Below the pieces are notes generated by a model. The model did not search any database. It had not been told where the DNA came from and was given only the letters and a program-made list of their open reading frames with translations. DNA of 64,000 bases from the NCBI GenBank assembly GCA_964390805.1, contig CAYMKL010000014.1, positions 706 through 64,705 of the forward strand. The letters are read 5' to 3'. Source of the DNA: an uncultured Anaerolineae bacterium. GTDB taxonomy: Bacteria; Chloroflexota; Anaerolineae; VGOG01. Of the stretch, positions 1-64,000 are shown piece by piece (positions within the stretch are counted from its first letter, which is position 1; every line of letters begins with the position of its first letter). The translations under genes and the position numbers were made by a program.

Positions 1-19
1 AGGTCATAGAAGCTGCAAC

Positions 20-48
20 TTGACAATGACCCCATTAGGCAGTACAAT
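20..48 (+). promoter_or_regulatory. sigma70-like promoter for the GT-C/PA14/NHL gene array
   Basis: TTGACA at 20-25, 17-nt spacer, TACAAT at 43-48; first gene ATG at 82 with GAGAGG about 8 nt upstream. Confidence 0.4.
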
Positions 49-81
49 TGTTGAACCTAATTCCCTAGAGAGGTGACACCA

Positions 82-3000
82 ATGCAAGAATCTCCACCTG
101 AGAAAAGCAGTTTCCTTGACACCCCTATTCGGCTTCTTTTCAACGTGAATTGGGAAACCGTTCTCTATCTACTTCTTATCACTGTGGCCATAGTTACCCG
201 CTTCTACGACCTGGGGGCGCGGGCGTTTAGCCACGATGAGAGTTGGCATGGCAATTGGTCCTGGAAGCTGTATGCCGGCCAGGGCTACAAACACGACCCT
301 GCCAGCCACGGCCCCTTTCTCTTTGAAGCCAATGCCCTCATCCACTTGCTCTTTGGCGTGAATAGCTACACGGCCCGCATCGTGCCCGCCCTGTTCGGTG
401 TGATCCTGGTTGCATTGCCCTATCTCTTTCGCAAGTGGCTGGGGCGAACGGGAGCGCTGATTACTTCGCTGCTGTTTCTCATCTCGCCCTCTCTCCTCTT
501 TTACTCCCGCTACATCCGCAACGATATCTACATCGTCGTTTGGACCCTCCTTCTCATCTTCGCCATGCTCAGATACCTGGAGGAACGTAAGAGCTTTCAC
601 CTCTATCTGCTGGTTGTGATCCTGTCCCTCTCCTTTTGCACCAAGGAAGTTACCTATATGAATGGCGCTATCCTCGGTTCCTTCCTGGTGCTACTCTTCT
701 TCGTCCAATGGCTTGGCGATAAGGAGCGTACGATAAAGAGCTTTCCCGCCTTCGAGCTGGCCCTGGTGATGGCTACCTTAGTCTTGCCTCTCCTCTCCGC
801 TTTTCCCGTCAAATTTCTTCTGCGTGCTAATCCCCTGGACTATGGCCAGGCAGGAATCGTTCGCTCCGGCGCAACCTTTCTTGTCCTTCTAGCCATCTCT
901 GCTATTATCGGCATCTGGTGGGATTGGAAGCGATGGCTCATCTCTGCTGGGCTCTTTTACGGCATCTACATCGTCCTTTATACTACCTTCTTCACCAACG
1001 GCCAGGGCTTCGCCACGGGTGTGCTCGGTTCCCTGGGCTATTGGCTGGCCCAACAAGACGTCCATCGCGGCAGCCAACCCTGGTTCTACTATTTTGTCCT
1101 CATGCCCATGTATGAGTTCGTGCCGCTGCTGTTCAGTTTCATGGGGTTGGGGTATTGCGTTGTTAGAAGAAATAGAGACGAGGGAAAGGAAACTCCGTCA
1201 GTCCCCTTTATCCCCTTTCTGATTTACTGGTTGCTCGCCAGCCTGGTTATCTACACCTGGGCCAGTGAGAGGATGCCCTGGCTAGTCGTGCACCCTGTCC
1301 TCCCGATGATGGTCATGACCGGATACTTCATCGGCCGGGTTTTCGAGCGGATTGATTGGCGGCGGACATGGCAAGGCGGTGGGCCGGTCCTGGCTCTTCT
1401 GCTGATCCTCACTCTCTTCGCTGGTTCGGCTCTGGTTACGGCGGGGCCGTTTCAGGGGAGATCGCTGACTCAACTGAGCCGGACTCTACAGTGGCTGTCG
1501 GCTCTGGTGGTAGGCGCGATCCTTGTCTTTGGCGTGGTGCGCTACTGGCGCGGTCTGGGGACCAGGCACAGCTTGCAGGTGGTCTTCGTCACCGTGTTTG
1601 TGCTTCTATGCGTTCTGACCATTCGCTTCAGTGGGATGGCAGCTTACATCAACTACGATACCGCCAAGGAGTTCATCGTCTATGCTCATGGCACTCCTGA
1701 TATTACGCTGACCATGAAAGAGATCGAGGATATCTCGCGGCGCACGGTGGGTGACAAGCAGATCAAAGTGGCCTACGACAACGAATCCACCTGGCCTTTC
1801 GAGTGGTACCTGCAAGAATACTCCAACCTGGCCTATTATGGCGCTCAGCCGTCAAAACAGGCCCTGGACGCACCGATAGTCCTCGTCGGCCCACCCAACG
1901 ATTCCAAGGTCAGGCCCTTCCTGGGCGACAACTACTATTGGTTCAAGCGGCGGATGATCTGGTGGCCTATGGAAGAGTACAAGAACTGGACTCCAAGCAA
2001 GCTCCTTGCTATTTTGCGGGATCCGGCCAAGCGGCGTGAGTGGTGGAACATCCTTTGGTATCGCAAGTACCCTCGCTCCACCAGCGACTGGTATCACAGG
2101 GACGAGTTCTATTTCTGCGTGCGCAAGGACGTAATCAACCAGCTCTGGGACCACGGCGTCGGCCCGGCCCCGATAGAACTGGTGGAGGATCCCTATGAAA
2201 AGGGCAAGCGCGAGGTGCCGGCCTTGCAGATGTGGGGCAGCCAGGGTAAGGGCAATAGTCAGTTCCAAGATCCTCGAGGCATCGCAGTGGACGAGGCGGG
2301 CAACGTCTACGTCGCCGATAGCGGCAACCATCGCATCCAGAAGTTCGACTCGAATGGCAACTTCCTCACTCAATGGGGGAGCCAGGGAAGCGAGACAGGT
2401 CAATTCCAGGAGCCGTGGGGCATTGCCCTGAACGCCGAAGGCCACGTCTACGTAGCTGATACCTGGAGCCACCGCATTCAGAAGTTCGACGACGAGGGGA
2501 AATTCTTGGCACAGTGGGGCGGCTACCGAGCTACTGGTGGCGCTGCGGTCGGCGAAGAGGGCTTCTTCTGGGGGCCGCGCGACATAGCTGTTGACGCGGG
2601 GGGCAACGTGTATGTTACCGATACAGGGAACAAGAGGGTGCAGGTATTCGGGCCCGATGACCAGTTCCTCGACCAATGGGGCGGTGTCGGCGTGGAGGAC
2701 GGCCTTATGGACGAGCCTGTGGGTATCGCCACTGACGAGGAGGGCAACATCTACGTGAACGACACCTGGAATCAGCGAGTGCAGAAGTTCGACCAAGACT
2801 TCAACTTCGTCACCAGTTGGCCGATAACTGGCTGGTACGGCCAGTCGGTGGTCAACAAGCCCTACCTGGCCGCTAGTGGAGGGCGCGTCTACGTCACCGA
2901 TCCTGAGGGCTACCGAGTGCTAGTCTTCGACCAGGATGGCGAATTCGTAGCCACCTTCGGTGAGTACGGCCTCGACAGCAAATCCTTCGCTCTGCCGACC

Positions 3001-3087
3001 GGCATCGCCGTGGATGGGGACGGCAACGTCTACGTGGTAGATTCGGCCAACCATCGAGTGATGAAGTTTGCACCAATTGGCCAATAG
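82..3087 (+). CDS. polytopic membrane protein: GT-C-fold glycosyltransferase-like domain (PMT_2/TIGR03663-like) fused to C-terminal NHL-repeat beta-propeller
   Basis: 1004-aa ORF (GTG 73 or ATG 82); N-terminal about 700 aa multi-TM region shares motifs with ORF 60042-61892 (RIVPALFG, LISPSLLFYSRY); 2230-3084 carries NHL repeats (YVADSGNHRIQKFD, YVADTWSHRIQKFD, YVTDTGNKRVQVF, YVNDTWNQRVQKFD, YVVDSANHRVMKF). Confidence 0.8.
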   Translation: MQESPPEKSSFLDTPIRLLFNVNWETVLYLLLITVAIVTRFYDLGARAFSHDESWHGNWSWKLYAGQGYKHDPASHGPFLFEANALIHLLFGVNSYTARIVPALFGVILVALPYLFRKWLGRTGALITSLLFLISPSLLFYSRYIRNDIYIVVWTLLLIFAMLRYLEERKSFHLYLLVVILSLSFCTKEVTYMNGAILGSFLVLLFFVQWLGDKERTIKSFPAFELALVMATLVLPLLSAFPVKFLLRANPLDYGQAGIVRSGATFLVLLAISAIIGIWWDWKRWLISAGLFYGIYIVLYTTFFTNGQGFATGVLGSLGYWLAQQDVHRGSQPWFYYFVLMPMYEFVPLLFSFMGLGYCVVRRNRDEGKETPSVPFIPFLIYWLLASLVIYTWASERMPWLVVHPVLPMMVMTGYFIGRVFERIDWRRTWQGGGPVLALLLILTLFAGSALVTAGPFQGRSLTQLSRTLQWLSALVVGAILVFGVVRYWRGLGTRHSLQVVFVTVFVLLCVLTIRFSGMAAYINYDTAKEFIVYAHGTPDITLTMKEIEDISRRTVGDKQIKVAYDNESTWPFEWYLQEYSNLAYYGAQPSKQALDAPIVLVGPPNDSKVRPFLGDNYYWFKRRMIWWPMEEYKNWTPSKLLAILRDPAKRREWWNILWYRKYPRSTSDWYHRDEFYFCVRKDVINQLWDHGVGPAPIELVEDPYEKGKREVPALQMWGSQGKGNSQFQDPRGIAVDEAGNVYVADSGNHRIQKFDSNGNFLTQWGSQGSETGQFQEPWGIALNAEGHVYVADTWSHRIQKFDDEGKFLAQWGGYRATGGAAVGEEGFFWGPRDIAVDAGGNVYVTDTGNKRVQVFGPDDQFLDQWGGVGVEDGLMDEPVGIATDEEGNIYVNDTWNQRVQKFDQDFNFVTSWPITGWYGQSVVNKPYLAASGGRVYVTDPEGYRVLVFDQDGEFVATFGEYGLDSKSFALPTGIAVDGDGNVYVVDSANHRVMKFAPIGQ

Positions 3088-3135
3088 CTAATATCCATTA
3101 GCCAGTAAGTGGCTATTGGATATTGGCCGATAACA
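3084..3135. repeat. inverted repeat/hairpin between first and second GT-C genes (TTGGATA heptamer family)
   Basis: GCCAATAGCTAATATCCA ... GCTATTGGATATTGGC inverted arms. Confidence 0.4.
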
Positions 3136-3176
3136 CTGTCATCCACCAGCTATCTGCTATCAGCCATCTGCCAACT

Positions 3177-6100
3177 ATGCGAGAACGACGCAAAATCACC
3201 AATCTAGTACTGACCCTGGCGGCAGTGGGCCTGGGGTTCTTCGCCCAGAGCCGCTTTCGAACGGACGCCATTCGCGATGTCTTGATCCTCTACCTCGTGG
3301 CGGTTGTGCTCCTGGTCTATGCCAACCGCAGTCGAAGCTCAAAGTCCAAAGCTCGAAGCTCAAAGACCGACGCGGAGGACTCCCTGACCCTTCGACAAGC
3401 TCAGGATACCACGACACGGCTGGGGATCTCGACACGCCAGTTGGGCTGGGGCCCTTCGACCATAAGCGGAGCGACGCTCAGGGCAGGCCTGGCGTTGCTG
3501 GCCCTGGCTGGGGTCTGCATGCTTCTCTCGCTGCGTCTCTTCGGGCGTGGTGCTCCCACCACCCGCGCCTGGATCCTCTACCTGGCCAGCATTGCCCTCT
3601 TCGTAGCAGCCTTCTGGGCCATGGAATCCACCCCGAAGCAGTGGAACCTCCGACAACTTCTGTCATTCGACCCTTCGGCTATACTCAGGGCAGGCGGAAT
3701 TAAGACACTGGCTCGACTCTGGCCTCCTAAGATACAGACCGTTATCTTGATAGCGATCCTCATTGTCGCTGCTGTTGTGCGCCTCTACAACCTGGACTCC
3801 CTCCCCTTCGGCGTATGGTATGACGAGGCTGACAATGGCTTATGGGCGATTAGGATCATGGAGGATAGCAGTTATCGTCCCATCTACGTGCAGTCCACGA
3901 ACCTGCCAGCTCATTTCCTTTACCTCGTTGTTCTCTCATTCAAGCTCTTCGGTGTCAATGTATTGGCCATCCGCCTGATCACCGCCGGCTTAGGTGTATT
4001 GACAGTTGTTGCCGTCTATCTTCTGGTCGGGGAGATTCTCGATCATCGCCTGGCGCTTGTGGCGGCCTTCCTCTTGGCGATCTCCCGCTGGGATGTGAAC
4101 TTCAGTCGGTTGGGAATGCACGGAGTGAGCACCCCCCTCTTCACTGCCCTGGCTGCCTATTATCTTATCAAAGCGCTGCGCACCGAGCGGCATCTGGACT
4201 TTGCCTGGGGAGGTGTAGCTTTAGGCCTGGGACTTTGCTTCTATGCTCCTTTCCGTCTCTTCCCCTTTGTCATTGGGCTGTTCCTGGTCCACAAGTCAAT
4301 TGTCGAAAGGGGCTTCGTGAGGCGCTATTATCTGGGCATTCTGGTCTTCGTCTTAGCGGCTCTTCTGGTCTTTGCGCCGGTAGGTCAGTTCGCCTGGCAG
4401 CACCCCAAGACCTTCTTTGATCGCACCAGCGTCACCTCGATATTCAAGGATAAGACTCGCTCCCAGGCCATCGAAGCAGTGCGCCAGAGTGCCAAGCAGC
4501 ATCTCCTGATGTTCAACTATCGCGGAGATCCCAATGGCCGCCACAACCTGCCCGGCAAGCCGATGCTGGACTTTGCCACCTCTGCCCTCTTTGTCCTGGG
4601 TTTGGGCTACAGCCTATCCCGTTGGCGCCAGCCCAAATACTGGCTGCTAGCATTCTGGCTCTTGGTGATGCTGTGCGGGGGGATCCTCTCCCTGGAGTTC
4701 GAGGCTCCCCAATCCCTGCGAGCCATCGGCACCCTGCCCGCGGCCTACGTCCTGGCTTGTGTCCCCCTGTACCTAATCGTCACGGAATGGGATAAGTCAG
4801 TGGGGCGCTGGTCCTGGCTGCCAACTGCTGCCTGCTGCTTGCTGTTAACCCATATCGGCTGGAAGAACATGCACACCTACTTCCAGGTGCAGGCCAAAGA
4901 CTTCGCTGTCTGGAACGCTTTCTCCACCGCCGAGACCCTCACCGCCCGCCGCATGGCCGAAATGGGCCCTGATTACGACTTCCACGTCATTTCCCTCTAT
5001 CATAACCATCCTGTCCTGCGCTTTCTGGCCAGGAACATAACCCAGTACAAGCGCCTGGAGACCAACGCCACGATGCCCCTGCGGGAGAGCGGGGAGCGGG
5101 AGGCGGTGCTCTTCTTTGATCCTGAGAGGCGTCCCCTGTTCCTGGAGGCCAGGCGATACTATCCTGGGGGCACCTTTGAGGAGTTTCAACCTCCCCATGG
5201 CGGCCCCGCTGTGCTATACTCTTGCCAATTGACGCCTGGGCAGATCAAGGACATCCAGGGATTAGTGGGCCGTTATTACCAGGGAAGCGAGGGGGAAGGG
5301 AAGCCCATCCTGGAAAGCAAAGATGCCCAGCTTAGCTTCGACTGGGAAACCGAGCCGCCCTTGCCAGGGCCCTTCAGTGCCCGCTGGGAGGGAATACTCT
5401 ACGTCCCGCGATATGGACCCTATAACCTGGGCTTGGTGGCCCCTGCCGCAGGCCAGGTCTACCTGGATGAGAACGTCCTGCTAGAAGAGCCTGGCGAGGC
5501 CAAGCTTCTCCTGGCCAAAGGCAACCATGCCCTGCGAGTGGAAGCAGAAGACGGGGAAGGACGGGTGGATCTCTACTGGCAGCCACCGGGAGAGCCACCT
5601 AATCCGATTCCTCAACAGTTCCTGTATACCGCCCCGCCGGTGACCAACAACGGCCTCTTGGGCCGCTACTACCGGGGCCTGGATTGGGCGGGAGAGCCAG
5701 CCCTGGAACAGATTGACCCCTCCCTGGCTCTCTATTTTCACGTCACTCTGCTGAGTAGACCCTACACCGTAGAATGGACAGGCAAACTAGAAGCCCCTAC
5801 CGCTGGGAGCTACGGCTTCGGACTGGAGTCCATTGACGATTCCTGGCTCTATGTTGACGGCCAGCCGGTAGTGGAAACCCACGTGCCCAACCAGTACCGT
5901 GAGGGACAGATCAGCCTGACAGCGGGCTGGCACGACATCACCGTGCGTTATGTGGACAGGACCAACCATTCCCACATCAATCTTTATTGGAGACCCCCTG
6001 GCAGCGGGCAGCAGATCATACCCTCAGAACGGCTTCTTCCACCCCAGGGGGCTTACCCTGAACTCGTGGTGCATGCACCGACGGCTCCTCCTGTGCCCGC

Positions 6101-6938
6101 GAAACCCCAGGAGATGGCCTTGGGCCAGCCTGAGGTCTGGGGTGGGCCAGGAACAGACGAGGGGCTGTTCAACGAGCCCCGGGACATCGCCGTTGACAAG
6201 GAGGGGAACGTCTACGTGGCCGATACCGGCAACCGCCGCATCCAGAAGTTCGACAGTCAGGGTGAATTCCTCCTGACCTGGAGCGGCGAGGAGGAGAACT
6301 TCGTCGAGCCTCTGGCTGTGATCGTGACCAGTCAGGGTCAGGTATTCGTCCTCGACTCCGAGCCGGGATGGATCTATCGTTTCACGGCCGACGGCGAGCC
6401 TCTGGGGCGCTTCGGCGGGCCGGAGGCCCAGCTCTTCCATCCTCGGGGAATGGCCATTGATGCTCAGGACAACATCTACATCGCCGACACCGGAGGCTGT
6501 CGCTTAATCAAATACGATGTCCAGGGTAACCGATTGACCCAATTCGGGGAGAAGGGAAGTGGCCCCGGCCAGCTCCTGGAGCCCATTGACGTGGCCATCG
6601 GCCCGGGAGGTGACCTATACGTGACTGACGTGGCCAACCTGCGGATTCAGCACTGGGACTTCTTCGGCCGCTATCAGGGTGAATGGGCCGTCTCCCCGGC
6701 CAGCGCCTACAACGGTCCTCACCTGGCCCTGGCTGCTGACGGCAGCCTCTTCGTCACTACCCCTGAGCAGCACGAAGTGCGGCGCTATTCCCGCGGGGGC
6801 GAGCTTCTGGGCCAATGGGGTGGTCCGGAGCAGTTCCGCATCCCCGTGGGACTCACCGTGGATGAATCGGGCAACCTGTACGTGGCCGATACCTTGAACC
6901 ACCGCGTTCAGAAGCTCGAGAGCAGGACACTTGAGTGA
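3177..6938 (+). CDS. GT-C (ArnT/PMT family 39/83-like) membrane glycosyltransferase-like protein fused to two PA14 domains and C-terminal NHL repeats
   Basis: Open frame from 3123 (TTG inside repeat), ATG 3177 more plausible; YDEADNG acidic GT-C loop motif; PA14-like blocks about 5255-5640 and 5650-6040 (GLVGRYYQG..., GLLGRYYRG...WLYVDGQ); NHL repeats 6125-6935 (YVADTGNRRIQKFD, YVADTLNHRVQKL); stop overlaps next gene. Confidence 0.8.
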   Translation: MRERRKITNLVLTLAAVGLGFFAQSRFRTDAIRDVLILYLVAVVLLVYANRSRSSKSKARSSKTDAEDSLTLRQAQDTTTRLGISTRQLGWGPSTISGATLRAGLALLALAGVCMLLSLRLFGRGAPTTRAWILYLASIALFVAAFWAMESTPKQWNLRQLLSFDPSAILRAGGIKTLARLWPPKIQTVILIAILIVAAVVRLYNLDSLPFGVWYDEADNGLWAIRIMEDSSYRPIYVQSTNLPAHFLYLVVLSFKLFGVNVLAIRLITAGLGVLTVVAVYLLVGEILDHRLALVAAFLLAISRWDVNFSRLGMHGVSTPLFTALAAYYLIKALRTERHLDFAWGGVALGLGLCFYAPFRLFPFVIGLFLVHKSIVERGFVRRYYLGILVFVLAALLVFAPVGQFAWQHPKTFFDRTSVTSIFKDKTRSQAIEAVRQSAKQHLLMFNYRGDPNGRHNLPGKPMLDFATSALFVLGLGYSLSRWRQPKYWLLAFWLLVMLCGGILSLEFEAPQSLRAIGTLPAAYVLACVPLYLIVTEWDKSVGRWSWLPTAACCLLLTHIGWKNMHTYFQVQAKDFAVWNAFSTAETLTARRMAEMGPDYDFHVISLYHNHPVLRFLARNITQYKRLETNATMPLRESGEREAVLFFDPERRPLFLEARRYYPGGTFEEFQPPHGGPAVLYSCQLTPGQIKDIQGLVGRYYQGSEGEGKPILESKDAQLSFDWETEPPLPGPFSARWEGILYVPRYGPYNLGLVAPAAGQVYLDENVLLEEPGEAKLLLAKGNHALRVEAEDGEGRVDLYWQPPGEPPNPIPQQFLYTAPPVTNNGLLGRYYRGLDWAGEPALEQIDPSLALYFHVTLLSRPYTVEWTGKLEAPTAGSYGFGLESIDDSWLYVDGQPVVETHVPNQYREGQISLTAGWHDITVRYVDRTNHSHINLYWRPPGSGQQIIPSERLLPPQGAYPELVVHAPTAPPVPAKPQEMALGQPEVWGGPGTDEGLFNEPRDIAVDKEGNVYVADTGNRRIQKFDSQGEFLLTWSGEEENFVEPLAVIVTSQGQVFVLDSEPGWIYRFTADGEPLGRFGGPEAQLFHPRGMAIDAQDNIYIADTGGCRLIKYDVQGNRLTQFGEKGSGPGQLLEPIDVAIGPGGDLYVTDVANLRIQHWDFFGRYQGEWAVSPASAYNGPHLALAADGSLFVTTPEQHEVRRYSRGGELLGQWGGPEQFRIPVGLTVDESGNLYVADTLNHRVQKLESRTLE
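3331..3370. repeat. heptanucleotide tandem array (CGAAGCT/CAAAGTC) in-frame in N-terminus of ORF2
   Basis: gtcgaagctcaaagtccaaagctcgaagctcaaagaccga encodes RSSKSKARSSKTD. Confidence 0.6.
3383..3408. repeat. PEPVEG/LRQAQD element copy (CCCTTCGACAAGCTCAGGA)
   Basis: cccttcgacaagctcagga encodes LTLRQAQD in ORF2. Confidence 0.6.
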
Positions 6939-6942
6939 AAGA

Positions 6943-9561
6943 ATGAAGCCCCTGCTGCTACTCGCAATTGCATTTGTCCTGGCCCTGTCAGGTCAGCGCT
7001 GGGTGGACCAGCGGATTAACCTGAGCGATGCAGCCATCCTTTACGGCGCAGCTATGGTGCTGGCCGCCTGTGCCTACCGGTCATTGGACAAGCGTCCAAC
7101 CCCTGCTAGAGCACCCGAGACCTCAGCATGGACTCGCGCCTGGCGCAGGCTCACCAACCTGGGTAGCTCCGCAAAGCGGATTCCCGCACAGATGCGCCCC
7201 AGGCTTTCCGGCCTGGCTGCATCGGCAAGGCGGATCTTCTCTGACAGTCGGCCCAGGATTGCTGACCTGGCCGGATCGGCCAAGCGCACCTTCACCGAGA
7301 GTTGGCCCAGGATCGCTACGCTGGCCGGCGCTGTTCTCGTTGGGCTGCTGTCCCTGCGCGACTTCAACCTGGGGCGATCCAACCAGGGTGTGCGCCTCTG
7401 GCTGCTCAGCCTGGCTCTGCTAGTGCTGGCTGCACGTTCGCCCTTTTGGTGGCCCTCATTGGCCTGGCTCCGCTATCTGCGGTCAAAGGCAGCGAGCTTC
7501 CCGACACGGTGGCCTGTCCTCCGAGCCGATGTCACGGCTGCTCTGCACCGGCGGGAGCTGTGGCTATTCGGCCTACTGGTGCTGGCAGCTATCTTCTTCC
7601 GTCTGTGGAACCTGGACGAGGTGCCGCCGGCCCTCCACGACGATTCGGCCATCAATGCTCTCCTCTCTTTGGAGGTACTTCAGGACCGTCCTTATACGCC
7701 GTACATGACGGGCATTGGAGCTGGTCACGAAAGTCTCTTCATCTACCTCATGGCCGGCCTCATGAAGCTGATCGGCCCTACAGTTCTGGCCGTCAAGCTG
7801 GCGGCAGCCTTGGTGGGTCTGGCCACCGTGGTGGCCTTCTATGTCTTCGCTCGATCTCTCTTCAATGATGAGCGTGCCTTCTGGGCAAACTTTCTCCTGG
7901 CCGCAGGCGGCTGGCACATCACCTTCAGCAAGGTGGGCTGGCGGGCTGTCATGGTGCCTCTCTTCGAGGTGCTGGCCTTCTACTTCCTCTGGCGCGGCCT
8001 CAAATCGGCGCGGAAATTGGATTTCGTGTGGGCCGGCCTGGCCGTGGCCATGGGCCTCAACACCTACGAAGGCGGCCGTATTGTTCCTGTCATCGTGGGC
8101 CTCTTCGTTCTCTACAAGCTCGCCACCGAGCGCGGCTTCCTGCGACGCAACTATCAGGGTCTCGCGGTTCTCGCCCTTGCCTTCGCCATGGGCATGATCC
8201 CGCTCGGGATATACATCGTCAAGCATCCCACCGAGTTCGTGGCCCGCAGCCAACAGGTCATGGTTGCCGGGCGAATCCGCGAGGTGGGCAATCTCTCCCC
8301 ATTGTGGGACAACGTCAAAGCAGCACTGCTGCTGTTCAACTACCGGGGCAACGGCAACGATTTCTTCATCAACGAACCACTCATGGACTCGCCCATGTCT
8401 GTGTTCTTCGTGCTGGGCGTGATATATAGTTTGGTCAATTGGCGCAAGCCGGCTCACTTCCTGTTGCTGAGCTGGACTGTTCTGACACTGATGCTGGGCG
8501 TGCTGGCCGTGCCCAATGGCAACCGCTGCATCGGCGCCATCCCACCAGCCTACATGTTCGCCGGCCTTTTCCTGAGCGTATGTTGGGAGCAGTTGACGGC
8601 AATTGCGCGGGTTGCCCTGGGAGAACGCCGCCAATGGTTGCTCGTCGCACTGGCAGTCCCAGTGCTCGTTGTCATCGCACAGGGCACCTATCGCGACTAC
8701 ATTGGGCCTTCACGGCGCCCAATGCATGGCTTCTTCGAAGATGGATTGGCGGCGGGCAAACTCACCAAGTCCTACCTGGACGACTATCACATCTTCCTCG
8801 GTGATCGCTACTACGTGGCCCGAATAGTGCGTTTCATTACCTATCGCTCCGGCGAGTCACCCTCTCAACGCCCCTACAACCTCTTCGACCCTACGGCAGT
8901 GCTTCTCTTCAATCAGTTCCCTCAAGACCGGCCGCTGGCCTTCTTGCTGGAGCCCACTACCCGCAACCGTCAAATCATGGACCTGTTGCAAGATAAGTTT
9001 CCCAGCGCCACCTATGCCAGGCTTATGGACCCCGACAAACCGGGACGAGTGGGATTGCTGGCCCTGACCGTGCCGGGTGAGGCCGACGTCTCAGTCGCAG
9101 GCTACCAGCAGGGCCTTCTGGCGCGTTACTACCGCGGACCGGACTGGAATGGTTCGGTGTTGTATGAGATGGTAGATCCCCTCATCGCCGTTCATTGGCA
9201 CCTACAGATTCCCTCGTTCAGCGTATGGTGGCAGGGAATCATCATTGCCCCCGAGTCTGGCGACTACGTCTTTGAAACGCTGTCCGATGATGGCTCATGG
9301 CTGTACATTGACGGTCAACTGGTGGTAGACAACGGAGGTGTGCACAGCTCACGCCGTGCTTCCAACAGTGTGAACCTGCAAGCTGGCCCGCACGATATTG
9401 ATATAAAGTACTTCCAAGATGGCGGTGGCGCCACCATGGAGGTCTTGTGGCAACCGCCTCGTGGCCCCATGGAATTCCTGCCAGCCCAGGTGCTCTTTCC
9501 GCCAGGTACTGTGGATGTGGCTTCGTTGCCCCCTATCACGCTTCCACCTGTGATGGAGTAG
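6943..9561 (+). CDS. GT-C (ArnT/PMT-like) membrane glycosyltransferase-like protein with one PA14 domain, ended by an in-frame TAG before a residual NHL repeat
   Basis: Frame open from TTG 6931, ATG 6943 likelier; HDDSAIN GT-C loop motif; PA14-like block about 9100-9490 (GLLARYYRGPDWNG...WLYIDGQLVVDN); TAG at 9559-9561. Confidence 0.75.
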   Translation: MKPLLLLAIAFVLALSGQRWVDQRINLSDAAILYGAAMVLAACAYRSLDKRPTPARAPETSAWTRAWRRLTNLGSSAKRIPAQMRPRLSGLAASARRIFSDSRPRIADLAGSAKRTFTESWPRIATLAGAVLVGLLSLRDFNLGRSNQGVRLWLLSLALLVLAARSPFWWPSLAWLRYLRSKAASFPTRWPVLRADVTAALHRRELWLFGLLVLAAIFFRLWNLDEVPPALHDDSAINALLSLEVLQDRPYTPYMTGIGAGHESLFIYLMAGLMKLIGPTVLAVKLAAALVGLATVVAFYVFARSLFNDERAFWANFLLAAGGWHITFSKVGWRAVMVPLFEVLAFYFLWRGLKSARKLDFVWAGLAVAMGLNTYEGGRIVPVIVGLFVLYKLATERGFLRRNYQGLAVLALAFAMGMIPLGIYIVKHPTEFVARSQQVMVAGRIREVGNLSPLWDNVKAALLLFNYRGNGNDFFINEPLMDSPMSVFFVLGVIYSLVNWRKPAHFLLLSWTVLTLMLGVLAVPNGNRCIGAIPPAYMFAGLFLSVCWEQLTAIARVALGERRQWLLVALAVPVLVVIAQGTYRDYIGPSRRPMHGFFEDGLAAGKLTKSYLDDYHIFLGDRYYVARIVRFITYRSGESPSQRPYNLFDPTAVLLFNQFPQDRPLAFLLEPTTRNRQIMDLLQDKFPSATYARLMDPDKPGRVGLLALTVPGEADVSVAGYQQGLLARYYRGPDWNGSVLYEMVDPLIAVHWHLQIPSFSVWWQGIIIAPESGDYVFETLSDDGSWLYIDGQLVVDNGGVHSSRRASNSVNLQAGPHDIDIKYFQDGGGATMEVLWQPPRGPMEFLPAQVLFPPGTVDVASLPPITLPPVME
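7177..7332 (+). repeat. three tandem 54-nt (18-aa) repeats in N-terminal region of ORF3
   Basis: units 7177-7230, 7231-7284, 7285-7332 encode KRIPAQMRPRLSGLAASA / RRIFSDSRPRIADLAGSA / KRTFTESWPRIATLAGAV. Confidence 0.7.
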
Positions 9562-9798
9562 GCGACACCGACGCCAGGGGTGCAGCAACCCGTGGCCCTT
9601 GCCACCCCGCTGCCGGTAGAGACCCCCGTTGGTGAACTGGGCACTGGCCAGTTCATCCTCCAGTGGGGTAACCAGGGTTCCGCTGCGGGGCAGTTTGAGG
9701 AGCCGGCGGAGGTAGCAGTGGATGTGGAGGGCAACGTCTACGTGGCCGACCTGGGCAACAAGCGGGTGCAGAAGTTCGAAAGCAAGAGATTACAATGA
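9562..9798 (+). pseudogene. detached single NHL repeat in frame with ORF3 (truncated tail; ATG at 9580 would give a 72-aa ORF)
   Basis: Same frame as 6931-9561, separated only by TAG; encodes ...QWGNQGSAAGQFEEPAEVAVDVEGNVYVADLGNKRVQKFE; stop overlaps ATG of next gene (ATGA). Confidence 0.4.
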
Positions 9799-12700
9799 AG
9801 GAGCGAGCAACTTTCATTCTTCTTACCCTGGCTCTGGCGCTGGCCTTCACCGCTCAGCATTTCTTCTCCGCGGATAGAACCCATTACCGACAGGCGCTGC
9901 TCGTCTACGGCGTGGCCATCGTGGTGGTCTGGGTCTACGCTTTCTTAGAGGGGCACTGGTCGGGTTCGCTCCGGTCAGAAGAAGGCCAGTCTGCTCCGGC
10001 AGCGACCGACAATGAGCGCATCAATTTCACACCCCTTAGGTTTGCCCTGTTTTTTGCCTCTTTCCTGGCCCTGGCTTTCTCCCTGATGCTTCAACAAAGG
10101 AATAGCGCGTATCTGGGGCAGGTCATCTTCTGGCTGGTTGGCCTGGCCTTCTTGGTAGCCGCTTGCTGGCCTTACAGTACGCTAGGAGTTAGCTATTTCT
10201 GGCGCAAGTTGAAGTCCCACTGGGGCGAAATGTGCCTGGTGGTGCTGATCGTTGCGCTGGGATTCGCCCTGCGGGCCTATGGCCTAGATTCTATCCCTGG
10301 CGGCTTTCACGGTGACGAAGGCGAATGGGCGATGGATGCCGTGGCCATTATGGAGGGTAGATTGGTTCCTCCCTTCGGCACCGGCTGGGACAGGCACCCT
10401 AGCATGTTTTCATACCTGCAGGCCTTCACGATGAAGGTTTTTGGCATGAACGTAACGGGCGTGCGCATGCTCTCGGCCATAGCAGGCACGCTGACCTTGC
10501 TCGGCTTGTATCTGTTGGTCAGGCGGATGTTCGGTAGATGGGCAGCCATGGTGGCTGCTTTCCTGTTGGCGGTCTCCCACTGGCACATCCATTTCAGCCG
10601 CCTGGCCATGAACGACATTGAGGTCCCTTTGCTCACGATGCTGATCGTATACTTCCTGTATCGGGGGGTAGAGTCGCGGCGCCCCCTCGACTACTGCCTG
10701 TCGGGGATGAGCCTGGGACTTTGTTTCTATTTCGGCAACAAGTCGCATCTCCTTCCCCCCTTGATTGTCCTATTGTTCCTCTACCTGGTTATATTTAAGC
10801 GGGGCTTTCTCCGCCATCAGTGGCGCAACATCTTAGTCTTTCTCATTGCTACCCTCCTCACCTTCGCCCCCTTGGGGCTGTTCTATTCCCAGCGCAGATG
10901 GGAGGGCTTTGTGTTTGCCCGCTTGCAGAACCGCTCCATCTTCAACAACCTAGATCGCTTCTACGCAGTGTACGGCACTAAGGAAGTATGGGACGTGTTA
11001 CGCATCCAAACGGAGCGCACGGTGCTCCTTCTCAATTATTACACCGACGCCGGCATCTTCCTAACATTTACCCACGAGCCGCTGCTCGACTACTTCACCG
11101 CCGCAATCTATGTATTGGGCCTGGCCTACAGCCTGTATCATTGGCGGGAGGCGAAGCATGGGCTGCTCCTCTGCTGGTACGGTGTGACCCTCCAGGGCAG
11201 CATACTTTCCATTATTGCCCCGCAGGCCCATCGTATCGTGGGGATGATCCCTGTACCCTTTATCTTCGCTGCCATTGCCATTGAGCGTTTCCGGGGGGAG
11301 TTGGCCAAGGTGGCAAGTTGGCGCAAGGCCATCTACTCGGCCTTGCCCCTGGCCCTGTTCTTGGTCATTGTGGCCTACGTAAACATAGATGCCTACTTCG
11401 TCCGCTACGCCGAGAGGTGGCCCTGGTTGGACATTACGACCATGGCCAAGTACATCCGTGACCTGGGGCAGGATCACGCGATCTATTTCTTTGGGACGCC
11501 CCACACCTATGTCAAGCATGGTACCATACGCTTCATCGCTCACGGCGTAGACGGGGTGGACGTGGCGAACGCGGCCGACGTTGTGCCTGTCCGGCGAGAG
11601 GTTGACCGGAACGTGGCCTTTATATTGATGGGCAGCCATCTCCAGACCCTCTCCTTCATCGAGGCTTATTATCCCGGCGGCGTCTTGCGCAATTTCGAGG
11701 ATGCGAAAGGCAGAAAGCTATTCGCCGCCTATCTGGTTACGCAGCAAGAAGTGGCCAGTAATCAGGGTCTTGTGGCCCGCTACTACCGGGGTGCGGCCTG
11801 GGAGGGGGAGCCAGGGCTAACCAGGGAGGGAGTGGCGGTCTCGTTTGACCAGAGCGAAATCCGGTCCCCACCCTACAGTGTCCGATGGGAGGGCACCATA
11901 CATCTTCCCTCCCAAGGTAGTTACTTAATGGGATTGGACTCGACCCAACCCTCACGTCTGCTCATTGACGGCTCATTGTTGGTGAATAGTTCCGGCGGAC
12001 GACAGGCATCAGAGGCAACTTTGGCCGCTGGGCCTCATGCCATCACGGTGATGGGCATGGCTGCCAGCAGCGAAGACGCCATTGCCCTCTATTGGCGCCC
12101 TCCACACCAGGGTGAGAGAGTGGTTCCTAGCCATGTGCTGACGCCCAGGTCAGAGGCCAACGGCCTGCTGGGGAGTTACTACTCGAACAGCGATTGGGCA
12201 GGCGAGGCGGTTTTGCAGCGCATTGATCCTCTTATTTCCTTCCGATGGTTCCACCAGCCAAAGGCATCCCCCTTCTCCGTTCGCTGGGAGGGCTGGATTC
12301 GTGTGCCGGAGTCGGGCCGCTATACCTTCGAGACCTTCTCCAACGGCGAGGTTTGGCTCTCCATCGGTGGCCAATTGGTTCTCCATGACGATCAGCCGGT
12401 GGTGGAGAGATGGTATAGATCGGAGGCCGATCTGGTGGCTGGCTTGCACAAGCTGGAGCTTCGCTATCGCTATCTGTCTGGTTGGCGGTTGTTGGAACTC
12501 TATTGGACCAGGCCAGATGGGCTGAGGGAGTTGGTTCCAGCCGAGGGTTTCCTACCCAAGAGGGAAATCGTTCTGGCCTCCGGTATGGAGACGCAAGTTC
12601 CAGCGGCTGCAGGCTTGGCCTGGGGAACCCAAGGGGACGCTCCAGGCCAGTTCAATAACCCTCTAGACATCGCCGTTGATGACGAGGGCAACGTGTATGT

Positions 12701-13016
12701 GGCCGATAGCGGCAACCGCCGGGTGCAGGTCTTCGACGCGGCTGGCCGTTTTGTTGCCTACTGGCGAGGCGGCGATGAGAGGTTCGTCAGGCCTTCGGCC
12801 GTGGCTTGGGACGAGAGGGGATATGTCCTGGTGTTGGATTCTGGCACAGGGTGGATTCATCGTTTCACGGTTGATGGGCGTTTCCTGGAAAAGTTTGGTG
12901 GCCCTGCGGCTGGGGTTCTCTGCCCCTGCTGGCTGGCGGTGAATGAGGCTGGTCAGGTCTACGTGCTCGATAGCGGCCACAATCGGGTGCAGGTGTTGGA
13001 GCCGGCGGCCAGATAG
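9795..13016 (+). CDS. GT-C (ArnT/PMT-like) membrane glycosyltransferase-like protein fused to two PA14 domains and NHL repeats
   Basis: 1073 aa; HGDEGEW GT-C loop motif; PA14-like about 11765-12110 (GLVARYYRGAAWEGE) and 12160-12520 (GLLGSYYSNSDWAGE...); NHL repeats 12600-13013 (YVADSGNRRVQVFD, YVLDSGHNRVQVLE). Confidence 0.8.
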   Translation: MKERATFILLTLALALAFTAQHFFSADRTHYRQALLVYGVAIVVVWVYAFLEGHWSGSLRSEEGQSAPAATDNERINFTPLRFALFFASFLALAFSLMLQQRNSAYLGQVIFWLVGLAFLVAACWPYSTLGVSYFWRKLKSHWGEMCLVVLIVALGFALRAYGLDSIPGGFHGDEGEWAMDAVAIMEGRLVPPFGTGWDRHPSMFSYLQAFTMKVFGMNVTGVRMLSAIAGTLTLLGLYLLVRRMFGRWAAMVAAFLLAVSHWHIHFSRLAMNDIEVPLLTMLIVYFLYRGVESRRPLDYCLSGMSLGLCFYFGNKSHLLPPLIVLLFLYLVIFKRGFLRHQWRNILVFLIATLLTFAPLGLFYSQRRWEGFVFARLQNRSIFNNLDRFYAVYGTKEVWDVLRIQTERTVLLLNYYTDAGIFLTFTHEPLLDYFTAAIYVLGLAYSLYHWREAKHGLLLCWYGVTLQGSILSIIAPQAHRIVGMIPVPFIFAAIAIERFRGELAKVASWRKAIYSALPLALFLVIVAYVNIDAYFVRYAERWPWLDITTMAKYIRDLGQDHAIYFFGTPHTYVKHGTIRFIAHGVDGVDVANAADVVPVRREVDRNVAFILMGSHLQTLSFIEAYYPGGVLRNFEDAKGRKLFAAYLVTQQEVASNQGLVARYYRGAAWEGEPGLTREGVAVSFDQSEIRSPPYSVRWEGTIHLPSQGSYLMGLDSTQPSRLLIDGSLLVNSSGGRQASEATLAAGPHAITVMGMAASSEDAIALYWRPPHQGERVVPSHVLTPRSEANGLLGSYYSNSDWAGEAVLQRIDPLISFRWFHQPKASPFSVRWEGWIRVPESGRYTFETFSNGEVWLSIGGQLVLHDDQPVVERWYRSEADLVAGLHKLELRYRYLSGWRLLELYWTRPDGLRELVPAEGFLPKREIVLASGMETQVPAAAGLAWGTQGDAPGQFNNPLDIAVDDEGNVYVADSGNRRVQVFDAAGRFVAYWRGGDERFVRPSAVAWDERGYVLVLDSGTGWIHRFTVDGRFLEKFGGPAAGVLCPCWLAVNEAGQVYVLDSGHNRVQVLEPAAR

Positions 13017-13022
13017 CCAAAC

Positions 13023-13050
13023 TTGAAGAATCTCGCGAGTGTGGTATAAT
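13023..13050 (+). promoter_or_regulatory. sigma70-like promoter with extended -10 upstream of sucC
   Basis: TTGAAG 13023-13028, 16-nt spacer, TGgTATAAT 13042-13050; GAGGAGGAG RBS 13093-13101 then TTG start 13106. Confidence 0.45.
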
Positions 13051-13105
13051 TGGGGCGATCTTGGGTCCTGCCGATGGCGGGGCTTTGTTTTGAGGAGGAG
13101 AACCA

Positions 13106-14254
13106 TTGAAGCTTCAGGAGTATCAGTCCAAGCGCATCTTCGCTCAGCACGGCGTGCCTATCCCGGAGGGTGGAGTAGCTACCACCCCCCAACAGGCACG
13201 AGAGATCTCCGCGCGGCTGGGCAAGCCAGTGGTCGTAAAGGCCCAGGTGCTGGTGGGCGGCCGCGGGAAGGCGGGGGGCATCAAGCTGGCCGCGACGCCC
13301 GAGGAAGCGGAGGCCATCGCTACTCAAATCCTGTCCATGGATTTGAAGGGCTTGCCCGTTAGAAGCGTCCTCGTCGAGGAGGCTTCCGACATTGCCAGCG
13401 AGATCTACCTGGGAGTAGTCATTGACCGCGCTGCCAAGAGGCCGGTGATGATGGCCTCGTCCGAGGGCGGGGTCGAGATCGAGGAGGTGGCCCGCAGGAC
13501 TCCAGAGAAGATCATCAAGACCACTGTTGATCCCTTTCTGGGCTTGCAGGATTACCAGGTTCGAGAAGTGGCCTACGGAATCGGCCTGGGCAGCGACCTG
13601 ATACGGGGCTTCCTGAAAGTGGCCAAAGAGCTATATGCTGCTTTCACGAAGAGCGACGCCTCTCTGGCCGAGATCAATCCGCTGATCGTCACTGGTGACA
13701 GGACGTTGCTGGCCGTGGATGCCAAGATGATTTTGGACGACAACGCCCTCTTCCGCCACCCCGACCTGGCCGAGATGCGCAGCCTGGAAGAGGAGACGCC
13801 AGCGGAGCGCGAGGCGCGGGGCTACGGCATCAGCTACGTCCAACTCGATGGGATCGTTGGCTGTATGGTCAATGGGGCGGGGCTGGCTATGGCCACTATG
13901 GACCTCACCAAGCTACACGGTGGCGCACCGGCCAACTTCCTGGACATTGGCGGTGGGGCCAAAGCCGATAAGGTGGCCGCCGCCCTACGCCTCATCCTCT
14001 CGGACGAAAACGTCCAGGCTGTGCTGTTCAACATCTTCGGCGGCATCACCCGTTGCGACGAGGTAGCCAGGGGCATCCTGACCGCGTTGGAAGAAGTTGG
14101 GACCGATGTGCCCATGGTTGCTCGCCTGGTGGGTACGAATGAGGAGGAAGGCAGGGCAATCCTGGCTGAAGCCGATATGATCACCGCTGCTACTTTGGAG
14201 GAGGCGGCGCAAAAGGCGGTAGCTGCCGCGTCCACCTATGGAGAGCGAACATAA
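13106..14254 (+). CDS. sucC: succinyl-CoA synthetase (ADP-forming) beta subunit
   Basis: 382 aa; [20 protein letters not shown]...[21 protein letters not shown]-grasp N-terminus typical of SucC; TTG start with strong RBS. Confidence 0.92.
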
Positions 14255-14411
14255 CTCCGATTTCACTTTCACATGCACATCATCCCCCGGTGGTACGGCG
14301 ACGGGCTTCGTCTGGCCCGACCACCGGAGGTGAGAAGAACCATGCCCATCAAGGAAGCGGCAGCCAAGACCCGACGCGAGGTATCAGGGAATCAGGAAGA
14401 GGGGGCTGTCA

Positions 14412-15188
14412 ATGAAGGTTGATCTCAATTGTGACATGGGCGAGAGCTTCGGCCGCTATCGAATCGGCGCTGATGAGGCCATGATGCCGTACATCACCTC
14501 GGCCAACATCGCCTGCGGCTACCACGCGGGCGATCCGCTGGTGATGGACAGGACGGTTCGCTTGGCGGCGAAGCATGGGGTAGGAGTCGGCGCCCATCCC
14601 GGTTTCCCTGACCTCATGGGTTTTGGCCGTCGCGCCATGCAGCTCTCGCCTGAGGAGATCGAGAACTGCATCTTGTACCAGGTGGGGGCGTTGGCTGCCT
14701 TCGCCCGCGCCGCCGGTGTGGAATTGGTGCACGTGAAGCCCCACGGCGCTCTGTACAACATGGCGGCCAGAGACATGGAACTGGCCAGGGCCATCGTTCA
14801 TGGCATCGCACGCTTTGGCAAAGAACTCATCGTAGTTTGTCTGGCTGGCTCAACCATGATCGAGGCAGCAGAGGAGGCAGGCCTCCGTGTCGCTCAGGAG
14901 GGCTTCGCTGATCGGGCTTACAACCCGGATGGGACACTGCAATCCAGGAAGGAGCCCGGTTCCGTCATCCACGACCCGCAAGGGGCGGCTGAGCGGGCGG
15001 TGGCCATGGTGCGTGACAAAATAGTTGTCGCTCACACGGGCGAGGAGATACCCATCCACGTGGATACCATCTGCGTCCACGGCGACAGCCCAGGAGCCGT
15101 TCAAATCGCTAAGACCATTCGCGCAGAGCTGAAGGCGGCGGGGATCGAGGTGAAGCCCATGGAGAGTTTCGTCAGGAGGCTGATATGA
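14412..15188 (+). CDS. pxpA: 5-oxoprolinase subunit A (LamB/YcsF family)
   Basis: 258 aa; [14 protein letters not shown]...[13 protein letters not shown]...GAHPGFPD motifs of LamB/YcsF. Confidence 0.88.
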
Positions 15189-15409
15189 AGACCGCGGAAG
15201 TAGTGGCTACAAACGTTAAGACCCTACTGGAAAGCTTCGGTGATCAAGAGCTTGTCGTCATGCCTCTTTCCAGATACAGGGAGATAATAGAGATGATAGA
15301 GGACTTGGAGGATGCCATCGCTGTGAAAAGAGCGATGGAAACTTCAGAAAGGCTTCTCCCCTATGGTGAGGTTAGGGCACGCTTAGTAGCCAAAGGGATT
15401 TTAGAGTGA
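15185..15409 (+). CDS. type II antitoxin, Phd/YefM-like
   Basis: 74 aa, start overlaps pxpA stop (ATGA); [23 protein letters not shown] resembles Phd/YefM; immediately upstream of a RelE/ParE-like ORF with 4-nt overlap. Confidence 0.55.
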
Positions 15410-15675
15410 AATATGAGCTTTTCGTTGATGAGCGCATTGATGACAAACTCCTTCGCTTTCCTCGTGACGTGGTAAGGGGCATAGACAAGGCTCTTCGCGC
15501 TTTGAGAGATGACCCTCGACCGCGAGGCTGTAGAAAGATCAGAAGCACAAAGGATTGCTGGAGAGTTACAGTGCGGAAAGATTACCGCATATTGTACAGA
15601 GTTGATGATGAGGCAAAAGCAATTGAGGTGTATGAAATAACCCGCAAGGAGAAAGATACTTACCGAAGGCGATAG
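15406..15675 (+). CDS. type II toxin, RelE/ParE superfamily
   Basis: 89 aa; ...DDPRPRG..KIRSTKDCWRVTVRKDYRILYRVDDEAKAIEVYEITRKEKDTY matches RelE/ParE fold signature (YRI.Y.vd...i.v..i.hRk). Confidence 0.65.
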   Translation: MKYELFVDERIDDKLLRFPRDVVRGIDKALRALRDDPRPRGCRKIRSTKDCWRVTVRKDYRILYRVDDEAKAIEVYEITRKEKDTYRRR

Positions 15676-15729
15676 CTCATTGATAACCCATCAACTTCGG
15701 GAACTGGTGTTTCAGATCAGGAAGATCGA

Positions 15730-16416
15730 ATGACGTTTCGTGGCAAACTTCGCCTTCTTCTGGCTGGCGACTCGGCTTTGGTGGTCGAGTTCGGCGACGA
15801 GATAAGCCTGGAGGTGAACCGCAAGGTTCACGCCCTCGCTAGTGCCCTGGGGAAAGCTTCTCTCCTCGGCCTGGGGGAAGCCGTTCCCACCTATCGCTCT
15901 CTCCTGGTTCATTACGATCCCCTCCACCTTTCCTGCGACGAGGTCAAGGCTTTTGTCTCGGAGGTCCTCCAAGACTGCGAGGAGAAGCCCTTGCTCGAAC
16001 CCAGGCTGGTCGAGGTCCCGGTTGTCTACGGAGGTGAGTCTGGCCCAGACATGGAGTTCGTGGCCGAGCATAACGGCCTGTCGGTTGAGGAGGTGATAAG
16101 CCTCCACTCCGGTGCCACCTACACCGTTTACATGCTGGGTTTCGCACCTGGCTTCGCCTATCTGGGTGGGATGCCAGAGGCCATCGCCACCCCACGGTTG
16201 GAGACGCCTCACACTCTCGTGCCAGCGGGCTCAGCGGGCATCGCTGGAGAGCAGACGGGCATATACCCTATCGCTACCCCCGGTGGATGGCGTTTGATTG
16301 GCAGGACACCTCTTAAGCTTTTCGATCCGGAGCGCGACCCACCCACCCTGCTGAAAGCGGGGGATACAGTTCGCTTCGTGCCCATATCGGAAGGGGAGGA
16401 GCGAAGTGGCCCTTGA
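15730..16416 (+). CDS. pxpB: 5-oxoprolinase subunit B (KipI / allophanate hydrolase subunit 1 family)
   Basis: 228 aa; ...ALVVEFGDEISLEVNRKVHAL...PTYRSLLVHYDP typical of PxpB/KipI. Confidence 0.85.
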   Translation: MTFRGKLRLLLAGDSALVVEFGDEISLEVNRKVHALASALGKASLLGLGEAVPTYRSLLVHYDPLHLSCDEVKAFVSEVLQDCEEKPLLEPRLVEVPVVYGGESGPDMEFVAEHNGLSVEEVISLHSGATYTVYMLGFAPGFAYLGGMPEAIATPRLETPHTLVPAGSAGIAGEQTGIYPIATPGGWRLIGRTPLKLFDPERDPPTLLKAGDTVRFVPISEGEERSGP

Positions 16417-17374
16417 GGTTCTGGAAGGGGGAATGTTGACCACCGTCCAGGACCTGGGGCGCTACGGCTGCGAACGCTACGGCGTCCCGGTGGCTGGAGC
16501 GATGGACCCTTTCGCCTTGCAGGTGGCCAACGCCCTGGTGGGAAACAGCCCGGACGAGGCGGCTCTGGAGATAACCATCGTTGGTCCGACGCTTCGCGCT
16601 ACCGCGAGCTGCCTGATCGCTGTCACTGGTGCGGATCTGAATCTACGGGTGAACGGACGCCCGCTTCCTTCGTGGATGGCCGTGTTCGTGCGCAGGGGAT
16701 GGATCATCGAGTTCGGCGAACGGAAAAGGGGTTGCTGGGCTTATCTGGCCGTGGCGGGGGGAGTTGACGTGCCTCCCATCATGGGGTCGAAATCCACTTA
16801 CCTGCGGGGCGGCTTTGGCGGATTCCAGGGGCGCACTCTGAGAGAAGGCGATCTCATACCCATAGGCCAGACCGCTTCCCACCTCCCCAGTTTGGCGGGC
16901 AAGGAGTTCCCACCAGATCGAATCCCTGATTACAGTGACACGCCAGAATTACATGTCGTCCTCGGTCCTCAGGACGATTATTTCACCGAGGAGGGGATAG
17001 CGACCTTCCTTTCAAGCAAGTACCAGGTCAGCCCAACCTCGGATCGGATGGGCTATCGCCTCCAGGGAGCTGAGATAGTCCACCAGGGGCGGGCGGACAT
17101 CATCTCCGATGGGATTGCCCTGGGAGCAGTGCAGGTACCGGCTGATAAACAGCCCATCGTCATGATGGCCGACCGCCAGACGACGGGGGGATACCCTAAG
17201 ATCGCCACCGTCATCAGCGCCGACATACCCCTGCTGGCCCAATGCATGCCGGGTGGCAGCGCCGTCACTTTCAAGGCGATGACCGTCGAGGAGGCCCAAG
17301 GCCGCTATCGGGAGATGGTCAGAGCCCTGTTTCAAAATCCAAAATCCAAAGTTCAAATATCTAATACTCAATAG
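16406..17374 (+). CDS. pxpC: 5-oxoprolinase subunit C (KipA / allophanate hydrolase subunit 2 family)
   Basis: 322 aa; GGMLTTVQDLGRYGCERYGVPVAGAMD... typical PxpC; C-terminal FQNPKSKVQISNTQ is encoded by a heptamer array. Confidence 0.85.
   Translation: MALEVLEGGMLTTVQDLGRYGCERYGVPVAGAMDPFALQVANALVGNSPDEAALEITIVGPTLRATASCLIAVTGADLNLRVNGRPLPSWMAVFVRRGWIIEFGERKRGCWAYLAVAGGVDVPPIMGSKSTYLRGGFGGFQGRTLREGDLIPIGQTASHLPSLAGKEFPPDRIPDYSDTPELHVVLGPQDDYFTEEGIATFLSSKYQVSPTSDRMGYRLQGAEIVHQGRADIISDGIALGAVQVPADKQPIVMMADRQTTGGYPKIATVISADIPLLAQCMPGGSAVTFKAMTVEEAQGRYREMVRALFQNPKSKVQISNTQ
17331..17374. repeat. heptanucleotide tandem array (CAAAATC family) supplying the pxpC C-terminus and stop
   Basis: caaaatccaaaatccaaagttcaaatatctaatactcaatag. 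Confidence 0.6.
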
Positions 17375-17395
17375 ACACAGCAGGGGGTTTTCTAC

Positions 17396-18256
17396 ATGAG
17401 CATACTAGTTGATAAAAGCACTCGTCTTTTGGTTCAAGGCATCACCGGTCGCGAGGGGGAGTTTCACACCCGCCAGATGCTGGACTACGGCACCAAGGTG
17501 GTGGCTGGAGTAACGCCGGGCAAGGGTGGCATGGAGGTGGCTGGCGTGCCTGTCTTCAATACAGTCAAGGAAGCTGTTGAGACGACTGGCGCCAACACTT
17601 CCATCATCTATGTGCCATCCCGCTTTACGCCGGACGCCATTTACGAGGCCGCCGACGCGGGCATCCCGCTGATCGTGTGCATCACCGAGGGGATTCCCAC
17701 CCAGGACATGATCAAGGTGAAGGCGTATTTAGACCAGAGGGGAACGTGCCTGATTGGTCCCAACTGCCCCGGTTTGATCACCCCCGGCGAGGCCAAGGTG
17801 GGTATCATGTCCGGCCACATTCACAAGCCGGGGGCAGTAGGAGTGGTCTCCCGCAGTGGCACTCTGACCTACGAAGTGGTCTACGACCTGACCGCGCACG
17901 GTCTGGGCCAGTCCACCTGCGTGGGCATCGGCGGCGACCCCATTCCCGGCTCCGATTTCATAGACGTGCTGTCGCTATTCGAGGAAGACGCGGCCACCGA
18001 AAAAGTGGTGCTCATCGGCGAGATCGGAGGTACGGACGAGGAGCGGGCGGCCGATTTCATAGCCAGCAGAATGACCAAGCCTGTGGTCGCCTTCATCGCT
18101 GGAAGAACCGCCCCGCCGGGCAAACGCATGGGTCACGCTGGGGCCATCATCCAGGGCGGCACGGGCACGGCGGCGGAGAAGATCACGGCTCTGGAAGCGG
18201 TCGGCGTAAAGGTGGCCCGCTACCCCGGCGAGATACCTGGGTTGTTGCTTTCTTGA
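17396..18256 (+). CDS. sucD: succinyl-CoA synthetase alpha subunit
   Basis: 286 aa; [21 protein letters not shown]...[15 protein letters not shown]...SRSGTLTYE CoA-binding and ligase motifs. Confidence 0.92.
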
Positions 18257-18330
18257 CAAAATCATAGGAGGATGTTATACTTTTGCGCCAACAAGATGAG
18301 AACAACATCACGGCTTTCTGAAGGGACAGA

Positions 18331-18367
18331 CAGCGAGTTTGGCGGGGGATGAACTCCGGGGTTCCCC
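18331..18367 (+). terminator. rho-independent terminator candidate after sucD
   Basis: GGCGGGGGA (18331-18339) / TCCCCCGCC (18353-18361) 9-bp stem, 13-nt loop, followed by TTTCTT. Confidence 0.5.
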
Positions 18368-18417
18368 CGCCTTTCTTCGCCCAGTGAGCAGGAAAGGCGT
18401 GGCAACGGGAGGATGAA

Positions 18418-18690
18418 GTGAAGTATTGGCGAAAGCCACTGGACATCGAACAACAGGAGATCCCTCGTGGTCGAATCCACATTTTGAGGGAACGGTGCAA
18501 GGGTTGTGGCTTCTGCGTGGAATATTGCCCACGCCGTGTGCTGGAGGTATCAGAAGAGTTTAACACTAAAGGCTATCACCCGCCTCGCATCAAAGACGAG
18601 GCGGCTTGTGTCAACTGTGGTCTTTGCGAGATGCTCTGCCCTGAGTTTGCCATCTATTTGAATGAAGCGGGGGAGGTGCCGGTACCGTGA
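18418..18690 (+). CDS. korD: 2-oxoacid:ferredoxin oxidoreductase delta subunit (2x[4Fe-4S] ferredoxin)
   Basis: 90 aa; CKGCGFCVEYCP and CVNCGLCEMLCP motifs; GTG start after GGGAGG; overlaps korA start. Confidence 0.8.
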   Translation: MKYWRKPLDIEQQEIPRGRIHILRERCKGCGFCVEYCPRRVLEVSEEFNTKGYHPPRIKDEAACVNCGLCEMLCPEFAIYLNEAGEVPVP

Positions 18691-19847
18691 ACGGAGATGG
18701 GGTTCTGACTGGTGAGTTCTTCATGATGGGCGACATTGCCTGCGCCGAGGGGGCGATCTCCGCCGGTTGCCGTTTCTTTGGCGGCTACCCCATCACTCCG
18801 GCTACGGAAGTTGCCGAACGCATGGCTGCACGGATGCCCCAGGTGGGGGGGACCTATATCCAAATGGAGGATGAGCTGGCCTCCGTGATTGCTGTGCTGG
18901 GAGCTTCGTGGGGCGGGGTCAAAGCCATGACCGCTACTTCTGGCCCCGGTTTCAGTTTGATGATGGAGAACCTGGGCCTGGGGATCATGACCGAGACCCC
19001 TTGTGTGCTGGTTAATGTGCAGCGGGGTGGCCCGTCCACGGGATTGCCCACTCTGGTGGCACAGGGCGACATGATGCAAGCTCGCTGGGGCTCGCACGGC
19101 CCCTATGAGATCATCGCCCTGGCCCCCAGTTCCCCCCAAGAGCTTTTCGATTTGACCATCCGCGCCTTCAACCTCTCTGAGAAATACCGCACCCCGGTGC
19201 TGGTCATGACCGACGCTGAAGTGGGGCACATGACGGAGAAAGTAGTCATTCCCCCGCCAGAGGAGATCGAGACCTTCTCGCGCCGCAAGCCCACTGTTCC
19301 TCCCCATGAATATCTACCCTATAAGGCCGACGACGATCTCGTGCCCCCTATGGCCAACGCTGGCGAAGGCTACCGCTTTCACATAACGGGACTCACCCAC
19401 GACGATCGTGGCTACCCCGGCATGGACGCCAAAACCCAGGAGATATTGATCAATCGCCTGGTCGAGAAGATCAGAAGGAACAAGGACGATATAATTCAAC
19501 TCGAAGAGGATAGGTTAGAGGATGCTGAAGTAGTGGTCTGCTCCTATGGCATCTCCGCTCGCACGGCCCTCTGGCCGGTGGAGTTGGCCCGGCGGGAAGG
19601 CATAAAGGTGGGCACTTTGCGGCTGATTACGGTCTGGCCCTTTCCTGAGGAACAGATCAGGCAGTTGGCCAGGAAGGTGAAGGCTTTCGTTGTGCCAGAG
19701 CTGAACTATGGCCAGATCGTCCTGGAAGTGGAACGTTGCGCTGCTGGTCAGGCTGAGGCGATCCTGGTCCGCCATGCCGGCGGCGACATCCACAAGCCGG
19801 AGAAGGTACTGGAAGCGATCAGGAGGGCAGCAAACGGTGATCAGTAA
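18687..19847 (+). CDS. korA: 2-oxoacid (2-oxoglutarate/pyruvate):ferredoxin oxidoreductase alpha subunit
   Basis: 386 aa; ACAEGAISAGCRFFGGYPITPATE...TATSGPGFSLMMENLG typical KorA/PorA. Confidence 0.88.
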   Translation: MNGDGVLTGEFFMMGDIACAEGAISAGCRFFGGYPITPATEVAERMAARMPQVGGTYIQMEDELASVIAVLGASWGGVKAMTATSGPGFSLMMENLGLGIMTETPCVLVNVQRGGPSTGLPTLVAQGDMMQARWGSHGPYEIIALAPSSPQELFDLTIRAFNLSEKYRTPVLVMTDAEVGHMTEKVVIPPPEEIETFSRRKPTVPPHEYLPYKADDDLVPPMANAGEGYRFHITGLTHDDRGYPGMDAKTQEILINRLVEKIRRNKDDIIQLEEDRLEDAEVVVCSYGISARTALWPVELARREGIKVGTLRLITVWPFPEEQIRQLARKVKAFVVPELNYGQIVLEVERCAAGQAEAILVRHAGGDIHKPEKVLEAIRRAANGDQ

Positions 19848-19857
19848 TCAGTGTTAG
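19837..19857. repeat. heptamer array (ATCAGTG/AGTAATC) at korA 3' end
   Basis: ggtgatcagtaatcagtgtta. Confidence 0.5.
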
Positions 19858-19870
19858 GAGGTGAATAAGA

Positions 19871-20776
19871 ATGGCGAACAAGAGCAACAAACAGGCAATA
19901 ATCTCGAAACCCGAAACTCGAACCCCAAAACTCGAAACCCCAAATCCGAAACCCGACAGTCATCCTATGGACTATCTGCTGCGAGAGGATCGTCTGCCCC
20001 ACATTTGGTGCTCTGGGTGTGGCATCGGCGTGGCTTTGACCTGTTTTATCAAGGCCCTCCAGAAATCGGAGCTGGATTTGGACAAGGTGGCGGTGGTCTC
20101 AGGTATCGGCTGCACGGGGCGGGTGGCTGGCTACGTCAAGCTCGACTCCTTCCACACTACTCACGGGCGAGCGATCCCCTTCGCCACCGGGCTGAAGCTG
20201 GCCAATCCTGAGCTCAAAGTGGTGGTCTTCAGTGGCGACGGCGACCTGATCGCCATCGGCGGCAATCACCTCATACACGCCGCTCGCCGCAACTTAGATG
20301 TGGCCGTCATTTGCGTCAACAACTTCAATTACGGCATGACCGGTGGGCAGGTGGGACCGACCACGCCTCCAGGGGCCAGGACCAGCACTTCGCCCTACGG
20401 CTGCTTCGAGCACCCTTTCAACCTTCCCTACCTGGCTGCGGCTAGCGGAGCGGTGTACGTGGCCCGCTGGACGGCCCTTCACGTACGACGCCTGGAGAAG
20501 TCTATCCTCAATGCACTGCACAAAAGGGGGTTTAGTTTTGTGGAAGTCATCTCCCCTTGTCCCACTTTGTATGGTCGCTGGAACAAACAGCGCACGGGCC
20601 TGGCCCAGATGCAGTATTACCATGACCGGGGTGTCATAAAGCACGGCATTGATCCCAAAGAAGCTGACATTGATCTGCATGGGGAGATCATCGAAGGAGT
20701 GTTTGTGGACATCGAGAAGCCCACTTTTCTCGACTTCTGCAACGCGGCATTAACCAAAGGCATCAGTGATCAGTGA
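19871..20776 (+). CDS. korB: 2-oxoacid:ferredoxin oxidoreductase beta subunit (TPP-binding)
   Basis: 301 aa; WCSGCGIG...GIGCTGR...FSGDGD TPP motif; AGGAGGTG RBS before 19871; first 32 aa are encoded by a heptamer array. Confidence 0.88.
   Translation: MANKSNKQAIISKPETRTPKLETPNPKPDSHPMDYLLREDRLPHIWCSGCGIGVALTCFIKALQKSELDLDKVAVVSGIGCTGRVAGYVKLDSFHTTHGRAIPFATGLKLANPELKVVVFSGDGDLIAIGGNHLIHAARRNLDVAVICVNNFNYGMTGGQVGPTTPPGARTSTSPYGCFEHPFNLPYLAAASGAVYVARWTALHVRRLEKSILNALHKRGFSFVEVISPCPTLYGRWNKQRTGLAQMQYYHDRGVIKHGIDPKEADIDLHGEIIEGVFVDIEKPTFLDFCNAALTKGISDQ
19906..19957. repeat. heptanucleotide tandem array (CGAAACC family) encoding the N-terminal extension of KorB
   Basis: aaacccgaaactcgaaccccaaaactcgaaaccccaaatccgaaacccgac encodes KPETRTPKLETPNPKPD; reverse-complement family at 42030-42066. 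Confidence 0.6.
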
Positions 20777-20818
20777 TTAGTAAACAATGCCCGCTGATTA
20801 CTGATTACTCGTAACTGG
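20761..20818. repeat. inverted heptamer arrays (ATCAGTG ... TGATTAC) forming a hairpin between korB and korC
   Basis: catcagtgatcagtgattagta...ctgattactgattactcgtaactgg. Confidence 0.6.
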
Positions 20819-20834
20819 GCAAACCGGGGGAGTC

Positions 20835-21392
20835 ATGAGTCGAACAGAGATACGCTTAACTGGCTTTGGGGGGCAGGGCATCATTCTCTCAGGTTACATA
20901 ATAGGCAAAGCGGCGGCCATTCACGACAAGAAACAGGCCACTTTCACCCAGAGCTATGGCCCTGAGTCGCGAGGAGGAGCTTGTAGCGCTCAGTTGGTTA
21001 TCTCTGATGAGCACATTAGCTACCCTCATCTCACCGACCCGTCCATCTTAGTCGTGATGTCGCAGGAGGCCTACAACAAGTATGCTCCAACTCTGGGAGA
21101 AAAGGCTCTGCTCATCGTTGACGAGGACCTGGTGGAGATGGGCGAGGTAGCTGGCGATGTGAAGCTGCTCTCGGTCCCGGCTACGCGCCTGGCCGAGGAG
21201 CTGGGGCGGAAGATCGTGGCCAACATCGTCATGCTGGGCTTCTTCGCCGCTGTGACCGACGTGGTCTCCGTAGAGGCCATGCGGGAGGCAGTTCTTACCT
21301 CAGTCCCCAAAGGAACCGAGGAGTTGAACTCGAAGGCTTTTCAGAAGGGGTACGAGTACGGATCAGTGAACAGTAATCAGTGGACAGTCTGA
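20835..21392 (+). CDS. korC: 2-oxoacid:ferredoxin oxidoreductase gamma subunit
   Basis: 185 aa; IRLTGFGGQGIILSGYIIGKAA...QSYGPESRGG typical KorC/PorC. Confidence 0.88.
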   Translation: MSRTEIRLTGFGGQGIILSGYIIGKAAAIHDKKQATFTQSYGPESRGGACSAQLVISDEHISYPHLTDPSILVVMSQEAYNKYAPTLGEKALLIVDEDLVEMGEVAGDVKLLSVPATRLAEELGRKIVANIVMLGFFAAVTDVVSVEAMREAVLTSVPKGTEELNSKAFQKGYEYGSVNSNQWTV

Positions 21393-21420
21393 TTACTGAT
21401 TACTGGTAACTGGTAACTGT
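21361..21420. repeat. inverted heptamer arrays (ATCAGTG/TGATTAC/TGGTAAC) hairpin between korC and downstream gene
   Basis: gatcagtgaacagtaatcagtggacagtctgattactgattactggtaactggtaactg. Confidence 0.6.
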
Positions 21421-21433
21421 CCCGGGAGACACC

Positions 21434-24400
21434 ATGACCAATCCGGTATTGATCTTGGGCGGGAGCATTGGTGGCCTGCAGGCTGCTCTTGATCTAGCCA
21501 ACTCAGGGCTAGAAGTATGCCTGGTAGAGAGATCGCCCTTTCTGTGTCCTGAGCCTGTCGAAGGGCTTGAGGGTGATGTTGCAACGCCCTCGCACCTTCT
21601 GGCAAGCAAGTTCCTGGAGGCAGTTAAACACCCAAACATCCAGGTGTTCACCAATGCTGAGGTGACGCCCCCCCTTCATCCCCCCCAAAGCTGGGGGGGA
21701 AAAGCGGGAGGGCGGGGCGATTTCCAGATCGAGCTGCAGCAGCACCCCCGCTACGTGGACATGGCCAAGTGCACGGCTTGCGGAGAGTGCGTCCCCGTCT
21801 GTCCCGTGACGATACAGCGCCCCAGCGTCGTAGCGCCCCAGCGTCCAAGCGAGCAGCGCGTAGACGCCAAGACGCTTGGACGCTTCGACGCTGATCGACC
21901 CATCTACAAGCCCGATAACGCTGTGCCGAGCATTTTCGCCATCGAAAAGCGCGAGCCAGCGCCCTGCAAAGTAGCCTGCCCAGCCGGCATCCACGTCCAG
22001 GGCTACGTGGCCCTCATCGCCCAGGGCAAATCCGCCGAAGCCCTGGCCCTGATCCGCGAAGCCATCCCCTTCCCAGGCATCTGCGGCCGCGTCTGCCACC
22101 ACCCCTGCGAGGATGCCTGTCGGCGGGCCGAGCACGACCAGCCAATTGCCATCCAATACCTCAAGCGCTTTGTAGCAGATTGGGAAAAGTCCAACCTCCA
22201 ACCCCCAACCTCCAACCTCCAATGTCCAATATCCAATATCCAATATCCAACCAAAGTTGCCATCGTCGGCAGCGGCCCCGCCGGCCTCACTGCCGCCTAC
22301 TTTTTGGCCCGCGATGGCTATCCTGTCACCGTCTTCGAAGCCCTGCCTGTAGCTGGTGGCATGATGGCGGTGGGTATCCCCGCGTATCGCTTGCCCAGAG
22401 ATGTCCTCCAAAGCGAGATCGAGGCCATCAAGGATTTGGGGGTGGAGATCCGCACCAACACCGTCGTCGGCCCGAACGGTGATTTGTCTTTGGATGACCT
22501 CAGAAGGGACTACGATGCCGTGTTCGTGGCGGTGGGCGCTCATGGCAGCCGTAAGTTGAACGTTGAAGGTGAAGATTTAGCCGGCGTGCTTCACGGGGTA
22601 GATTTCCTGCGGGAGGTGAACCTGGACCCTTCGACAGGCTCAGGGCGCGGCCGGGAGGTCACGGTCGGCCAGAAGGTGCTGGTGATCGGTGGAGGCAACG
22701 TAGCCATTGATTCGGCCACGGTAGCCAGGCGATTGGGAGCACAGCAAGTCACCATACTCTACCGTCGTTCCCGCGAGGAGATGCCCGCCAATTCATGGGA
22801 GATCGAGGAGGCTGAAGAAGAGGACGTCGCCTTTCAATTTCTGACGACGCCGACCAGGGTGTTGGGCGAGAATGGACGGGTGACCGGGTTGGAATGTCTG
22901 CACATGGAGCTGGGCGAGCCCGACGAGAGCGGGCGAAGACGGCCCATGCCCCTCCCCGGTTCGGAGTTCGCGGTTGAGGCGGATACGGTTATTGTGGCCA
23001 TTGGCCAGGTGTTGGATATTGGATATTGGATATTGGAGGCCTGCCCTGAGCCTGGCCTAAGGGTTGGAAATTGGATCGTCGCGGATCCTGTGACTCTGCA
23101 GACGAATCTGGAGGGCGTTTTCGCTGGCGGCGATGCGGTGACGGGGCCGGCTACGGTCATCGAGGCCATCGCCGCGGGGAAGCGGGCGGCCGAGTCCATC
23201 GCGCGATACCTTAGGGGCGAAGACCTGGCCACCGGACGCAGGTTGGGGCGGCCTGACATCTCCGGCATCGAGTACTACACCCCACCCGTCGTCGAGCCAG
23301 AAGCCAGGGTGCCAATGCCCAAGCTCTCCTTAGCTGAAAGAGTGGATTTTGCCGAGACCAACCTGGGCTTCAGCGAGAGGGAGGCCATGGCCGAGGCGGA
23401 GCGCTGCCTCTCCTGCGGCGTCTGCTCTGAGTGCCTGGAGTGCGTCAAGGTCTGCGAGCCGGGAGCCATTGACCACAACGCTCAATGGGAGCGCCTGAGC
23501 CTGAACGTGGCGGCGGTGATTCTAGCGGATGGCAGGCAACAGCAGGGTGTGTATTCGATTAAGCCTGGGGACGCGTTAGAAGCCTCCGCTGCCGCTGCCA
23601 AAGTCATGGCCGACCTGGCCGCGTATCGAACATTCCCTCCAGTTCCCTCTTTCCCTTCTCTTTCCGCCCCTTCCAGAATTGGCGTGTTCGTCTGCTGCTG
23701 TGGCAACGAGATCAGCAGCGTCGTGGATGTTGATGTGGTGGTAGGCGAGATTTGCCGTTTGCCCGGCGTGGCTCTCGCTGAGAATGTTCCCTTTGCCTGC
23801 CATGAGGAGGGGACGGCGGCCATCCAGCAGGCCATCGTCGAGGAGGACCTGGATCGGGTGGTGCTGGCTGCCTGCTCTTGCTGCTCCCTCGACCAGGTCT
23901 GCGACAGTTGTACCTACCAGCGGGTGCGCTGCAAACTTCAAACGCTAAACTCTAAACTCCAAACTGGCTTCGAGTTTGTCAACATCCGCGAGCAGTGTGC
24001 CTGGGTGCACGCCGACGAGCCGCATAGAGCCACGGCCAAAGCCAGGAGCATCATCGCCTCTGCCGTAGCCAAGGCGCGTCAGGATGAAGCCAGGGCCAGG
24101 AGCACTGTTTCCCTCGACCAAAGCGTGTTGGTGATCGGGAACGGGATAGCTGGCGCGGTTTGCGCCGACGCACTACAGGCCCAAGGTTTCCAGGTTTTCC
24201 GAAGCGAGCCCCCGCCTCTGACTGTGAGAGGCTCCGTAGGCAACTTCACGGCGATCATGCCTGAATCAGGCGGGGAACGGGAGCTGAGGATCGGTGCCAT
24301 CGTCCTGGCCTCTGAGGGCGAGTTGGATATTGGAAATCCGGGAGTCTTCGCCTACGATCCGGAAGATGGGTGTGATCCGCAGGTCTGGGGTTTGGCCGTT

Positions 24401-24697
24401 GCCTCCAGGGTCGCGGCTTTGCTGAACAGGGGTTGGGCCCTGGTCGAGCCCGTCGTGGCCCAGGTTGATCCTGCCCGATGCCGGGCATGCGGTACCTGCC
24501 AGGAGATCTGTGGGTTCCACGCCGTCAGGGTGCGCGAGAATGGACGGGGTGTCCTGGTAGCTCAGGTGGATGAAGCCGCCTGCCTGGGTTGTGGCACCTG
24601 CGCCGCTCACTGTCCGTCGGGGGCGATCACGGCAGGCTATTCGACGGATAGGCAAATCGAAGCGATGCTAGTTGAGTTGGTAGGTTGTAGGGGGTGA
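21434..24697 (+). CDS. large FAD/FeS oxidoreductase: HdrA-like domains fused to a GltD-like NAD(P)H-binding domain (HdrL/Flox-like)
   Basis: 1087 aa; N-terminal GGSIGGLQAALDLA FAD fold; CTACGECVPVCPV 4Fe-4S; GltD-like block (CKVACPAGIHVQGYV, KVAIVGSGPAGLTAAYFLARDG); second half (IGVFVCCCGNEI...NIREQCAWVH) alignable with hdrA 28017-30638; C-terminal CRACGTCQEIC and CLGCGTCAAHC. Confidence 0.8.
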   Translation: MTNPVLILGGSIGGLQAALDLANSGLEVCLVERSPFLCPEPVEGLEGDVATPSHLLASKFLEAVKHPNIQVFTNAEVTPPLHPPQSWGGKAGGRGDFQIELQQHPRYVDMAKCTACGECVPVCPVTIQRPSVVAPQRPSEQRVDAKTLGRFDADRPIYKPDNAVPSIFAIEKREPAPCKVACPAGIHVQGYVALIAQGKSAEALALIREAIPFPGICGRVCHHPCEDACRRAEHDQPIAIQYLKRFVADWEKSNLQPPTSNLQCPISNIQYPTKVAIVGSGPAGLTAAYFLARDGYPVTVFEALPVAGGMMAVGIPAYRLPRDVLQSEIEAIKDLGVEIRTNTVVGPNGDLSLDDLRRDYDAVFVAVGAHGSRKLNVEGEDLAGVLHGVDFLREVNLDPSTGSGRGREVTVGQKVLVIGGGNVAIDSATVARRLGAQQVTILYRRSREEMPANSWEIEEAEEEDVAFQFLTTPTRVLGENGRVTGLECLHMELGEPDESGRRRPMPLPGSEFAVEADTVIVAIGQVLDIGYWILEACPEPGLRVGNWIVADPVTLQTNLEGVFAGGDAVTGPATVIEAIAAGKRAAESIARYLRGEDLATGRRLGRPDISGIEYYTPPVVEPEARVPMPKLSLAERVDFAETNLGFSEREAMAEAERCLSCGVCSECLECVKVCEPGAIDHNAQWERLSLNVAAVILADGRQQQGVYSIKPGDALEASAAAAKVMADLAAYRTFPPVPSFPSLSAPSRIGVFVCCCGNEISSVVDVDVVVGEICRLPGVALAENVPFACHEEGTAAIQQAIVEEDLDRVVLAACSCCSLDQVCDSCTYQRVRCKLQTLNSKLQTGFEFVNIREQCAWVHADEPHRATAKARSIIASAVAKARQDEARARSTVSLDQSVLVIGNGIAGAVCADALQAQGFQVFRSEPPPLTVRGSVGNFTAIMPESGGERELRIGAIVLASEGELDIGNPGVFAYDPEDGCDPQVWGLAVASRVAALLNRGWALVEPVVAQVDPARCRACGTCQEICGFHAVRVRENGRGVLVAQVDEAACLGCGTCAAHCPSGAITAGYSTDRQIEAMLVELVGCRG
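21549..21566. repeat. PEPVEG/LRQAQD element copy
   Basis: cctgagcctgtcgaaggg encodes PEPVEG. Confidence 0.55.
21667..21718. repeat. C7/G7 palindromic element inserted in-frame
   Basis: cccccccttcatcccccccaaagctgggggggaaaagcgggagggcgggg encodes PPLHPPQSWGGKAGGRG; near-identical copy at 30003-30050. Confidence 0.75.
22189..22250. repeat. heptamer tandem array (CCAACCT/CCAATAT) in-frame
   Basis: ccaacctccaacccccaacctccaacctccaatgtccaatatccaatatccaatatccaa encodes SNLQPPTSNLQCPISNIQYP. Confidence 0.65.
22627..22645. repeat. PEPVEG/LRQAQD element copy
   Basis: cccttcgacaggctcaggg encodes DPSTGSG. Confidence 0.5.
23012..23066. repeat. heptamer array TTGGATA x3 (inverse of 22189-22250) plus partial PEPVEG element
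   Basis: gttggatattggatattggatattggagg ... cctgccctgagcctggcctaagggttgg encodes VLDIGYWILEACPEPGLRVGNW. Confidence 0.6.
23932..23966. repeat. heptamer tandem array (CAAACTC/TAAACTC) in-frame
   Basis: gcaaacttcaaacgctaaactctaaactccaaactgg encodes KLQTLNSKLQT. Confidence 0.55.
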
Positions 24698-24866
24698 GTA
24701 CCATCTCTACCTGGCGGAGGAGCTGGGGTATTTGCAAAACGAAGATGCGAAAAGGCTATCGGCGATCAGCGATGAAGCAGCCAAAACCCTGCAGGGCCTC
24801 ATCAAATGGTTGGAAAAGCAGCTCCGAGCCGGCAAGCTCACCAAAGACGACCTGAAACGGTGAGCC
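24684..24866 (+). pseudogene. C-terminal remnant of a four-helix-bundle protein (23S rRNA IVS protein family), no start codon
   Basis: Frame +1 relative to upstream gene, open only from 24684: YHLYLAEELGYLQNEDAKRLSAISDEAAKTLQGLIKWLEKQL; matches C-terminal consensus (LgYi...ee...l.....ei.kmL.gLIk.L) of that family; bracketed by GGTTGTAGG and CCTACAACC repeats. Confidence 0.3.
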
Positions 24867-24900
24867 TACAACCTACCATCTACAACCTACTACCTGCTCA
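24866..24900. repeat. heptamer array CTACAAC/CTACCAT upstream of mvhD
   Basis: cctacaacctaccatctacaacctactacctgctc. Confidence 0.55.
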
Positions 24901-24911
24901 GTGGAGAAGCA

Positions 24912-25301
24912 ATGGCTGAAACGGAACCACGTGTCGTTGTGTTCACTTGTAACTGGAATGCCTACAGCGCGCTGGAGACGGCCGGCTCTAGGCGATTGGC
25001 TTATCCGGCCAACGTGCGCCCCATCCGGGTGATGTGCCTGGGACGGCTGCATCCGGGCCTCATTCTCAAGGCGTTTGAGTTGGGAGCCGATGGTGTCTTG
25101 CTCCTGGGCTGCCCGCCTGGAGAATGTCACTACGAGTTCGGCAACGAGCGGGTGGAAGAGCTTTTCCAGGAAACCAGCGCCATTGCCCATCTCCTGGGCA
25201 TCAAGGACGAGCGGTTGAAGCTGGATTCGGTGGGAGCAGGGGAAGGTGAGGCCTTCGTTCAGAAAGTGGCGGAGTTCTATCGGCAGGTTGTAGGGTTGTA
25301 G
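24912..25301 (+). CDS. mvhD: MvhD-like hydrogenase/heterodisulfide reductase iron-sulfur subunit D
   Basis: 129 aa; VVFTCNWNAYSALETAG...MCLGRLHPGL...GCPPGECHYEFGN Cys pattern of MvhD. Confidence 0.8.
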   Translation: MAETEPRVVVFTCNWNAYSALETAGSRRLAYPANVRPIRVMCLGRLHPGLILKAFELGADGVLLLGCPPGECHYEFGNERVEELFQETSAIAHLLGIKDERLKLDSVGAGEGEAFVQKVAEFYRQVVGL

Positions 25302-25347
25302 CAAGTAGTTGTAGCTATTTACTACAACCTACCATCTACCTACTGGA
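25285..25347. repeat. inverted heptamer arrays GTTGTAG ... CTACAAC (hairpin) at mvhD 3' end
   Basis: caggttgtagggttgtagcaagtagttgtagctatttactacaacctaccatctacctactgg. Confidence 0.55.
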
Positions 25348-25352
25348 GAACC

Positions 25353-26531
25353 ATGGAAGCCATTAAGCACATCATCAACAACACCAAAGCCTATTATTGC
25401 CTGGAGTGCGGCAAGTGCACTGCGATTTGTCCCATCTCGCGCCGGGAAGCTACCTACTCGCCTCGCCTGACGGTGGAGAGGGCCTTGTGGGGCGAAGGAG
25501 AGGAGCTATTGACCGATGCGCTGCTCTGGTCTTGCCTCACTTGCCAGCAATGCTCGACGCGCTGCCCCTCGGCTGTTCATTACGTGGAGTTCATCCGTGA
25601 CATGCGAGCTTTGGCGCGCGGGGAGGGTGAGGAGGGGCTCTGTTCGCACGGCGAAGCGATCCAGACCTGGATGCGGATGATGGCTTCGCCCGAGTTGAAG
25701 CAAAACCGCTTGGAGTGGCTCGATGAGGATCTAAAGGTTTCTGCCGACTCCGACACCGTCTACTTCGTCGGCTGCCTGCCGTATTACGACGTTCTTTTCA
25801 ACAAGATCGGCGCCCAGGGTGTGGAGATTGCCCAAAGCGCCGTCAGGGTGCTCAACCGATTGGGCATCAAGCCCATCATCTTGGAGAACGAGCGCTGCTG
25901 CGGCCACGACCTTCTGTGGGAGGGCGATGTCGCCAACTTCCGCAATCTGGCCGAACCGAACATCGCGATGCTCCAGGCGACAGGGGCCAAGCGCATCGTC
26001 ACCACCTGCCCCGAGTGCGCTCGCACACTAAAGGTTGACTACCCCGCCCACGTAGGCGACCTGGGGATGGAGGTAGTGCACATTTCACAGCTTCTGGCGG
26101 ATTGGAAGTTTGAAGTTGGAACTTCCCCCCCAAAGCCTGCCCTGAGCAAGGTCGAAGGGTTGGGGGGGATTGAGGGGGGGCTTAAAGTCACCTATCACGA
26201 TCCCTGTCGCCTGGGGCGGCACCTGGGCGTATACGAGGAACCGCGCCAGGTCATGAGTGTCCTGGGCCTGGAGTTGGTAGAGATGGAGCACAGCGGCAAG
26301 AACGCCCTGTGCTGCGGCACCAGTTGTTGGACCAATTGCGGGGCCGTCAACAAGCAGATCCAGGTGGACCGCCTGCGTGAAGCCCAGGCCACCGGTGCCG
26401 AGTTATTGGTTACTGCCTGCGCCAAGTGCCAGATCCATTTCAAATGCGCTCTGGACGATGCAAGAGTCAGTAACGAGATAGGGATTGAGATACGCGATTT
26501 GGTCACTTTGGTGGACGAAGCATTGGCTTAG
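25353..26531 (+). CDS. HdrC-HdrB-like fusion (2x4Fe-4S ferredoxin domain + two CCG cysteine-rich domains)
   Basis: 392 aa; CLECGKCTAICP and CLTCQQCSTRCP; CCGHDLLW and ...CCGTSCW...CAKC CCG-domain motifs. Confidence 0.8.
   Translation: MEAIKHIINNTKAYYCLECGKCTAICPISRREATYSPRLTVERALWGEGEELLTDALLWSCLTCQQCSTRCPSAVHYVEFIRDMRALARGEGEEGLCSHGEAIQTWMRMMASPELKQNRLEWLDEDLKVSADSDTVYFVGCLPYYDVLFNKIGAQGVEIAQSAVRVLNRLGIKPIILENERCCGHDLLWEGDVANFRNLAEPNIAMLQATGAKRIVTTCPECARTLKVDYPAHVGDLGMEVVHISQLLADWKFEVGTSPPKPALSKVEGLGGIEGGLKVTYHDPCRLGRHLGVYEEPRQVMSVLGLELVEMEHSGKNALCCGTSCWTNCGAVNKQIQVDRLREAQATGAELLVTACAKCQIHFKCALDDARVSNEIGIEIRDLVTLVDEALA
26097..26187. repeat. compound repeat: TTGGAAG heptamers + C7/G7 element carrying a nested PEPVEG element
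   Basis: ttggaagtttgaagttggaacttCCCCCCCAAAGcctgccctgagcaaggtcgaagggttGGGGGGGattgagGGGGGGG encodes WKFEVGTSPPKPALSKVEGLGGIEGGLKV in-frame in hdrCB-like gene. Confidence 0.7.
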
Positions 26532-26608
26532 TTTGGAAGTTGGACGTTGGAAGTTGGATGCTGGATGTTGGCCTTCAAATCTCTGACTTCCAACCTCTAA
26601 TCTCCAAC
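26532..26608. repeat. inverted heptamer arrays (TTGGAAG x5 ... TTCCAAC/CTCCAAC) intergenic hairpin
   Basis: ttggaagttggacgttggaagttggatgctggatgttgg...cttccaacctctaatctccaaca. Confidence 0.65.
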
Positions 26609-26620
26609 AAGGAGGAGGAA

Positions 26621-27961
26621 ATGGTTGAGAGAAAGATCGTGGTCATCGGTATGGGCTATGTGGGCATTCCTTGCGCAGTACTCTTGGCCGATGTGCCCGG
26701 CCACCAGGTGATAGGAGTGCAACGTCGCTCCGAGCGCTCCGGATGGAAGATTGATGTCTTGAATCAGGGCAAAAGCCCCTTTGAAGGAGACGAGCCAGGG
26801 CTGGCCGAGCTGATCGCCCGGGTGGTGGAAAAGGGAACGTTCCGAGTGACAGACGACATTTCGGTCTGTAAGGACGCCGACGTCATCTTGATTGACGTGC
26901 AGACGCCGACCGATACCCGCAGGGTCCCTCAATATCGCTCCCTGCGCGAGGTCAGCACCAGCGTAGGCCAGTACATGCAGAAGGGCACTCTGGTGACTAT
27001 TGAATCAACAGTCGCGCCCGGTACGACGCAGAACATCGTGCAGCCCATCCTGGAAGAGACCTCCGGACTGAAAGCGGGTCAGGACTTCTACCTGGCTTTT
27101 TCCTACGAGCGGGTGATGCCGGGCAAGCTTCTGGAATTCATGGTGGATTTCCCTCGCGTGGTGGGGGGCATTGATGCCAAGAGCACGGAGTTGGCAGTGG
27201 AGCTGTACAGCACCATTGTCCGGCAGGAGATCACGGCCACCGACGTCCTCACCGCCGAGCTGGCCAAGACGGTGGAAAACGCCTATCGGGACGTCAACAT
27301 CGCTTTCGCCAACGAAATAGCGCTGATCTGTGAGAGCCTGGGAGTGGACGTCTACGAGATGCGGGGGCTGATCAACGCCCGCCCGGACCGCTACATGCAC
27401 ATTCCAGGAGCCGGCGTGGGCGGACATTGCCTGCCCAAAGACACCTATTTGCTGCGCTTTGGGGTGAAGGAATACGGCTCCCGCGACGTGGACACGGCGA
27501 TGATCACCCTGGCCCGCCGTATCAACGACGCCATGCCGGATCAGATGGCTCGTCTGGTGGAGGAGGCGCTGACTGGGGTAGGCAGGGAGGTCAAGGGATC
27601 GCGGGTGGCCGTCTTGGGGCTCGCCTACCTGGAGGATTCGGACGATGTCCGCAACACCCCGGCTGAACCGCTGATCAATACCTTGCGGGCCAGAGGTGCC
27701 TGGGTCATGGCTCACGATCCCTTTGTCTGGGGCTACCAGGGCAAGGAGCTGACCCGTGATCTGGATGAAGCTCTGCGCGGAGCCGACTGTCTGGCCCTGG
27801 TCACCAAACACCAGATGTACTTTGGGTTGGATCTGGAGCGCGTGAAGGGATTAATGCGCACGCCGGTCATCGTTGATGGACGCAACGTCTTTGACGCAAC
27901 AACGTGCCGGGAAGCGGGGTTTGTTTATCGGGGAATTGGGAAGGGGATGCATGAAACGTGA
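26621..27961 (+). CDS. nucleotide-sugar dehydrogenase (UDP-glucose/GDP-mannose dehydrogenase family; WecC/WbpA-like)
   Basis: Start ATG 26621 after GGAGGAGG RBS (frame open from 26540 inside repeat); KIVVIGMGYVGIPCAVLLA Rossmann; GHCLPKD catalytic-Cys motif. Confidence 0.82.
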   Translation: MVERKIVVIGMGYVGIPCAVLLADVPGHQVIGVQRRSERSGWKIDVLNQGKSPFEGDEPGLAELIARVVEKGTFRVTDDISVCKDADVILIDVQTPTDTRRVPQYRSLREVSTSVGQYMQKGTLVTIESTVAPGTTQNIVQPILEETSGLKAGQDFYLAFSYERVMPGKLLEFMVDFPRVVGGIDAKSTELAVELYSTIVRQEITATDVLTAELAKTVENAYRDVNIAFANEIALICESLGVDVYEMRGLINARPDRYMHIPGAGVGGHCLPKDTYLLRFGVKEYGSRDVDTAMITLARRINDAMPDQMARLVEEALTGVGREVKGSRVAVLGLAYLEDSDDVRNTPAEPLINTLRARGAWVMAHDPFVWGYQGKELTRDLDEALRGADCLALVTKHQMYFGLDLERVKGLMRTPVIVDGRNVFDATTCREAGFVYRGIGKGMHET

Positions 27962-28003
27962 AACGTGAAACGTGAAGCGTGAGGACCACGTTTTACGTTT
28001 TCG
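27954..28003. repeat. inverted heptamer arrays (GAAACGT x4 ... ACGTTTT x2) hairpin between sugar dehydrogenase and hdrA
   Basis: gaaacgtgaaacgtgaaacgtgaagcgtgaggaccacgttttacgttttcg; supplies ET* terminus of upstream gene. Confidence 0.65.
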
Positions 28004-28016
28004 ACGGGAGGTGCAA

Positions 28017-30638
28017 ATGGCTAAGCAAGACCTGCGCATCGGCGTTTTCGTCTGCGACTGTGGGCTCAACATCGCTGGGAGCGTGGACACCGAGGCGGTG
28101 CGGGAGTACGCCGACACGCTGCCCGACGTGGTGGTGGCGGTTGGCAACAAGTACACCTGCGCCGACCCCGGCCAGCAGGAGATCAAGCGCCACGTGGTGG
28201 AACACAGGCTCAACCGGGTGGTGGTGGCCTCTTGTTCGCCCCGCCTGCATGAGCCAACCTTCCGCAACTGCATTCAGGAGGTGGGCCTCAATCCCTATCT
28301 CATGGAAATGGCCAACATTCGGGAGCACTGCTCCTGGGTGCATCTCCACGACAGGCAGGCGGCCACCCGCAAGGCCGAGGACATCGTGCGCGCGGCGGTG
28401 GCGCGGACCCGCTGGCTCCTTCCCCAGATCGAGGAACAGTTGCCCGTGACCGACGCAGTGCTGGTCATCGGCGGGGGTGTGGCTGGCATCCAGGCCTCTC
28501 TCGACCTGGCCGACGCCGGCCATCAGGTCTATCTCGTAGAAAAGGAGCCCTCCATCGGTGGGATCATGGCCAAACTGGACAAGACCTATCCCACTATGGA
28601 CTGTAGTATATGAATACTGGGCCCCAAGATGATGGATGTCGGTCGGCATCCCAAGATCGAACTTTTAGCTTATAGCGAGGTGGAGGACATCTCTGGCTAC
28701 GTGGGCAACTTCAAGATCAGAGTGCGCAGGAAAGCCCGCTACGTGGACGAGAGTGAGTGCACCGCCTGCGGCGACTGCGTCCCGGTCTGCCCGGTGGTCA
28801 AGCCCGACGAGTTCCAGACGGGCCTCTCCAGCCGCCGAGCCGTCTACATCCCCTTCCCCCAGGCTGTGCCTTCTTCGTATATCATCAACATCCAGGAATG
28901 TCTGGGCGATAACCCCATTGCCTGCGGCAAGTGCATGGAGGCTTGCGACAAGAAGTGCATTGATTTCGACATGCAGGATGGGATCGTCGAATTCCAGGCA
29001 GGGACCGTCATCGTAGCTACGGGGATGGAAGCCTACGACCCCACAGAGATGGATGAGTACGGCTATACTCGCTACGAGAACGTCATCACCAGCCTGGAGT
29101 TCGAGCGGCTGATCTCTGCCGGCGGTCCCACCGAAGGCCATTTAGTCCGCCCCACCGATCGGCGGACGCCCCAGCGCATCGGCTTCGTGCAGTGCGTCGG
29201 CTCCCGCTCCCAGGCTCGTACTGAGCCCGGTCGAAGTAATGGGCGGGGCAATCCCTACTGCTCCAACATTTGTTGCATGAACACCGTCAAAGACAGCCTC
29301 CTGCTCAAAGACCACTACCCAGACACCGACATCACCGTTTTCTACATGGACATGCGGGCTTTTGGCAAGGGCTTTGAAGACCTCTACATGCGCTCCAAAG
29401 CGGCGGGGGTCAGGTACATCAGGGGCTTGCCGGGCGAGGTGACGGAGGATGCCGAAACGCGCAACCTGCGGGTCTGGGTGGAGAATACCAGCGCGCGGCG
29501 GCTGGAGGAACACGAGTTGGACATGCTGGTGCTCTCCATCGGCGCCGTGCCCCGCCAAGACAGCGAGGTGGTCAAGCAACTCCTCACCCTCTCCCGCACC
29601 TCCGATGGCTTCTTCATGGAGTCGCATCCCAAGCTGAAGCCAGTGGACGCGCCGACGAAGGGCGTCTTCCTGGCCGGCTGTGCCGAATCGCCCAAGGACA
29701 TCAAAGACTCAGTTACCCAGGCCTCTGCCGCCGCCTCTCGCGCCGAGATCCTGTTGAGTGCTCCCACCATCAAAGTGGAGGCCATCACCGCCGTTGTTGA
29801 CGAAGCGCTGTGCAAGGCCTGCGGACTGTGTGCCCCGGTTTGTCCTTATGGCGCTATCACCTGGGAGAAGAAGCAGACGGCCCACGTGATCTCGGCCGCC
29901 TGTGCTGGGTGCGGCACTTGCGCCGCCGAATGTCAATATGAGGCCATCACCATGCGCCACTTCTCCGACCAGGCCATCTACGCCATGATAGATGCCATGC
30001 TCTCCCCCTTCATCCCCCCCAAAGTTGGGGGGGAAAGAGGGGGGGCGGCCAAGCCGCCCATCGTGGCTTTTGCCTGCAACTGGTGCTCGTATGCGGGAGC
30101 GGACACGGCGGGGGTGGGGCGCATGGAATACCCGCCCAATGCTCGCCTGATCCGCACCATGTGCTCCGGGCGAGTTGATCCTGAGTTTGTGTGGTACGCC
30201 TTCCGGAAAGGAGCGCCAGTGGTGCTGGTCTCCGGCTGTCACTACGCCGATTGCCACTACATCAACGCCAACCGCCAGACCGTGCGCCGTGTTGACGCCT
30301 TGTGGGAGGGCCTGGAGAAGCGGGGTGTGCGTCCTGAGCGCTTGCAGTTGGACTGGGTCAGCGCCGCCGAGGGGCAGAAGTGGGCCAAAGTGATGCAGGA
30401 TCTGGACGAGCTGTGGGCGGGGGTCACAGCCGAGGAAATGGAGCAGACTCGCCAGGCGTTGAAAGAGGCCAAGACGCCCATTCGTGGCTCCCTCGACCGG
30501 CTAAAGAAACCGACGGCGGCCACGATGGTTTGTGTGCGCTGCGGCAACAAGTGGGATGTCACCTACGATCCTGCTGTGGACGAGGAGCGTATGTGCTCGA
30601 AGTGTCGGAGCAACAGCGTGCGGGTGTTGATCGTGTAA
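28017..30638 (+). CDS. hdrA: heterodisulfide reductase subunit A fused to C-terminal MvhD-like domain; predicted selenoprotein (in-frame UGA 28611-28613)
   Basis: ATG 28017 after GGAGGTG (frame open from 27972); 27972-28613 and 28629-30638 share frame, separated only by TGA; readthrough gives FPTMDCSI-U-ILGPKMMDVGRHPKIELL = conserved HdrA motif with Sec at Cys position; downstream 4Fe-4S motifs; C-terminal CNWCSYAG...CSGRVD...GCHYADCHY MvhD domain. Confidence 0.75.
28611..28613 (+). other. predicted selenocysteine (UGA) codon within hdrA
   Basis: TGA aligned to the second Cys of the HdrA DCSxC-ILxPK motif. Confidence 0.6.
28634..28651 (+). promoter_or_regulatory. candidate SECIS-like hairpin downstream of UGA
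   Basis: GGAUG-UCGGUCGG-CAUCC, 5-bp stem, loop contains GGUC; begins 21 nt 3' of UGA. Confidence 0.3.
30003..30050. repeat. C7/G7 palindromic element inserted in-frame in hdrA
   Basis: cccccttcatcccccccaaagttgggggggaaagagggggggcgg encodes PFIPPKVGGERGGAAKP. Confidence 0.75.
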
Positions 30639-30671
30639 TCCAGCAGAGATAGCTGACAATTGATAATAGCG

Positions 30672-30706
30672 AAAGCCCCTCGGTTGTCATTTTACCGAGG
30701 GGCTTT
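30672..30706. terminator. bidirectional rho-independent terminator between convergent hdrA and giant gene A
   Basis: AAAGCCCCTCGG (30672-30683) / CCGAGGGGCTTT (30695-30706) perfect 12-bp stem, 11-nt loop, A/T-rich flanks. Confidence 0.6.
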
Positions 30707-30757
30707 ACACTTGGCAGTCGCGTCAGAAAGAACCTATTCGTTGTGACACTCGAAGGC

Positions 30758-33700
30758 TCACCGCGTACCGATCACCAGCAAATCGAACGGGCCGACCGAG
30801 CGGATGTTCCCGGCCCGGTCCAATGCCTCTACCTGCAAGGTGTACAGGCCAGCCGTCTTCGGCCTGGGCGTGTAGCTCCACGTCGAACCGCCCCGATCCG
30901 CGACGTGCCAGAAGGAGTCACCCTCGGGCGTGTCCAGACGAACGTAGACCTCGCTCACGCCGCCGCCGTCGCTGACCGTGCCGACCAGCACCGGCGGGGG
31001 CGCCGTCTCGGTCGCCTTGTCCGTATCCGTGACCGGCTGGTACGCATCCAGCAGGATTTCGCTGATATGGGTGATGACGGCCACTGCTGGCGGGACGGTG
31101 TCCACCTGATAGGTGCGGCTCAGCGGCACCGTCGAGCGGTTGCCCACCGCGTCGAGGCCGTAGAAGGCGATGGTCTGGTACTCGCCGTCCGCGTCCTGCA
31201 CCGTCGCCGGGGCGTAGGTCCAGGTGCCGGTGGGCGTCGTACCCGGGCGCACGTCCACAGGCCAGCAGGTTGGTTCGTCCGGAGCGACTGAAGTCGCTAC
31301 TACGGTGCTCTGCCGGCCCCTGTTGCTTCCCTTCATCTCCAGCCCTTCGGCCTCGCTCAGGACAAGTGGCAGGTAGATGGTGTAAGGATACCGCCTACGC
31401 GCCGGACTGACGCAGACCTCCAGCCCGCTGGCCTGCCGGTCGTCGTGCACCTGGCCCGTGAAGAGGTGCTCGCCGAGGCCCAGCACCGTGTCAACCAGCG
31501 CCGCGTCCACGTCGGCGTCGAGGGTGACGGTGGGCGGGGTGGTGTCCACGATCAGCGTCAGCCAGTCCGTCCAACTGCTGGTGTGGCCCAAATCGTCGGT
31601 GGCCTGGGCGCGCAGCGCGAACTGGTCGCCGTCGTTGGCTGCACCCACGTCCCAGAGGCACGACCACTGGCCGTCCTCGTGGGTGGCGTCGGGGCAGGCG
31701 ATGGTGACCGGCGAGCCACCTGGCAGTGCCTGCGCTTCCAGCGTGACGATGGGCACGCCAGAGGGGTCGTGGACGATGCCGTGCACGGCGTTGGCGTAGG
31801 GTCGGATATAGGTTGCCGGTGCTGTAATCGTCAGGCTGATGGGCGCGGCGCTGTCCACGTCGTGCTGCACCCAGATCCAGTCGAAGGTGCCATGGGTGCC
31901 ATCGGCGACGCTGGCCATCACCTCGGCCGAATCGTCGTCCAGGTCGCTCTCCACGATGCCGCTGAAGCCGAGGGTGGCCGTGATGCCTGCGCTCACGTCG
32001 CCCAGGCTCAGCACCAGCGTGTCGCTTCCGGCGAAGTGCAGCGCGCCGCGCGCGGTGGCAGTGACGCGTACGTCGGGGGCAACCTCCGTTCCCTCGTTGG
32101 CATAGCGGACGGTGTAGTTGATGACCTGCCCGTCGTGGACAGGTTCGGGGTCAACGTCGACTGGCAGGACCAGGTCCACGATGGAGTCCAGGTCGGCGTC
32201 GAGGAACTGGTCGGGCGTCAGCAGGCTGTACAGGTCGTGCTCCAGGAAGCCCAACTCGACGCCGGGCGGGTCGGCCACGATGTCGACGTGCACGTCGGCG
32301 TCGGTGAACTGGCCCTCGGCAGGGCAGACTCCCGCTCCCAGCGACGCCCACTCGTACTGCTGGGTGAGGGTGAAGTGCTGCGTCGTGAGGACCGGGCCGG
32401 GGGCGTCAATGACGCGCTCGCTGTTGAGAGGGTTCTTGTCCGGCATAGCGGCCCACAGCCGCAGCCCGTCCTCCTCGCTGGCCAGGGCGACCAGGTCGAG
32501 GGACGTAGCCGCCGGGTCGGTGATGCCCAACAGGTCGAACGGCAGGTAGACGTCGGTGTGGGGCAGTAAGTGGGCGGTGCGCTGTCCTGAGCCTGTCGAA
32601 GGATCGAACTCGTAGTATTGGGGTGGGAGAGGTGCGTCCTCGATCCACTCGTCCCCATCCCAGCGCATCAGCGCGACGGCATCGGCGTCCTCTATCCAGA
32701 GCATGTAGTCGGCCTCCAGTTGGCGGCCGTTTTGGGCCGGCAGACCGATGACGGTCACTTCGGCTGAGCTCAGTGCAGGATTGGTCATCGTAGCGGTGTA
32801 GGGGTTGAAGGCCGTCGTCGCGCCACCGGGTGCACCGGTGTCGAAGTAGACGAAGATGTCGCCATCGCCAGCCCAGTCGGCGCCGCCCCAGGCGAGTCGC
32901 AGGGCCTCGTCGTTCCAGGTCAGGTAGAGCTCCTGGACTTCATTGAGGGCCGCGCCGGTGTGAGCGTTGCGCAGCACTTCACGGTTGACGCCGATCTGAG
33001 AGCAGCCGCTATCCATCCAGCCGTGATAGTTGCCCCCACCCCCGGCCCCTCCCCCAACCCTGGGAGAGGGGAGGATGTAGTCAGGCGTGGTAGGCGTGTC
33101 TGCATAGATGGGTCCCAGGGTGTGCCAGCGTTGGTTGCCGTGCACGTCCTGGGCGACGACGTGGGCATAGAGCGCCTGGGCTTCGCCAGCCTGCTGCTCG
33201 TGGTGGCGGTCTGTGGCCAGAGCGTACGTGGTGAGCGCGGCCAGGTCGGGCGTGGGGCTCTCGGTCCAACCGGCGTAGTAACGACCTAGGTCATCGCTGC
33301 TGCTGGCGGTCCACTCGAGGATGAGTGTGGGGCCGAGGACGTCGCGGATGGTATGGCCGGATGTGAGCACCGTGCGCCTGCCCAGGCCGTTGATGTAAGC
33401 CAGCGTAACGGTGACGGGCGCGGGCTTCACCAGGTCCACGGTGACGGTCTCGGTGACCTGCGCGGTGCGCCCGGCCACGTCGGTGGCGCGGGCGGTGACG
33501 ACGTAGGCCACGCCGTCGGGCTCGCTGCCCAGGTTCCAGGTGTAGCGCCAGGCGCCATCGTGGAGGGAAGCGTCGTTCCAGGCGTCCGAAGTGGTTACCT
33601 GTACCCGCTCTACGCCCCCGGTGTCGGTGACGAGGCCGGTGAGGGCCACGCGCCCCAGGGAGAGGCGATGGGTGGTGGTCAGCACGGTTGGCTCGACGGA

Positions 33701-36700
33701 TACCCACGGCGGCTGCGTGTCCACGATGACGGTGTCTGGGCGCGGGTCGGCCTGCACGCGGCCGGCCCAGTCGGAGGCGACAGCCAACAGCGTGTGTGGC
33801 CCCTCATCTGTAAGCGTAAGCGACGGAACCCAGGTGGTGCTCCAGAGCGTGTCGGTGATGGCGCCGTCGGGCCAGGTGGCGGCGTCCAGGAACGCGCCGT
33901 CCACGGTGACGGTGATGGTGTGCAGGGAGTCCACCGCGTAGGCGCCCACGGTCACACTGACGGGCTCGGTGCTGGTCAGCACGCTCTCGTGGGTGGGGGT
34001 GAGGACGGCGGCGTCCAGCAGTGCGTCCTGCTGGGCCAGCGCCAGGAGCAGGGTGCCAGCCGTTTTCGTGGTGCAGCGACCATGGATGTCGCAGGCTGTG
34101 ACCTTGGGGAACGGAGGCGGATCCGGGTGCCCAGGGACGGTGCAGGAGGGCGTCAGTTGGTAGAGCTGCGTGGCGTCGCTGGTCCAGGTGCGCCACCAGT
34201 CCGTGTCGAAGTAGTGACGGTCAGCGGCCTGCACTGAGCAGGGGCCACATTCAAAGCCATCCTCGACCAGATTGAAGTCCTTGGCCCAACAATCATAGGT
34301 GGTCTCGGCACTGGCGCCTGCGCCACGGAGGGTGACAGTGATGGCGACGCGGGGGGCGAGAGTATCAATCTCTCCGCGCCAGTGGTTCCAGGTGGATTGA
34401 TTGTCGTTGCGGTTGTCGAAGACGTCGTTGCCGCGCAGGTCAATCTGGTAGATGCCGTCCAGGTCGGCCGGGATGGGGTGGCTCCAGCTCGAGGTGGTGA
34501 CACCCTTGCCCGACTGGGCCAGTGCGGTATCCTCCCAATCCGGCTCCGTTACAGCGTGCGAAGCTAAGCCATCGGCGGGGGTGAAGGCGATCTCCAGCCC
34601 ATCCAGCCCTATAGCAATGTAGGTGGGGTCCATCACCGCGCCGCTCAGGGTCACTGTCTGAGTGATGGTGGTCGTTGAGGGGTCCGGGTAGGTCAACTCG
34701 GCGACCGGGGCGGTGTGGTCCAGCAGGATGAGGATGCCTGGGTAGTCCTTCTCCGGCGTGCGATTGCCCACCTCGTCGGTGGCGCGGGTGATGAAGACGT
34801 AGTCACCGGTGGGATTGGCCACGGCCTCGGTGTCGTCGTTGAAGATGGGGAGGACGTAGTCAATGGCCCAGGCCCTGCCCTGAGCTTGTCGAAGGGTATC
34901 GCCGTCCAGTGTGGCTTCCTGCCAACCGTCGCCCGATATGACCTCTGCGTCCAGGGGATCAGGGTCGGTCAGGAGCACCTCAACAGACCGGACACCGCTG
35001 CCCGGCTCTGAGCCGGCCATCGGGTCGCTGACGGTGCCATGCAGCGAGACGGTCCAGCGGTTCTGGGCGGTGAGCGTGGCAGTGACGATGGTGAAGTTGA
35101 CGATGTCGGTGTCCAGTTGTGGCGGGGAGCTGTCGAGGATGACGTCGGTGCCGGGGCCGGGTGTCTCGGTGTGGCCGACGACGTCCACGGCGCGGGTGTG
35201 CAGGGTGTGGCGGCCGTCGGCGTACCTGTCCACGCGCCAGCCATAGGCCCAGGATTCGTGGCCTGTGGCCGCCTCCCAGGGGTCGTTGTCTACGCGGACC
35301 TCGACGCGGTCTATGCTGGAGGTGGGGTCGTGGGCGTCGCCGCCGATGATGAGCGTGCCGGTGGCGGAGATGTACTGGCCGTGACTGAGGGAGGTGAGGG
35401 TGGAGGTGGGCCAGTCGGCGTCAATGAGCACGGGGGCGGCCTCGTCCAGGCTGATGTCGCCCAGCCAGGGCAGCACCTCGCGCAGGTAGAGGCGGTGCAG
35501 GAAGATATACCTGAATTGCCCCCACTGCCACCACGGTGCGACATTCGTCGTGACGGCGCAGTTGTGGTCATCACACGCCAGTGACATGCCGCGGGGCACT
35601 AGCTCGGGGTACATGGTTTCGTACGTTCCCCGACCGGAGTACCGGCTCCAATGCACAGCGTACGATTGTCCAGAGGCTCTGACGCTACCATTGGCCGCCA
35701 AAGCCTGATAAGCCACACTGCTGGGGGAGTCCCACCAGTCAGGGCCGTGCTCCCACATCGCTAACCAGCCTTTGTGTTGGGGGTCGTAAGCCACCCGCGG
35801 GTAGTAGAGCTCGCGGTCGCTACCCTTGGTGCCGATGGTGAACGCGCTCCCTACGCTGGAATCCTGCACGAAGTGACCACGTATCTTTTCTCCCTCGTAG
35901 CGGTAGACCACCAGCGCCTTGTCGGTGTTGGGGTCGTAGGCCACCTGGGGCAACTCTTCCATGCTATTTGTGTAGGCGATCTTGCCGCAACTGTCACTGA
36001 CGTAGTGGCCGTTGCCGTCCAGGTAGGCGTACCACACGTCGAAGTCGGCACTGCTGAAGTGATTCTCCCAGACGGCGACGTAGTTGCCTCCGACGTAGGC
36101 CAGATCCACGTAGCGATCCTCTCTGACACCTTGCGCTCCACGGCTATCCAGCCGCTCCTCATGGCTGTCGACGTCGCCGTCGTTGGTCACGATCCGGGTC
36201 TTGATCTCCCAGTCATCGTGCAGCCGCTGCCAGCCGACAAGGAAGTCGGAGCCGTTGGTGGCGACGGAGGGTTCTTGCTCGTGGTCATGGCTCCTGACGA
36301 TGGAGAAGGACGACTTCACCAGTTGCAGATTTGGCCCAACGATGGCGGCGTAGATGTCGAAGTCGTCGGAGTGCTCCTCTGCCCACACCACCAGGCACCG
36401 ACCGTTGTTGGCGCAGGCGATGGCGGGTGGATGGGCGGCCTTGTCATAGTCGCCGTCATCCACGTGTAGGGAGGCACCGTCGAGATTGTCGCCGGCCTGA
36501 TAGACGACGATGCGGCCCGTGACCTCGTTGTCGTCCTCGTCTGTGGAGTCGGCCTCCAGCGCGGCCACCACGTAGTCGCCGCTCCAGCCCGACGCCGGGG
36601 CAATGGCTGAATACCAGGGGTACTTGCCACTGGCTGCCTCTCGATGGCTGTCCTGCCGCGGGTCCCAGGTCCAGGTGGACTCCACACTGCCGGCGTGCAA

Positions 36701-39700
36701 CTGCGAGGTCATCTCGTTGGCGATGTCCACGCTCTGAGAGCCGGCGCCGCCATCCACGACAACGTCGGTGGAGACGGTCTCTGCCTCTCCCTGGAAGAGG
36801 TCGAAGGAGGTGGACAGGTCGGTGGCCTCCAGCACGGACGGGAAGGTGACCGTCAGCCCACCCAGGGCATAGAGTTCCTGGGAGAGGTTGTTGCGCACGG
36901 TGGAGGTGTAGGCGAAGGTCACCCCAGGCGCGACGATCCAGTCCTCGTCGTCGCTCTCAGGATAGATGCCCAACCCGCTGGTGGTGAACGCCTTGGGGTG
37001 GGTCCCCAGGGTGTGCTCAGCTAAGTCGCTCAGACCGTCGCCGTCCTCGTCGGCTATGAACGGGCTAGAGGTGACGTGGGTCTTGAGGTGGTTGGCGGCG
37101 TCGTATTCGAAGTCCCAGCCGTCCAGTTCCTCTTTGTCGCTCAGGCCGTCGCGGTCCGTGTCGCGGTTGTCCGGATTGGTACCCAGGCGCACCTCCTCGC
37201 CATCGGAGAGGCCGTCGTTGTCGCTATCTCTCGACAGGGGGGAGATGTCGGCCCCACCGTTTTTGGCCCCGGCGGCGCGCATCCGCAGCTCGTATTTGTC
37301 GGACAGGCCATCGCCGTCGGAGTCCCACCTGCTGTCGTCGGGGTCGTTGCCGTGGTGGGCGAAGGAGAGCAGGCCATCGCCATCGGCGTCCGCCTGTGGC
37401 CGGAAATCGTCGCCCCAGTTGAGGGCATAGAACTCGTCCAGCGTGGCGGGGAAGACGTCGAACACGACGTGTTGGCCCATGTGTAGTGACAGACTGTCGT
37501 CAAACGTCTGGTCGCTGCACACGAAGCCATGGCTGGTGGTCCAGCACTCGACGCAGGGGATGGCGTAGCCCACGTTGAGGTAAACCGGCATGGTGCGGTT
37601 GACGCCGGCCTGGAGTGGGACGTCGTTGACTGACAGACCGCTTTGCACCCAACCTCGGTACATCGTATTGAACGAATAGGTGTGATCCTCCTCGACGTCC
37701 TGCCAGGCGGAGGACATCTCACCACGGCTGGCAGAGACATCCTGTTCACTTCGGTTCAGTTGGTAGTTGAAAGTGGTAGATCGTAGATTACTCTCAGTGT
37801 ACAAGACCGGCACCCAGCCTGTTACGCGCCAGCCCTCCGGGTCCTGATGGACAATGGTTGTGGTCAGGTTTGTGCTGAGGGCCAACGTGTTGCCTGCCCT
37901 GAGACCTCGTGAGGGATTGCCCAGCGACATATTGAGTTCGCCCATAGTTGCGTCGGACTCGATGGTGGGCTCTACGTGGTAGATGAGACTGGCTATCTTC
38001 TCCGTCAACCAGCCGCTGATGGTCGGCAGACCCAATGCCGCGAGGACGACGTCAATCAGCGACACGATGGCGACGATGATGAGGCCAATCACGGTGAGGG
38101 CGATGATGAACATCACGATGAGCAGGATGGTGGCAGCGATGCTCTGAGCTAGCAGTTGGTTGTACTCGATGCTTCCCGCCTCCATGTCGCTGGCCTGGAC
38201 GAAAAAGGTCACCCAGACGATGATGGCGCCGATGATCAGGCCGATGAGGCCGCCCCATTTGGTGGCGCCGACCCAGGTGTGCGATGCGCACAAGTAGATC
38301 TTCATGGAGGCGAGGAAGCCGAAAGCGGAACTCCTGATCATCTCCACCACCGCCGTGATGTAGCCGATGAGCTTGATAGTGGTCATCAACCCGCCTATGA
38401 GGATGTTCAGCCCAATCTCGACCCACTTGACCCCGTTGAAGTAGGCGGAAACCAGCATAGTAACCAGGGCCACGACGGCGGCCAGGGTCAGGGTGACGGC
38501 GATACCCCGGCCCCAGCCTGAGCCCAGCCACTTCAGCCAGTCGTACTTTTCGGCCAGTGCACTGGGCCACCGCCAGAGCCACTCGACGTAAGCGAGTCTC
38601 GCTAATCCCGCTTTCAGCGACACCTGGCCCAGATACCTCCAGAAGGACTCCACTGAGCGGGGGTTGATTCCCGCCAGAGCCAGCTTGTAAACTGCCTCGA
38701 TGACTTTCTCGATCACTTTACCGCCTGTCTTCAGGGCCTCGGGCTCCTCCAACTGGGCAGCCTGCGATTGCAGCACATCGTCTCCCACCTGGACGATGCT
38801 GTTGACCCCATTGTAGAGCACGAGGTAATACAACTGGATGCCCAGCAACAGGCCGGCCGCCAACTCTTCATCCTCATTGAGAGTGGGATAACGGCGCGCC
38901 AGTTCGCGCCAGTATTCGTCAATCGGGCAGGCTTCCCATGCCCCGCTGCGGTAGCGGTAGGGAGCCCAGTTGATTCCGGCCAATGTTTGTACTGGCACTC
39001 CGTCAGCACCGCTAGGGGGCAGGTCCACGGTGAGCTGGCTGCCGCTCCATTGGACGTTGCTGCCGTGGCCCTGGACGTCCAGGTTGACCACACGGTAGTG
39101 CTCTTCGCGGGCGAACATGAGCGTGGGGGTGATGGGCCCCGACGGCGACCAGTGGGCGGTGAACACATCATTCAGGATAGCCTTGGTGTCGGTCATGGGG
39201 ATGGTGGCCCGTGCCACGTCCAGGTGCTCGTAGGTGTGGATTTCCACGTGCAGGATGTTGGGGATGTTCCAGCGTTGCTCCTCGGTGTACGCGCCGTTGG
39301 TGGTGCGGTTGAAGCGGTTGTAGATTTCGGCCACGGTGACGTCGCGCTGACCATTCTCGTCTGCGTCTTGCCCGGACAGGAAGGTGTAGTCCAGCCCGTT
39401 GGCCAGCACGACGAGGCTGGCGTCGTCGTTGAGGTCATCATCTACCTGCGGGTCTTCGTAGATGAAGGCCACATCTGTGCCATGATCCTCGCGCACGCTC
39501 AGGCCAGTCAGACGCCAGTCATCGTGGTAGGTCTGCACCACGCGCAACTGGTTCTTCTCACTGTACTTCGCGCAGATGCCGTCATCGTACTCCTCGCAGA
39601 CGTCCACCAACGCGTGCACTAGCCAGACCAGCCGCACCTGCTGGGCATTGCCCCAACCCCCCTCGGTCCCCCCAGGTAGGGGGGAGGATGGCCGGTAGAG

Positions 39701-41695
39701 CATCTTGCCATAGAAAGCGACGTGCGCGTCGCCTTTGTCATCGGTGACCAACTGCAACGGCACGTAGGCCGCCTTCTCGTAGGGATGCCGTTTATCCCCG
39801 CCGTCAGCCTCCAAATCCTGGACGGAGATGCCGTAGCGAGTCAGCTCGTCCTGGGACGGCAGGTTGGTGGGAGAGCCGATGATGCGGATCTCCAGCATCG
39901 GCACCAGCTTCATGTCGCCGTTGTCGTTGGGCGAGACTGAGGTGTTGGGGTCGAGATCGTGGAAGGTCACTCCATCGGCGTCCTGTACCTGACCCCGCTT
40001 GTCGTCCTTGGGCCAATCGAGCACGTTGAAGGCATACCACAGGCGGTCGGGGTTGGTAGGGCGCAGTTGGAACTCGACGTAGGTGGCCTTGCCTTCCTCC
40101 AGGTCATCTACTTTCAGAGAGAGAGGATTGCTGCCGCTGAAAGTGGCGCTGCTCTGGTGGGGCGAGAGGTCGAGGTTGTCGGGTACGCCGTCGCCGTCGT
40201 TGTCGCGGTCAAAGAGATCGGGCGTGCCATCGTTGTCGGTGTCCCAGGTGGTTTGCGTGCTGCCGGGGAGGTTCCACTCCTGTCCGTCGCCGATGCCGTC
40301 TCTGTTGGTGTCCTTCTCCAGCGGGTCGGTGTACCAGGTCTGGCCGTCGTAGTCGAAGCCAACGACCTCGCTGTAGTCGGACACGCCGTCGCCGTCGGAG
40401 TCCCCGTAGGCGGGATTGGTGCCCAACTGTGCTTCCTGGTAGTCGGTGAGACCATCATTGTCGGCATCAGTGCCATCGTCGTCAGATTGCGGACTGTTCG
40501 ATTGCGGATTGATTCCGAATTCCGAATTCCGAATTCCGAAATCACGAGGGTTGGCGTGGGGGTTGATGGTTGGGTGGGACTGGAGGTCACGCAGAGTGCG
40601 CGCCATGTCGCTCTCCTGCTGGCGCTGTTCCTGCTCCTGGACGCGGGCTGCCTGGCGGTGGCCGAAGCTCGCTGCCTGTAGTTGTTGCAGGAACGGGCCG
40701 CAGACCATCGAGGCGATGAGGGCCACCGCCAGTGCCACGTACAGTTTCTTCGAGCGGCTGTGGGTGGCCATCACGACGACCAGCGCCAGCGTGCCGGCGA
40801 GAAACGTCGCCTGCTGGGGCGCACGAGGTGGCACGGTCAGGAGACCGGCGACAACAGCCAGGGCAGAGCGGGTTTGTGCGCGGGCCACCCTGTCACCGAA
40901 GTCGGAGAAATCGACGGTGACGTCCGCCTCGATCTGGTGGTCGTCGGGGCGTGGGGGGAACTGCAGGTGGATGATCTGGCGCAGCGGCAGGCCATCCTCG
41001 CCAACCCACAGCTCGCCCTCGCCCGCCATTCCTGCGTACTGGCGGGGCAGGTCCAGGCTCACGCCCGGCGGGAGCTCGCCCGTCTCGGTCAGGTGCTGCT
41101 GGAGTTGGTCGCGCAGGTAGGCGGCGAAGCCCGGCCCGTTGATCTCGAAGGTGTAGCGGGTAAAGGTGACCTCTCCAGCCCCCCCTCGGTCCCCCCCAAC
41201 TCTGGGGGGGAGGGTACGAGTCTCGGTGCCCTGATTGATGGCGTCCCGCGCGGCTGCCAGGTAGGCCAGGAAGTCGCCTTCGGGGGCGAAGAGGCCAGTG
41301 AAGTCGTTGACCTCCTGCCAGGGTTCGGCGCCCTGACGGGCGAAGGCGCGGTCGCCCTCGACGCGCACCTCGACGCCGCTTTCGGCGTTCAGCACGCTGC
41401 CGCCCTGGGACCAGAGGGTGAGGCGCATCGTCTGGTCAGGCAGGTTGGTCTGCCCCTCAATGCGCAGCGCGTCGCGTTTGCTCTGCCGCCCGACGTTGGT
41501 GACAGTGGGCAGCGGGACAGTGGTTTGCACGACGTCGGCGGCGAAGCGGTAGGAGCCGGCCTCGCGGGCACGCTGCCAGGCCGCCTCGATACTGCCTTGC
41601 TCGTCCGAAGACGCGATAGCGGGGTAGATGAGCGTCGCCAGGATGAGTACACCCAGGATACCCCACAGAAGATTGAGAGAACGTAGCCTTTTCAT
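30758..41695 (-). CDS. giant (3645 aa) membrane-anchored surface protein A: N-terminal signal anchor + conserved domain, TSP type-3-like Ca-binding repeats, internal multi-TM block, beta-propeller-like and Ig-like ectodomains
   Basis: Uninterrupted 10.9-kb ORF; ATG 41695 with AAAGGAGG 8 nt upstream; N-terminal 330 aa paralogous to giant B (AGSYRFAAD..., GELWVGEDGLPLRQI); DxDxDG repeats at about 40130-40500 and 37080-37400; hydrophobic block about 38000-38570 (about 8 predicted TM); C-terminal repeated ..ATD..GN.. Ig-like modules. Confidence 0.85.
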   Translation of the reverse strand: MKRLRSLNLLWGILGVLILATLIYPAIASSDEQGSIEAAWQRAREAGSYRFAADVVQTTVPLPTVTNVGRQSKRDALRIEGQTNLPDQTMRLTLWSQGGSVLNAESGVEVRVEGDRAFARQGAEPWQEVNDFTGLFAPEGDFLAYLAAARDAINQGTETRTLPPRVGGDRGGAGEVTFTRYTFEINGPGFAAYLRDQLQQHLTETGELPPGVSLDLPRQYAGMAGEGELWVGEDGLPLRQIIHLQFPPRPDDHQIEADVTVDFSDFGDRVARAQTRSALAVVAGLLTVPPRAPQQATFLAGTLALVVVMATHSRSKKLYVALAVALIASMVCGPFLQQLQAASFGHRQAARVQEQEQRQQESDMARTLRDLQSHPTINPHANPRDFGIRNSEFGINPQSNSPQSDDDGTDADNDGLTDYQEAQLGTNPAYGDSDGDGVSDYSEVVGFDYDGQTWYTDPLEKDTNRDGIGDGQEWNLPGSTQTTWDTDNDGTPDLFDRDNDGDGVPDNLDLSPHQSSATFSGSNPLSLKVDDLEEGKATYVEFQLRPTNPDRLWYAFNVLDWPKDDKRGQVQDADGVTFHDLDPNTSVSPNDNGDMKLVPMLEIRIIGSPTNLPSQDELTRYGISVQDLEADGGDKRHPYEKAAYVPLQLVTDDKGDAHVAFYGKMLYRPSSPLPGGTEGGWGNAQQVRLVWLVHALVDVCEEYDDGICAKYSEKNQLRVVQTYHDDWRLTGLSVREDHGTDVAFIYEDPQVDDDLNDDASLVVLANGLDYTFLSGQDADENGQRDVTVAEIYNRFNRTTNGAYTEEQRWNIPNILHVEIHTYEHLDVARATIPMTDTKAILNDVFTAHWSPSGPITPTLMFAREEHYRVVNLDVQGHGSNVQWSGSQLTVDLPPSGADGVPVQTLAGINWAPYRYRSGAWEACPIDEYWRELARRYPTLNEDEELAAGLLLGIQLYYLVLYNGVNSIVQVGDDVLQSQAAQLEEPEALKTGGKVIEKVIEAVYKLALAGINPRSVESFWRYLGQVSLKAGLARLAYVEWLWRWPSALAEKYDWLKWLGSGWGRGIAVTLTLAAVVALVTMLVSAYFNGVKWVEIGLNILIGGLMTTIKLIGYITAVVEMIRSSAFGFLASMKIYLCASHTWVGATKWGGLIGLIIGAIIVWVTFFVQASDMEAGSIEYNQLLAQSIAATILLIVMFIIALTVIGLIIVAIVSLIDVVLAALGLPTISGWLTEKIASLIYHVEPTIESDATMGELNMSLGNPSRGLRAGNTLALSTNLTTTIVHQDPEGWRVTGWVPVLYTESNLRSTTFNYQLNRSEQDVSASRGEMSSAWQDVEEDHTYSFNTMYRGWVQSGLSVNDVPLQAGVNRTMPVYLNVGYAIPCVECWTTSHGFVCSDQTFDDSLSLHMGQHVVFDVFPATLDEFYALNWGDDFRPQADADGDGLLSFAHHGNDPDDSRWDSDGDGLSDKYELRMRAAGAKNGGADISPLSRDSDNDGLSDGEEVRLGTNPDNRDTDRDGLSDKEELDGWDFEYDAANHLKTHVTSSPFIADEDGDGLSDLAEHTLGTHPKAFTTSGLGIYPESDDEDWIVAPGVTFAYTSTVRNNLSQELYALGGLTVTFPSVLEATDLSTSFDLFQGEAETVSTDVVVDGGAGSQSVDIANEMTSQLHAGSVESTWTWDPRQDSHREAASGKYPWYSAIAPASGWSGDYVVAALEADSTDEDDNEVTGRIVVYQAGDNLDGASLHVDDGDYDKAAHPPAIACANNGRCLVVWAEEHSDDFDIYAAIVGPNLQLVKSSFSIVRSHDHEQEPSVATNGSDFLVGWQRLHDDWEIKTRIVTNDGDVDSHEERLDSRGAQGVREDRYVDLAYVGGNYVAVWENHFSSADFDVWYAYLDGNGHYVSDSCGKIAYTNSMEELPQVAYDPNTDKALVVYRYEGEKIRGHFVQDSSVGSAFTIGTKGSDRELYYPRVAYDPQHKGWLAMWEHGPDWWDSPSSVAYQALAANGSVRASGQSYAVHWSRYSGRGTYETMYPELVPRGMSLACDDHNCAVTTNVAPWWQWGQFRYIFLHRLYLREVLPWLGDISLDEAAPVLIDADWPTSTLTSLSHGQYISATGTLIIGGDAHDPTSSIDRVEVRVDNDPWEAATGHESWAYGWRVDRYADGRHTLHTRAVDVVGHTETPGPGTDVILDSSPPQLDTDIVNFTIVTATLTAQNRWTVSLHGTVSDPMAGSEPGSGVRSVEVLLTDPDPLDAEVISGDGWQEATLDGDTLRQAQGRAWAIDYVLPIFNDDTEAVANPTGDYVFITRATDEVGNRTPEKDYPGILILLDHTAPVAELTYPDPSTTTITQTVTLSGAVMDPTYIAIGLDGLEIAFTPADGLASHAVTEPDWEDTALAQSGKGVTTSSWSHPIPADLDGIYQIDLRGNDVFDNRNDNQSTWNHWRGEIDTLAPRVAITVTLRGAGASAETTYDCWAKDFNLVEDGFECGPCSVQAADRHYFDTDWWRTWTSDATQLYQLTPSCTVPGHPDPPPFPKVTACDIHGRCTTKTAGTLLLALAQQDALLDAAVLTPTHESVLTSTEPVSVTVGAYAVDSLHTITVTVDGAFLDAATWPDGAITDTLWSTTWVPSLTLTDEGPHTLLAVASDWAGRVQADPRPDTVIVDTQPPWVSVEPTVLTTTHRLSLGRVALTGLVTDTGGVERVQVTTSDAWNDASLHDGAWRYTWNLGSEPDGVAYVVTARATDVAGRTAQVTETVTVDLVKPAPVTVTLAYINGLGRRTVLTSGHTIRDVLGPTLILEWTASSSDDLGRYYAGWTESPTPDLAALTTYALATDRHHEQQAGEAQALYAHVVAQDVHGNQRWHTLGPIYADTPTTPDYILPSPRVGGGAGGGGNYHGWMDSGCSQIGVNREVLRNAHTGAALNEVQELYLTWNDEALRLAWGGADWAGDGDIFVYFDTGAPGGATTAFNPYTATMTNPALSSAEVTVIGLPAQNGRQLEADYMLWIEDADAVALMRWDGDEWIEDAPLPPQYYEFDPSTGSGQRTAHLLPHTDVYLPFDLLGITDPAATSLDLVALASEEDGLRLWAAMPDKNPLNSERVIDAPGPVLTTQHFTLTQQYEWASLGAGVCPAEGQFTDADVHVDIVADPPGVELGFLEHDLYSLLTPDQFLDADLDSIVDLVLPVDVDPEPVHDGQVINYTVRYANEGTEVAPDVRVTATARGALHFAGSDTLVLSLGDVSAGITATLGFSGIVESDLDDDSAEVMASVADGTHGTFDWIWVQHDVDSAAPISLTITAPATYIRPYANAVHGIVHDPSGVPIVTLEAQALPGGSPVTIACPDATHEDGQWSCLWDVGAANDGDQFALRAQATDDLGHTSSWTDWLTLIVDTTPPTVTLDADVDAALVDTVLGLGEHLFTGQVHDDRQASGLEVCVSPARRRYPYTIYLPLVLSEAEGLEMKGSNRGRQSTVVATSVAPDEPTCWPVDVRPGTTPTGTWTYAPATVQDADGEYQTIAFYGLDAVGNRSTVPLSRTYQVDTVPPAVAVITHISEILLDAYQPVTDTDKATETAPPPVLVGTVSDGGGVSEVYVRLDTPEGDSFWHVADRGGSTWSYTPRPKTAGLYTLQVEALDRAGNIRSVGPFDLLVIGTR
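31343..31369. repeat. PEPVEG/LRQAQD element copy
   Basis: cccttcggcctcgctcaggacaagtgg. Confidence 0.5.
32585..32603. repeat. PEPVEG/LRQAQD element copy
   Basis: tcctgagcctgtcgaagga. Confidence 0.5.
33034..33075. repeat. diverged C-run/G-run palindromic element in-frame in giant A
   Basis: cccccacccccggcccctcccccaaccctgggagaggggagg encodes (minus strand) PSPRVGGGAGGGGN. Confidence 0.5.
34874..34896. repeat. PEPVEG/LRQAQD element copy
   Basis: cctgccctgagcttgtcgaaggg. Confidence 0.5.
38000..38570 (-). other. internal polytopic transmembrane block of giant protein A (about 8 hydrophobic helices)
   Basis: WLKWLGSGWGRGIAVTLTLAAVVALVTMLV...IGLIIVAIVSLIDVVLAALGLPTISGW; flanked on both sides by DxDxDG repeats. 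Confidence 0.6.
39651..39687. repeat. C7/G7 palindromic element in-frame in giant A
   Basis: ccccaacccccctcggtccccccaggtaggggggagg encodes (minus) LPGGTEGGWG. Confidence 0.65.
40483..40542. repeat. heptamer tandem arrays (GATTGCG; AATTCCG x4) in-frame in giant A
   Basis: gattgcggactgttcgattgcggattgattccgaattccgaattccgaattccgaaatcac encodes (minus) DFGIRNSEFGINPQSNSPQS. Confidence 0.6.
41178..41214. repeat. C7/G7 palindromic element in-frame in giant A N-terminal domain
   Basis: agccccccctcggtcccccccaactctgggggggaggg encodes (minus) PPRVGGDRGGAG. Confidence 0.7.
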
Positions 41696-41862
41696 TATCT
41701 TTGCCTCCTTTTGTGTTGTGCTTGCTCTGTTTTTCTGGCCCTCCTAATGCCACAACATCTTGGTCTTGCAAGCTCCGTCTTGCTGTGTCAACGAATACCA
41801 AGCGAACAGACGAATGATCAGCTTCAGACATCTTCTGCTGGGGCAGACACGCCCCACACTTA

Positions 41863-44800
41863 TTAGCTCTTCAGCACCAACGGCAACCAGAAGCGAGACA
41901 CAACCATGTGGACTACTACTGTCGGTCCAGTGAGCTCTGCGTTGCCCGCCCTATCCCCACTGCGGGCCCGGATGAAGTACTCCACTTGATCCTCAGGCAG
42001 GGTGCCAGCGAAGGCCCACAGTGTGGCTGTTTCGGGTTTCGGGTTCTGGGTTTCGGGTTGAGGTGTTGGGGACTGCGACCTCTCCGCCAGCAACTTCTCG
42101 GCTCCATCCGCCAGCACCGCGTTGCGCCAGGTGAGGCCGCCGTCCAGGCTGACTTCGACGCGGTCCACACCTACCCCGTCCTCGCTCCAGCCCCAGACGA
42201 GGACCTGTGTCACATCAGGCTCTAGCCAGGTGCCGTCGGCCGGGTGGGCGATGGTGGTCGTTGGGGCCACCGCGTCCACGATGACTTCCACGGGCACTGA
42301 AGGCTCGCCCACGTTGCCCGCCGCGTCTATCGCGCGGACGCGCAGGGTGTAGGTGATGCCTTCCTCGCCAGCCGGCAGCCACCAGCGCCAGGTCCACGTG
42401 TACGTACCATCCGCTTGTCGCACCGGCTGGTCCACCACACCCCACGGGCCGCCGTCGAGTTGGATCTCCACGGCGTTCAGCGCACCGTTGGCCGGGAAGG
42501 AGTCAAAGGCCCGGCCAGCGATCTCTAGTGCCCGACCGCCTACCAGCGTCGGACTGACAGCCGGCTGCTCAATGGCCGCTTGCGGCCCAACCGCATCTAC
42601 CAGCATCTCAGTGCCTGCGACTGGCCCGACGTTGCCCAGCACGTCCCAGGCCCGCGCCCAGACCCACACGGTCTCGACGCCTTCGGGTACGTCCACCTTC
42701 CCGGTCCAGAAGAGCGTGCCATGGGCCGTCTGCCAATCCGCTGATGCGGGGGCCTCGCTTACGGTGACGGCTACCTCTACTCGCGCCGCGCTGGCCCCCT
42801 GGCCTGGCGGCACGGTGCCCAGCACCGTCACCCAGCCGGGCCGAACGGCGTCCTCGCCGCTGGGATCGGTCAGTTCCACGCGCAGGCCCTCGGCGTCCAC
42901 CGCGTGGCTCAGGGTGACCAAGTTGTCGCTGGGGCTGGCGTCGGGCCACGTGGTGTGCAGCGTGGCCGTCGTGGTCACAGCGCCACCTGCCGTCAGGGCG
43001 TCCACCACCTGGGCTTCCACAGTGAGCGACCGCCATTCGCCGCTGGGCAGGTCGCCGAACTGCCAGGCCCAGATAGCGCTGCCGGGGCCACAGCTCTCGC
43101 ACGCGCCGTCGCCCTCCGCGCTGAAGTAGGCCAGGCCGGGCGAGGCCTCCAGGGTCAGTCGCGCGTCCTCTGCCGCCTGCAGGCCGGAGCTCCCCAGTCG
43201 GACCTCGTAGGTGATGACGCTCCCCTGGCCCAGATGCACGGCCGGCGGCTGCAGGCTCGACACCACGAGCCAGGTATGGTCGGCCACGGGCTGACCAGCG
43301 CTGGGCATCACCTGAGGTCCCAACTCGGGCCAGGTGTAGGCATCGGTCCACGGACCGGCCAGCGGGTTGGTGGCCGGGAAGACGGCCCAGGCAGCCCCAC
43401 CATCCTCCGGCACGGCGAAGGCCATGAATCCCAGGCCCACCGGCTGCCCCAGCGCTGCCAGTGGGATGCGCACCTCCGTCCCACCCAGGCTGCTGTGGGC
43501 GTATTCGACGCTCGCGTCCTCCACCGCCACCCAGGTGCTTCCATTCCAGGCCAGGAAGCTCGCCACGTCGTGCTCGTCCACGGTGAAGGCGTATTCGGCG
43601 TGGAAGGGGAGAGTATGACCCGCCACATCGGTGGCGCCGCCAGCGCCGGTGTCGAACAGGAACCAGGCCTCCCCATCCAGGCTCCAGATGCCGCCCTGCC
43701 AGCCCAGGAAGAGGTCATCGGCGTCCCACTGGGTGTAGAGCTGGGCTGTCTGGCCGGCGGTGCGCACGTCTTCGTCCAGCAGGTGGAACTCCGGCAGCCA
43801 CTCGCCGTGAGGGATGTCCACCACCCCGTCCACAACCACTATGCTCGTGCCGCCACTCAAGCCCAGGCCGGCGTCGGAGACGTGCCAGGGGCCATAGTGG
43901 CGGATGAGCCAGTTGCTGGCATTGTCGGCTGCCCTCAGGTGGAAGTACCAGTCGCCGGGGGAATCGAAACTGCCGCTGAAGCTGGTGCCCGCTGCTGGTG
44001 CTGTGGGCACGGTGTTGGTGATCTGATCCAGGGCCACGAACGTGCCCGCGATGCCGCTGCCGTCAGTGGCCGCGTTCCAGGTGGCCTGCAGCGACGCGCC
44101 CACGCCGGTATGCGTGCCCTCCTCCAGGTTGAACGTCACCGGTGTCAGTCCGCCGGGCAGGACGTTGTCCACCGTGAGGGCGATCCGCTGCTGTGTCGTC
44201 AGCCCGCCCCGGTCGGTGGCCTCCACCGCCAGGTGCCAGGTCTGCCCATCCAGCCTGGGCACGTCCCAGGTGGCAGACCAAGTGCCGCCGTCTTGAGAAG
44301 CTTCGCGCCAGGAGGCGGTGTTGTCTGGACTGAAGCGGACTGCCGTTACCCCTGAGGTGGCGTCGGTGGCCGTGCCGGTGACGGTGATGCGACCCGTGGT
44401 AGTGATCACGCTGCCGCCAGTCGGGCCGGTGAAGGAGGCTACAGGCGATGTCGCGTCTACGATGATGCGTACCGGATCGGTCACGTACTCTGCACCGTCG
44501 GTATCCCTTACACTGGCGGTGGCGTTGTGAGCGCCATCCTCCCATCTGCTGAGAACGACGAAGTCGCGCGCGTAGGCCCAGTGGAAACGGTGAGGGTTGC
44601 CATCGGGAGCGATACACGATCCCGTGGTCGCAGTGCGCACGCATATCTGGGCGATGCCTTGCGAGGCAACGGCCGTACCCTCAATGGGGGGGAGGCTTTC
44701 TGTGGAGATATCGCCGTCGGCGTAGTTCTCAACGATGTTGCCCAGGTCTGGTACAGAGACAGCGATCGTGCGCTCCTGGCCGTAATCCACGTTGCCCAGC

Positions 44801-47800
44801 CAGTCCACCGCCTGGGGGCGGACGGTCTTGCTAGCAGGAATGTATCGCCAGAAAGCGTCTGAATCATAGCCTGCTGTGGCGTAGAGCGCACCATTCAGCC
44901 AGGCAAAGCCGCCTTCGTCGAACCCACCAGGAGTCGCTGCCAGGCTCTCCCAGGCGTCGGTATGCAGGTCGTAGCGGTAGAGGGCCGATGTCGACCTACT
45001 GCCACGCAGAGCGTATATGAAGCGCGCTCCATCCCACGCCAGACCCCCGTCCCAGATGTTGTCCGGAGCGTCAGCCAGGCGCGTCCAGGTATCAGTGGCC
45101 GGACTGTAGCGATAGAAGGCAGCGGAGCCATATCCAGGGAAGGCATAAACGGCGTCAGTGGCCCAGGTCATGGCACCACCCCACGTCACTGCTTGAGGAA
45201 TGTCGGCCTTCTTCTCCCAATAGTTGCTGGCGATGTCGAAGCGGTAGAAGTCCTTTCTGTCCTGGCGGGTGGTCATGTCCACACCGACGATCAGGTAAAG
45301 AGACCCGACGCCATCGCCAGCCAGAGCGGCGCCCCCGTAGGGCGCGGTGGGGACATTGGCGCGCCACAGCCATTCGTCGTTCAACGGGTCGTAGCGATAG
45401 AAACTCTCATTGCCTCCCGGTGTTGCATACAGATAGCCATCGCCGCCAGCGGTTAGGCCGGCTCCCCAACCGGTAGCTCCTGGGAAGTCGGTCTTCTGCT
45501 GCCAGGTGTCGGACTGCGGGTCATAGACAAAAAGATTCTTGGGATACCGCAGCAAAGCCATCGCCCAGATACGGCCGTCCCACCCTGCAATGCGGCTGCC
45601 CTTGGTCAGATAGGATGGTGTTCTGGCCAACTCTTGCCAGCCCATCTCCACGGCCGAGATAGCTGCCGACCAAATCTCCGATCCAGGGTGATACGTCGCC
45701 GGCAGCGGGGCTCCGTTCACGTCGAAAGCCACGCTCTGTACCCCGGCCAATGTATCGGTCACACAAGCCGTCAGCACCAGCGAGGGGGCGGTGACTTCTG
45801 TCGCCGTCGGCTCCCAGGTGATCTGCGACGGCGTGCGGTCTACCAACAACAGATCGTCCCAGCGCCAGAAGTGACGAGAGTGATAGCGCGATTGGCCGTC
45901 CCAGTGCTGGCCGCGCAGTGCGAAGAGTCCGCCCTGTCCCCACGCCAGGGAACCACCCTCCCAGATAGTTTCTGGGGCATTGGGCATGGTCTCCCAGCGA
46001 CCTGTCGGGATGTGGTAGCGGTAGAAATGCCCGCTAGCATTGCCAGCAAAGGCATAGAGATAGTCGCCGCTATCACATTCCCCTGACCCAATGCAGGCCC
46101 AGGCCAGTGCGCCGCCCCAACCGACGATGCTGGGAAGGCCAACCAGCACGTCCCAGACATCCCGTGCCGGGTCGTAGCGCCAGAAGCCGGAGGTGTAACC
46201 GCCACGCAGGGCGTAGATGGTCACGCCATTGCTTGTCCGATGAACCGCCAGCGCGATACCTTCCCGGCCCGCAGGGGCCGGCGCGTCGGCCAGTCGCTCC
46301 CAACCTCTGGCTGGAGCATAGCGGTGGAAGGCTTTGCTCTGCTGTGAGTTCAGGGCGTAAAGCGTTCCCAACCCGTCGCTGGCGAGGGCAGCAGCCGTGC
46401 CGATAGCGCTCGGAGAAGAAGCAACGGATTGCCAGGTGTCGGTAGCGATGTTGTAGCGCCACAACTGATCACTGGCCAGCAGGTAGATGCCGCCGTCTTC
46501 GGCTGGGGCCAGACCTTCACCCAGCCGGACATCAGTTGGCGTCTCGGCAAGAGCCTGCCAGCCTCCTGCCGATGGGCCTTGCCAGGCGGCCCTCACCGGG
46601 AAGCTGAAGAAACCACGCCTGCCTTCCCCAATGGTAACGTAGACCCGGTCGCCTACCACAACCATACGCCCGCCGTCGCCCACTGCCTGGGGCACATCGG
46701 GCAACGTGCGCCAGCGCCCCGCTGTCCACGCCACCGGGTCGGAGGCCTCGTTGCCCACGTTGTCCGTGCCACGAGCGTAGGTGCGAAGCAGGCCCTCTGT
46801 TGGCTCAACGACGTTAGCTTGCCACGTGCCTCCGGACGCAGTGGCCTGTTGCCACGTGACTGGGAGCGTGGCAGTCAACGGCTGGGTCGGGTCGTGCACT
46901 TGCCCCAGGCCAACCTCGACCTGGGCGACCCCCGTATCGGCCACGGCGCAGGAGGAGCCGACTGAACCGAAGAAGAGCCCGGCCCGGCCGCCCACAGCAG
47001 GAATGAGCAGGTCGGGCGAGGCGTCGCAGTTGGCGTCGCCGGAGCAGGGTGAAAGGGCTGGCGAGCTTGACCCGTTGGTCCAGGTGGCGTCGGCGCCGGA
47101 GAGGGGGGGCCAGCCGCCAGTGCGACCGTGCAGCAACCAGGCCCTGCTGCCTTCGCCGGCTACCAGGAAGTCGTCCAGACTATCGCTATTCACGTCTCCT
47201 GCAGGTCCGACAGCGGAACCTGCTCGGTCACCGCTCCCGCCCGTCAGGGTAGCGTCGGCGTCGGAGGTGAAGAGGGTGTAAGGCCAGGGTTGTCGTCCCT
47301 TGAAGAGGAACACCCGGCCGGCGTCGTTGTTGTAACCCGGCTCGCCCACCAGGAAGTCGTCCAGGCCATCGCCGTCCACGTCGCCCACGCCGGCCACGGC
47401 CGCGCCGGTGCGCAGGGCAGGATCAGGCACCGAGTGCGCCACGGAGACATGGGTTGACGCTGCCAGTGTGCGATCCTGGCGGCCTTGGAAGAGGAACACG
47501 GTGCCCGAGTCCAAATCAGCGACAGCGAAGTCGTCCAGGCCATCACCATTGATGTCGCCCAGGCCAGCCAGCCGGACGTTCGCGATGCTCGGAGCGTAGA
47601 TACGCCAAAAGTCGGGCTTACGGTCGCCACGGGCGGCATAGAGGTAGCCATCAAGCCAGGCCAGGGCGCCCCCTTCATGAACGACTTCCGGCACAGTTGG
47701 CAATGCCTCCCAGGTGTTGGTTTGCAGGTCATAACGGTAGGAGTGCGACTTCGCCTGACCGCGCAGTGCGTAGATATACCGACCTCTATTCCACGCCAGG

Positions 47801-50800
47801 GACCCGCCGCTGCCGATGCTGCCTGGCGCATTCGCAAGGCGCGTCCAGGTGTTCTCCACCGGGTCGTAGCGGTAAAGGGCGTTGGAATCTTTGCCTGGGA
47901 AGGCGTAGAGAGCGCCAGCAGCCCAGGTCAGGGCGCCGCCCCTTTGAACCGGCTGGGGGATCTCATGGAGTGACGTCCAGCTATTGATAGCGATGTCGTA
48001 GCGACAGAAGCCTTGCTGCCCATTGCCGGCAAGCAGGTAGAGATGGCCGGCGCCATCAGCAGCCAGGGCAGCGCCTTCGCCGGGCACGATGAGAGTGTTC
48101 GCCCGTCTGTCCCAGGTGTCCGTGGATACGCTGTAACGGTAAAAACCCAACCAACCGCCCAAGGTAGCGTAGATATAGCCATCGCCGCCCGCAGCCAGAG
48201 TGCCACCCAAAGTCACATACTTACCCGGAGGCAGGTTAGTCGTCTCCTCCCAGGCATTGCGCTGGGGGTCATATACGAAGAACCCGACACTTTGGCTGCC
48301 CTCCGTGGCCCAGATGCGACCATCCCAGGCGGCGATGCGGCCGCCCCAACCCGTTCCTTCCGGCGCGCTGGCCTGCACCTGCCAACTGGGGGCCTGAGCT
48401 GGCATCGTCAAGGACGCGGGCTGCAGGCTCAATCCGGCATCCCCCAGGGCCAGGTAGGCTGTGCCGCTAGTCGCGACGAGCAGGTCATCCATCCCGTCGC
48501 CGTTGACGTCGCCTGCTAATGCGGCACGGGTGGCTTGGTCGGCGAACAACACCGCCTCGGCAGCATTGGGGGCGAGGCGGCCCGGCCAGCCGCGATCGTG
48601 GCCCAGGAAGACGCGCACGCCCTTCTCGCTGCCCACCACCAATTCGTCGTAGCCGTCGCCGTTGAGGTCACCTGCATCCAGGTCCATAATCTCGCCGGAG
48701 AAGGGGCCGGCGGTTACATCGGCCGCCGCCAGGTTCAACTCTGGCGGCCAGCCGCCTGGCCGCCCGAAGAGCACGTGCACCGTGCTTGCCTGGACGTTGG
48801 ATATGGCCAGGTCGTCCAGATCGTCGCCGTTGAAGTCGCCCCAGGTGTTCAGGGTCAGCGCTCCGTCGCCGGTCGCCGGCTTCAGCCACACCGTGGCGTC
48901 GCCGGAGGCGTTCAGGGCGCCTTGTAGCGGCTTGGGCTGGGGCAGTGCGCCGAAGGGAGCCAACTCGTCAGCCGTCAGTTGCAGGGCTATCGGGTTGGTG
49001 CCCGTGACAGCAATGCCAGGTGCCTCGATCAAAGTGACCTGGGGTGGCGTGTTGTCCACAGTGACGTGCACCGCCGTCTGGCCGGTCTCCACGTTGCCAG
49101 CGCCATCGCGCGCCGTAGCCGCCAGGTCGAAGCGGCCATTGGGCCGCCCAGTGGGCAAGCGCAGGGTCGTCTGCCAGGCCGTCGCGTCTCCGCCGGGGTT
49201 GTCCAGGACGGCGTCTTGTCTGGGGCGAACGGGGCTGACCCGCACCTGGGCCACGCCGCTCAAGTTGTCCTGGGACTGACCGGTGACAGCCAGCGTGCGG
49301 TAGCCGTTGGCGCCGATGGGCACGGTGGTCTGGCTGCCGTCCGCTGGGCTCTGGATCGCGCTTTGGGGCGGGGTCTGGTCCACGACCACATGCACCTCAG
49401 GGCCAGGGGTTTCGCGGTGGCCGGGGACGTCGGGGAAGACGTCGCTGGCCTGGGAGCGCAGGGTGTAGGGGCCGTCTGGCGGCAGTTCCCAAGTGTAGGC
49501 CCAGCTCTCCCGGCCGCTGGCCAGCCGCCATTGCTGGTCGTGGTTCACGTCTAGCTCGACCTTGCCCATCTGGCTGGTGGGGTCGCGAGCTTCGCCGGCT
49601 ACCACCACGTGGCCGCCGGTGAGGAAGTCGCCCTCGGCGGGATAGAGGATGGTGGATTCGGGGGCGTCGCCGTCCACTTTGTAGACGAAGCGGTCGGCCA
49701 TAGTGCGTGGGTCTCCCTCCCAGGTGTATTCGACGATGCCGGTGGTGGTGAGTACCGTGGTAGCTGTGGGGGAGATGACGTTGGCGGCAACTACGAAGGT
49801 AACCCACTCTCCTGGGTCCACCCCGCTGTAAATCGTCAGCCGCCGCCCCAGGGTGCCGTCAGGACACTGTGGGTTACGCTCGTAAATGCGATAGTGCACG
49901 TCGTGAACGCTGGTCAAATGCTGGAACAAGTCCAGGTAATCTATGGTAACGAGGTCTCCCATGCAGATGATCACGTCGGGGGCAATGGTCGCGGGACTGA
50001 AGTTGAGGGCGGAGACGGTCACGCTCATGGGCGAACCGGCGGCGAGCACGGTATCGGGTGTGGGCTGGGGACTGACGATGACGGTCAGGCCAGACACGAA
50101 GGCGCGTGGGTTGGTGTTCAGCGCATACTCCTGATTATCGGTGAGACCGTCGCTGTCGGGGTCGGCGTTGTTGGGCAACGGCCAGGCCTGGGCAGGATCG
50201 AAGTGGCCTCCGAAGTCCATCTCCCAGCCACCCTGGAGCTCCGGCGTGCCGCCGGACGGGTGCACCACCCGCACCAGGTCTTTTTCGTCGCTCAGGCCGT
50301 CGGCGTCGGTATCGGCCCAGTCGGGGCGGATGTTCCACTTGAGCTCCTCGGCATCGGTGAGGGTGTCGCCGTCGGCGTCGGCGCGAACCGGATCCACGCC
50401 CAGCTTGTAGCGCTGCTGAATCTCGTAGCTGTCCAGCAGGCCGTCGCCGTCGCTGTCTGCGCATCTCCAACTGGTCTTGCTCTTTCCCTGAACTTGGTCG
50501 CAGGCATAGTCGTCTTCTTGAGTGTCGGGCACGCCATCGGCGTCCTTATCGTAGTTGTGCAACGAGGGCCACTCCCACAGCCCGTCCAGGGTCTCAGGGA
50601 ACACATCCACGTACATGTCGGAGAGGTCTTCTTCCTTGCTTTCTGCTTGGCCTTCGGTCTGTTCTGTCTCACAGAAGATGCCCCAGTAGTTCAAGGGGGA
50701 GCGCCAGCAGTGGCGGAAGGCGAAGCTGTAGCCCATGTCCAATCCAAACTTGAGGGGCAGGTTGATGGTTGGATCGGGCAAGGTGTAGTGGCCTTCCAGT

Positions 50801-53800
50801 GGATTGGTGCAAACCCGCCGCTCCGGATCGCCGTCCTCCTGGCAGGTCTCGCTGCCCCGCCAAAGTCCCACGGTGACAGTGACCGGCGCAGCGACGTGGG
50901 CGTCAGCCCACACCTTGCTGCGGGCCACGTCATCCGCGCTGCCGTCTTCGGTGGCCACCACGTAGCCGCGGAAAGCGCCAGCAAGGATGAAACGATTGCC
51001 CTTGGTGAAGCCGGCCTGGGCGTCGGCCAGTTTGGCGTTGGCGTCGTCGAAGAAGACGCTGTCCTCGTCTGGCATGGTCGCCAGCAGCTTGACCTCCAGC
51101 ACCAGGTTGCCTAAGAACTCCGCCACCTTGCTCTCCAGGTCGTAGCCGAACCAACTGGCGATCCAGAAGATCAACTGGATGATGAAGACGATGATCAGCC
51201 CCACCACGGTGAGCCCCAACACGAAGAAGATAATGGCCAGGATGGTGGCTCCGATGGCCATCTGCAGCGCCAGCCACCACTGCATGTTGGTGATGCCAGG
51301 CTGGCTGGTGATCTCGTAGAACATGTACCAGATCAGGGCAATCTGGATGACCAGCACGATGATGCCGGCCCACATCTTGGCGTTCTTCAGTCCCCACTCC
51401 AGACGTGTCCAACTGCCCTGACTGGTACCGGCCCACTTGATGGCTCGGTAGACGCTTACGGTCTCCTTGGCCACGTTGGCCGCTTTGGTGACTTCGACCA
51501 GGAACTTGATCTCATCGGAGATGGCCTTGGTGGCAATGAGCACAGTCAGGATGAAGATAGCCGCCATCAGGACCATCTGAGTGACCCTCATGTTGCTCTT
51601 GGCCCACTTGAGGGTGTCCCACCAGCCCCAGCCAGCCCTCGTCTCGGCGGTGAGGTATTTGCCAAGCAGCTTGGGCAGCTTGTCCAGCGTGGCCGGCCCT
51701 GCGATTTTCAGGGCCTTGAAGACCATTCCGGTGGGGTCATCGGGATATTCGAGGTCGTGGCTGTCTATCTTCACCGCCGCCTGGATGCCCTGGGAGGCAA
51801 CCAGCCAGAAGAGCTTCGTGGCCTGGAATTGCGAGCTACTGATCTGCCCTTCGGGAATCTCGTCGGTCTCGACCACGAAAGGGCCAAAGCGCTGTTCCAC
51901 GCTCTGCAGCACTTCCTTGACGCTCATCAACTTCCAGCCACCGGCATCGTACTGGTATTGGCTGATCTGCAGGGCGCGGATGACCATGATGGGCGCGTCG
52001 CCCAGGTTGACTACCAGGCCGCTGTATTGCTGGCTGAAATCCTCCAGGCCCAGCTCCCCGCCCTGGTGTTCCGTGGCGTGGAGCAGGAAGGCGGTGTCTG
52101 CCTGGGCGAAGTGGGTGTCCAGCAGCTCGTTGGTCATGGTCATGGTGAGGCTCGCCACGGCTTCGTCGGCGTGCTCGAAGTCGTCACAGATGCTGACCAC
52201 AGGGGTTGGGATGAAGAAGGTCTGCGTGATGGGGTATGAGGTCGGATTGCGGAATCGCTCCACGACTTCGTCCAGGCGGTCGGGTCTGCGGTTTTCGCCT
52301 GTCTCCGACGCACGCCAGGGAGGAGTCTCCAGGAAGCTTTTCTCCAGGCCGAAGAACAGGGCGGCCAGGTCTCCCTCGTCATCGCGGTCGGGGGTGGCGA
52401 AGACCGCTGTCTCCATGCCGGCCTCTTTGCTGACGTGGGCACCGGTGACTGCGAACTGGTCGGTGTACACGTGCAGCGGGGTTTGGGCGGTCTCGATTCG
52501 ACAGTTGGTTTTGTCGTCCTCGTCGCAGACTTGGGTGTCCACCCTGGCCTGGATAACCCACACCAGTTCTACCTGTAGCTCGATGGCTCCACCTGGAGGT
52601 ACGTCAGCGCCGGAAAAGGCGGCGCGGCTGTGGAAAGCGGCCGGGTAGCCGCCAGCATCCACCAAAGTCAGCGGGACGTAGAGGGTATCCTTGCCTGTAT
52701 CAGGGTCGTGCTGCAAGGCGATGCCGTACTGGGTGGCCTGCATGGGGGCCACGTTGCTCTCCATGCGCAGCATGGGGATCAGGGTGAGGTCGTCGGTGCT
52801 CTGGTCCAGGTCGCGCATCTGGCCCCTGTCGTCGTCGGGCCAATCGAGGGTCTTGAGGGTGTAACGCAGGTGGTCGGCGTTGGTGGGGCGTAGCTCGAGA
52901 TCAACGTAGATGGGGCCCTGGTGACCGCTGGGGTTGACGGTCAGCGGCAGTGAGGTTGTGCCAAACTCCGTTTGGCCTGCGCCAGATAGAGCGCGGAAGG
53001 GGGAGACGTCCACCTCATCGGGTACGCCGTCGCCGTCGTTGTCGTCGTCCCACAGGTCGGGCACGCCGTCCAGGTCGGTATCGAAGCGTTGGTCGAGAGG
53101 ACGGGTGAGAGGGTTGGGACCACCCGCTTGGCCGATGGGGTAAGCCCACTCAAGGTTGTCCTTCAGGGAGTCGCGGTTGGTGTCGGGGTCCAGGGGGCTG
53201 GTGGCCCAGTGCTTCCCATTGTAGTCGAAGCCTTCCACTTCTAGTGTGTCGGTGATCAGGTCGAAGTCGCTGTCCACTGTGTCGGTGAAGGTGCCCAGGA
53301 CCATTTCGTAGGCATCGCTGAGACCGTCCCTGTCATAGTCCTGGCCGTCGTATTTGAGCGCTAGCTCCTCGTAGTAGGCGGTGATGCCCAACTGGTCGCG
53401 CCAGGTAGCGGCCTGGGCGTCCAGCCGCGCCGCTTCTGGCGAACCAGGCGGAGCCGCGCCAGGGGTTGCCGCCAGGTCCAGGCCCTTCAGCAGGTCTTGC
53501 AGGGATGACGGCTCCTGGGGGGATGGCTCATCAGGAAGTGGCTCATCGGTGGGTGGTGCCGCTTCGGCAATAGACGGGCCGTAGCGGGCTTTGAAGCGGG
53601 CCAGCTTCCAGCCCGGTATGAAGGGCTGGATCAGCATGGCGATGATAACAAGGATAGCAACGCTGGCATAGACGCCGGGGCGCTGGCGGTAGGTCAGCAA
53701 CATCGCTAGGCTGACCAAAGCCACCAGGAAAATCAATCTTTTCAGGAAACCGGGTTCGTAGTCAGGCACGGAACGAAGTGAAGTGCCGTTGGACGCCACT

Positions 53801-54630
53801 CCGCTGGCGCTACGTGGCTTAGTACGAGCGGCGGCTTCACGCAACCCGAAGTCGGAGAAGTCGGTCACGATGCGGGCCTCAGTGGCGTAGTCTTCGCTGG
53901 CGTCGGGCAGGGTCAGCTCCAGGATCTGCCGCCGGGGCAGGCCGTCGGGTCCGATCCACAGCTCGCCCTGGCCGCTCAGGGTCTTCAAGGATGCTGGCGG
54001 TTGCAGGCGGGCGCCCTGAGGAAGGTCGGCTGCTACCTGCTCTTCCAGGCGACGCCGCACGTGCTCGGCGAAAGCGGGTCCGTCCAGGATGAAAGCCAGG
54101 CGGTCGTAACGCACGCCACCTGCCTCCACGACCGTTAGCTCGCCCACCTCGCGGGCCGCCTCCAGGTAGGCCAGGTAGTCGCCAGTGGGTGCGGCAATGC
54201 CCGCCGGGTCATCCATGCGCTGGCGCTTGCCGTCCATGGTCACCCACGTCTCGGCGCCGATGCGTTCGACCTCGATGGGCGTTAGCTCGGCACCGGGGGG
54301 CGCCAGGACGGGCAGCAGGCGTAGGTAACTGTAATCGGGCAGGCGCACCTGTCCCTCGGCCCGCAGGGCCACGTGCTCGTCGCTGCGACCGACGTTGTAG
54401 ATGGTCGGTTTGGGGATTAGCGTCTGCTCGATGTCAGCAGTGAAGGCGTAGCTACCGGCCTTCTGAGCCTGTTTCCAGGCATCGTGCAACTGGGCAGCGG
54501 GGTCGGGGGGTGAGGTGGCAGTGGCCAGTCCGGCCATGGTGATGACGAGGAGTAGTGCACCAAGCAGCAGGGAGCCCAGCACGAGCCAGATGCGGCGGGA
54601 ACAGGACGTGAACGTATCCAATGCCTTCAT
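41863..54630 (-). CDS. giant (about 4255 aa) membrane-anchored surface protein B, paralog of A: TSP3-like repeats, internal multi-TM block, FG-GAP repeats, three Kelch-type beta-propellers, Ig-like modules
   Basis: Uninterrupted 12.8-kb ORF (GTG 54648; ATG 54630 with AAGGAG 7 nt upstream preferred); N-terminus MKALDTF...LLLGALLLVITMAGLATA hydrophobic anchor; AGSYAFTADIEQT / GELWIGPDGLPRRQI shared with A; DxDxDG repeats about 52980-53070 and 50080-50560; TM block about 51090-51610; FG-GAP (DFNGDDLDDLAIS, DLNGDGYDELVVG); Kelch blades (FYRYSVSTDTW, LYRYDPVENTW). Confidence 0.85.
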   Translation of the reverse strand: MKALDTFTSCSRRIWLVLGSLLLGALLLVITMAGLATATSPPDPAAQLHDAWKQAQKAGSYAFTADIEQTLIPKPTIYNVGRSDEHVALRAEGQVRLPDYSYLRLLPVLAPPGAELTPIEVERIGAETWVTMDGKRQRMDDPAGIAAPTGDYLAYLEAAREVGELTVVEAGGVRYDRLAFILDGPAFAEHVRRRLEEQVAADLPQGARLQPPASLKTLSGQGELWIGPDGLPRRQILELTLPDASEDYATEARIVTDFSDFGLREAAARTKPRSASGVASNGTSLRSVPDYEPGFLKRLIFLVALVSLAMLLTYRQRPGVYASVAILVIIAMLIQPFIPGWKLARFKARYGPSIAEAAPPTDEPLPDEPSPQEPSSLQDLLKGLDLAATPGAAPPGSPEAARLDAQAATWRDQLGITAYYEELALKYDGQDYDRDGLSDAYEMVLGTFTDTVDSDFDLITDTLEVEGFDYNGKHWATSPLDPDTNRDSLKDNLEWAYPIGQAGGPNPLTRPLDQRFDTDLDGVPDLWDDDNDGDGVPDEVDVSPFRALSGAGQTEFGTTSLPLTVNPSGHQGPIYVDLELRPTNADHLRYTLKTLDWPDDDRGQMRDLDQSTDDLTLIPMLRMESNVAPMQATQYGIALQHDPDTGKDTLYVPLTLVDAGGYPAAFHSRAAFSGADVPPGGAIELQVELVWVIQARVDTQVCDEDDKTNCRIETAQTPLHVYTDQFAVTGAHVSKEAGMETAVFATPDRDDEGDLAALFFGLEKSFLETPPWRASETGENRRPDRLDEVVERFRNPTSYPITQTFFIPTPVVSICDDFEHADEAVASLTMTMTNELLDTHFAQADTAFLLHATEHQGGELGLEDFSQQYSGLVVNLGDAPIMVIRALQISQYQYDAGGWKLMSVKEVLQSVEQRFGPFVVETDEIPEGQISSSQFQATKLFWLVASQGIQAAVKIDSHDLEYPDDPTGMVFKALKIAGPATLDKLPKLLGKYLTAETRAGWGWWDTLKWAKSNMRVTQMVLMAAIFILTVLIATKAISDEIKFLVEVTKAANVAKETVSVYRAIKWAGTSQGSWTRLEWGLKNAKMWAGIIVLVIQIALIWYMFYEITSQPGITNMQWWLALQMAIGATILAIIFFVLGLTVVGLIIVFIIQLIFWIASWFGYDLESKVAEFLGNLVLEVKLLATMPDEDSVFFDDANAKLADAQAGFTKGNRFILAGAFRGYVVATEDGSADDVARSKVWADAHVAAPVTVTVGLWRGSETCQEDGDPERRVCTNPLEGHYTLPDPTINLPLKFGLDMGYSFAFRHCWRSPLNYWGIFCETEQTEGQAESKEEDLSDMYVDVFPETLDGLWEWPSLHNYDKDADGVPDTQEDDYACDQVQGKSKTSWRCADSDGDGLLDSYEIQQRYKLGVDPVRADADGDTLTDAEELKWNIRPDWADTDADGLSDEKDLVRVVHPSGGTPELQGGWEMDFGGHFDPAQAWPLPNNADPDSDGLTDNQEYALNTNPRAFVSGLTVIVSPQPTPDTVLAAGSPMSVTVSALNFSPATIAPDVIICMGDLVTIDYLDLFQHLTSVHDVHYRIYERNPQCPDGTLGRRLTIYSGVDPGEWVTFVVAANVISPTATTVLTTTGIVEYTWEGDPRTMADRFVYKVDGDAPESTILYPAEGDFLTGGHVVVAGEARDPTSQMGKVELDVNHDQQWRLASGRESWAYTWELPPDGPYTLRSQASDVFPDVPGHRETPGPEVHVVVDQTPPQSAIQSPADGSQTTVPIGANGYRTLAVTGQSQDNLSGVAQVRVSPVRPRQDAVLDNPGGDATAWQTTLRLPTGRPNGRFDLAATARDGAGNVETGQTAVHVTVDNTPPQVTLIEAPGIAVTGTNPIALQLTADELAPFGALPQPKPLQGALNASGDATVWLKPATGDGALTLNTWGDFNGDDLDDLAISNVQASTVHVLFGRPGGWPPELNLAAADVTAGPFSGEIMDLDAGDLNGDGYDELVVGSEKGVRVFLGHDRGWPGRLAPNAAEAVLFADQATRAALAGDVNGDGMDDLLVATSGTAYLALGDAGLSLQPASLTMPAQAPSWQVQASAPEGTGWGGRIAAWDGRIWATEGSQSVGFFVYDPQRNAWEETTNLPPGKYVTLGGTLAAGGDGYIYATLGGWLGFYRYSVSTDTWDRRANTLIVPGEGAALAADGAGHLYLLAGNGQQGFCRYDIAINSWTSLHEIPQPVQRGGALTWAAGALYAFPGKDSNALYRYDPVENTWTRLANAPGSIGSGGSLAWNRGRYIYALRGQAKSHSYRYDLQTNTWEALPTVPEVVHEGGALAWLDGYLYAARGDRKPDFWRIYAPSIANVRLAGLGDINGDGLDDFAVADLDSGTVFLFQGRQDRTLAASTHVSVAHSVPDPALRTGAAVAGVGDVDGDGLDDFLVGEPGYNNDAGRVFLFKGRQPWPYTLFTSDADATLTGGSGDRAGSAVGPAGDVNSDSLDDFLVAGEGSRAWLLHGRTGGWPPLSGADATWTNGSSSPALSPCSGDANCDASPDLLIPAVGGRAGLFFGSVGSSCAVADTGVAQVEVGLGQVHDPTQPLTATLPVTWQQATASGGTWQANVVEPTEGLLRTYARGTDNVGNEASDPVAWTAGRWRTLPDVPQAVGDGGRMVVVGDRVYVTIGEGRRGFFSFPVRAAWQGPSAGGWQALAETPTDVRLGEGLAPAEDGGIYLLASDQLWRYNIATDTWQSVASSPSAIGTAAALASDGLGTLYALNSQQSKAFHRYAPARGWERLADAPAPAGREGIALAVHRTSNGVTIYALRGGYTSGFWRYDPARDVWDVLVGLPSIVGWGGALAWACIGSGECDSGDYLYAFAGNASGHFYRYHIPTGRWETMPNAPETIWEGGSLAWGQGGLFALRGQHWDGQSRYHSRHFWRWDDLLLVDRTPSQITWEPTATEVTAPSLVLTACVTDTLAGVQSVAFDVNGAPLPATYHPGSEIWSAAISAVEMGWQELARTPSYLTKGSRIAGWDGRIWAMALLRYPKNLFVYDPQSDTWQQKTDFPGATGWGAGLTAGGDGYLYATPGGNESFYRYDPLNDEWLWRANVPTAPYGGAALAGDGVGSLYLIVGVDMTTRQDRKDFYRFDIASNYWEKKADIPQAVTWGGAMTWATDAVYAFPGYGSAAFYRYSPATDTWTRLADAPDNIWDGGLAWDGARFIYALRGSRSTSALYRYDLHTDAWESLAATPGGFDEGGFAWLNGALYATAGYDSDAFWRYIPASKTVRPQAVDWLGNVDYGQERTIAVSVPDLGNIVENYADGDISTESLPPIEGTAVASQGIAQICVRTATTGSCIAPDGNPHRFHWAYARDFVVLSRWEDGAHNATASVRDTDGAEYVTDPVRIIVDATSPVASFTGPTGGSVITTTGRITVTGTATDATSGVTAVRFSPDNTASWREASQDGGTWSATWDVPRLDGQTWHLAVEATDRGGLTTQQRIALTVDNVLPGGLTPVTFNLEEGTHTGVGASLQATWNAATDGSGIAGTFVALDQITNTVPTAPAAGTSFSGSFDSPGDWYFHLRAADNASNWLIRHYGPWHVSDAGLGLSGGTSIVVVDGVVDIPHGEWLPEFHLLDEDVRTAGQTAQLYTQWDADDLFLGWQGGIWSLDGEAWFLFDTGAGGATDVAGHTLPFHAEYAFTVDEHDVASFLAWNGSTWVAVEDASVEYAHSSLGGTEVRIPLAALGQPVGLGFMAFAVPEDGGAAWAVFPATNPLAGPWTDAYTWPELGPQVMPSAGQPVADHTWLVVSSLQPPAVHLGQGSVITYEVRLGSSGLQAAEDARLTLEASPGLAYFSAEGDGACESCGPGSAIWAWQFGDLPSGEWRSLTVEAQVVDALTAGGAVTTTATLHTTWPDASPSDNLVTLSHAVDAEGLRVELTDPSGEDAVRPGWVTVLGTVPPGQGASAARVEVAVTVSEAPASADWQTAHGTLFWTGKVDVPEGVETVWVWARAWDVLGNVGPVAGTEMLVDAVGPQAAIEQPAVSPTLVGGRALEIAGRAFDSFPANGALNAVEIQLDGGPWGVVDQPVRQADGTYTWTWRWWLPAGEEGITYTLRVRAIDAAGNVGEPSVPVEVIVDAVAPTTTIAHPADGTWLEPDVTQVLVWGWSEDGVGVDRVEVSLDGGLTWRNAVLADGAEKLLAERSQSPTPQPETQNPKPETATLWAFAGTLPEDQVEYFIRARSGDRAGNAELTGPTVVVHMVVSRFWLPLVLKS
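42030..42066. repeat. heptamer tandem array (GTTTCGG family) in-frame near C-terminus of giant B
   Basis: gtttcgggtttcgggttctgggtttcgggttgagg encodes (minus) PQPETQNPKPET; reverse complement of KorB N-terminal array family. Confidence 0.6.
51090..51610 (-). other. internal polytopic transmembrane block of giant protein B
   Basis: MRVTQMVLMAAIFILTVLIATKAI...GLTVVGLIIVFIIQLIFWIASWFGY; flanked by DxDxDG repeats. Confidence 0.6.
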
Positions 54631-54650
54631 GGTAAACTCCTTTCGCACTC

Positions 54651-55286
54651 CTATTTCCCCGCTAAGACATGCTCCAACCGCAATTCAGCCCCCGGGGGGA
54701 TACCGTAGCTCTGCGGCGAGCGGTGGCCAGCCAACTCCGTGTCTTCCCACCACAGGCGGAGCTCGCTGGCTGGAAGGCCAGTCTTGGCCGCCAGGTCGGC
54801 CAGAAGTCGGTCCAGCGTGGCATCGGGCGCCACTTCCACAGCCAGCGTCTGGCCATCGGGTGTGTGGATGGTCAGTGACAACCCGGTAACGACGGAACCT
54901 GCAATCTCACTCCCCTGGCCCCAGGGGTGGAGGAGCATCCCTCCCACCACCAGGACCACGGCCGCTACCGCCAGCGCTGACGCCGCCTGTACAGGTGTCA
55001 CCGAGGTCGAGAGCCACTCGATCAGTCGCTGCCAGAGGGAGAAGCGGGCCAGCGGTACAGGCAATCGCAGCGTCCGGCCAAGGAGCGCTGGCCGTTCCTG
55101 GGGGGCCACGATCTCGACCTGGACGCCAGGCGGCAGTTCGACACCCAGACGGGCTAGGGTGCCGGCTGGATCGAGCCGGAGCTGCTGCGCCAGGCCGGGG
55201 TCCGTCCGGGCCCGCCGGACGATGGTTCCAATCCTGGCCACCATCTCAGTGTTTCCTTCAGTCCGGTCTGGTGATTGGTACATCAT
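54651..55286 (-). CDS. small membrane protein: NHLP-like N-terminal domain, one TM helix, C-terminal ubiquitin-like (beta-grasp) domain; translationally coupled to giant gene B
   Basis: 211 aa; DPGLAQQLRLDPAGTLARLGVELPPGVQVEIV resembles NHLP/Nif11-type leader domains; ASALAVAAVVLVVGGMLL TM; LTIHTPDGQTLAVEVAPDATLDRLLADLAAKTGLPASELRLWWEDTELAGHRSPQSYGIPPGAELRLE aligns to ubiquitin/YukD pattern; stop TAG 20 nt before giant B ATG. Confidence 0.55.
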   Translation of the reverse strand: MMYQSPDRTEGNTEMVARIGTIVRRARTDPGLAQQLRLDPAGTLARLGVELPPGVQVEIVAPQERPALLGRTLRLPVPLARFSLWQRLIEWLSTSVTPVQAASALAVAAVVLVVGGMLLHPWGQGSEIAGSVVTGLSLTIHTPDGQTLAVEVAPDATLDRLLADLAAKTGLPASELRLWWEDTELAGHRSPQSYGIPPGAELRLEHVLAGK

Positions 55287-55295
55287 GATATCTAC

Positions 55296-55304
55296 ATTAT
55301 ACCA
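55296..55304 (-). promoter_or_regulatory. extended -10 (TGgTATAAT) 9 nt upstream of the small ORF start, possible leaderless transcript
   Basis: minus-strand aatggtataatgtagatatcATGATG. Confidence 0.3.
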
Positions 55305-55435
55305 TTGAGAGCTTGTGGAGGGCTTAAGGCGCGGGGGGCATATCTTCAGGATTGCTTTAGATCTGTCGTGGGGATAAGTTCTTCTGATGCGGGAAGCGTG
55401 AGGCGTGAACTGATCCTCCCGTTTTGCGTTTCACG

Positions 55436-57607
55436 TTATTGCCGACGCTCAAAGCAGTAGCCCAGGCCGGGTTCGGTCTGGATAAACTCCGGATGAGCCG
55501 GGTCCGGCTCGATCTTGCGGCGCAGGTTGTGGATGTGCGGCCAAAGGAGATGCACGTCCTCTTGCGCGGCGTCGCCCCATACCTCGCGTAAGAGCTCACG
55601 GTAGGTGACGATGCGGCCAGGTCGGTACACTAAGACCTTCAGGAGTTCAAACTCGGTCGGTGTGAGGCGCACCTCTTGACCGCTTAGCGTCACCCGTTGC
55701 CGGGCGAGGTCAACGAGCAAGGGACCAGCGATCAGACAGCGATCTGGTCCCGGTCCGGCCGGCGGCTGGGCTCGGCGGAGGCAAGCCCAAACTCGCGAGA
55801 CCAGTTCCTCGGGGTCAGGCAACCCAGTCATGACGTCGTCCGCGCCAGCATCGAGGAGGCCGGCCGCCGCGTGGCGCGCTCTGACATCAGTGATGACCAG
55901 AACGGGCACATCCGACAACTGGCGTACCTGGCGACACACCTCCTCGGCTGGACCGACCGGCCACTGCCCCTGCAACATCACCACGTCGGCTGGTCGCTCT
56001 GCCAGCCAGTCGTACACGTCGGCGCCGTCGGGCAGGCGGTGGACACGGAACTTGGCTTCTTCCAGCGTGTTCTGAACGAAGCGACCCACAGCCGCGTCGG
56101 TGCAGGCAACCAGTGCCAAGTTGCCGGGAGGGAGCAGCGCCGGTTGGTAATCCGCGATCCGCCTGACCAGACGCGGGCTGGCTATCAGGCGTCCCATCGC
56201 CCAGCCCAGATAGCGCCCAAACCCTGCCAGGGCCTCCAGGTCAGCAGAACTGTACGGCGCAGCGCTGGTCTTAGTGCCCAGAGCCAGGACGCCGGTCAGT
56301 CGCGGGCCGTCTCGGAGCGGCACGTAGAGTAGCGGGAAGAATGGGAGTAGACCAGCCGCGTGCAGGTCGGCCGGCGCGTCGTTGGCGTGGCAGGGCGTAG
56401 TCAAGTCGGCCCAGTCACTGGAGGGGAATGGCGGGTCAGGTGACATCCAGCGCTCACCGCTCCGCAGCAAGAAATGGCCCTCGCGGATGACGGTCACGGC
56501 GCTGTGGAGCAGCCCCATCTCGGCCAGGCAATCCGCCGTCCAGTCCAGTAGCTCCCCTACGTCGGCCAGCGACGGCAGGGCCTGGCTCAGTCGGAGGATC
56601 AATGCCTCCTGGCGCAGCGGTTGGGGGAACATCCAGCGCAACACCCGGCTGTGCAGAAGGGTGCCCAGCGGGTAGAGCAGAGCCGCCAGGGTCAGCACCA
56701 GCAGCCACTGGGCCTGCCGTTCCCAGGCGGCGCCGGCTGGCAGCCGCGAGCCGAGCCAGCTCAGGGCGGCCAGCCCAACGCCGTAGATGAGGGCGATGGT
56801 CGCTGTCATCAGAGCGCTGGTCACGGTGCGGTGGATGACTACGTCAATGTCGAGGAGCCGATAGCGAAAGATGGCAACCAGGCAGGCAACGGGGACAGCC
56901 AGCATAGGCAGGAGGGTGAGTTCCTCGGGCAGGAGCGGTACGCCTTCAAGGGCGCGGGGGATGGCCACCAGCACCAGATAGGGTGTCAGCCCGACGCCCA
57001 GTCCCCAGAGGAGCCAGCGAAGCTGGTATCGCTCTGTCGGGCTCTGCGTGCGGCGATACTGATAGACGAAGGCGACGATGGCCAGGCTGCAGTAGACGGC
57101 GATGAGGAAATGGGCCACCCGGTCGGCTGGATCGGGGCCCAGGGTCTCAAAGGCTACCAGGAAGGCCGCTGGGACGAGTGTGTGGAGGGCGACGGGGAAC
57201 CAACGGTGGCGGAGGGCGAGGGCGGGGCGGGGGAAGCTGAGGGCAGTGTGCAAGGCCAAGCTGCCGGCCAGCCAGAAGGCGACGTCCTCGATCCGCCGGC
57301 CAACCTGCCACATCGGTGATCGGCGTGGCCAGAGGTCGAGGGCGGCTGTAGTCGCCAGCTCAGCGCTGATGACCAGGAAGGCCAGGAAAAACAAGCGCGG
57401 CGCCGGCTCGTCGAGCGGCCGCAGGGCCAGGACGAAGGCCAAGCCGAGGAAGGCCACCGCCGCCAATAGGTAGGGCCCCGTAGCGGCAATGGTTCTCAGG
57501 CTGAGTTGATAGGCCAGGCCCCCCAGCGCCAGAGTGGTGTAGCCAGCTACACCACCAAGAGCCATCCACGGCCATCTGGAAGCGGTTTGAGGTCGCAGCT
57601 TGTGCAT
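55436..57607 (-). CDS. membrane-bound OmpR-family transcriptional regulator: N-terminal 7TM-type sensor domain, GAF-like domain, atypical (pseudo) receiver, winged-helix DNA-binding domain
   Basis: 723 aa; about 330-aa polytopic N-terminus; GVLALGTKTSAAPYSSADLEALAGFGRYLGW GAF-like; REC-like block where phospho-Asp, and Lys are replaced (DVVMLQGQWP, MTGLPD); C-terminal VRLTPTEFELLKVL...GLGYCFE trans_reg_C. Confidence 0.78.
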   Translation of the reverse strand: MHKLRPQTASRWPWMALGGVAGYTTLALGGLAYQLSLRTIAATGPYLLAAVAFLGLAFVLALRPLDEPAPRLFFLAFLVISAELATTAALDLWPRRSPMWQVGRRIEDVAFWLAGSLALHTALSFPRPALALRHRWFPVALHTLVPAAFLVAFETLGPDPADRVAHFLIAVYCSLAIVAFVYQYRRTQSPTERYQLRWLLWGLGVGLTPYLVLVAIPRALEGVPLLPEELTLLPMLAVPVACLVAIFRYRLLDIDVVIHRTVTSALMTATIALIYGVGLAALSWLGSRLPAGAAWERQAQWLLVLTLAALLYPLGTLLHSRVLRWMFPQPLRQEALILRLSQALPSLADVGELLDWTADCLAEMGLLHSAVTVIREGHFLLRSGERWMSPDPPFPSSDWADLTTPCHANDAPADLHAAGLLPFFPLLYVPLRDGPRLTGVLALGTKTSAAPYSSADLEALAGFGRYLGWAMGRLIASPRLVRRIADYQPALLPPGNLALVACTDAAVGRFVQNTLEEAKFRVHRLPDGADVYDWLAERPADVVMLQGQWPVGPAEEVCRQVRQLSDVPVLVITDVRARHAAAGLLDAGADDVMTGLPDPEELVSRVWACLRRAQPPAGPGPDRCLIAGPLLVDLARQRVTLSGQEVRLTPTEFELLKVLVYRPGRIVTYRELLREVWGDAAQEDVHLLWPHIHNLRRKIEPDPAHPEFIQTEPGLGYCFERRQ

Positions 57608-57732
57608 GGCTCACGTTCCCGTCAAGCATGTACCAAACTCGCGCACATTGCTCCTCAACGAGGGCTACTGGTGGGGGAGGCTGTCACTCCCGTAGCGAGT
57701 GTTGCCAGGCGGCCACAACTGCCCAAGTTGGA

Positions 57733-58389
57733 TCAGTCATCACTAGCTCTGAGCAGGGCCAGATGCTGCAGCGCGATGATGGTCTTGGCATCGCAGATCT
57801 CGCCGCTTGCTATCATATCCATAGCCTCATCGAAGGGAACCTCCACGACTTGAGTGTCCTCCCCCTCTGTCACGACGCCGCCGCCTTTGCCAATGCGTTG
57901 GCCATGATCCACCTCGCCCAGGAACAGATGAACACCCTCCGAGGTGCCGCCGGGGCTGGGATAGATGGTGGCGATGAGTTGCAGTTCACCCTTGACCTCG
58001 TAGCCGGCTTCCTCCAGCAGTTCCTTGTTGGCCACTTCCTTGACGGTCCGGCCCTCATCCACAACACCGGCCACAATCTCCAGAAGCCAAGCCCCTCTGG
58101 CACCATCACCCTCACGCTCATGGGGGGCAAGCCGGGCGTAGATGGGGTAGCGAAATTGGCGGACCAGGATCACAGCATCGTCCTGGGGATTATACAGCAG
58201 CACGCCCACGGAGTCACCGCGCTCGAAGTTGATGCGGGTGACAGGCTCACTCATCCGGCCGTCGAAGCGGCGATACTGGAGCGTGGCGCGGATAACTCGA
58301 AATAACTTGCCGAACGAGTAGTCCTCGACCTGGTCAAGGATCTTCACCCTCAGACTGGCATCATCTGGTCGAGGTGAATCTGAGAACAT
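57733..58389 (-). CDS. NUDIX hydrolase (ADP-ribose pyrophosphatase-like)
   Basis: 218 aa; Nudix box GVVDEGRTVKEVANKELLEEAGY. Confidence 0.82.
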   Translation of the reverse strand: MFSDSPRPDDASLRVKILDQVEDYSFGKLFRVIRATLQYRRFDGRMSEPVTRINFERGDSVGVLLYNPQDDAVILVRQFRYPIYARLAPHEREGDGARGAWLLEIVAGVVDEGRTVKEVANKELLEEAGYEVKGELQLIATIYPSPGGTSEGVHLFLGEVDHGQRIGKGGGVVTEGEDTQVVEVPFDEAMDMIASGEICDAKTIIALQHLALLRASDD

Positions 58390-58409
58390 AGGCGTTTCCT
58401 CTTCTCTTT

Positions 58410-59090
58410 CTACAGCGCATCATCAACCCACGTGATCTTTGCATCAGGCAGATTCTTCGCCCGCCAGGAAAGACACCGCTCGGCCAGCCGGCGGGCATGC
58501 TCGTAATAGTCGGGCTCGTTTCGACGGCGACTCTCGTAATCCACATACGGTTCTAGTTTGACCCAGGCTTTGACAATCATTGGGTTCATCCACGGCATAA
58601 TCATCTCTTCGGGGATCCAGCCGGCCTGGGTAAGGAACGCTACCCGGTCCAGCGAGTTCAAGGTCCGCTTCACAAACGCCTGCCCCTCCGGCGTCAGAGA
58701 GCGTATGCCTTCTTGGGCATCATCTGGCAGGTCTTGGAAGATCCAGCGCCGGGCTTCGATGTTCTCGGGCGAGTTCAACTCATTGAACAGCCGATCAGCC
58801 ACCTCCATATATCGGCTGCTGGCAACCTCAGACAATTCACGGTAGGCGACGAAGCCGGCACCGAGTACGCCTGCTGCGGCCACAGCCGTTGATAGCGCCT
58901 CGGTCATCGCCCAGAAGTCGACTGAGATCCCCACACTTCGTAAGAAAACCCACAGCGAGAACAAACCAAGAAGCCAGAAAAAAAAGCCAATCACTGTGCT
59001 CGCAACAATGACGATCAGCGTCAAGCGTCCTGACCAGTTAGCGCTCATTGATTGAGTCCTCCTCGTTGGGCAGGTAGCAAGCGAGGACAA
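58410..59090 (-). CDS. hypothetical membrane protein
   Basis: 226 aa; two N-terminal hydrophobic helices (LTLIVIVASTVIGFFFWLLGLFSLWVFL), no recognised family. Confidence 0.5.
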   Translation of the reverse strand: MSSLATCPTRRTQSMSANWSGRLTLIVIVASTVIGFFFWLLGLFSLWVFLRSVGISVDFWAMTEALSTAVAAAGVLGAGFVAYRELSEVASSRYMEVADRLFNELNSPENIEARRWIFQDLPDDAQEGIRSLTPEGQAFVKRTLNSLDRVAFLTQAGWIPEEMIMPWMNPMIVKAWVKLEPYVDYESRRRNEPDYYEHARRLAERCLSWRAKNLPDAKITWVDDAL

Positions 59091-59180
59091 GCCTCGCCCG
59101 CTACCAGAAAACCATGCGCAGTAGGGCCACTTTCACAATCGTCACCTTGAGTGAGAAGAAGCCACCTCGGACAGGGTGGA

Positions 59181-59206
59181 GAACACGGATCCCTTCGACA
59201 AGCTCA
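59181..59206. repeat. PEPVEG/LRQAQD element copy, intergenic
   Basis: cccttcgacaagctcaggacaagtgg. Confidence 0.6.
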
Positions 59207-59348
59207 GGACAAGTGGCGGGATTAACGGATCAGATAATTGCTACTGAAGAGCAATCCGCAAATCCTGCGCATCCGTGTTCTAAACCCGCGACAGCCTCAG
59301 CAGACCTCGCATTAACCGCCCGAAGTGCCCCACTCTTCGTCCCCCTCT

Positions 59349-59960
59349 TTACTGTGTTGCGGGGTCTTTCCCTGGCTCTGGCTTGGACAGCAGAGTTTCA
59401 GCCACTTGTTTGAGCTTCAGCACCGCCTGCTCTGAGAACATGCCCACCAGGGCACCCAGCCCCGCGAAGCCAAAGGGACTGGTTTGCTCGATCGTCGCCT
59501 CGGTTGAGAAGAACCCACCTCGGATGACGAAATAGAAAACAAGCCCCAGGGTTGAGCCGACGAAGGGCAACAGGATGTACATCACCAACCAGCTAAACAC
59601 CAGTTCCCGGTTGCCAATATACCGGTAGAGCGACCGAAGCGCATGCACCATGCTGCCCAGGGCGCCAGCCATCGCCACGATGAAGATCAAGCGCACCTCA
59701 TCCGAAACTGAAAGCGTACAGAAGAGGAAGATTACTGTCGAGAAAGTCGGAGCCGACCCCTCGACTGGAGGTGTGGGAGGCCAGAACTGCACCAGGCCGT
59801 ACAGCAGCAGCATGGAAGCCAGGATGAGATAGGCTGTGATCAAGACAATCCCAACGGGGGGTACGAGGCTTGCTCCCACGCCAGTACGCCTCGACTTAAC
59901 GGTTTCTTTTACCTCTTCTTTCACCTCTGCTTCTGTCGCCGTGTTAAGTTCCTCAGTCAT
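59349..59960 (-). CDS. hypothetical polytopic membrane protein
   Basis: 203 aa; 4-5 hydrophobic helices; Glu/Lys-rich N-terminus. Confidence 0.5.
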   Translation of the reverse strand: MTEELNTATEAEVKEEVKETVKSRRTGVGASLVPPVGIVLITAYLILASMLLLYGLVQFWPPTPPVEGSAPTFSTVIFLFCTLSVSDEVRLIFIVAMAGALGSMVHALRSLYRYIGNRELVFSWLVMYILLPFVGSTLGLVFYFVIRGGFFSTEATIEQTSPFGFAGLGALVGMFSEQAVLKLKQVAETLLSKPEPGKDPATQ

Positions 59961-60041
59961 TTTTCTTTCTCCTTTCGTTGTTGTTGGTGTGGGGGCGCCA
60001 ACCCGCCACGAACGGTGGAGCCAGAATGTTTAGTTCATATT

Positions 60042-61892
60042 CTACTCCTTTGCCTGCAGCGGCTCTTGCTTCACCCACAGGATCAAGTTATCGGTTTGCA
60101 CCGGCGTTGAGGCTCGGCGGTAGAACAGCCAACGCATCAGGTTGGACCCTGAGAGGCCCTGGGGATTCCAAGAGGACGCCAGCGCAAAATCCTGCCCGCT
60201 GTACTGGGCCCCCAGGGTCGGTTCCTGCTGGCCAGCCGGAGCGATGACCACCGGAGTATCTATGGAAGAGCTGAGCTGGGCGACGAAACTGACGTTTTCG
60301 AAATCGCGCAGGTACCAGGCCAAAGCAGGCCCCGCGCCCTGATGCACCGTCATAGGAATAGCACTGGGCTTGCCTTCTCTGCTGGACACAACTTCCAGGG
60401 TCTCCAGCAAATCGAAGATGCCACGGGAGGTTGGAGAAGCAACCATGATCTCGCGGGGGTCACTGACCCGCCGATAGTTCAAGTAACAACTGACGCTCAC
60501 GGTCAGGGTAATCAGAACGAGCAACAAGACCAGCCCTCCCGCCCGCAAGGCTGGCCTTGGGCCGAAGGAGATCCAACTAAGAACGAGCAAGCCCAGCAAA
60601 ACGAAACCGCCAGCCAGAGCCAGATACAGATAATCGCGACGGCCGGAAGTAACATGAGCCCCCAACTGCAGACCCAGATGCACGACGACAGCGCACGCCA
60701 CCGCCGCGAACAAACCTTCCTGCACCCAGGAAGCTTTCGCCGCCAGCTCTTCGAGCAGACGACCGATGAACGCGCCCGCCAGCAAAGCCAATGGCAACAC
60801 AATCAGCAAGACATCGCCCGGCCCCCGTCCGCCAGCCACGACGTAGATCAATAACGCCATCGCCGACCAATAGGCCAGGAAAAGGGAGAAGAGATCGCGT
60901 CGCCTCAGCAGATAGACCACCGCCGCCAGGCCGAAGACGAGGATCAGCGGCTCGTAGATGAGCAGCAACTGGAGATGGTAGTACCACGGCTGCCCTGTCC
61001 TGAGCGTCGCTCCGCTTACGGTCGAAGGGCCCCCAACCTGCGGTTGGAAAGCGGACAGCCAACCAGAGAACAGGTCTATGCCGTCCTGCAAGCCCGACAG
61101 GTGAAGCAAGAAGCCGGTGCAAACCAGTACGAAGATAAGGATGAGCCAGGCTGCGCAATCCCTCAGCAAGCCTGCTTGCCATAGGCCGTTTTGCCCACGC
61201 GCTGCCTGCCAGGCGGCGGAAAACCTCGCGTCGGAAATCCGCTGCCAGTACTCGCTGGAACCTGAGAATCTGTTGGCCAGAGCGAGCACCAGCCCGAAGG
61301 TGACGACGGTGAAGAGAAAGGTGTAGGTCCCTGCGCCCGCGCTCAAGGCCAGGCCCAGGGCCGCTGTCACCAGGTATAGATACTTCGACTGTCTCTGATC
61401 GAGGTAGCCGAACAGCCCCCAGGTCATGGCCAGAGCGCAGGCCGCGACGATGACCTCTCCCCCCAGATAACGGGAGAAGAAGAGGACCGAGGGTGAGAGC
61501 GCCAGGAGGAGCGAGGCCGCCAGAGCGCCCATCCGCCCCAGGCGTTGGCGCAGGAAGTAAGGCCCAATCGCCAGCAACGCTCCGCCGAGGGCCGGCACCA
61601 GCCGGGCCAGAAAGTCGTTGGCCCCGAACAGAGCAAAGAGGAACATGTTGCTGGTGAAGAGGATAGGGCTGGATTGTGCCAGGGCCGAATCCTGGGGCAA
61701 TCCTTGCGCCGAACGCCAGGCCGCCAATGCCTGGGCCGCTTCGCCCGCTTGCATGGGCCGACCGTCCAGCTTGTAGAGCCGCAGGCCCACTGCAATCAGA
61801 GCGACGATGAAATAGAGCGCCAACTCCACCGTCAGTGACGACGGCTTGGCAGTTTGTCTCGTTCGTTCTCTAGTACGTTTCGCTACAGTCAT
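60042..61892 (-). CDS. GT-C-fold glycosyltransferase-like polytopic membrane protein (PMT_2/TIGR03663-like), paralog of N-terminal domain of gene 82-3087
   Basis: 616 aa; FLARLVPALGGALLAIGPYFLRQRLGRMGALAASLLLALSPSVLFFSRYL parallels ORF1 TARIVPALFGVILVALPYLFRKWLGRTGALITSLLFLISPSLLFYSRYI. Confidence 0.72.
   Translation of the reverse strand: MTVAKRTRERTRQTAKPSSLTVELALYFIVALIAVGLRLYKLDGRPMQAGEAAQALAAWRSAQGLPQDSALAQSSPILFTSNMFLFALFGANDFLARLVPALGGALLAIGPYFLRQRLGRMGALAASLLLALSPSVLFFSRYLGGEVIVAACALAMTWGLFGYLDQRQSKYLYLVTAALGLALSAGAGTYTFLFTVVTFGLVLALANRFSGSSEYWQRISDARFSAAWQAARGQNGLWQAGLLRDCAAWLILIFVLVCTGFLLHLSGLQDGIDLFSGWLSAFQPQVGGPSTVSGATLRTGQPWYYHLQLLLIYEPLILVFGLAAVVYLLRRRDLFSLFLAYWSAMALLIYVVAGGRGPGDVLLIVLPLALLAGAFIGRLLEELAAKASWVQEGLFAAVACAVVVHLGLQLGAHVTSGRRDYLYLALAGGFVLLGLLVLSWISFGPRPALRAGGLVLLLVLITLTVSVSCYLNYRRVSDPREIMVASPTSRGIFDLLETLEVVSSREGKPSAIPMTVHQGAGPALAWYLRDFENVSFVAQLSSSIDTPVVIAPAGQQEPTLGAQYSGQDFALASSWNPQGLSGSNLMRWLFYRRASTPVQTDNLILWVKQEPLQAKE
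60990..61029. repeat. extended PEPVEG/LRQAQD element copy in-frame
   Basis: ctgccctgtcctgagcgtcgctccgcttacggtcgaaggg. Confidence 0.5.
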
Positions 61893-61919
61893 CCCCTCAT
61901 TCCTTCCTTAGGCCCCGCT

Positions 61920-61960
61920 ACTCGTTGCCTCGTTCCTCATTGCCTCGTCCCTCATCCCCT
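61920..61960. repeat. heptamer tandem array (CTCGTTG/CCTCATT) intergenic
   Basis: ctcgttgcctcgttcctcattgcctcgtccctcatccccta. Confidence 0.55.
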
Positions 61961-63990
61961 ACGGCCGCCGTTCATAGATGACCACGTTCCCCTGCTGGAA
62001 CGCCACATCCATGAAGCGCTCGAACTTGGCCAGGGCGGCCGGGCTATACTTGCCTCGCTCCAGGGAGCCCACGTAGACATAGGTTATATCATACTTTTCC
62101 AATAGCGTCAAGACGTGCTGGGTATCCAGGCTGTTGTAGATAGCATTTATGTCAGGCTCGCGGCGGCCCGGCTCCTCATAGCTTCCTCGCCACTGTAACT
62201 CGTGGCCGCCCCAACCCAGCAGCGTGGGCAGCCCCGTGCGGCTGGATACGCGCGCGTACTCGGTGAAGGAGCCGCCCGTGACCTCCAAAATGACCGACGT
62301 GTCCAGCACGTGTTGGTTGAGCCACTCGACGGCGGCGTACTCGTCGGGGGAATATTGGCGCACGTAGGCCAGGCCGTCCAAGGTTGGTTGGTGGGCAAAG
62401 CCGCCGGCCTTGTCGAATCCCGCAGCCAGCGGGTAGACCATGCCCATGGCGAAAAGCACCGCGAAGCCCGCCAGGAACAATAGCCGCCCCAATCCCCCCG
62501 CCCTTTCGATGATGTAGTACACGCCATAGGCACTGGCCAGGGCCAGCAGCACCCAGGCCTGATAGTAGAACTTGAACACGGTGTTCATGCGAGTGCCGAA
62601 GGTATCCCGCAAGTACACGAACTCTACGCCGAGGGTAAGCACCAGGCCAGTGAAAATTATGAGCATCACGAACAGCGTGCTCGGCTCGGCAATTCTCCCC
62701 GCGTCCAAAGCTGCTCTAAGGGGATTGTGTGCAACCGCGGTTGCCTCCCGCTTTTGGCCTGGATCCGGCGCTTGTCTTGAACTCTGTCGAAGGGATCCAG
62801 GCTGAGCAGAATTCGATCCGCTGATTCGCAATCCTCCCCACAGCAAAGCAACAATCCAGGCGATCAGCAGGGCCAGGAAGAGCCAGGTGCAGGGGTTGCC
62901 AAGCCGGACGGTGATGAACATCTTGAACAACGAGGGCAAATCGGCCCCGCCGATCTGCTGGCGGATCCTCTCGTTCTCCAGAATGCTTCGCAGAAAGGCC
63001 TGCCCCGGGGCGGTGAGCATGAGCAGAGTGATTGAGCCCAGGACGGCCAGAGGTGGCAGAAGAATGGTCCAAAACAGAGCGTTCAAGCCGCTACTCACCA
63101 GCCTCTTGCTCTCAACCTCAGCCCTCAACCGTCTCGTCACCAGCGCTCCGAAAGCGATGATCACAAACAAGAACGGCCCGAAGAAGATCAGGTACTGGTG
63201 CAACCTGGTGGGATTGAAAACGTGGGGTAGGATACCCCCGGCCTGTGACTGGAAGCCAACGTAGAAGGGCAGATAGAGAACACCCCCCAGAAGTCCCAAG
63301 CCAACGACCGTGTAAGCCACGTCTCTCACCAAAGCCCAGTTTACTTTGCCATAATGTCCGTAGCGGTGCAACCCGTAGGCCATCGCCACCACGAACAGGT
63401 AGATGGGAAAGTCCCAGGTGTTGAGGAAGCCGAGGCTGCCCAGGCAGAGGGCGTAGATGATTGGATGTTGGAGGGTGGAGGTTGGAAGTTGGAAGTTGGA
63501 GATTAGAGATTGGATATTGGAGATTGGAAGTTTGTTTTTTGATTTTTGATTTTTGATTTTGGATTTTGGGACCTCTTGCCTAAGTACATTCAGCGCCAGA
63601 GCTAGTGCCAGCAGCACAAAAGGCAATGCCAGAACGTGGGGGTGCATGTCGCCTAGCATGAAGCTGAAGAAGGGGAACTCGTCAATGACCTCCATGGTGT
63701 TGCCCAGCAGGTCCTTGTCGTGGATGACGCGGGAGGCGCGCCACCACCACCATCCGCCGCCAAGATCAAACCACCGCCCGGTGACCCGCCCATTGCTCAC
63801 CAGCTCTTTTATGTCAAGCCAATTCCAGAAACCGGCTGAGCCGAGCCCCTTGGCGTGGAGCACCTCCAAGATCCCCTCCAGATTGCCGAGGACGGCGACG
63901 AATACAGGGCCGAGCAGGGGAACGAGGTAACGAATCAACGAGTCACCGAGTCTCCCCTGCTCCCCTGCCCCCTTGCTCCCCTGCTCCTGT
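61959..63990 (-). CDS. DUF2298 / TIGR03662 (Chlor_Arch_YYY)-like large polytopic membrane protein; 5' end probably beyond window edge
   Basis: Frame remains open to position 63990 (TTG at 63938 is the only candidate start inside window); many TM helices; the TIGR03662/TIGR03663 pair is a known co-occurring set in Chloroflexi/archaea. Confidence 0.65.
62770..62793. repeat. PEPVEG/LRQAQD element copy in-frame
   Basis: cttgtcttgaactctgtcgaaggg. Confidence 0.5.
63461..63570. repeat. long compound heptamer array (TTGGAAG/TTGGAGA/TTTTTGA) in-frame in DUF2298-like gene
   Basis: ttggatgttggagggtggaggttggaagttggaagttggagattagagattggatattggagattggaagtttgttttttgatttttgatttttgattttggattttggg encodes (minus) KSKIKNQKSKNKLPISNIQSLISNFQLPTSTLQHP. 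Confidence 0.7.
63949..63982. repeat. octamer tandem array (CCCCTGCT) at window edge
   Basis: ctcccctgctcccctgcccccttgctcccctgctcc. Confidence 0.5.
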
Positions 63991-64000
63991 AAGCGAAGCG

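Follow-up and report, generated by a model that had tools for sequence, protein, structure and literature searches.

A 64,000-nt stretch of DNA from an uncultured Anaerolineae bacterium (the window) carries, between sucC and sucD, what is probably one compacted allele of a variable slot specific to a clade of uncultured Anaerolineae (Chloroflexota). The occupants of this slot, a toxin–antitoxin (TA) pair set among 5-oxoprolinase genes, seem likely to form an arrangement that is old, has been inherited vertically and has eroded repeatedly, not a recent insertion. On the plus strand, sucC, pxpA, the antitoxin gene, the toxin gene, pxpB, pxpC and sucD follow one another at distances of 157, −4, −4, 54, −11 and 21 nt, with korDABG beyond. 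Two independent metagenome assemblies (L001 and L002; L numbers denote related loci) contain the structure with 100% identity, so it is not an assembly artefact. Open reading frames and matches to Pfam and NCBI family profiles bear out the gene positions and identities in the original prediction, and the parting of sucC from sucD by pxpA, the TA pair and pxpBC is real.

13023..13050, +, sucC operon promoter, TTGAAG-16-TGTGGTATAAT, extended −10 (consensus scan)
13063..13092, +, GC-rich 5′ leader hairpin with T-run, between the sucC promoter and the sucC Shine–Dalgarno site; sequence conserved
13106..14254, +, sucC, ADP-forming succinate-CoA ligase beta subunit (NF001913, 524 bits versus cut-off 370; Pfam ATP-grasp_2 and Ligase_CoA)
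14255..14422, +, HIT-family pseudogene remnant, last ~55 codons; directly follows the sucC stop and runs 11 nt into pxpA
14412..15188, +, pxpA, 5-oxoprolinase subunit A (PF03746, E = 5e-109; NF003814, 398 bits)
15185..15409, +, antitoxin, divergent Phd/YefM / RelB-like, 74 aa, translationally coupled to pxpA (ATGA)
15406..15675, +, RelE/ParE-superfamily toxin, 89 aa, GTG start (PF05016, 33.4 bits versus cut-off 23)
15676..15729, +, conserved TA 3′ spacer with the pxpB ribosome-binding site
15730..16416, +, pxpB, 5-oxoprolinase subunit B (TIGR00370, 246 bits)
16406..17374, +, pxpC, 5-oxoprolinase subunit C (TIGR00724, 315 bits)
17396..18256, +, sucD, succinate-CoA ligase alpha subunit (NF004230, 457 bits versus cut-off 336)
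18253..18281, +, second promoter, presumed to serve korDABG; TTGACA-17-TGTTATACT, overlaps the sucD stop
18341..18377, +, GC hairpin GGCGGGGGA..TCCCCCGCC (stem 18341–18371) plus TTTCTT, in the ~130-nt korD leader
18418..21392, +, korD-like ferredoxin, korA, korB and korG (2-oxoglutarate:ferredoxin oxidoreductase)

The sucC gene starts with TTG, where L004 and L066 have ATG. Matches to Pfam Fer4, POR_N and PFOR_II identify korD and korA; TPP_enzyme_C and POR are taken from annotation precomputed for the identical contig L001. Synteny of korDABG with sucD extends throughout the clade.

A variable slot between sucC and sucD

As the original prediction held, sucC and sucD are normally neighbours, lying no more than 150 nt apart in 53 of 70 related loci. 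Their separation is nonetheless clade-wide (about 40 related loci compared): a HIT gene stands between them in every relative with SucC identity of at least 74% except L013, in which the two are adjacent. The pair was thus already split by HIT in these relatives, contrary to the proposal that one insertion interrupted a canonical sucCD. On gene order among the relatives, the basal state is sucC-HIT-sucD-korDABG, and the split would be older than the arrival of the pxp genes and the TA pair. The window retains the trace of this gene: the 157 nt between sucC and pxpA encode the C-terminal 55 codons of HIT (translation containing HFHMHIIPRWYGDG), 76–93% identical to the C termini of the intact 138–151-aa HIT genes (PF01230) found there in relatives. 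About 300 bp of the 5′ part is deleted, with a breakpoint between window positions 14254 and 14261 that corresponds to L068 1436–1737. Cargo varies by species and includes pxpABC, a DHDPS-like gene, a creatininase-like gene and two types of TA pair. Slot content differs even between sisters (L103 versus L086, 95% bootstrap; L048 versus L003, 100%), in a sucC tree whose backbone bootstraps are 2–58%.

Alignment with these alleles points to three deletions in the window lineage: the ~300 bp of HIT, the DHDPS-like gene, and 59 nt between pxpA and the antitoxin gene. In L093–L095, pxpA ends in SFV-TAG and is followed by a 68-nt spacer and the antitoxin gene, and 59 nt of this segment are absent from the window (junction TTCGTC/AGGAGG); the spacer of L102 measures 129 nt and contains TTGACA-17-TACAAA. 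The 59-nt deletion appears to have taken out the pxpA stop codon along with the upstream spacer that belonged to the TA pair. In consequence, pxpA now ends within the antitoxin ribosome-binding region, its last four codons (RRLI) and stop being read from the former TA 5′ leader, where relatives end in SFL or SFV and a stop at 254 aa; the ATGA overlap would have been created by the same event, and the TA pair left dependent on the sucC promoter. At the other end, homology of pxpC to relatives stops at about 17317, and its C-terminal tail is encoded by a heptamer-repeat spacer (CAAAATC in tandem at 17333–17350) at the place of the missing DHDPS-like gene; L068 and L103 have the order pxpC-DHDPS-sucD. 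The pxpB N terminus is two codons longer than in TA-less alleles.

Identity, age and erosion of the TA pair

The assignment of the toxin as RelE-like stands on its PF05016 match and on full-length alignment with E. coli RelE (4v7k, E = 8e-5, residues 2–84). Relative to RelE, the toxin has T in place of K54, K in place of R81 and a conservative K52→R change, and it retains R61 and the C-terminal tyrosine; against TIGR02385 (RelE_StbE) it scores 24, under the cut-off of 27.9. The antitoxin can be called Phd/YefM-type by transitive homology only: its direct Pfam match is weak (E = 0.074; PF02604, 13 bits versus cut-off 29.8), and, among 36 remote homologues from a profile search, 27 match PF02604 and 25 match PF18506. 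Its family is tiny, with 50 representatives at E ≤ 1e-3 among 1.84 billion proteins, and in the loci compared its ORF is always directly upstream of the toxin. Of the ATGA overlaps predicted at both TA junctions, the one joining the pxpA stop to the antitoxin start is present, whereas the antitoxin/toxin junction reads GTGA, with a GTG start. The 54-nt spacer between toxin and pxpB has homologues in L005, L048, L068, L086, L093–L096, L102 and L103. Taken together, the pair looks like an ordinary RelE/Phd-type module in an unusual and well-documented evolutionary context.

All close homologues looked up (antitoxin at least 76%, toxin at least 73% identity) lie in this slot or adjoin pxp genes, and the nearest relative elsewhere (toxin 62%, antitoxin 49%) is a stand-alone pair in a different context. 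Synteny shows the arrangement to be largely common to the relatives: pxpA-antitoxin-toxin-pxpBC recurs in L093–L097, L102, L103, L105 and L110, and L068 has a decayed version of it. Synonymous divergence agrees, since dS for the TA genes (0.41–0.54) matches that for sucC and sucD (0.36–0.53) in the same genome pairs and pxpA dS tracks sucC dS, in conflict with the recent insertion suggested earlier. Over three lineages with intact pairs, dN/dS of 0.17–0.26 for the antitoxin and 0.15–0.20 for the toxin (0.15–0.26 overall) indicates purifying selection on both genes. The toxin has a GC content of 47% against 61% in the flanks, and the pair stays at 46–48% in every lineage despite flank-like divergence; long residence alone does not explain this persistently low value.

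Erosion is recurrent. In sister lineages the toxin has been deleted independently at least six times, with differing junctions (L068, L090–L092, L093, L103, L108 and L109), the antitoxin ORF remaining intact in five of the six lineages, and the whole pair is lost in L003, L004 and L068. In L005, about six pxpB codons and about 11 pxpC codons flank a deletion just 3′ of an intact pair. L004 and L093 are placed differently by the pxpA and pxpB trees, and alleles without the TA pair branch among those that have it, which indicates recombination around the TA site. Because the TA-less pxp alleles L004, L007 and L008 have a clean TGATG or TAATG pxpA/pxpB junction with no scar, and because the sucC backbone is weak, the course of events may have been either one insertion or loss with recombination.

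Transcription, proposed history and alternatives

The promoter-like site predicted upstream of sucC is present and near-invariant in 11 relatives despite differing upstream sequence. The hairpin in the sucC leader has an unremarkable folding z-score (−0.87), and the outgroup loci L010–L012 carry a hairpin and T-run of different sequence at the equivalent place. This promoter is not the only one, as had been supposed: the site at 18253–18281 (TTGACA-17-TATACT with TG) matches the consensus at 11 of 12 positions, better than the sucC promoter, and is kept in 11 of 11 close relatives, three of which have extra sequence inserted between the motif and the sucD stop. Nor does the hairpin taken for a terminator close the unit, as it lies downstream of this conserved kor promoter, in the korD leader; its stem is conserved without compensatory changes and matches no Rfam family. 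Inside the sucC–sucD block, a simple scan for sigma-70 consensus sites found no consensus promoter and no terminator was seen, although weak internal promoters, for example at the pxpA 3′ end, may escape such a scan. Given the shared strand, the short gaps and this lack of internal signals, the most economical interpretation is that the conserved sucC promoter drives co-transcription of all seven genes, and to that extent the predicted single transcript survives.

We therefore favour, with reasonable confidence, an old block that was inherited vertically, compacted in this allele, transcribed as an operon and held in place by addiction; its co-transcription, toxin activity and neutralisation we infer from sequence. 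The accessory block, comprising pxpA, the wedged-in TA pair, pxpBC and originally a DHDPS-like gene, would have been acquired long ago; homologous recombination would since have rearranged it, and many small deletions shortened it. Now without a promoter of its own, the TA pair would be translated by coupling from pxpA to antitoxin to toxin. PxpABC would convert 5-oxoproline to glutamate, and thence 2-oxoglutarate would be supplied to the adjacent KorDABG and SucCD. This functional theme is backed by the neighbours of pxpA-TA-pxpBC in L105 (a Liv-type ABC transporter, D-glutamate cyclase and a Na+-decarboxylase) and by the finding that 5-oxoproline supports growth via glutamate through PxpABC (PMC13274462). 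The pair would persist mainly by addiction, not by metabolic work, as cells that lost the antitoxin but still contained the toxin would die, and decay in sister lineages, toxin first, is what addiction would predict. Addiction leaves unexplained the deletion of pxp genes around the pair that is supposed to stabilise them.

Co-option of the pair, or at least of the antitoxin, for a host function tied to the operon is unlikely, even taking two versions jointly: that shut-off of the sucC operon would deplete the labile antitoxin and free RelE to arrest translation, or that the antitoxin would regulate the operon. Such a role would suit the TA–pxp linkage kept despite divergence (toxin 73%, pxpB 76% identity), the extra genes around the unit in L102 and L105, the purifying selection, the window pair's reliance on operon transcription after losing its leader, and the antitoxins that outlast their toxins. 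However, the recurrent toxin losses and complete TA losses show that the pair is dispensable, and since the toxin losses sit at tree tips, the orphan antitoxins may simply await decay. No operator-like palindrome is common to the operon promoter and the TA-bearing alleles, and the pair matches no PADLOC defence model.

That the pair is an inert relic, its toxin inactivated by substitution and both ORFs merely carried on the operon mRNA, we consider improbable. The changes at K54 and R81, the subthreshold TIGR02385 score and the visible loss of the toxin in many sister lineages would be expected of a relic, but low toxin dN/dS, two full-length ORFs with intact coupling, the retained R61 and tyrosine and the conservative change at K52 would not, and loss of the toxin by deletion with the antitoxin spared is a pattern expected only if the toxin was active. 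Least credible, and already largely refuted by synteny and dS, is a single, relatively recent mobile insertion into a coupled sucCD of this genome, for although adjacency in most related loci and the foreign composition of the TA segment favour it, the HIT split is shared by relatives, many species-level lineages carry pxp and TA at this very site, the window allele has itself arisen by deletion (truncated HIT; DHDPS-like gene and 59-nt spacer lost), and neither a transposase or integrase nor terminal inverted repeats or a target-site duplication mark the edges of the block.

Comparison with known systems

The pair resembles E. coli relBE in its toxin and in an upstream antitoxin gene overlapping the toxin gene by 4 nt. 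It differs in having a divergent Phd/YefM or PF18506-like antitoxin in place of the ribbon-helix-helix RelB, in substitutions at catalytic K54 and R81, and in its fusion into a metabolic operon without a promoter or operator of its own. In yefM-yoeB, a Phd/YefM antitoxin accompanies a RelE-superfamily toxin, and the window pair combines the same classes as modules of the yefM-yoeB or phd-doc type, although its antitoxin scores below the PF02604 cut-off and belongs to a tiny family. TA modules are known in housekeeping operons and as stabilisers of chromosomal islands (E. coli relA-mazEF-mazG, superintegron cassette TAs and SXT mosAT), where addiction explains persistence and flanking DNA is lost more easily than the TA pair. 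Here, too, a chromosomal type II module is found among, and would be co-transcribed with, non-TA genes, would owe its persistence to addiction and is less easily lost than its flanks; unlike those cases, it lies within the subunit genes of one enzyme, is kept there across species, and has failed to prevent loss of flanking pxp genes in L005, L048 and L086.

The subunits and their A-B-C order are those of C. glutamicum pxpTABC (PMC13274462), C. difficile kipOTIA and B. subtilis pxpA..kipI-kipA, so the order pxpA then pxpBC is not atypical, as had been thought. In kipOTIA (pxpA-transporter-pxpB-pxpC), an unrelated gene likewise comes between pxpA and pxpBC in a single polycistronic unit (10.1101/2024.05.01.592088), but in the window the intervening genes are a TA pair and not a transporter, the unit sits between sucC and sucD, and no PxpR/KipR-type regulator is adjacent. 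Recurrent toxin loss with retention of the antitoxin also recalls the orphan antitoxins reported from Enterobacteriaceae pangenomes (PMC7192599, PMC10790755); compared with those accounts, the sucC–sucD slot allows the events to be put in order at one orthologous locus, with junctions at sequence level.

Gene content between sucC and sucD

All seven open reading frames (ORFs) of the original prediction are found on the plus strand, in the families and at the coordinates assigned to them, with the kor genes following:

13106–14254, plus strand: sucC, with a TTG start (ATG at the same position in the related loci L004 and L066)
14412–15188, plus strand: pxpA, 5-oxoprolinase subunit A
15185–15409, plus strand: antitoxin ORF, 74 amino acids
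15406–15675, plus strand: RelE/ParE-superfamily toxin ORF, 89 amino acids
15730–16416, plus strand: pxpB
16406–17374, plus strand: pxpC
17396–18256, plus strand: sucD
18418–21392, downstream of sucD: ferredoxin-like korD, korA, korB and korG

The sucC and sucD products belong to the ADP-forming succinate–CoA ligase SucCD, with both equivalog models above cut-off (NF001913, 524 against 370; NF004230, 457 against 336). The three subunit families of prokaryotic 5-oxoprolinase are present and clustered: PxpA scores 398 against a cut-off of 226 (NF003814), PxpB 246 against 146 (TIGR00370) and PxpC 315 against 230 (TIGR00724); the PxpC equivalog model NF045499 gives 260, under its cut-off of 500. 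From family membership and the gene context of the related locus L105, we infer that PxpABC of the window would convert 5-oxoproline to glutamate in an ATP-dependent reaction. The toxin–antitoxin (TA) segment has a GC content of 47% (GC3 46–52%), against about 61% (GC3 68–75%) in every neighbouring gene. An assembly chimera was ruled out, as two independent metagenome assemblies (loci L001 and L002) are 100% identical to the window in this structure and many relatives share the architecture. Upstream of sucC, the clade carries at least three tandem paralogous giant ORFs (870–1250 amino acids; 9795–13016 and further upstream in the window, 1–8605 in L001) that combine PMT_2 glycosyltransferase, PA14 and NHL repeats.

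We scanned for SucC in one genome per species, which gave 80 loci, the closest of them (84–91% identity) in metagenome-assembled genomes of uncultured Anaerolineae or Chloroflexota. Window proteins were mapped to all loci, ORFs were listed and extra ORFs were run against Pfam. As the original prediction held, sucC and sucD are normally adjacent, lying within 150 nt of each other in 53 of 70 loci. The 17 split loci comprise 11 of this clade, 4 from Ardenticatenales with an M20 peptidase gene and 2 with small gaps only. In the Ardenticatenales (L020, L026, L028 and L038), an M20/M28 peptidase gene of 447–450 amino acids independently occupies the position between sucC and sucD, so that the split arose in at least two Chloroflexota lineages.

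Contents of the slot between sucC and sucD in relatives of the window (AT, antitoxin; TOX, toxin; HIT, DHDPS and creatininase, genes of or like those families)
HIT only (sucC-HIT-sucD-kor): L003, L009, L066 and the 74–75% outgroup L010–L012
HIT-pxpABC-DHDPS: L004
HIT-pxpABC-creatininase-DHDPS: L008
HIT-(UPF0175 and DUF3368 pair)-pxpABC: L007
HIT-AT-TOX: L048
HIT-AT-TOX-DHDPS: L005, L083–L089, L104, L106, L107
HIT-pxpA-AT-pxpBC-DHDPS: L103
HIT-(Liv-type ABC transporter)-pxpA-AT-TOX-pxpBC-(D-glutamate cyclase)-(Na+-decarboxylase genes): L105

These contents indicate that the sucC/sucD split is clade-wide and predates the pxp and TA cargo. Two relatives carry a second, unrelated TA-like pair between HIT and pxpA, consisting of a UPF0175 antitoxin and a DUF3368/PIN-like toxin (L007, 11613–12409; L093, 870–1666). 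L105 surrounds pxpA-TA-pxpBC with a LivK/H/M/G/F-type ABC transporter, D-glutamate cyclase (PF07286) and subunits of a Na+-translocating decarboxylase (1206–6048 and 9284–13258), and no sucD lies within 5 kb. The flanking genes of L105 suggest a 5-oxoproline/glutamate catabolic island.

Deletion scars and decay of the cargo

The 157-nt stretch after sucC, previously read as intergenic, encodes the final third of a protein of the HIT family, up to a stop at 14422. This remnant (14255–14422) retains the HxHxHxx motif and the C-terminal tail of an otherwise incomplete HIT domain and has no Pfam match; intact orthologues of 138–151 amino acids (PF01230, E 3e-28) stand at the identical position in relatives. 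The first ~300 bp of the gene are missing, with a breakpoint between window positions 14254 and 14261 that corresponds to 1436–1737 of the related locus L068. Judged from its sequence, the window copy is a pseudogene.

A second scar joins pxpA to the antitoxin. In L093–L095, a 68-nt spacer separates the end of pxpA (..ESFV-TAG) from the ATG of the antitoxin; the corresponding spacer of L102 measures 129 nt. The window junction reads TTCGTC joined to AGGAGGCTGATATG and lacks 59 nt relative to L093–L095, a loss that takes out the TAG stop and the greater part of the spacer. As a result, the pxpA frame runs through the antitoxin Shine–Dalgarno sequence (tail RRLI*) to a stop inside the antitoxin start codon. 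A single 59-nt deletion thus explains the 258-residue length of pxpA (254 residues elsewhere), the ATGA overlap and the lack of room for a TA promoter. Of the ATGA overlaps predicted at both junctions of the pair, the one between pxpA and the antitoxin is as described, whereas the antitoxin stop and toxin start share GTGA, with a GTG start. The toxin lies 54 nt from pxpB. In the TA-less loci L004, L007 and L008, pxpA and pxpB overlap tightly (TGATG or TAATG) and PxpB begins MYGEP or MYDEP; most TA-bearing alleles have M(T/M)(F/S)Y.. at this point, and the window has MTFRG.

Homology of the window pxpC to other pxpC genes stops at ~17317, and the rest of its tail is translated from a heptamer-repeat spacer (CAAAATC, 2.6 copies) that adjoins sucD where L068 and L103 retain a DHDPS-like gene. 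Tandem heptanucleotide repeats (CAAAATC, CGAAACC, ATCAGTG, CTGATTA and others) recur at gene junctions (window 17333–17350, 19905–19956, 20762–20809 and 21362–21419; L003 11157–11182; L103 9829–9850), and some are translated, forming the tail of pxpC and the N-terminus of korB. In kind they are similar to the STRR repeats of cyanobacteria, and they could be substrates of the frequent junction deletions. Around the TA cassette, a search for inverted repeats and target-site duplications returned only short, chance-level repeats, and the sucC–sucD block encodes neither a transposase nor an integrase. As a practical warning, what was taken for a "gap" and a "terminator" in this operon, like its odd C-termini, is in each case the footprint of small deletions.

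Sister lineages show how the cargo decays. In L005, an intact TA pair is followed directly by the start of pxpB (~6 codons) joined to the end of pxpC (~11 codons), and then by DHDPS; the pxp genes were deleted around a TA pair that survived. In six cases the toxin was removed by deletions with differing end-points, five of which left an intact antitoxin ORF.

Toxin losses in related loci
L068: toxin deleted, antitoxin N-terminus also lost
L090–L092: toxin cut off after ~55 codons
L093: toxin deleted
L103: toxin deleted
L108: 11 toxin codons remain
L109: toxin deleted

Small insertions that resemble MITEs and carry terminal inverted repeats adjoin the decayed toxin genes in L068 (2771–2903, repeat GGTGCCTGGCACTT / AAGTGCCAGGCACC) and L108 (~3600–3770, between antitoxin and DHDPS).

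Cargo has also been reshuffled. The sucC tree pairs sister loci with unlike cargo (L103 and L086, 95% bootstrap; L048 and L003, 100%). L004 and L093 take different positions in the pxpA tree and in the pxpB tree, and TA-less alleles are nested among TA-bearing ones. This conflict indicates that homologous recombination across the TA site shuffles TA presence and absence. The neighbour-joining sucC tree leaves its backbone unresolved, and no full ordering of the slot events is therefore claimed.

Identity and age of the toxin–antitoxin pair

The toxin belongs to the RelE/ParE superfamily (PF05016, 33.4 bits against a cut-off of 23, E 6.7e-8) and falls just under the cut-off of the RelE/StbE subfamily model TIGR02385 (24.0 bits against 27.9). 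It aligns end to end with Escherichia coli RelE (4v7k; phmmer, E 8e-5). Measured against the E. coli catalytic set K52, K54, R61, R81 and Y87, it keeps R61 and the C-terminal tyrosine and carries K52→R, K54→T and R81→K. The gene arrangement is that of a type II TA system, with the antitoxin directly upstream, a GTGA overlap and the pair conserved together; it recurs in L005, L048, L083–L089, L095–L097, L102, L104–L107 and L110. Indirect evidence that the toxin would inhibit growth and be neutralised by a labile antitoxin comes from the toxin deletions, five of six of which spare the antitoxin, and from the dN/dS of 0.15–0.26.

The antitoxin itself has no significant Pfam match (PF02604, 13.3 bits against a cut-off of 29.8, E 0.074). 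Among 36 remote homologues, 27 match PF02604 (Phd/YefM; best E 8.7e-8) and 25 match PF18506 (RelB-like), and "Phd/YefM-like" therefore applies by transitivity. The family is very small: 5.8 billion proteins yield 28 clusters with at least 75% identity, and a profile search of 1.84 billion representatives retrieved 50 at E ≤ 1e-3. Its AlphaFold2 model is all-helical (pLDDT 79), and a Foldseek search of the PDB gave nothing below E 6.8. Among PDB sequences, profile searches had no match better than E 0.3, and a single-sequence search returned only spurious TALE-repeat matches. PADLOC yielded no match for the toxin, a spurious weak Type I specificity-subunit match for the antitoxin (E 1.8e-4) and only a generic HIT (ThsC) match for the HIT gene.

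The original prediction raised the possibility of a recent insertion, and synteny and divergence in relatives speak against it. All readable contexts of antitoxin homologues at 76% identity or more, or toxin homologues at 73% or more, are the sucC–sucD slot or a position beside pxp genes. The nearest pair elsewhere (toxin 62%, antitoxin 49% identity) is free-standing among small ORFs in another context.

Synonymous divergence and selection on cargo and flanks
Antitoxin and toxin, window/L005/L048 pairs: dS 0.41–0.54; dN/dS 0.15–0.26
sucC and sucD, window/L005/L048 pairs: dS 0.36–0.53; dN/dS 0.08–0.15
pxpA against sucC, window–L004: dS 0.44 against 0.46; dN/dS 0.11 against 0.11
pxpA against sucC, window–L007: dS 0.77 against 0.66; dN/dS 0.13 against 0.10

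The TA pair and the pxp genes have thus co-diverged with their housekeeping flanks; neither is a recent arrival, and the split itself is older than the cargo. Gene context and substitution patterns mark the TA pair as an old, locus-bound module subject to selection. The TA genes stay at 46–48% GC in all lineages (window 15185–15675; orthologues in L005, L048, L083 and L086) despite flanks of 61% GC. No amelioration is visible in them, although their synonymous divergence equals that of the flanks.

Transcription, proposed roles and known systems

Strand, spacing, translational coupling and the lack of internal consensus signals in a promoter and terminator scan point to one polycistronic mRNA, which would run from the conserved promoter at 13023–13050 through sucD. 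In the sucC leader (13057–13105), a 10-bp GC hairpin and T-run begin only ~6 nt past the predicted transcription start and may act as a 5′ stabiliser or attenuator; a hairpin and T-run of different sequence occupy the same position in the outgroup L010–L012.

The claim of a sole promoter and a sole terminator does not hold. The consensus scan finds a second, better promoter-like site at 18253–18281 (TTGACA-17-TATACT with an upstream TG), kept in 11 of 11 close relatives, in three of which unrelated insertions separate it from the sucD stop; korDABG would thus have an additional promoter of its own. The supposed terminator, a GC hairpin with TTTCTT (18341–18377), lies ~55–90 nt downstream of this site within a conserved ~130-nt korD leader. 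It may still block read-through from sucD, yet to call it the terminator of the seven-gene unit would be too simple. Within the promoter and leader region (18253–18420), the leader combines the GC hairpin and U-run with a pyrimidine tract able to pair with the korD Shine–Dalgarno and start region, and may be an attenuator or translational control element. It matches no Rfam family, and RNAalifold found only one covarying pair. An Rfam E-value scan of 12800–18600 gave a spurious Prion_pknot inside sucD as its sole match, and folding of the TA 3′ spacer, sucC leader and kor leader was not distinctive (z-scores −0.4 to −0.9).

No promoter-like site appears at the window's antitoxin start in the consensus scan, and the autoregulated promoter/operator of a type II TA system was not found upstream of the antitoxin. 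The 68-nt spacer of L093 likewise shows no site in a sigma-70 scan; the sole candidate TA promoter is TTGACA-17-TACAAA in the L102 spacer, spotted by eye only. The window pair has lost its own leader and would ride on operon transcription and pxpA translation.

We consider this structural and evolutionary account of the locus probably correct and rank the functional account lower. Glutamate formed from 5-oxoproline by PxpABC would provide 2-oxoglutarate for KorDABG and succinyl-CoA for SucCD. This theme is supported by L105, where genes for a transporter, a D-glutamate cyclase and a decarboxylase surround the unit. The TA pair would consist of a RelE-type translation-dependent mRNA nuclease and a Phd-type inhibitor, kept by addiction in that deletions taking the antitoxin first would be lethal. 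Addiction would account for losses that begin with the toxin as well as for pairs that outlast the deletion of their neighbours. A far more doubtful idea is that the pair has been domesticated for control of the TCA/glutamate catabolic operon, as a growth brake or through an antitoxin that doubles as operon regulator. The brake is suggested by the cross-species retention of the pair at the pxpA–pxpB junction and by its present supply from the sucC promoter only: once operon transcription stopped, antitoxin supply would stop and RelE would halt translation. The value of the locus lies in its comparative series. Across ~40 related genomes, a single orthologous slot displays a TA module intact, leader-less and fused to a metabolic gene (the window), toxin-deleted (at least six independent events), fully decayed, and outliving its host genes. 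It forms a clean natural data set on the persistence and death of chromosomal TA modules, and also shows accessory 5-oxoproline/glutamate catabolic genes accreting beside product-consuming enzymes.

SucCD, PxpABC and a RelE/Phd-type TA pair are ordinary parts; their context is unusual and well documented. The pair resembles yefM-yoeB-type hybrids in uniting a Phd-class antitoxin with a RelE-superfamily toxin. TA modules are known inside housekeeping operons, as in relA-mazEF-mazG, and as stabilisers of genomic islands. Orphan antitoxins are common (PMC7192599, PMC10790755). Among the matches listed in a full-text search for papers naming both TA systems and 5-oxoprolinase, no title or abstract opening describes a TA pair within pxp genes. 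Glutamate production from 5-oxoproline by PxpABC is described (PMC13274462), and the pxpA-first order, thought atypical in the original prediction, is documented in pxpTABC (PMC13274462) and kipOTIA (10.1101/2024.05.01.592088). In kipOTIA, too, an unrelated gene parts pxpA from pxpBC within one transcript (10.1101/2024.05.01.592088).

Follow-up and report, generated by a model that had tools for sequence, protein, structure and literature searches.

A 2-oxoacid:ferredoxin oxidoreductase (Kor) and an NADPH-binding, selenocysteine (Sec)-containing Hdr set are encoded in a single cluster in the window (the whole stretch of 64,000 nt of Anaerolineae DNA that was analyzed), which points to an uncharacterized energy-coupling enzyme system. 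The Hdr part probably forms an NADPH-dependent complex that bifurcates or confurcates, with Kor served by the low-potential branch; we give this sequence-based reading a probability of about 0.6. The module is characterized by its gene content, intact cofactor motifs, Sec decoding signals and a gene order kept across phyla; by synteny statistics the kor–Hdr arrangement is far beyond chance. The order claimed in the first-pass annotation (korDABC, HdrA/GltD chimera, mvhD, hdrCB, sugar dehydrogenase and Sec hdrA-mvhD) was borne out gene for gene, with all genes of the series on the plus strand in the ORF list and translations. Domain and HMM annotation recovered each of the HdrA, HdrB CCG, GltD-like and MvhD domains.

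The delta subunit gene korD (18418–18690; 2x[4Fe-4S]) matched Fer4 families and has two CxxCxxCxxxCP motifs; its top NCBIfam match, OGOR_delta, was under the cut-off. The alpha subunit gene korA (18687–19847) has POR_N and PFOR_II domains and matched NCBIfam PRK08659 with 586 bits (cut-off 411) as well as PDB entries 1yd7 (444 bits) and 8ys5, a 2-oxoglutarate synthase (286 bits). The beta subunit (TPP, [4Fe-4S]) is encoded by korB (19871–20776), with a TPP_enzyme_C domain, a GDG-X-NN motif at residues 122–151 and CxxC at 47–50, and the gamma subunit, with a POR domain, by korC (20835–21392); korB and korC are fused in 38 related loci.

The gene hdrL (21434–24697) encodes a 1087-aa HdrA/GltD chimera with Fer4_20 and Pyr_redox_2 domains. 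Residues 176–600 are GltD/NfnB-like, HdrA-like segments lie on either side, a 2x[4Fe-4S] domain is situated at the C-terminus, and there are about seven FeS-cluster motifs. In HdrL a degenerate HdrA scaffold carries, within the ferredoxin domain, an NfnB/GltD-type NADPH-FAD-2[4Fe-4S] module; we propose that the protein acts as the NADPH input. The inserted domain aligned end to end with NfnB/NfnI-L, NfnA of NfnABC and StnC (identity 42–49%), scoring 314–420 bits against bifurcating NfnB-type subunits versus 222 bits against GltD proper. When the GltD-like domain was tested for NAD(P)H- and FAD-binding residues these were found intact: the FAD motif GSGPAG, the pyridine-nucleotide motif GGGNVA followed by YRRSREEMPA, and R319, the equivalent of Thermotoga maritima NfnB Arg187, which touches N5 of the bifurcating FAD (PMC6405883). 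The nucleotide motif suggests a preference for NADPH over NADH. Sec is absent from HdrL, and the HdrA-like parts of the protein lack the segment bearing K409, E356 and CxxC/U; the latter counts against our reading with respect to the electronic link between HdrL and HdrA.

The gap of 214 nt between hdrL and mvhD holds a 54-codon remnant (24699–24863, plus strand) similar to the C-terminal end of a four-helix-bundle protein of the 23S-rRNA-intervening-sequence type, with a weak Pfam match to PF05635 (E = 0.0084, profile positions 74–105 of 106); other genomes have other insertions at this junction. The gene mvhD (24912–25301) encodes a [2Fe-2S] electron-transfer protein with an FlpD domain (E = 4e-41) and four Cys. 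Fusions of mvhD onto the HdrL C-terminus in 10 distinct related loci argue for physical interaction of the two proteins. The hdrCB fusion (25353–26531), encoding the disulfide-reductase catalytic subunit, has Fer4_8 and two CCG domains, PDB HdrC matches, two [4Fe-4S] motifs CxxCxxCxxxCP and two complete C-Xn-CCG-Xn-CxxC motifs. It is followed by a nucleotide-sugar dehydrogenase gene (26621–27961; the ORF opens at 26540, the likely start being ATG 26621) with UDPG_MGDP_dh N, central and C domains and a TIGR03026 match of 389 bits (cut-off 190). These domains agree with the MvhD, HdrC-HdrB fusion and inserted sugar dehydrogenase claimed earlier. At the hdrCB–hdrA spot the dehydrogenase occurs in a subset of Anaerolineae only and is absent from Dehalococcoidia and Desulfobacterales; since the nine core genes are contiguous in Dehalococcoidia (gaps of 17–60 nt), it is a lineage-specific passenger. 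In the window, the gap and the passenger gene break the series, which makes co-transcription uncertain and counts against our reading.

The hdrA-mvhD fusion with Sec (28017–30638, plus strand) encodes a canonical HdrA flavoprotein: it matched NCBIfam NF040770 (HdrA2) with 1177 bits (cut-off 1100) and aligned end to end with HdrA 5odc_A (792 bits), E363 and K425 taking the positions of E356 and K409. The bifurcation-associated residues are present together with the CxxU pair, an FlpD domain at residues 682–798 and a conserved C-terminal four-Cys tail. An in-frame TGA (28611–28613) in the motif DCSI-U-ILGPK encodes U199 of the CxxU pair; among related loci this codon is TGA in 54 and TGT (Cys) in four, all from Dehalococcoidia. 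A SECIS-like hairpin, GGAUGUC-GGUC-GGCAUCC (28634–28651, plus strand), is conserved at the nucleotide level: it is unchanged, wobble positions included, in 47/47 full-length unique TGA loci, with one compatible U.G -> U-A change. Cys orthologues have the same peptide in this region, with wobble positions varying freely; the hairpin is under nucleotide-level constraint in TGA loci only, and its single-sequence fold alone is not significant. With the TGA codon, HdrA2 match, FlpD domain and hairpin, the Sec-type HdrA-MvhD described in the first-pass annotation was confirmed.

Upstream of korD, the succinyl-CoA synthetase genes sucC (beta, 13106–14254; Pfam ATP-grasp_2 and Ligase_CoA) and sucD (alpha, 17396–18256; CoA_binding and Ligase_CoA) flank a passenger block (14412–17374; LamB_YcsF, ParE_toxin, CT_C_D and CT_A_B), all on the plus strand. 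The block consists of pxpA (14412–15188), a 74-aa ORF and a ParE toxin gene (15185–15675), pxpB (15730–16416) and pxpC (16406–17374); pxpABC, together a 5-oxoprolinase, have an equivalent position in loci L007, L010, L011 and L026. A promoter-like TTGACA-17-TATACT with a TG extension (18253–18281, plus strand; 11/12 matches in a consensus scan) is a lead only, because the region is not enriched in such sites relative to shuffles. A hairpin at 30672–30706 with a perfect 12-bp stem and an 11-nt loop, located between the convergent hdrA and a giant minus-strand ORF, is a probable terminator; it was missed by the consensus terminator scan, which allowed loops of 3–8 nt only. The earlier claim of a single terminator is upheld as to the hairpin; that there is only one is plausible rather than demonstrated, given a weak T-tract and terminator-like matches no commoner in the region than in shuffles (14 versus 12.3).

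A genome scan of a species-representative collection yielded 528 candidate stretches with HdrL relatives, of which the 80 best loci were analyzed. Among these 80, korA, korB and korC lie directly upstream of HdrL on the same strand in all 61 loci whose upstream flank reached 3.2 kb or more; HdrL is followed by mvhD in 63/67 loci, by hdrCB in 61/67 and by an hdrA-type gene in 39/42. The loci originate from Anaerolineae, Dehalococcoidia and Desulfobacterales, and the order korDABC-HdrL-mvhD-hdrCB-hdrA is kept across two phyla and dozens of species, with flanking genes differing from lineage to lineage. No hydrogenase (as claimed earlier), formate dehydrogenase, Flx or ferredoxin genes were detected in the window or conserved neighborhoods. 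Among related loci no Kor–Hdr gene fusion was found (the single candidate was rejected as a false positive), leaving physical Kor–Hdr contact unsupported. No thiol/disulfide substrate is encoded near the module, which counts against our reading, and we know of none for Chloroflexota.

For the Kor–Hdr module we infer the following complex, electron path, substrates and direction. The nine genes would encode two parts, the four-subunit KorDABC and a soluble Hdr-type flavoenzyme complex of Sec HdrA-MvhD, HdrCB (with both non-cubane-cluster CCG motifs), free MvhD and HdrL. HdrL and MvhD would stand in place of the hydrogenase MvhAG or the formate dehydrogenase of methanogen Hdr complexes, a position that suggests NADPH as the mid-potential substrate. 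Bifurcation by the Hdr/HdrL complex would have the HdrA FAD split (or merge) electron pairs between a high-potential branch, leading via HdrCB to some thiol/disulfide couple, and a low-potential branch common to Kor, reached through ferredoxin or directly through the two KorD clusters. Methanogen Hdr complexes offer a precedent, in that a CO2-reducing partner receives their low-potential electrons directly (PMC13518236). The net reaction would be 2 NADPH + RS-SR' + succinyl-CoA + CO2 <-> 2 NADP+ + RSH + R'SH + 2-oxoglutarate + CoA. We tentatively favor the bifurcating direction, with NADPH driving reductive 2-oxoacid synthesis or ferredoxin reduction; confurcation during 2-oxoglutarate oxidation is conceivable, if doubtful. 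The bifurcating link between 2-oxoacid:ferredoxin oxidoreductase and NAD(P)H suggested by the first-pass annotation thus gains support, at the level of inference, from the intact cofactor motifs and the kor–HdrL synteny.

The two enzymes could instead be co-regulated and physically independent, Kor working on the free ferredoxin pool and Hdr/HdrL acting as a general NADPH:ferredoxin:disulfide balancer like FlxABCD-HdrABC, with no more than an operon in common. The missing Kor–Hdr fusion, the tolerance of several junctions for passenger genes and the ferredoxin-like delta subunit owned by Kor (typical of free-ferredoxin OFORs) are in line with independence; still, we consider it unlikely, as the HdrL clade was not once seen without kor (61/61), even after inter-phylum transfer with all other flanks changing, and no ferredoxin gene accompanies the module. 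Rather more improbable is a plain non-bifurcating 2-oxoacid:NADP+ oxidoreductase, in which electrons would pass from Kor through the HdrL FeS chain and the NfnB-type FAD to NADP+, with HdrA/HdrCB accessory or serving a separate thiol-redox function. HdrL alone has the NADPH site and the FeS-cluster motifs, always adjoins korC and is without the bifurcation-associated HdrA residues; 3/42 loci have no hdrA inside 8 kb, a point that also counts against our reading. Such a path leaves aside that most loci by far keep both hdrCB and a fully canonical HdrA (similarity to methanogen HdrA up to 60%), and that the inserted module is nearest to bifurcating NfnB-type subunits.

With specificity inferred only from the sucCD neighborhood, 2-oxoglutarate/succinyl-CoA is the most likely KorDABC couple in the source genome. 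As a context gene, sucC supports succinyl-CoA as product or substrate of Kor; sucC and sucD are directly upstream of kor both in the window and in some 20 Anaerolineae loci, and the top subunit matches are 2-oxoglutarate models (delta, beta) and, in PDB, a 2-oxoglutarate synthase. Use of pyruvate, branched-chain or aromatic 2-oxoacids, by which the module would link another acyl-CoA/2-oxoacid couple to NADPH, is not likely, even though the generic equivalog (2-oxoacid:acceptor oxidoreductase alpha) was the only one to pass its cut-off, 2-oxoglutarate-specific models scoring below theirs, and the Syntrophobacter fumaroxidans cluster is labelled POR (PMC5947623). Moreover, Dehalococcoidia and Desulfobacterales have no sucCD adjoining the module, and a second korDABC-like set lies downstream in some Desulfobacterales. 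Period-7 repeats within korB, hdrL and hdrCB and the remnant in the HdrL–mvhD gap could indicate a decaying, inactive locus where heptamer-repeat insertions, passengers and the in-frame stop mark pseudogenes. Decay is extremely improbable: every reading frame is intact, every cofactor motif is present, the repeat inserts keep frame and fall in loops of low confidence, and the stop is a Sec codon, conserved and accompanied by a SECIS element.

HdrL-type proteins are already known, and an 'HdrAL/POR' cluster was named in passing in one paper; in the searchable literature we found no description or characterization of a conserved OFOR–Hdr module, nor homologous clusters with a characterized unrelated role. 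The name HdrL is said to come from Strittmatter 2009. In Desulfobacterium autotrophicum HdrL joins HdrA-like and glutamate-synthase-like parts in one large protein, and mvhD comes next (PMC2702500); the HdrL loci adjoin dsrABC or fdh and two are selenoproteins, whereas the HdrL of the window is free of Sec and linked to kor without exception. S. fumaroxidans is the only cultured organism for which such a cluster has been named. This 'HdrAL/POR' cluster (Sfum_0012-0018) was described as associated with 2-oxoacid:ferredoxin oxidoreductase and is uncharacterized; it was not seen in proteomes, which counts against our reading. An 'HdrABC/HdrL' cluster is also present (PMC5947623). The likeness of 'HdrAL/POR' to our module is by published description, and the HdrL proteins of both organisms are uncharacterized.

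Methanogen HdrABC-MvhAGD and Fdh/Vhu-Hdr-Fwd(Fmd) supercomplexes share with the module a canonical HdrA (K409/E356 equivalents), MvhD, HdrC and HdrB with two CCG motifs, and the Cys-Sec pair is as in Methanococcus maripaludis Sec197. Neither CoM nor CoB synthesis is known from the host bacteria. Both systems come with genes for a low-potential partner that fixes CO2 (PMC13518236), namely a TPP-dependent 2-oxoacid oxidoreductase in the module versus formylmethanofuran dehydrogenase in methanogens. Unlike the methanogen complexes, the module has no hydrogenase or formate dehydrogenase, and the NADPH flavoprotein HdrL would be the electron input. The FlxABCD-HdrABC concept, with a disulfide of DsrC type or otherwise, is reportedly set out in Ramos et al. 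2015. This NADH dehydrogenase/heterodisulfide reductase of Desulfovibrio and other anaerobes similarly combines nicotinamide input and an MvhD-like protein leading to HdrABC (PMC5947623). The module differs in having no FlxA, FlxB or FlxC homologues, another flavoprotein family, predicted NADPH rather than NADH, and an OFOR within the conserved unit; the match to the bacterial Hdr-Flox type proposed earlier was therefore wrong in this detail, and of an 'HdrL/Flox-type NAD(P)H input' the HdrL half stands, as an NfnB-type domain in a degenerate HdrA.

The archaeal proteins described in PMC12054007 likewise have a GltD-type domain inside the inserted-ferredoxin domain of HdrA, with NAD(P)H proposed as mid-potential substrate. 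They retain the full thioredoxin-reductase domain with K409/E356, in contrast to HdrL, where that segment is missing along with the CxxC/U pair and the domain order is rearranged; their GXGXXG motif is read as NADH-specific, and GGGNVA with YRR in HdrL as NADPH-specific. In the electron-bifurcating transhydrogenases NfnAB, NfnABC and StnABC the NADPH-binding subunit, with its bifurcating FAD and two [4Fe-4S] clusters, resembles HdrL residues 176–600 (identity 42–49%), the Arg at FAD N5 included (PMC6405883). Unlike them, the module has no NfnA/S-type (PyrK-like) or NuoEF-type partner; its NADPH module sits within an HdrA scaffold beside MvhD, HdrCB and HdrA.

Encoded on the plus strand from 13.1 to 30.7 kb are sucC, pxpA, a toxin–antitoxin pair, pxpB, pxpC and sucD, followed by korD, korA, korB and korC (18418-21392), the gene of a 1087-aa chimera (21434-24697), mvhD (24912-25301), an hdrC-hdrB fusion (hdrCB; 25353-26531), a nucleotide-sugar dehydrogenase gene (likely 26621-27961) and an HdrA-MvhD fusion with one in-frame TGA (28017-30638). 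Domain and motif assignments confirmed, gene by gene, the series that the first-pass annotation had reported at 18418-30638. Intergenic distances from kor to hdrA are, in order, −4, 23, 58, 41, 214, 51, ∼89 and 55 nt. Between hdrA and a convergent giant ORF lies a 12-bp hairpin (30672-30706). A scan for consensus terminators and promoters gave counts equal to the shuffle expectation and missed this hairpin, so the scan cannot decide operon structure; an Rfam scan of the whole window gave no match. The closest relatives of the proteins were found in metagenome-assembled genomes (MAGs) of Anaerolineae/Chloroflexota, with identity of at most 79% for the 1087-aa protein.

The predicted KorDABC enzyme has all the tested features of a four-subunit alpha-beta-gamma-delta 2-oxoacid:ferredoxin oxidoreductase (OFOR). 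KorA combines POR_N and PFOR_II domains and passes PRK08659, the NCBIfam equivalog of the 2-oxoacid:acceptor oxidoreductase alpha subunit (586 bits versus a cut-off of 411). KorB has a TPP_enzyme_C domain, the TPP-binding motif GDG..NN at residues 122-151 and cysteines 47, 50, 81 and 230; KorC (gamma) has a POR domain and KorD (delta) two CxxCxxCxxxCP motifs. The PDB entries nearest to KorA are a 2-ketoacid:ferredoxin oxidoreductase of Pyrococcus and a 2-oxoglutarate synthase. NCBIfam models specific for 2-oxoglutarate were the best or near-best matches to the Kor subunits, yet stayed under their own cut-offs. The neighbourhood of sucC and sucD, directly upstream in the window and likewise in ∼20 Anaerolineae loci, suggests 2-oxoglutarate as the predicted Kor substrate.

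In the window, pxpABC (5-oxoprolinase) and a ParE-type toxin–antitoxin pair are inserted between sucC and sucD (14412-17374). The pxp insertion is common to four close relatives (loci L007, L010, L011 and L026 of the genome scan described below); sucC-sucD spacing is just 14-79 nt in several relatives. Conserved operons split repeatedly by passenger genes form a pattern of this lineage. A second korDABC-like set adjoins the module in several Desulfobacterales loci and one Chloroflexota locus (L029, L033, L036, L064, L071), mostly just downstream of hdrA; such a set also occurs upstream in L045 and L054.

The anatomy of the 1087-aa protein was determined by BLASTP against the window's own HdrA. 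Residues 1-174 correspond to HdrA 144-294 (the FAD beta-alpha-beta start and the first half of the inserted ferredoxin domain), residues 748-930 to HdrA 7-180 (the N-terminal Cys-rich domain and a second GxGxxG) and residues 964-1079 to HdrA 543-658 (the end of the flavin domain and the C-terminal 2x[4Fe-4S] domain). No counterpart was found in the chimera for HdrA residues 339-542, which include K425, E363 and a cluster motif, nor for the CxxU pair of HdrA; the CxxC/U position is occupied by a gap or His. Residues 176-600 form an insertion within the ferredoxin domain, and over its full length this insertion aligns with those subunits of Nfn-type enzymes that bind NADPH and carry the bifurcating FAD: 420 bits with NfnA of the C. 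saccharolyticus NfnABC, 414 with T. sibiricus NfnA, 384 with StnC, and 325 and 314 with NfnB and NfnI-L; the score with the glutamate synthase small subunit was 222 bits. The first-pass annotation had described a GltD-like domain with NAD(P)H input; FAD and NAD(P)H-type motifs are indeed present, GSGPAG for FAD and GGGNVA (GXGXXA) with YRRSREEMPA, of the NADPH type as in NfnB and GltD. R319, invariant across 79 homologues, is equivalent to Arg187 of NfnB, positioned at N5 of the bifurcating FAD (PMC6405883). Thus the insert, with two [4Fe-4S] clusters in a Fer4_20 domain, FAD and NADPH Rossmann folds and the Arg at FAD N5, fits an NfnB-type NADPH-binding subunit. With HdrA-like segments, a GltD-like NAD(P)H-binding domain and mvhD as the next gene, the predicted protein is an HdrL as this type was defined in 2009, when NADH oxidation was proposed for it (PMC2702500). 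As a member of the bifurcating NfnB class, the inserted module may add, within HdrL, a second bifurcating flavin. Two full-length HdrL paralogues are encoded in tandem between korC and mvhD in eight loci (L027, L030, L039, L050, L069, L074, L079, L084), an arrangement that would fit an HdrL heterodimer.

By sequence, the downstream HdrA is fully canonical: its alignment with Methanothermococcus HdrA runs from end to end (residues 3-649 of 5odc_A, 792 bits), it scores 1177 bits against NCBIfam NF040770 (cut-off 1100), and it has the full set of domains, i.e. the N-terminal FeS domain, the thioredoxin-reductase-like FAD domain, the inserted ferredoxin domain and the C-terminal ferredoxin domain. 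E363 and K425 are the equivalents of E356 and K409, residues proposed as marks of bifurcating HdrA (PMC12054007; PMC6405883). The C196-x-x-U199 pair has its equivalent in M. maripaludis HdrA, where a Cys-Sec197 pair has been discussed (PMC13518236). An MvhD/FlpD domain is fused at residues 682-798; the free MvhD has an FlpD domain as well (E = 4e-41), with cysteines at 13, 42, 67 and 72. HdrCB contains two [4Fe-4S] motifs in its HdrC part and two complete CCG motifs (C-Xn-CCG-Xn-CxxC; Pfam CCG x2) in its HdrB part. TfrB of thiol:fumarate reductase was the top NCBIfam match of HdrCB, yet with 152 bits versus a cut-off of 385, and no TfrA is present; we rejected this assignment. The predicted core of HdrA and HdrCB (with MvhD) has everything of a methanogen enzyme. 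The host is of Anaerolineae type, and production of CoM or CoB, the thiols of the CoM-S-S-CoB heterodisulfide, is not known from such bacteria.

The C terminus of HdrA-MvhD (30420-30638, residues ∼800-873) carries a four-Cys tail, C-x-R-C-G..W...E-R-x-C-P-x-C-R-S-N-S-V-R, which is kept in orthologues from Anaerolineae, Dehalococcoidia and Desulfobacterales. The tail gave no Pfam match at E ≤ 0.001; its sequence is zinc ribbon- or rubredoxin-like.

Among related loci, the in-frame codon of hdrA reads TGA in 54 and, in four Dehalococcoidia loci, TGT. Single-sequence folding of the SECIS region gave an energy that was not significant (z = 0.55) and was replaced by a comparative test. In 47 of 47 TGA loci that are unique and full-length, the stretch of 25 nt downstream of TGA, ATGATGGATGTCGGTCG[A/G]CATCC, is invariant, all wobble positions included; it forms the hairpin GGAUGUC-GGUC-GRCAUCC, and at the sole variable base U-A pairing takes the place of U.G. 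In the Cys orthologues the encoded peptide (KMMDVGRHP) is the same, with wobble positions that vary freely, and the hairpin is absent. The exchange of TGA for TGT among orthologues and the restriction of the SECIS hairpin to TGA loci bear out the Sec-type HdrA-MvhD fusion of the first-pass annotation, and the predicted selenocysteine is, on this comparative evidence, real.

A pattern scan with one genome per species detected 528 stretches encoding an HdrL relative. The best 80 of the 528 belong to Anaerolineae, Anaerolineales, Ardenticatenales, Caldilineae, Dehalococcoidia, and Desulfobacterales or ‘Deltaproteobacteria’ MAGs. We mapped the window proteins onto these 80 loci by tblastn and counted genes among loci with enough flank. 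The genes korA, korB and korC are located directly upstream on the same strand in all 61 loci with at least 3.2 kb of upstream flank; downstream of HdrL, mvhD is found within 3 kb in 63 of 67 loci, hdrCB within 3 kb in 61 of 67 and an hdrA-type gene within 8 kb in 39 of 42. Four Dehalococcoidia loci (L080, L081, L083, L086) have nine genes contiguous with gaps of 17-60 nt; therefore these nine constitute the core unit and several other genes are lineage-specific passengers. Such passengers are the sugar dehydrogenase in a subset of Anaerolineae; in other Anaerolineae they are toxin–antitoxin genes, a hydrolase and a DUF2079 protein. Desulfobacterales loci have a gap of 2.3-2.7 kb, which was checked for a clue to the substrate; its passengers are a GAF histidine kinase and a response regulator. 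Genes flanking the core differ entirely between lineages. Fusions among the related loci join HdrL to MvhD (10 distinct loci) and KorB to KorC (38 loci); no Kor-Hdr fusion was found among the related loci examined. The single candidate for Rosetta-stone evidence, a KorC-HdrL fusion in L013, was a false positive with a stop codon between the genes.

Within the 214-nt HdrL-mvhD gap, a 54-codon remnant (24699-24863) resembles the C terminus of the 23S-rRNA-intervening-sequence protein, a four-helix-bundle protein (PF05635, E = 0.0084). Related genomes hold insertions of other genes, 0.5-3.7 kb long, at this junction, which is thus an insertion hotspot. The window also has many short period-7 tandem arrays with units CGAAACC, CTGATTA, TCCAACC, TTGGAAG, TGAAACG and others (19905-19956, 20794-20809, 21389-21419, 22190-22252, 23012-23037, 23940-23965, 24865-24895, 26102-26121, 26533-26571, 27952-27982, 40512-40540, 42029-42059 and 63461-63569). 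They occupy nearly every intergenic gap of the cluster; further arrays lie within korB, hdrL and hdrCB, keep the reading frame and code for loop inserts of low complexity, e.g. SNLQPPTSNLQCPISNIQYP; other Anaerolineae homologues have different inserts at the same loop positions. The arrays recall the heptameric STRR repeats of cyanobacteria.

Elsewhere in the window, two giant minus-strand ORFs (30758-41695, 3645 aa; 41863-54648, 4261 aa) encode bacterial Ig-like, TSP3, Kelch, FG-GAP and DUF11 domains and are presumably surface proteins. Directly downstream of the giant ORFs, a 211-aa protein (54651-55286, minus strand) carries a ubiquitin-family domain at its C terminus (PF00240, E = 5e-8). 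Four large paralogues in tandem (73-13016, plus strand) each have a PMT_2-type glycosyltransferase domain together with PA14 domains, NHL beta-propeller domains or both. The exact MvhD sequence of the window was found on a 3.1-kb Logan contig (L087) from the public run SRR24302423; the contig occurs in three samples, and reads of the window's organism are therefore publicly available.

As the first-pass annotation had noted, a hydrogenase is absent: no hydrogenase, formate dehydrogenase, Flx or ferredoxin genes were found in the window or in the conserved neighbourhoods, and no thiol-carrier, hydrogenase or selenium-metabolism genes among the remaining window ORFs scanned. The sole candidate module for electron input in the unit is the predicted NADPH flavoprotein HdrL, and the sole candidate low-potential partner is Kor. 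HdrL and MvhD would take the place of MvhAG or Fdh, so that NADPH would feed, or be made at, the HdrA flavin. On the high-potential side, electrons would run through HdrCB to a disulfide, and on the low-potential side they would be exchanged with Kor. The proposal of an electron-bifurcating link between OFOR and NAD(P)H is supported as far as genomics allows. We tentatively favour a reductive supply of Kor driven by NADPH, since those characterised Hdr complexes that are cited here run in the bifurcating direction and DsrC is a ready disulfide sink in the Desulfobacterales carriers. In methanogens, reduced ferredoxin from Hdr complexes supports 2-oxoacid synthases. The context of sucCD and 5-oxoprolinase is compatible with glutamate synthesis and glutamate breakdown alike.

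A bolder reading, which we consider unlikely, joins Kor and Hdr in one super-assembly, where NADPH electrons bifurcated at HdrA would pass via KorD to the TPP site with no free ferredoxin and reductively carboxylate succinyl-CoA to 2-oxoglutarate. The NfnB-type FAD of HdrL would possibly bifurcate too, placing two bifurcating flavins in series, and a cellular disulfide would supply the pull, DsrC in the case of Desulfobacterales and something new in Chloroflexota. If true, such an assembly would parallel, in bacteria and with NADPH as the power source, the CO2-fixing Hdr-Fwd supercomplex of methanogens.

Flavin-based electron bifurcation of the Hdr type has been shown mainly for methanogens; bacterial Hdr relatives mostly lack known partners and substrates. 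Returning to the favoured NADPH-driven exchange between Hdr and Kor, the module would give a bacterial Hdr set both a conserved partner, the 2-oxoacid/acyl-CoA + CO2 couple (about −500 mV), and, with NADPH, a defined mid-potential substrate, which makes it possible to formulate a concrete reaction for testing. If correct, this would account for the way in which abundant sediment and digester Anaerolineae, Dehalococcoidia and Desulfobacterales generate very low-potential electrons, or get rid of them, at a step of the TCA cycle with neither hydrogenase nor Rnf. It would also bring into sharper focus a long-standing question, the identity of the ‘bacterial heterodisulfide’ in organisms that lack DsrC.

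A Syntrophobacter proteomics paper mentions ‘HdrAL/POR (Sfum_0012-0018)’ in one sentence, the cluster being not detected there (PMC5947623). Chloroflexi genome papers treat HdrABC-MvhD-MetFV, Hdr-IFO and Hdr-Fdh, not an OFOR-HdrL-MvhD-HdrCB-HdrA unit (PMC5736913; PMC11650866). That sentence aside, the literature searched (subscription-journal reviews excepted) named no Kor-Hdr, OFOR-Hdr or Por-Hdr system, and on that basis the cross-phylum conserved OFOR-HdrL-MvhD-HdrCB-HdrA(Sec) module has, as a unit, been neither described nor characterised.

Known types of NAD(P)H-linked systems were compared with the locus. Type III HdrA, described in 2025 in archaea without an OFOR partner, has a complete flavin (thioredoxin-reductase) domain retaining K409 and E356 and a GXGXXG (NADH-type) motif in its GltD insert (PMC12054007); the window's HdrL has no counterpart of HdrA 339-542 and has GGGNVA, of the GXGXXA type, which rules out this identity. 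Membership among NfnAB, NfnABC or StnABC is rejected as well, with no PyrK-like NfnA/S subunit ([2Fe-2S] + FAD) and no NuoE/F-like subunits among the window ORFs and conserved neighbours. The ‘Flox-type’ label of the first-pass annotation did not hold: FlxA (an FNR-like NAD(P)H flavoprotein) and the FeS subunits FlxB and FlxC are absent from the locus, which shares with FlxABCD-HdrABC the MvhD-like and HdrABC-like parts only. The label for the electron input should be corrected from Flox to an NfnB-type HdrL with NADPH as its predicted substrate.

Follow-up and report, generated by a model that had tools for sequence, protein, structure and literature searches.

Very short C7/G7 palindromic repeats, probably insertional DNA, within protein-coding genes of an Anaerolineae lineage

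Why should one G+C-rich palindrome recur within long open reading frames (ORFs) of a bacterial genome, and how do the encoded proteins accommodate it? The window, by which we mean the whole 64,000-nucleotide stretch of DNA from an uncultured Anaerolineae bacterium (Chloroflexota) that was analysed, raised this question when a preliminary description reported at least six copies of a small mobile palindrome inserted in frame, in the manner of Rickettsia palindromic elements (RPEs). All six sequences listed were found where that description had placed them, each within a long ORF:

Copy 1, 21667..21718, + strand: full form, C7-TTCAT-C7-AAAGCT-G7-AAAAGC-GGGAGGG; predicted peptide TPPLHPPQSWGGKAGGRG; host, HdrA-like/GltD-like ORF 21434-24697(+).
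Copy 2, 30003..30050, + strand: full form, (T)C5-TTCAT-C7-AAAGTT-G7-AAAGA-G7-CG; predicted peptide SPFIPPKVGGERGGA; host, hdrA-mvhD fusion ORF 28629-30638(+).
Copy 3, 26123..26187, + strand: short form with its loop split by a nested element (at ^), C7-AAAG^TT-G7-ATTGA-G7; host, HdrC/B-like (Fer4 + CCG) ORF 25353-26531(+).
Nested element in copy 3, 26136-26159: 24 nt, of a second family, CCTGCCCTGAGCAAGGTCGAAGGG.
Copy 4, 41178..41214, - strand (the coding strand): short form, CCCT-C7-AGAGTT-G7-ACCGA-G7-C; predicted peptide LPPRVGGDRGGAG; host, giant ORF 30758-41695(-).
Copy 5, 39651..39687, - strand: diverged short form, C6-TACCT-G6-ACCGA-G6; predicted peptide SSPLPGGTEGGWG; host, the same giant ORF.
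Copy 6, 33034..33075, - strand: related or degenerate G/C-run palindrome, CCTCCCCTCTCCC-AGGGTT-GGGGGAGGGG-CC-GGGGGTGGGG, also written CCTCCCCTCTCCC-AGGGTT-GGGGGAGGGG-CC-GGGGGTGGGGG; predicted peptide LPSPRVGGGAGGGG; host, the same giant ORF.

We think it probable (roughly 0.7) that these copies belong to a family of very short palindromic repeats, dispersed and specific to one lineage, and that they constitute selfish or near-neutral insertional DNA.

Anatomy of the unit

The grouping of all six copies into one family stood for the first four. Copy 5 is also a member, though diverged (C6/G6 runs, loop TACCT, linker ACCGA), whereas copy 6 looks different or degenerate and is probably best assigned to a sub-family of its own; the GGGGAGGGGCCGGGGGTGGGGG motif of its type often adjoins short-form copies in other genomes, commonly after them. 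Copies 1 and 2 had been called near-identical, and indeed their first 21 nt are the same, followed by one C/T difference and, in the 3' linker and run, by a 1-nt indel and a few substitutions. Copy 3 is split as described, the nested element sitting between AAAG and TT of the loop.

The conserved unit is modular and spans 36-46 nt, with C7 and G7 runs spaced by 5-6-nt linkers. The full form (about 44-46 nt) reads C7-linker-C7-loop(ARAGTT)-G7-linker-G7 or, more precisely, C7-X-C7-loop-G7-Y-G7, where X and Y come from the pairs TTCAT/ATGAA and TCTTT/AAAGA and the loop is AAAGTT or its complement; the short form (36 nt) reads ACTT-C7-ARAGTT-G7-ACYGA-G7. In a position profile, the conserved terminal bases were CtT (5') and C (3'), and the flanks were random. 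The C-to-G orientation of the core that all copies share is trivial, because C7...G7 is identical on both strands. In the window, the C6-N6-G6 pattern (CCCCCCNNNNNNGGGGGG) occurs 3 times against 0.08 expected, and none of 100 shuffles reached 3. The predicted hairpin was borne out for the full forms, which fold strongly relative to shuffled sequence (z -3.1 and -5.0), whereas the short forms did not differ significantly from their shuffles. An Rfam scan of the 20-42 kb portion of the window returned no family; at copy 2 it gave only chance hits below threshold, to eukaryotic miRNA models.

We took a census of the exact 20-nt core (C7-AAAGTT-G7 type) in public genomes and recovered at least 114 genome stretches with at least 129 exact 20-mers. 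The matches listed fall in 28 assemblies, nearly all of them Anaerolineae/Chloroflexota metagenome-assembled genomes (MAGs) with many matches each; one Leptolyngbya MAG and one Coleofasciculaceae MAG also carry the 20-mer, once each. The motif is not only strongly enriched, as the preliminary description anticipated, but nearly confined to one bacterial lineage. None of 2.9 million viral contigs matched the 20-mer, which gives no hint of a phage vector. Genome-specific sub-families, which might have marked recent bursts, did not emerge, as both main forms occur together in most assemblies. A literature search retrieved neither the exact sequences nor any paper on such repeats in Anaerolineae.

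Filled, empty and remodelled alleles

Are the segments ancestral parts of their hosts, or were they inserted? At every one of the six sites, homologues lack the peptide segment, and the preliminary description thereby passed the refuting condition it had set, namely the presence of the same segments in orthologues from distant taxa. At site 1, three orthologues (L116, L117, L047) lack the element and are 30 nt shorter, four others (L049, L012, L115, L092) carry it in other flip states, and the filled allele has 39 nt in place of 9 nt. At site 2, the empty allele reads ATGCTC-GACGTGGACGGG-GCCAAG (L115, L116, L122) and the filled allele has 45 nt replacing 12 nt, a net gain of 33; L123 and L118 hold an inverted form and L121 a decayed copy. 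At site 3, orthologues L115, L116 and L118 read AQKVGEGEFRIPNPESRITTYHDPC where the window reads ADWKFEVGTSPPKPALSKVEGLGGIEGGLKVTYHDPC. The segment at site 4 is absent from most of 33 aligned homologues (ETRA--G.xFTRY), copy 5 adds 8 residues that about 30 homologues lack (YLP--AGSWGNAHQVR), with other P/S/G-rich inserts at the same place in P0157 and P0160, and at site 6 six homologues are 3-11 residues shorter in a variable loop. For the giant gene we compared protein homologues, having discarded its L115 counterpart, which at 28% local identity was unusable as an orthologue. Judged by these alignments, the six copies are derived, that is, insertions relative to their homologues, and lie in linkers or variable loops.

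The same picture holds among close relatives. Orthologues about 88% identical display empty, filled, inverted or decayed states, some with unrelated small repeats at the site, and clusters at 90% identity or more contain empty and filled alleles together. Decayed copies are carried by L121 and P0121 (PPEVEGERWE) and by L117 (HPAHWGEKRGV). Comparing 50 HdrA orthologues at site 2, including two more distant outgroups, we found 26 empty (AMLDV-DGAKPP), 9 with form A, 2 with the inverted form B and 13 with other small repeats. On all of 100 bootstrap neighbour-joining trees, state A required at least 3 changes (mode 5). Form-A alleles have one common junction though they sit in at least three branches of the tree, which calls for either site-specific insertion or recombinational allele exchange.

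We also considered whether the homopolymer runs might be an assembly or sequencing artefact. Contigs do break at the elements, and in L125 the contig start coincides with the right junction of site 2; however, orthologous positions are filled in independent NCBI, ENA and JGI assemblies, and the elements preserve the reading frame and decay by degrees, which leaves this explanation scarcely credible. MvhD-only proteins of 159-171 residues were examined as possible products of insert-induced gene fission, an idea we dropped when the one checked proved to be a contig starting at the insert junction.

The preliminary description had raised the possibility of loop placement, and this was borne out by alignment to the solved HdrA structure (PDB 5ODC) for copies 1 and 2 and by Pfam domain position for copy 3. 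Copy 1 corresponds to a 10-residue gap in 5ODC_A between EVVDV and QGYVGNFKV, in a hairpin loop. In the host of copy 2, residues 1-458 align with HdrA and residues 475-592 with MvhD, so that the insert (459-474) forms the fusion linker. Copy 3 immediately precedes the second CCG domain (Pfam 279-364). An AlphaFold model of HdrA built from 36 close homologues was too poor to place the insert (mean pLDDT 53.6, with the insert below 50, as is half the protein), and the alignment to 5ODC was used instead. Predicted junction peptides that span an insert include AMLSPFIPPKVGGERGGAAKPPIVAF and EVTPPLHPPQSWGGKAGGR. One 1,087-residue enzyme contains at least ten variable insert sites.

Once in place, the elements are rewritten. 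Orthologous sites differ by loop-only flips, whole inversions, a linker swap (L009 versus L069) that goes beyond simple inversion, and nested insertions; the composite seen in copy 3 recurs in L004 and L013, and at the site orthologous to that of L004 the loop is un-nested in L020, L048 and L078. A clean insertion, L083 versus L020, adds exactly 36 nt (ACTT-C7-AAAGTT-G7-ACCGA-G7) between GAA and CAG without target-site duplication; a second junction is GGC|GCG, and no consistent target sequence was apparent. We found no transposase among the longest ORFs between 18 element pairs, which by eye look like housekeeping genes, or by Pfam match among 10 further window ORFs.

Several of these observations fit an alternative in which nothing transposes, and in which ectopic gene conversion or templated repair, with C7/G7 microhomology patching breaks, would by itself account for spread and uniformity: many filled sites replace resident bases rather than simply add to them, target-site duplication and a transposase were not found in the comparisons above, the L009/L069 swap is impossible by simple inversion, identical junctions recur in separate branches, and insertions preferentially adjoin or enter other repeats. 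However, the clean 36-nt insertion has unrelated flanks and no junction homology and would be hard to prime by microhomology, and the first copy at each new site would still need an origin. We regard conversion alone as unlikely; it amounts to another version of the mobility step and not to an entirely separate explanation. For insertional DNA, which remains our preferred reading, we infer the mobility claimed in the preliminary description from presence/absence and dispersal.

Frame use and the forces behind persistence

The claim that all copies are read in one relative frame did not survive. Copy 1 reads PPQSWGG, and copies 2 and 4 read PPKVGG and PPRVGG in another codon phase. A count of 112 in-ORF copies from the window and 114 related loci gave codon phases of 36/29/47 (chi-square p=0.11), with both orientations present. 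C and G runs make no stop codons and hardly any arise in the linkers, which leaves 5-6 of the 6 frames of the unit open; ORFs never use the ACTGA/ATTGA stop frame. In-ORF length differences between filled and empty alleles are multiples of three in 26 of 27 cases (range 18-63 nt; 27-42 nt at single-copy sites), and the one intergenic filled/empty case differs by 31 nt. Translational bypass was rejected on these grounds, as the lengths preserve the frame and the frames in use are stop-free. The segments are most likely read through as short Pro/Gly-rich loops.

Could selection on the protein have produced such loops by repeated convergence on flexible Pro/Gly-rich linkers? The peptides are indeed rich in Pro-Pro...Gly-Gly and occupy linkers and loops. 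It is nevertheless the DNA that is conserved and not the peptide, since one 20-mer yields PPKVGG, PPQSWGG or SPPKLGG depending on frame; moreover, identical DNA occurs outside genes, and unrelated repeat families occupy the same loops. We consider convergence very improbable.

Overall, 112 of 158 copies, including all six in the window, lie in open frames. By our own ORF and codon-usage heuristic, which is not a gene finder, 75.6% of copies were called coding compared with 67.5% of random 40-nt windows under the same procedure; relative to random positions, the elements are not depleted in genes. With respect to the coding strand the short forms are oriented unevenly (41:15, p=0.0007), more often with the two G runs on the sense strand. 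The consensus hardly varies among about 20 species-level genomes with gene divergence of 10-25%. This conservation and bias could reflect a function or a strand-specific mechanism. They are compatible with a nucleic-acid signal under selection, in which a G-quadruplex or i-motif, set against the C7:G7 hairpin, would make transcription or translation pause or would act as a binding site for a protein: G7-N5-G7 offers four G3 tracts from which a G-quadruplex might form, with an i-motif on the opposite strand, full forms fold far better than shuffles, and copies sit at domain boundaries. Yet close relatives have the same essential genes without the element or with unrelated repeats at the spot, decayed copies remain in intact genes, orthologous sites present both orientations and flipped loops, some copies are intergenic, and no Rfam family matches; placement in linkers is what purifying selection leaves of random insertions. 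A selected signal of this kind seems to us quite unlikely.

Under the insertional reading, elements would enter genes about as often as anywhere else, and the insertions that survive would be those that are a multiple of three bases long, escape the occasional stop frame and lie within a linker or surface loop, where they would be translated as Pro-Pro-x-x-Gly-Gly-x-x-Gly-Gly filler. The identical, self-complementary runs could then serve as crossover or template-switch points, permitting loop flips, inversion of the whole element, linker swaps and nesting of other small repeats before final decay. Spread would depend on a trans-acting enzyme or on template switching during replication or repair, rather than on selection for function.

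It is conceivable, though doubtful, that the C7/G7 element is one of at least five ultra-short repeat families in this Anaerolineae clade sharing a mechanism that writes and rewrites loop-coding landing pads; other families of the proposed guild include CCTGAGCYTGTCGAAGG, TTGGA-type palindromes and GGGAATCAGGG-type repeats. Such a mechanism would leave no target duplication, favour existing repeats and shuffle modules at homopolymer runs, and its agent might be a dedicated enzyme that recognises DNA hairpins or G-quadruplexes, in place of ordinary transposition with subsequent selection. Protein loops and linkers, those of core energy-metabolism enzymes included, would in that case be under continuous remodelling by a natural system. 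More generally, the elements share hot spots with several other mini-repeat families, enlarge and diversify protein loops, put homopolymer tracts into essential genes, break metagenome assemblies and seed spurious indels in Anaerolineae protein alignments and phylogenies. Their many filled, empty, inverted and decayed alleles offer a tractable natural system for the movement of short palindromes without an obvious transposase.

Relation to known systems

[quoted passage not shown] The arms of the element described here are 7-nt homopolymers in a unit of 36-46 nt, no parent element was found, the L083/L020 insertion has no target-site duplication, and other pairs show resident bases replaced. 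The byp elements that Lang et al. reportedly described in 2014 are likewise short G+C-rich palindromic inserts within protein-coding genes, in their case of Magnusiomyces mitochondria, and are said to break the frame and be skipped by the ribosome; our elements keep the frame (26 of 27) and are stop-free in the frames used, making read-through translation simpler. The very small dispersed repeats (SDRs) of cyanobacteria, reportedly described by Elhai et al. in 2008 as mobile-looking repeats of <30 nt that nest in one another and can be intragenic, are similar in being very short and nesting, and the two cyanobacterial MAGs in our census each hold one 20-mer; sequences and host phylum differ.

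REPs and REPINs, which RAYT (HUH Y1) transposases mobilise, resemble the present family in being small (20-40 bp), G+C-rich, imperfectly palindromic, numerous and non-autonomous and in occurring as nested or inverted pairs; REPs, however, lie outside genes by definition and have a conserved GTAG or CGTC tetranucleotide at an end of the stem-loop (PMC3116915, PMC3733652). Our elements are as frequent inside genes as outside and have CTT...C ends, their position profile lacks a GTAG or CGTC end tag, and no RAYT-like gene was seen between the 18 element pairs (by eye) or, by Pfam, in the 10 window ORFs.

Palindromic GC clusters of yeast mitochondria (for example GC42) are of similar length (42 nt versus 36-46 nt), form G+C-rich hairpins, are sporadic among close relatives, and undergo module merger and shuffling and recombinational allele exchange; they are mostly intergenic, reside in an AT-rich organelle genome and have an AG target-site signature (PMC4478555). 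The elements studied here are bacterial and mostly intragenic, with junctions GAA|CAG and GGC|GCG and no target duplication. The likeness is one of behaviour only, as the genome type differs.

The closest analogy remains the one first proposed. According to the papers cited here, RPEs (Ogata et al. 2000) are about 100-150 bp long with a conserved peptide per family, and are dispersed palindromes lying in frame within unrelated, apparently functional protein-coding genes, read as selfish DNA tolerated where the protein permits, with several families per lineage (PMC10969869, PMC3733652). The core idea of the preliminary description, a small dispersed palindrome that tolerates in-frame insertion, is supported, with a correction to frame use: the present elements are 36-46 nt, built on C7/G7 runs, and are read in three frames and both orientations to give varied peptides. 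Their host belongs to a free-living Chloroflexota lineage, whereas that of RPEs is an obligate intracellular alphaproteobacterium, and there is no evident sequence relationship to RPEs, which we compared by description only. The resemblance is thus one of behaviour and not of family membership, given the difference in size and the lack of a single conserved peptide. In-frame selfish palindromes have so far been treated as a Rickettsia curiosity; free-living Chloroflexota appear to show the same phenomenon in more extreme form, with elements that are smaller than RPEs by a factor of three to four and usable whatever the frame or orientation.

Host genes and reading frames of the six copies

Each of the six C-run/G-run palindromes lies where the preliminary description placed it, inside a long ORF.

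Copies of the palindrome in the window and their host ORFs (coding-strand sequence)
Copy #1, 21667-21718 (+), HdrA-like/GltD-like fusion (21434-24697): C7-TTCAT-C7-AAAGCT-G7-AAAAGC-GGGAGGG
Copy #2, 30003-30050 (+), HdrA-MvhD fusion (28629-30638): C5-TTCAT-C7-AAAGTT-G7-AAAGA-G7
Copy #3, 26123-26187 (+), HdrC/B-like Fer4 and CCG protein (25353-26531): C7-AAAG-[24 nt]-TT-G7-ATTGA-G7
Copy #4, 41178-41214 (-), giant protein of 3,645 residues (30758-41695): C7-AGAGTT-G7-ACCGA-G7
Copy #5, 39651-39687 (-), same giant protein: C6-TACCT-G6-ACCGA-G6
Copy #6, 33034-33075 (-), same giant protein, looser form: CCTCCCCTCTCCC-AGGGTT-GGGGGAGGGG-CC-GGGGGTGGGG

When all C or G runs of at least six in the window were listed, triple and quadruple clusters of runs were confined to these sites, and the pattern CCCCCCNNNNNNGGGGGG matched three times, where dinucleotide shuffles predict 0.08. 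The proposal that all copies share one reading frame proved false: copy #1 (PPQSWGG) is read in another codon phase than copies #2 and #4 (PPKVGG, PPRVGG). Across the window and its related loci, 112 of 158 cores lie within ORFs, and these use all three phases (36/29/47; p=0.11) and both orientations, with a bias in short forms (C-G-G 41 vs C-C-G 15 on the coding strand; p=0.0007). Canonical sequences lack stops in 5-6 of the six frames, and the frame giving TGA from ACTGA, ATTGA or ATGAA linkers is never the one used. Since copies are stop-free in nearly all frames and used in different ones, the same DNA gives PPKVGG, PPQSWGG or SPPKLGG; conservation is at the DNA level, not the peptide level. 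Judging from sequence, the copies are presumably translated. Genes are not avoided: with a copy called coding only where an open, positive-scoring frame ran on both sides (codon-usage log-odds, trained on those ORFs of the loci that exceed 450 codons), of 135 copies lying 400 nt or more from a locus end 102 (75.6%) were coding, versus 67.5% of random 40-nt windows under the identical test.

Inserts were mapped by alignment to the solved HdrA/MvhD structure 5ODC. In the window protein, residues 1-458 align with chain A (HdrA) and residues 475-592 with chain D (MvhD), so that copy #2 (residues 459-474) is precisely the HdrA-MvhD fusion linker. Copy #1 is a 10-residue gap in chain A, in a turn between EVVDV and QGYVGNFKV, and copy #3 ends at the start of the second CCG domain; an AlphaFold model was of too low quality to be informative on insert position.

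HdrA is itself split in the window, identically in all orthologous loci, into an ORF for a roughly 200-residue N-terminal FAD domain (27972-28613) and a second ORF (28629-30638), fused to MvhD, that begins at residue 203 of the solved HdrA. The N-terminal HdrA-like domain of ORF 21434-24697 (residues 30-60; window 21434-21600) does not have the DCSIC-type motif found in solved HdrA, a PEPVEG repeat sitting in its place in the alignment to 5ODC_A; because this motif is missing, the domain may be catalytically degenerate. Elsewhere, 54654-55286 (-) encodes a protein of 211 residues that has a ubiquitin-family domain at its C-terminal end (Pfam PF00240, E 5e-8) and lies directly upstream of a 4,261-residue giant ORF (41863-54648, also -), its stop 3 bases from the ORF start.

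Empty and filled orthologous sites

Homologues without the insert exist at site after site, and the copies are derived, in keeping with the original proposal of insertion. At the position of copy #2 (site #2) we compared 50 orthologues; most share 84-91% identity with the window protein, and two of the 50 are more distant outgroups.

Alleles at site #2 among 50 orthologues
Empty, 26: AMLDV-DGAKPPIVAF
Form A, 9: ...FIPPKVGGERGGA...
Inverted form B, 2: ...FPPNLGGDEGG...
TTGGA-type palindrome, 8: EVGSWKLEVGCSNLRPPTSNLQP
CCTGAGC-type element, 3: ACPEPSRR / ACPEPVAAAQDKLRRR
Other inserts, 2

The empty allele reads ATGCTC-GACGTGGACGGG-GCCAAG; in form A 12 nt of it are replaced by 45 nt (net +33), form B is the element inverted and 3 nt shorter, and one orthologue (L121) has a decayed copy. 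Empty and filled members coexist within clusters at ≥90% identity. On bootstrap NJ trees with the site masked, state A takes 3-6 changes (100/100 trees) and all states jointly 11-15. A functional signal, such as a hairpin or G-quadruplex switch or pausing between domains, would agree with the orientation bias and with how well the consensus is kept, but is weakened by the empty and decayed alleles of close relatives and by unrelated repeats at identical sites.

Site #1 is empty, and 30 nt shorter, in L116, L117 and L047; it reads (TCTTTT, AAAGTT, ATGAA) in L049 and L012 and (TCTTTT, AACTTT, ATGAAA), an inversion of the window copy, in L092. In L013 (about 1650-1960, - strand) it holds a second copy in tandem: a full-form copy is followed by an about 14-27 nt repeat of the flanking gene (GGGCGATTTCCAGG...) and a nested composite copy, an arrangement suggestive of duplicative or templated insertion. 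In the host ORF 21434-24697, in-frame inserts from at least five repeat families vary at 10 or more sites; two of these sites hold C/G elements in other genomes where the window is empty or has a different repeat. At site #3 the element replaces the orthologues' loop QKVGEGEFRIPNPESRIT; copies #4 and #5 are missing from about 30 giant-protein homologues, and the variable loop that contains copy #6 is 3-11 residues shorter in six homologues. Compared flank to flank over all loci, 26 of 27 filled-versus-empty length differences within ORFs are divisible by three (18-63 nt; 27-42 nt for single copies), and the single intergenic difference is 31 nt. The cleanest pair (L083 vs L020) shows an exact 36-nt insertion with GAA and CAG flanks and no target duplication.

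Also in ORF 21434-24697, an 81-nt in-frame insert with internal inverted repeats (21818-21898; RPSVVAPQRPSEQRVDAKTLGRFDADR), common only to L092 among nine orthologues, looks like yet another repeat family.

Family range, anatomy and neighbouring repeats

When one genome per species was scanned, the 20-mer core CCCCCCCARAGYTGGGGGGG gave at least 129 matches in at least 114 stretches, mostly of one lineage, which bears out the predicted enrichment; 2.9 million viral contigs gave none. The matches listed are spread over 28 assemblies, nearly all of them Anaerolineae, Anaerolineales or Chloroflexota MAGs, with lone matches in Leptolyngbya, Coleofasciculaceae, Truepera, Armatimonadota and Ardenticatenales. 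Several assemblies have 10-22 copies in the fetched pieces alone, and MAG copy numbers are underestimates because assemblies break at these repeats. The fetched loci exclude the window's own genome; several fetched genomes are syntenic with the window at 75-89% DNA identity. One contig (L125 1-35; JGI Ga0438309_0013703) starts at the exact right junction (CCAAGCC...) of HdrA site #2. In L007 (Leptolyngbya), L081 (Coleofasciculaceae) and L104 (Ardenticatenales) the identical C7-AAAGTT-G7 20-mer stands beside CCCCCAATTCTGGGGG-like palindromes; the 20-mers of these two cyanobacterial MAGs and the Ardenticatenales MAG may reflect a related family or coincidence.

Aligned copies define a modular full form, (G)C7-X-C7-loop-G7-Y-G7(C), with X/Y from two reverse-complement pairs (TTCAT/ATGAA, TCTTT/AAAGA), and a short form with the conserved block CtT-C7-ARAGTT-G7-AcYGA-G7-C and flanks whose information content is at background. 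Measured against the outer parts, loop orientation is near random in full forms (about 16 AACTTT vs 11 AAAGTT, canonicalised) and about 3:1 in short forms. Orthologous filled pairs mostly keep their form; the exceptions comprise loop-only flips (L012 and L049 vs L092), whole inversions (L109 vs L004; window vs L123 and L118), outer parts inverted around a kept loop (window vs L012) and a linker swap from ATGAA to AAAGA (L009 vs L069) not producible by inversion. Such patterns are consistent with exchange or template switching at identical self-complementary homopolymer runs.

The nested element reported to split copy #3 was recovered as a 24-nt CCTGAGC-type element between AAAG and TT of the loop, also in L004 and L013, two loci of one MAG that carry an identical 24-mer in different genes; the loop is intact at L004's orthologous site in L020, L048 and L078. 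The alternatives are propagation of the composite as a unit and targeting of this loop by the second family.

That mini-repeat family, CCTGAGC(Y)TGTCGAAGG with an insert unit of about 24 nt, occurs at least seven times in the window in both orientations, several copies being in-frame in genes (PEPVEG or PSTGSG); the copy at 32586 inserts 8 residues compared with five homologues, and the family occupies HdrA site #2 in L117 and L120. TTGGA-type repeats read SNLQ.../DIGYW... in ORF 21434-24697, fill site #2 in L119 and often adjoin short-form C7/G7 copies in other genomes.

Neighbouring repeats in the window
CCTGAGC-type: 3389-3405, 21548-21564, 22628-22644, 26141-26158, 32586-32602, 34879-34895, 59192-59208
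TTGGA(N)TTGGA-type, low-complexity/palindromic: 22187-22249, 23012-23034, 26533-26555, 63482-63532

Mode of spread and known systems

These observations fit a dispersed palindromic repeat, selfish or near-neutral, that is ORF-neutral by chance. Selection would leave only frame-preserving copies in tolerant linkers or loops, and such spots would gather successive insertions from several families. In about 0.95 Mb of fetched sequence, the longest ORFs between 18 element pairs, judged by eye, showed no transposase-like gene, nor did Pfam among 10 further window ORFs, and filled/empty comparisons revealed neither a target-site duplication nor a consistent target sequence. Many events are replacements of resident bases, and form-A alleles of different tree branches have one common junction, which would be compatible with spread by templated repair or gene conversion, by site-specific integration or by allele exchange through recombination.

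Our literature search found no publication containing the element sequence, which is relevant to mobile DNA, protein evolution and Chloroflexota genomics. The C7/G7 element differs from REP/REPIN sequences, which are extragenic and carry a GTAG/CGTC tag, from MITEs, with long terminal repeats and target duplication, and from bypass elements, which disrupt the frame. The likeness to Rickettsia palindromic elements (RPE) drawn in the preliminary description holds for behaviour, in-frame tolerance included, but not for RPE length or a single conserved peptide. Nearest in behaviour are these in-frame selfish palindromes and the GC clusters of yeast mitochondria, where GC42, a mobile palindrome of 42 nt, shows merger and shuffling (PMC4478555).
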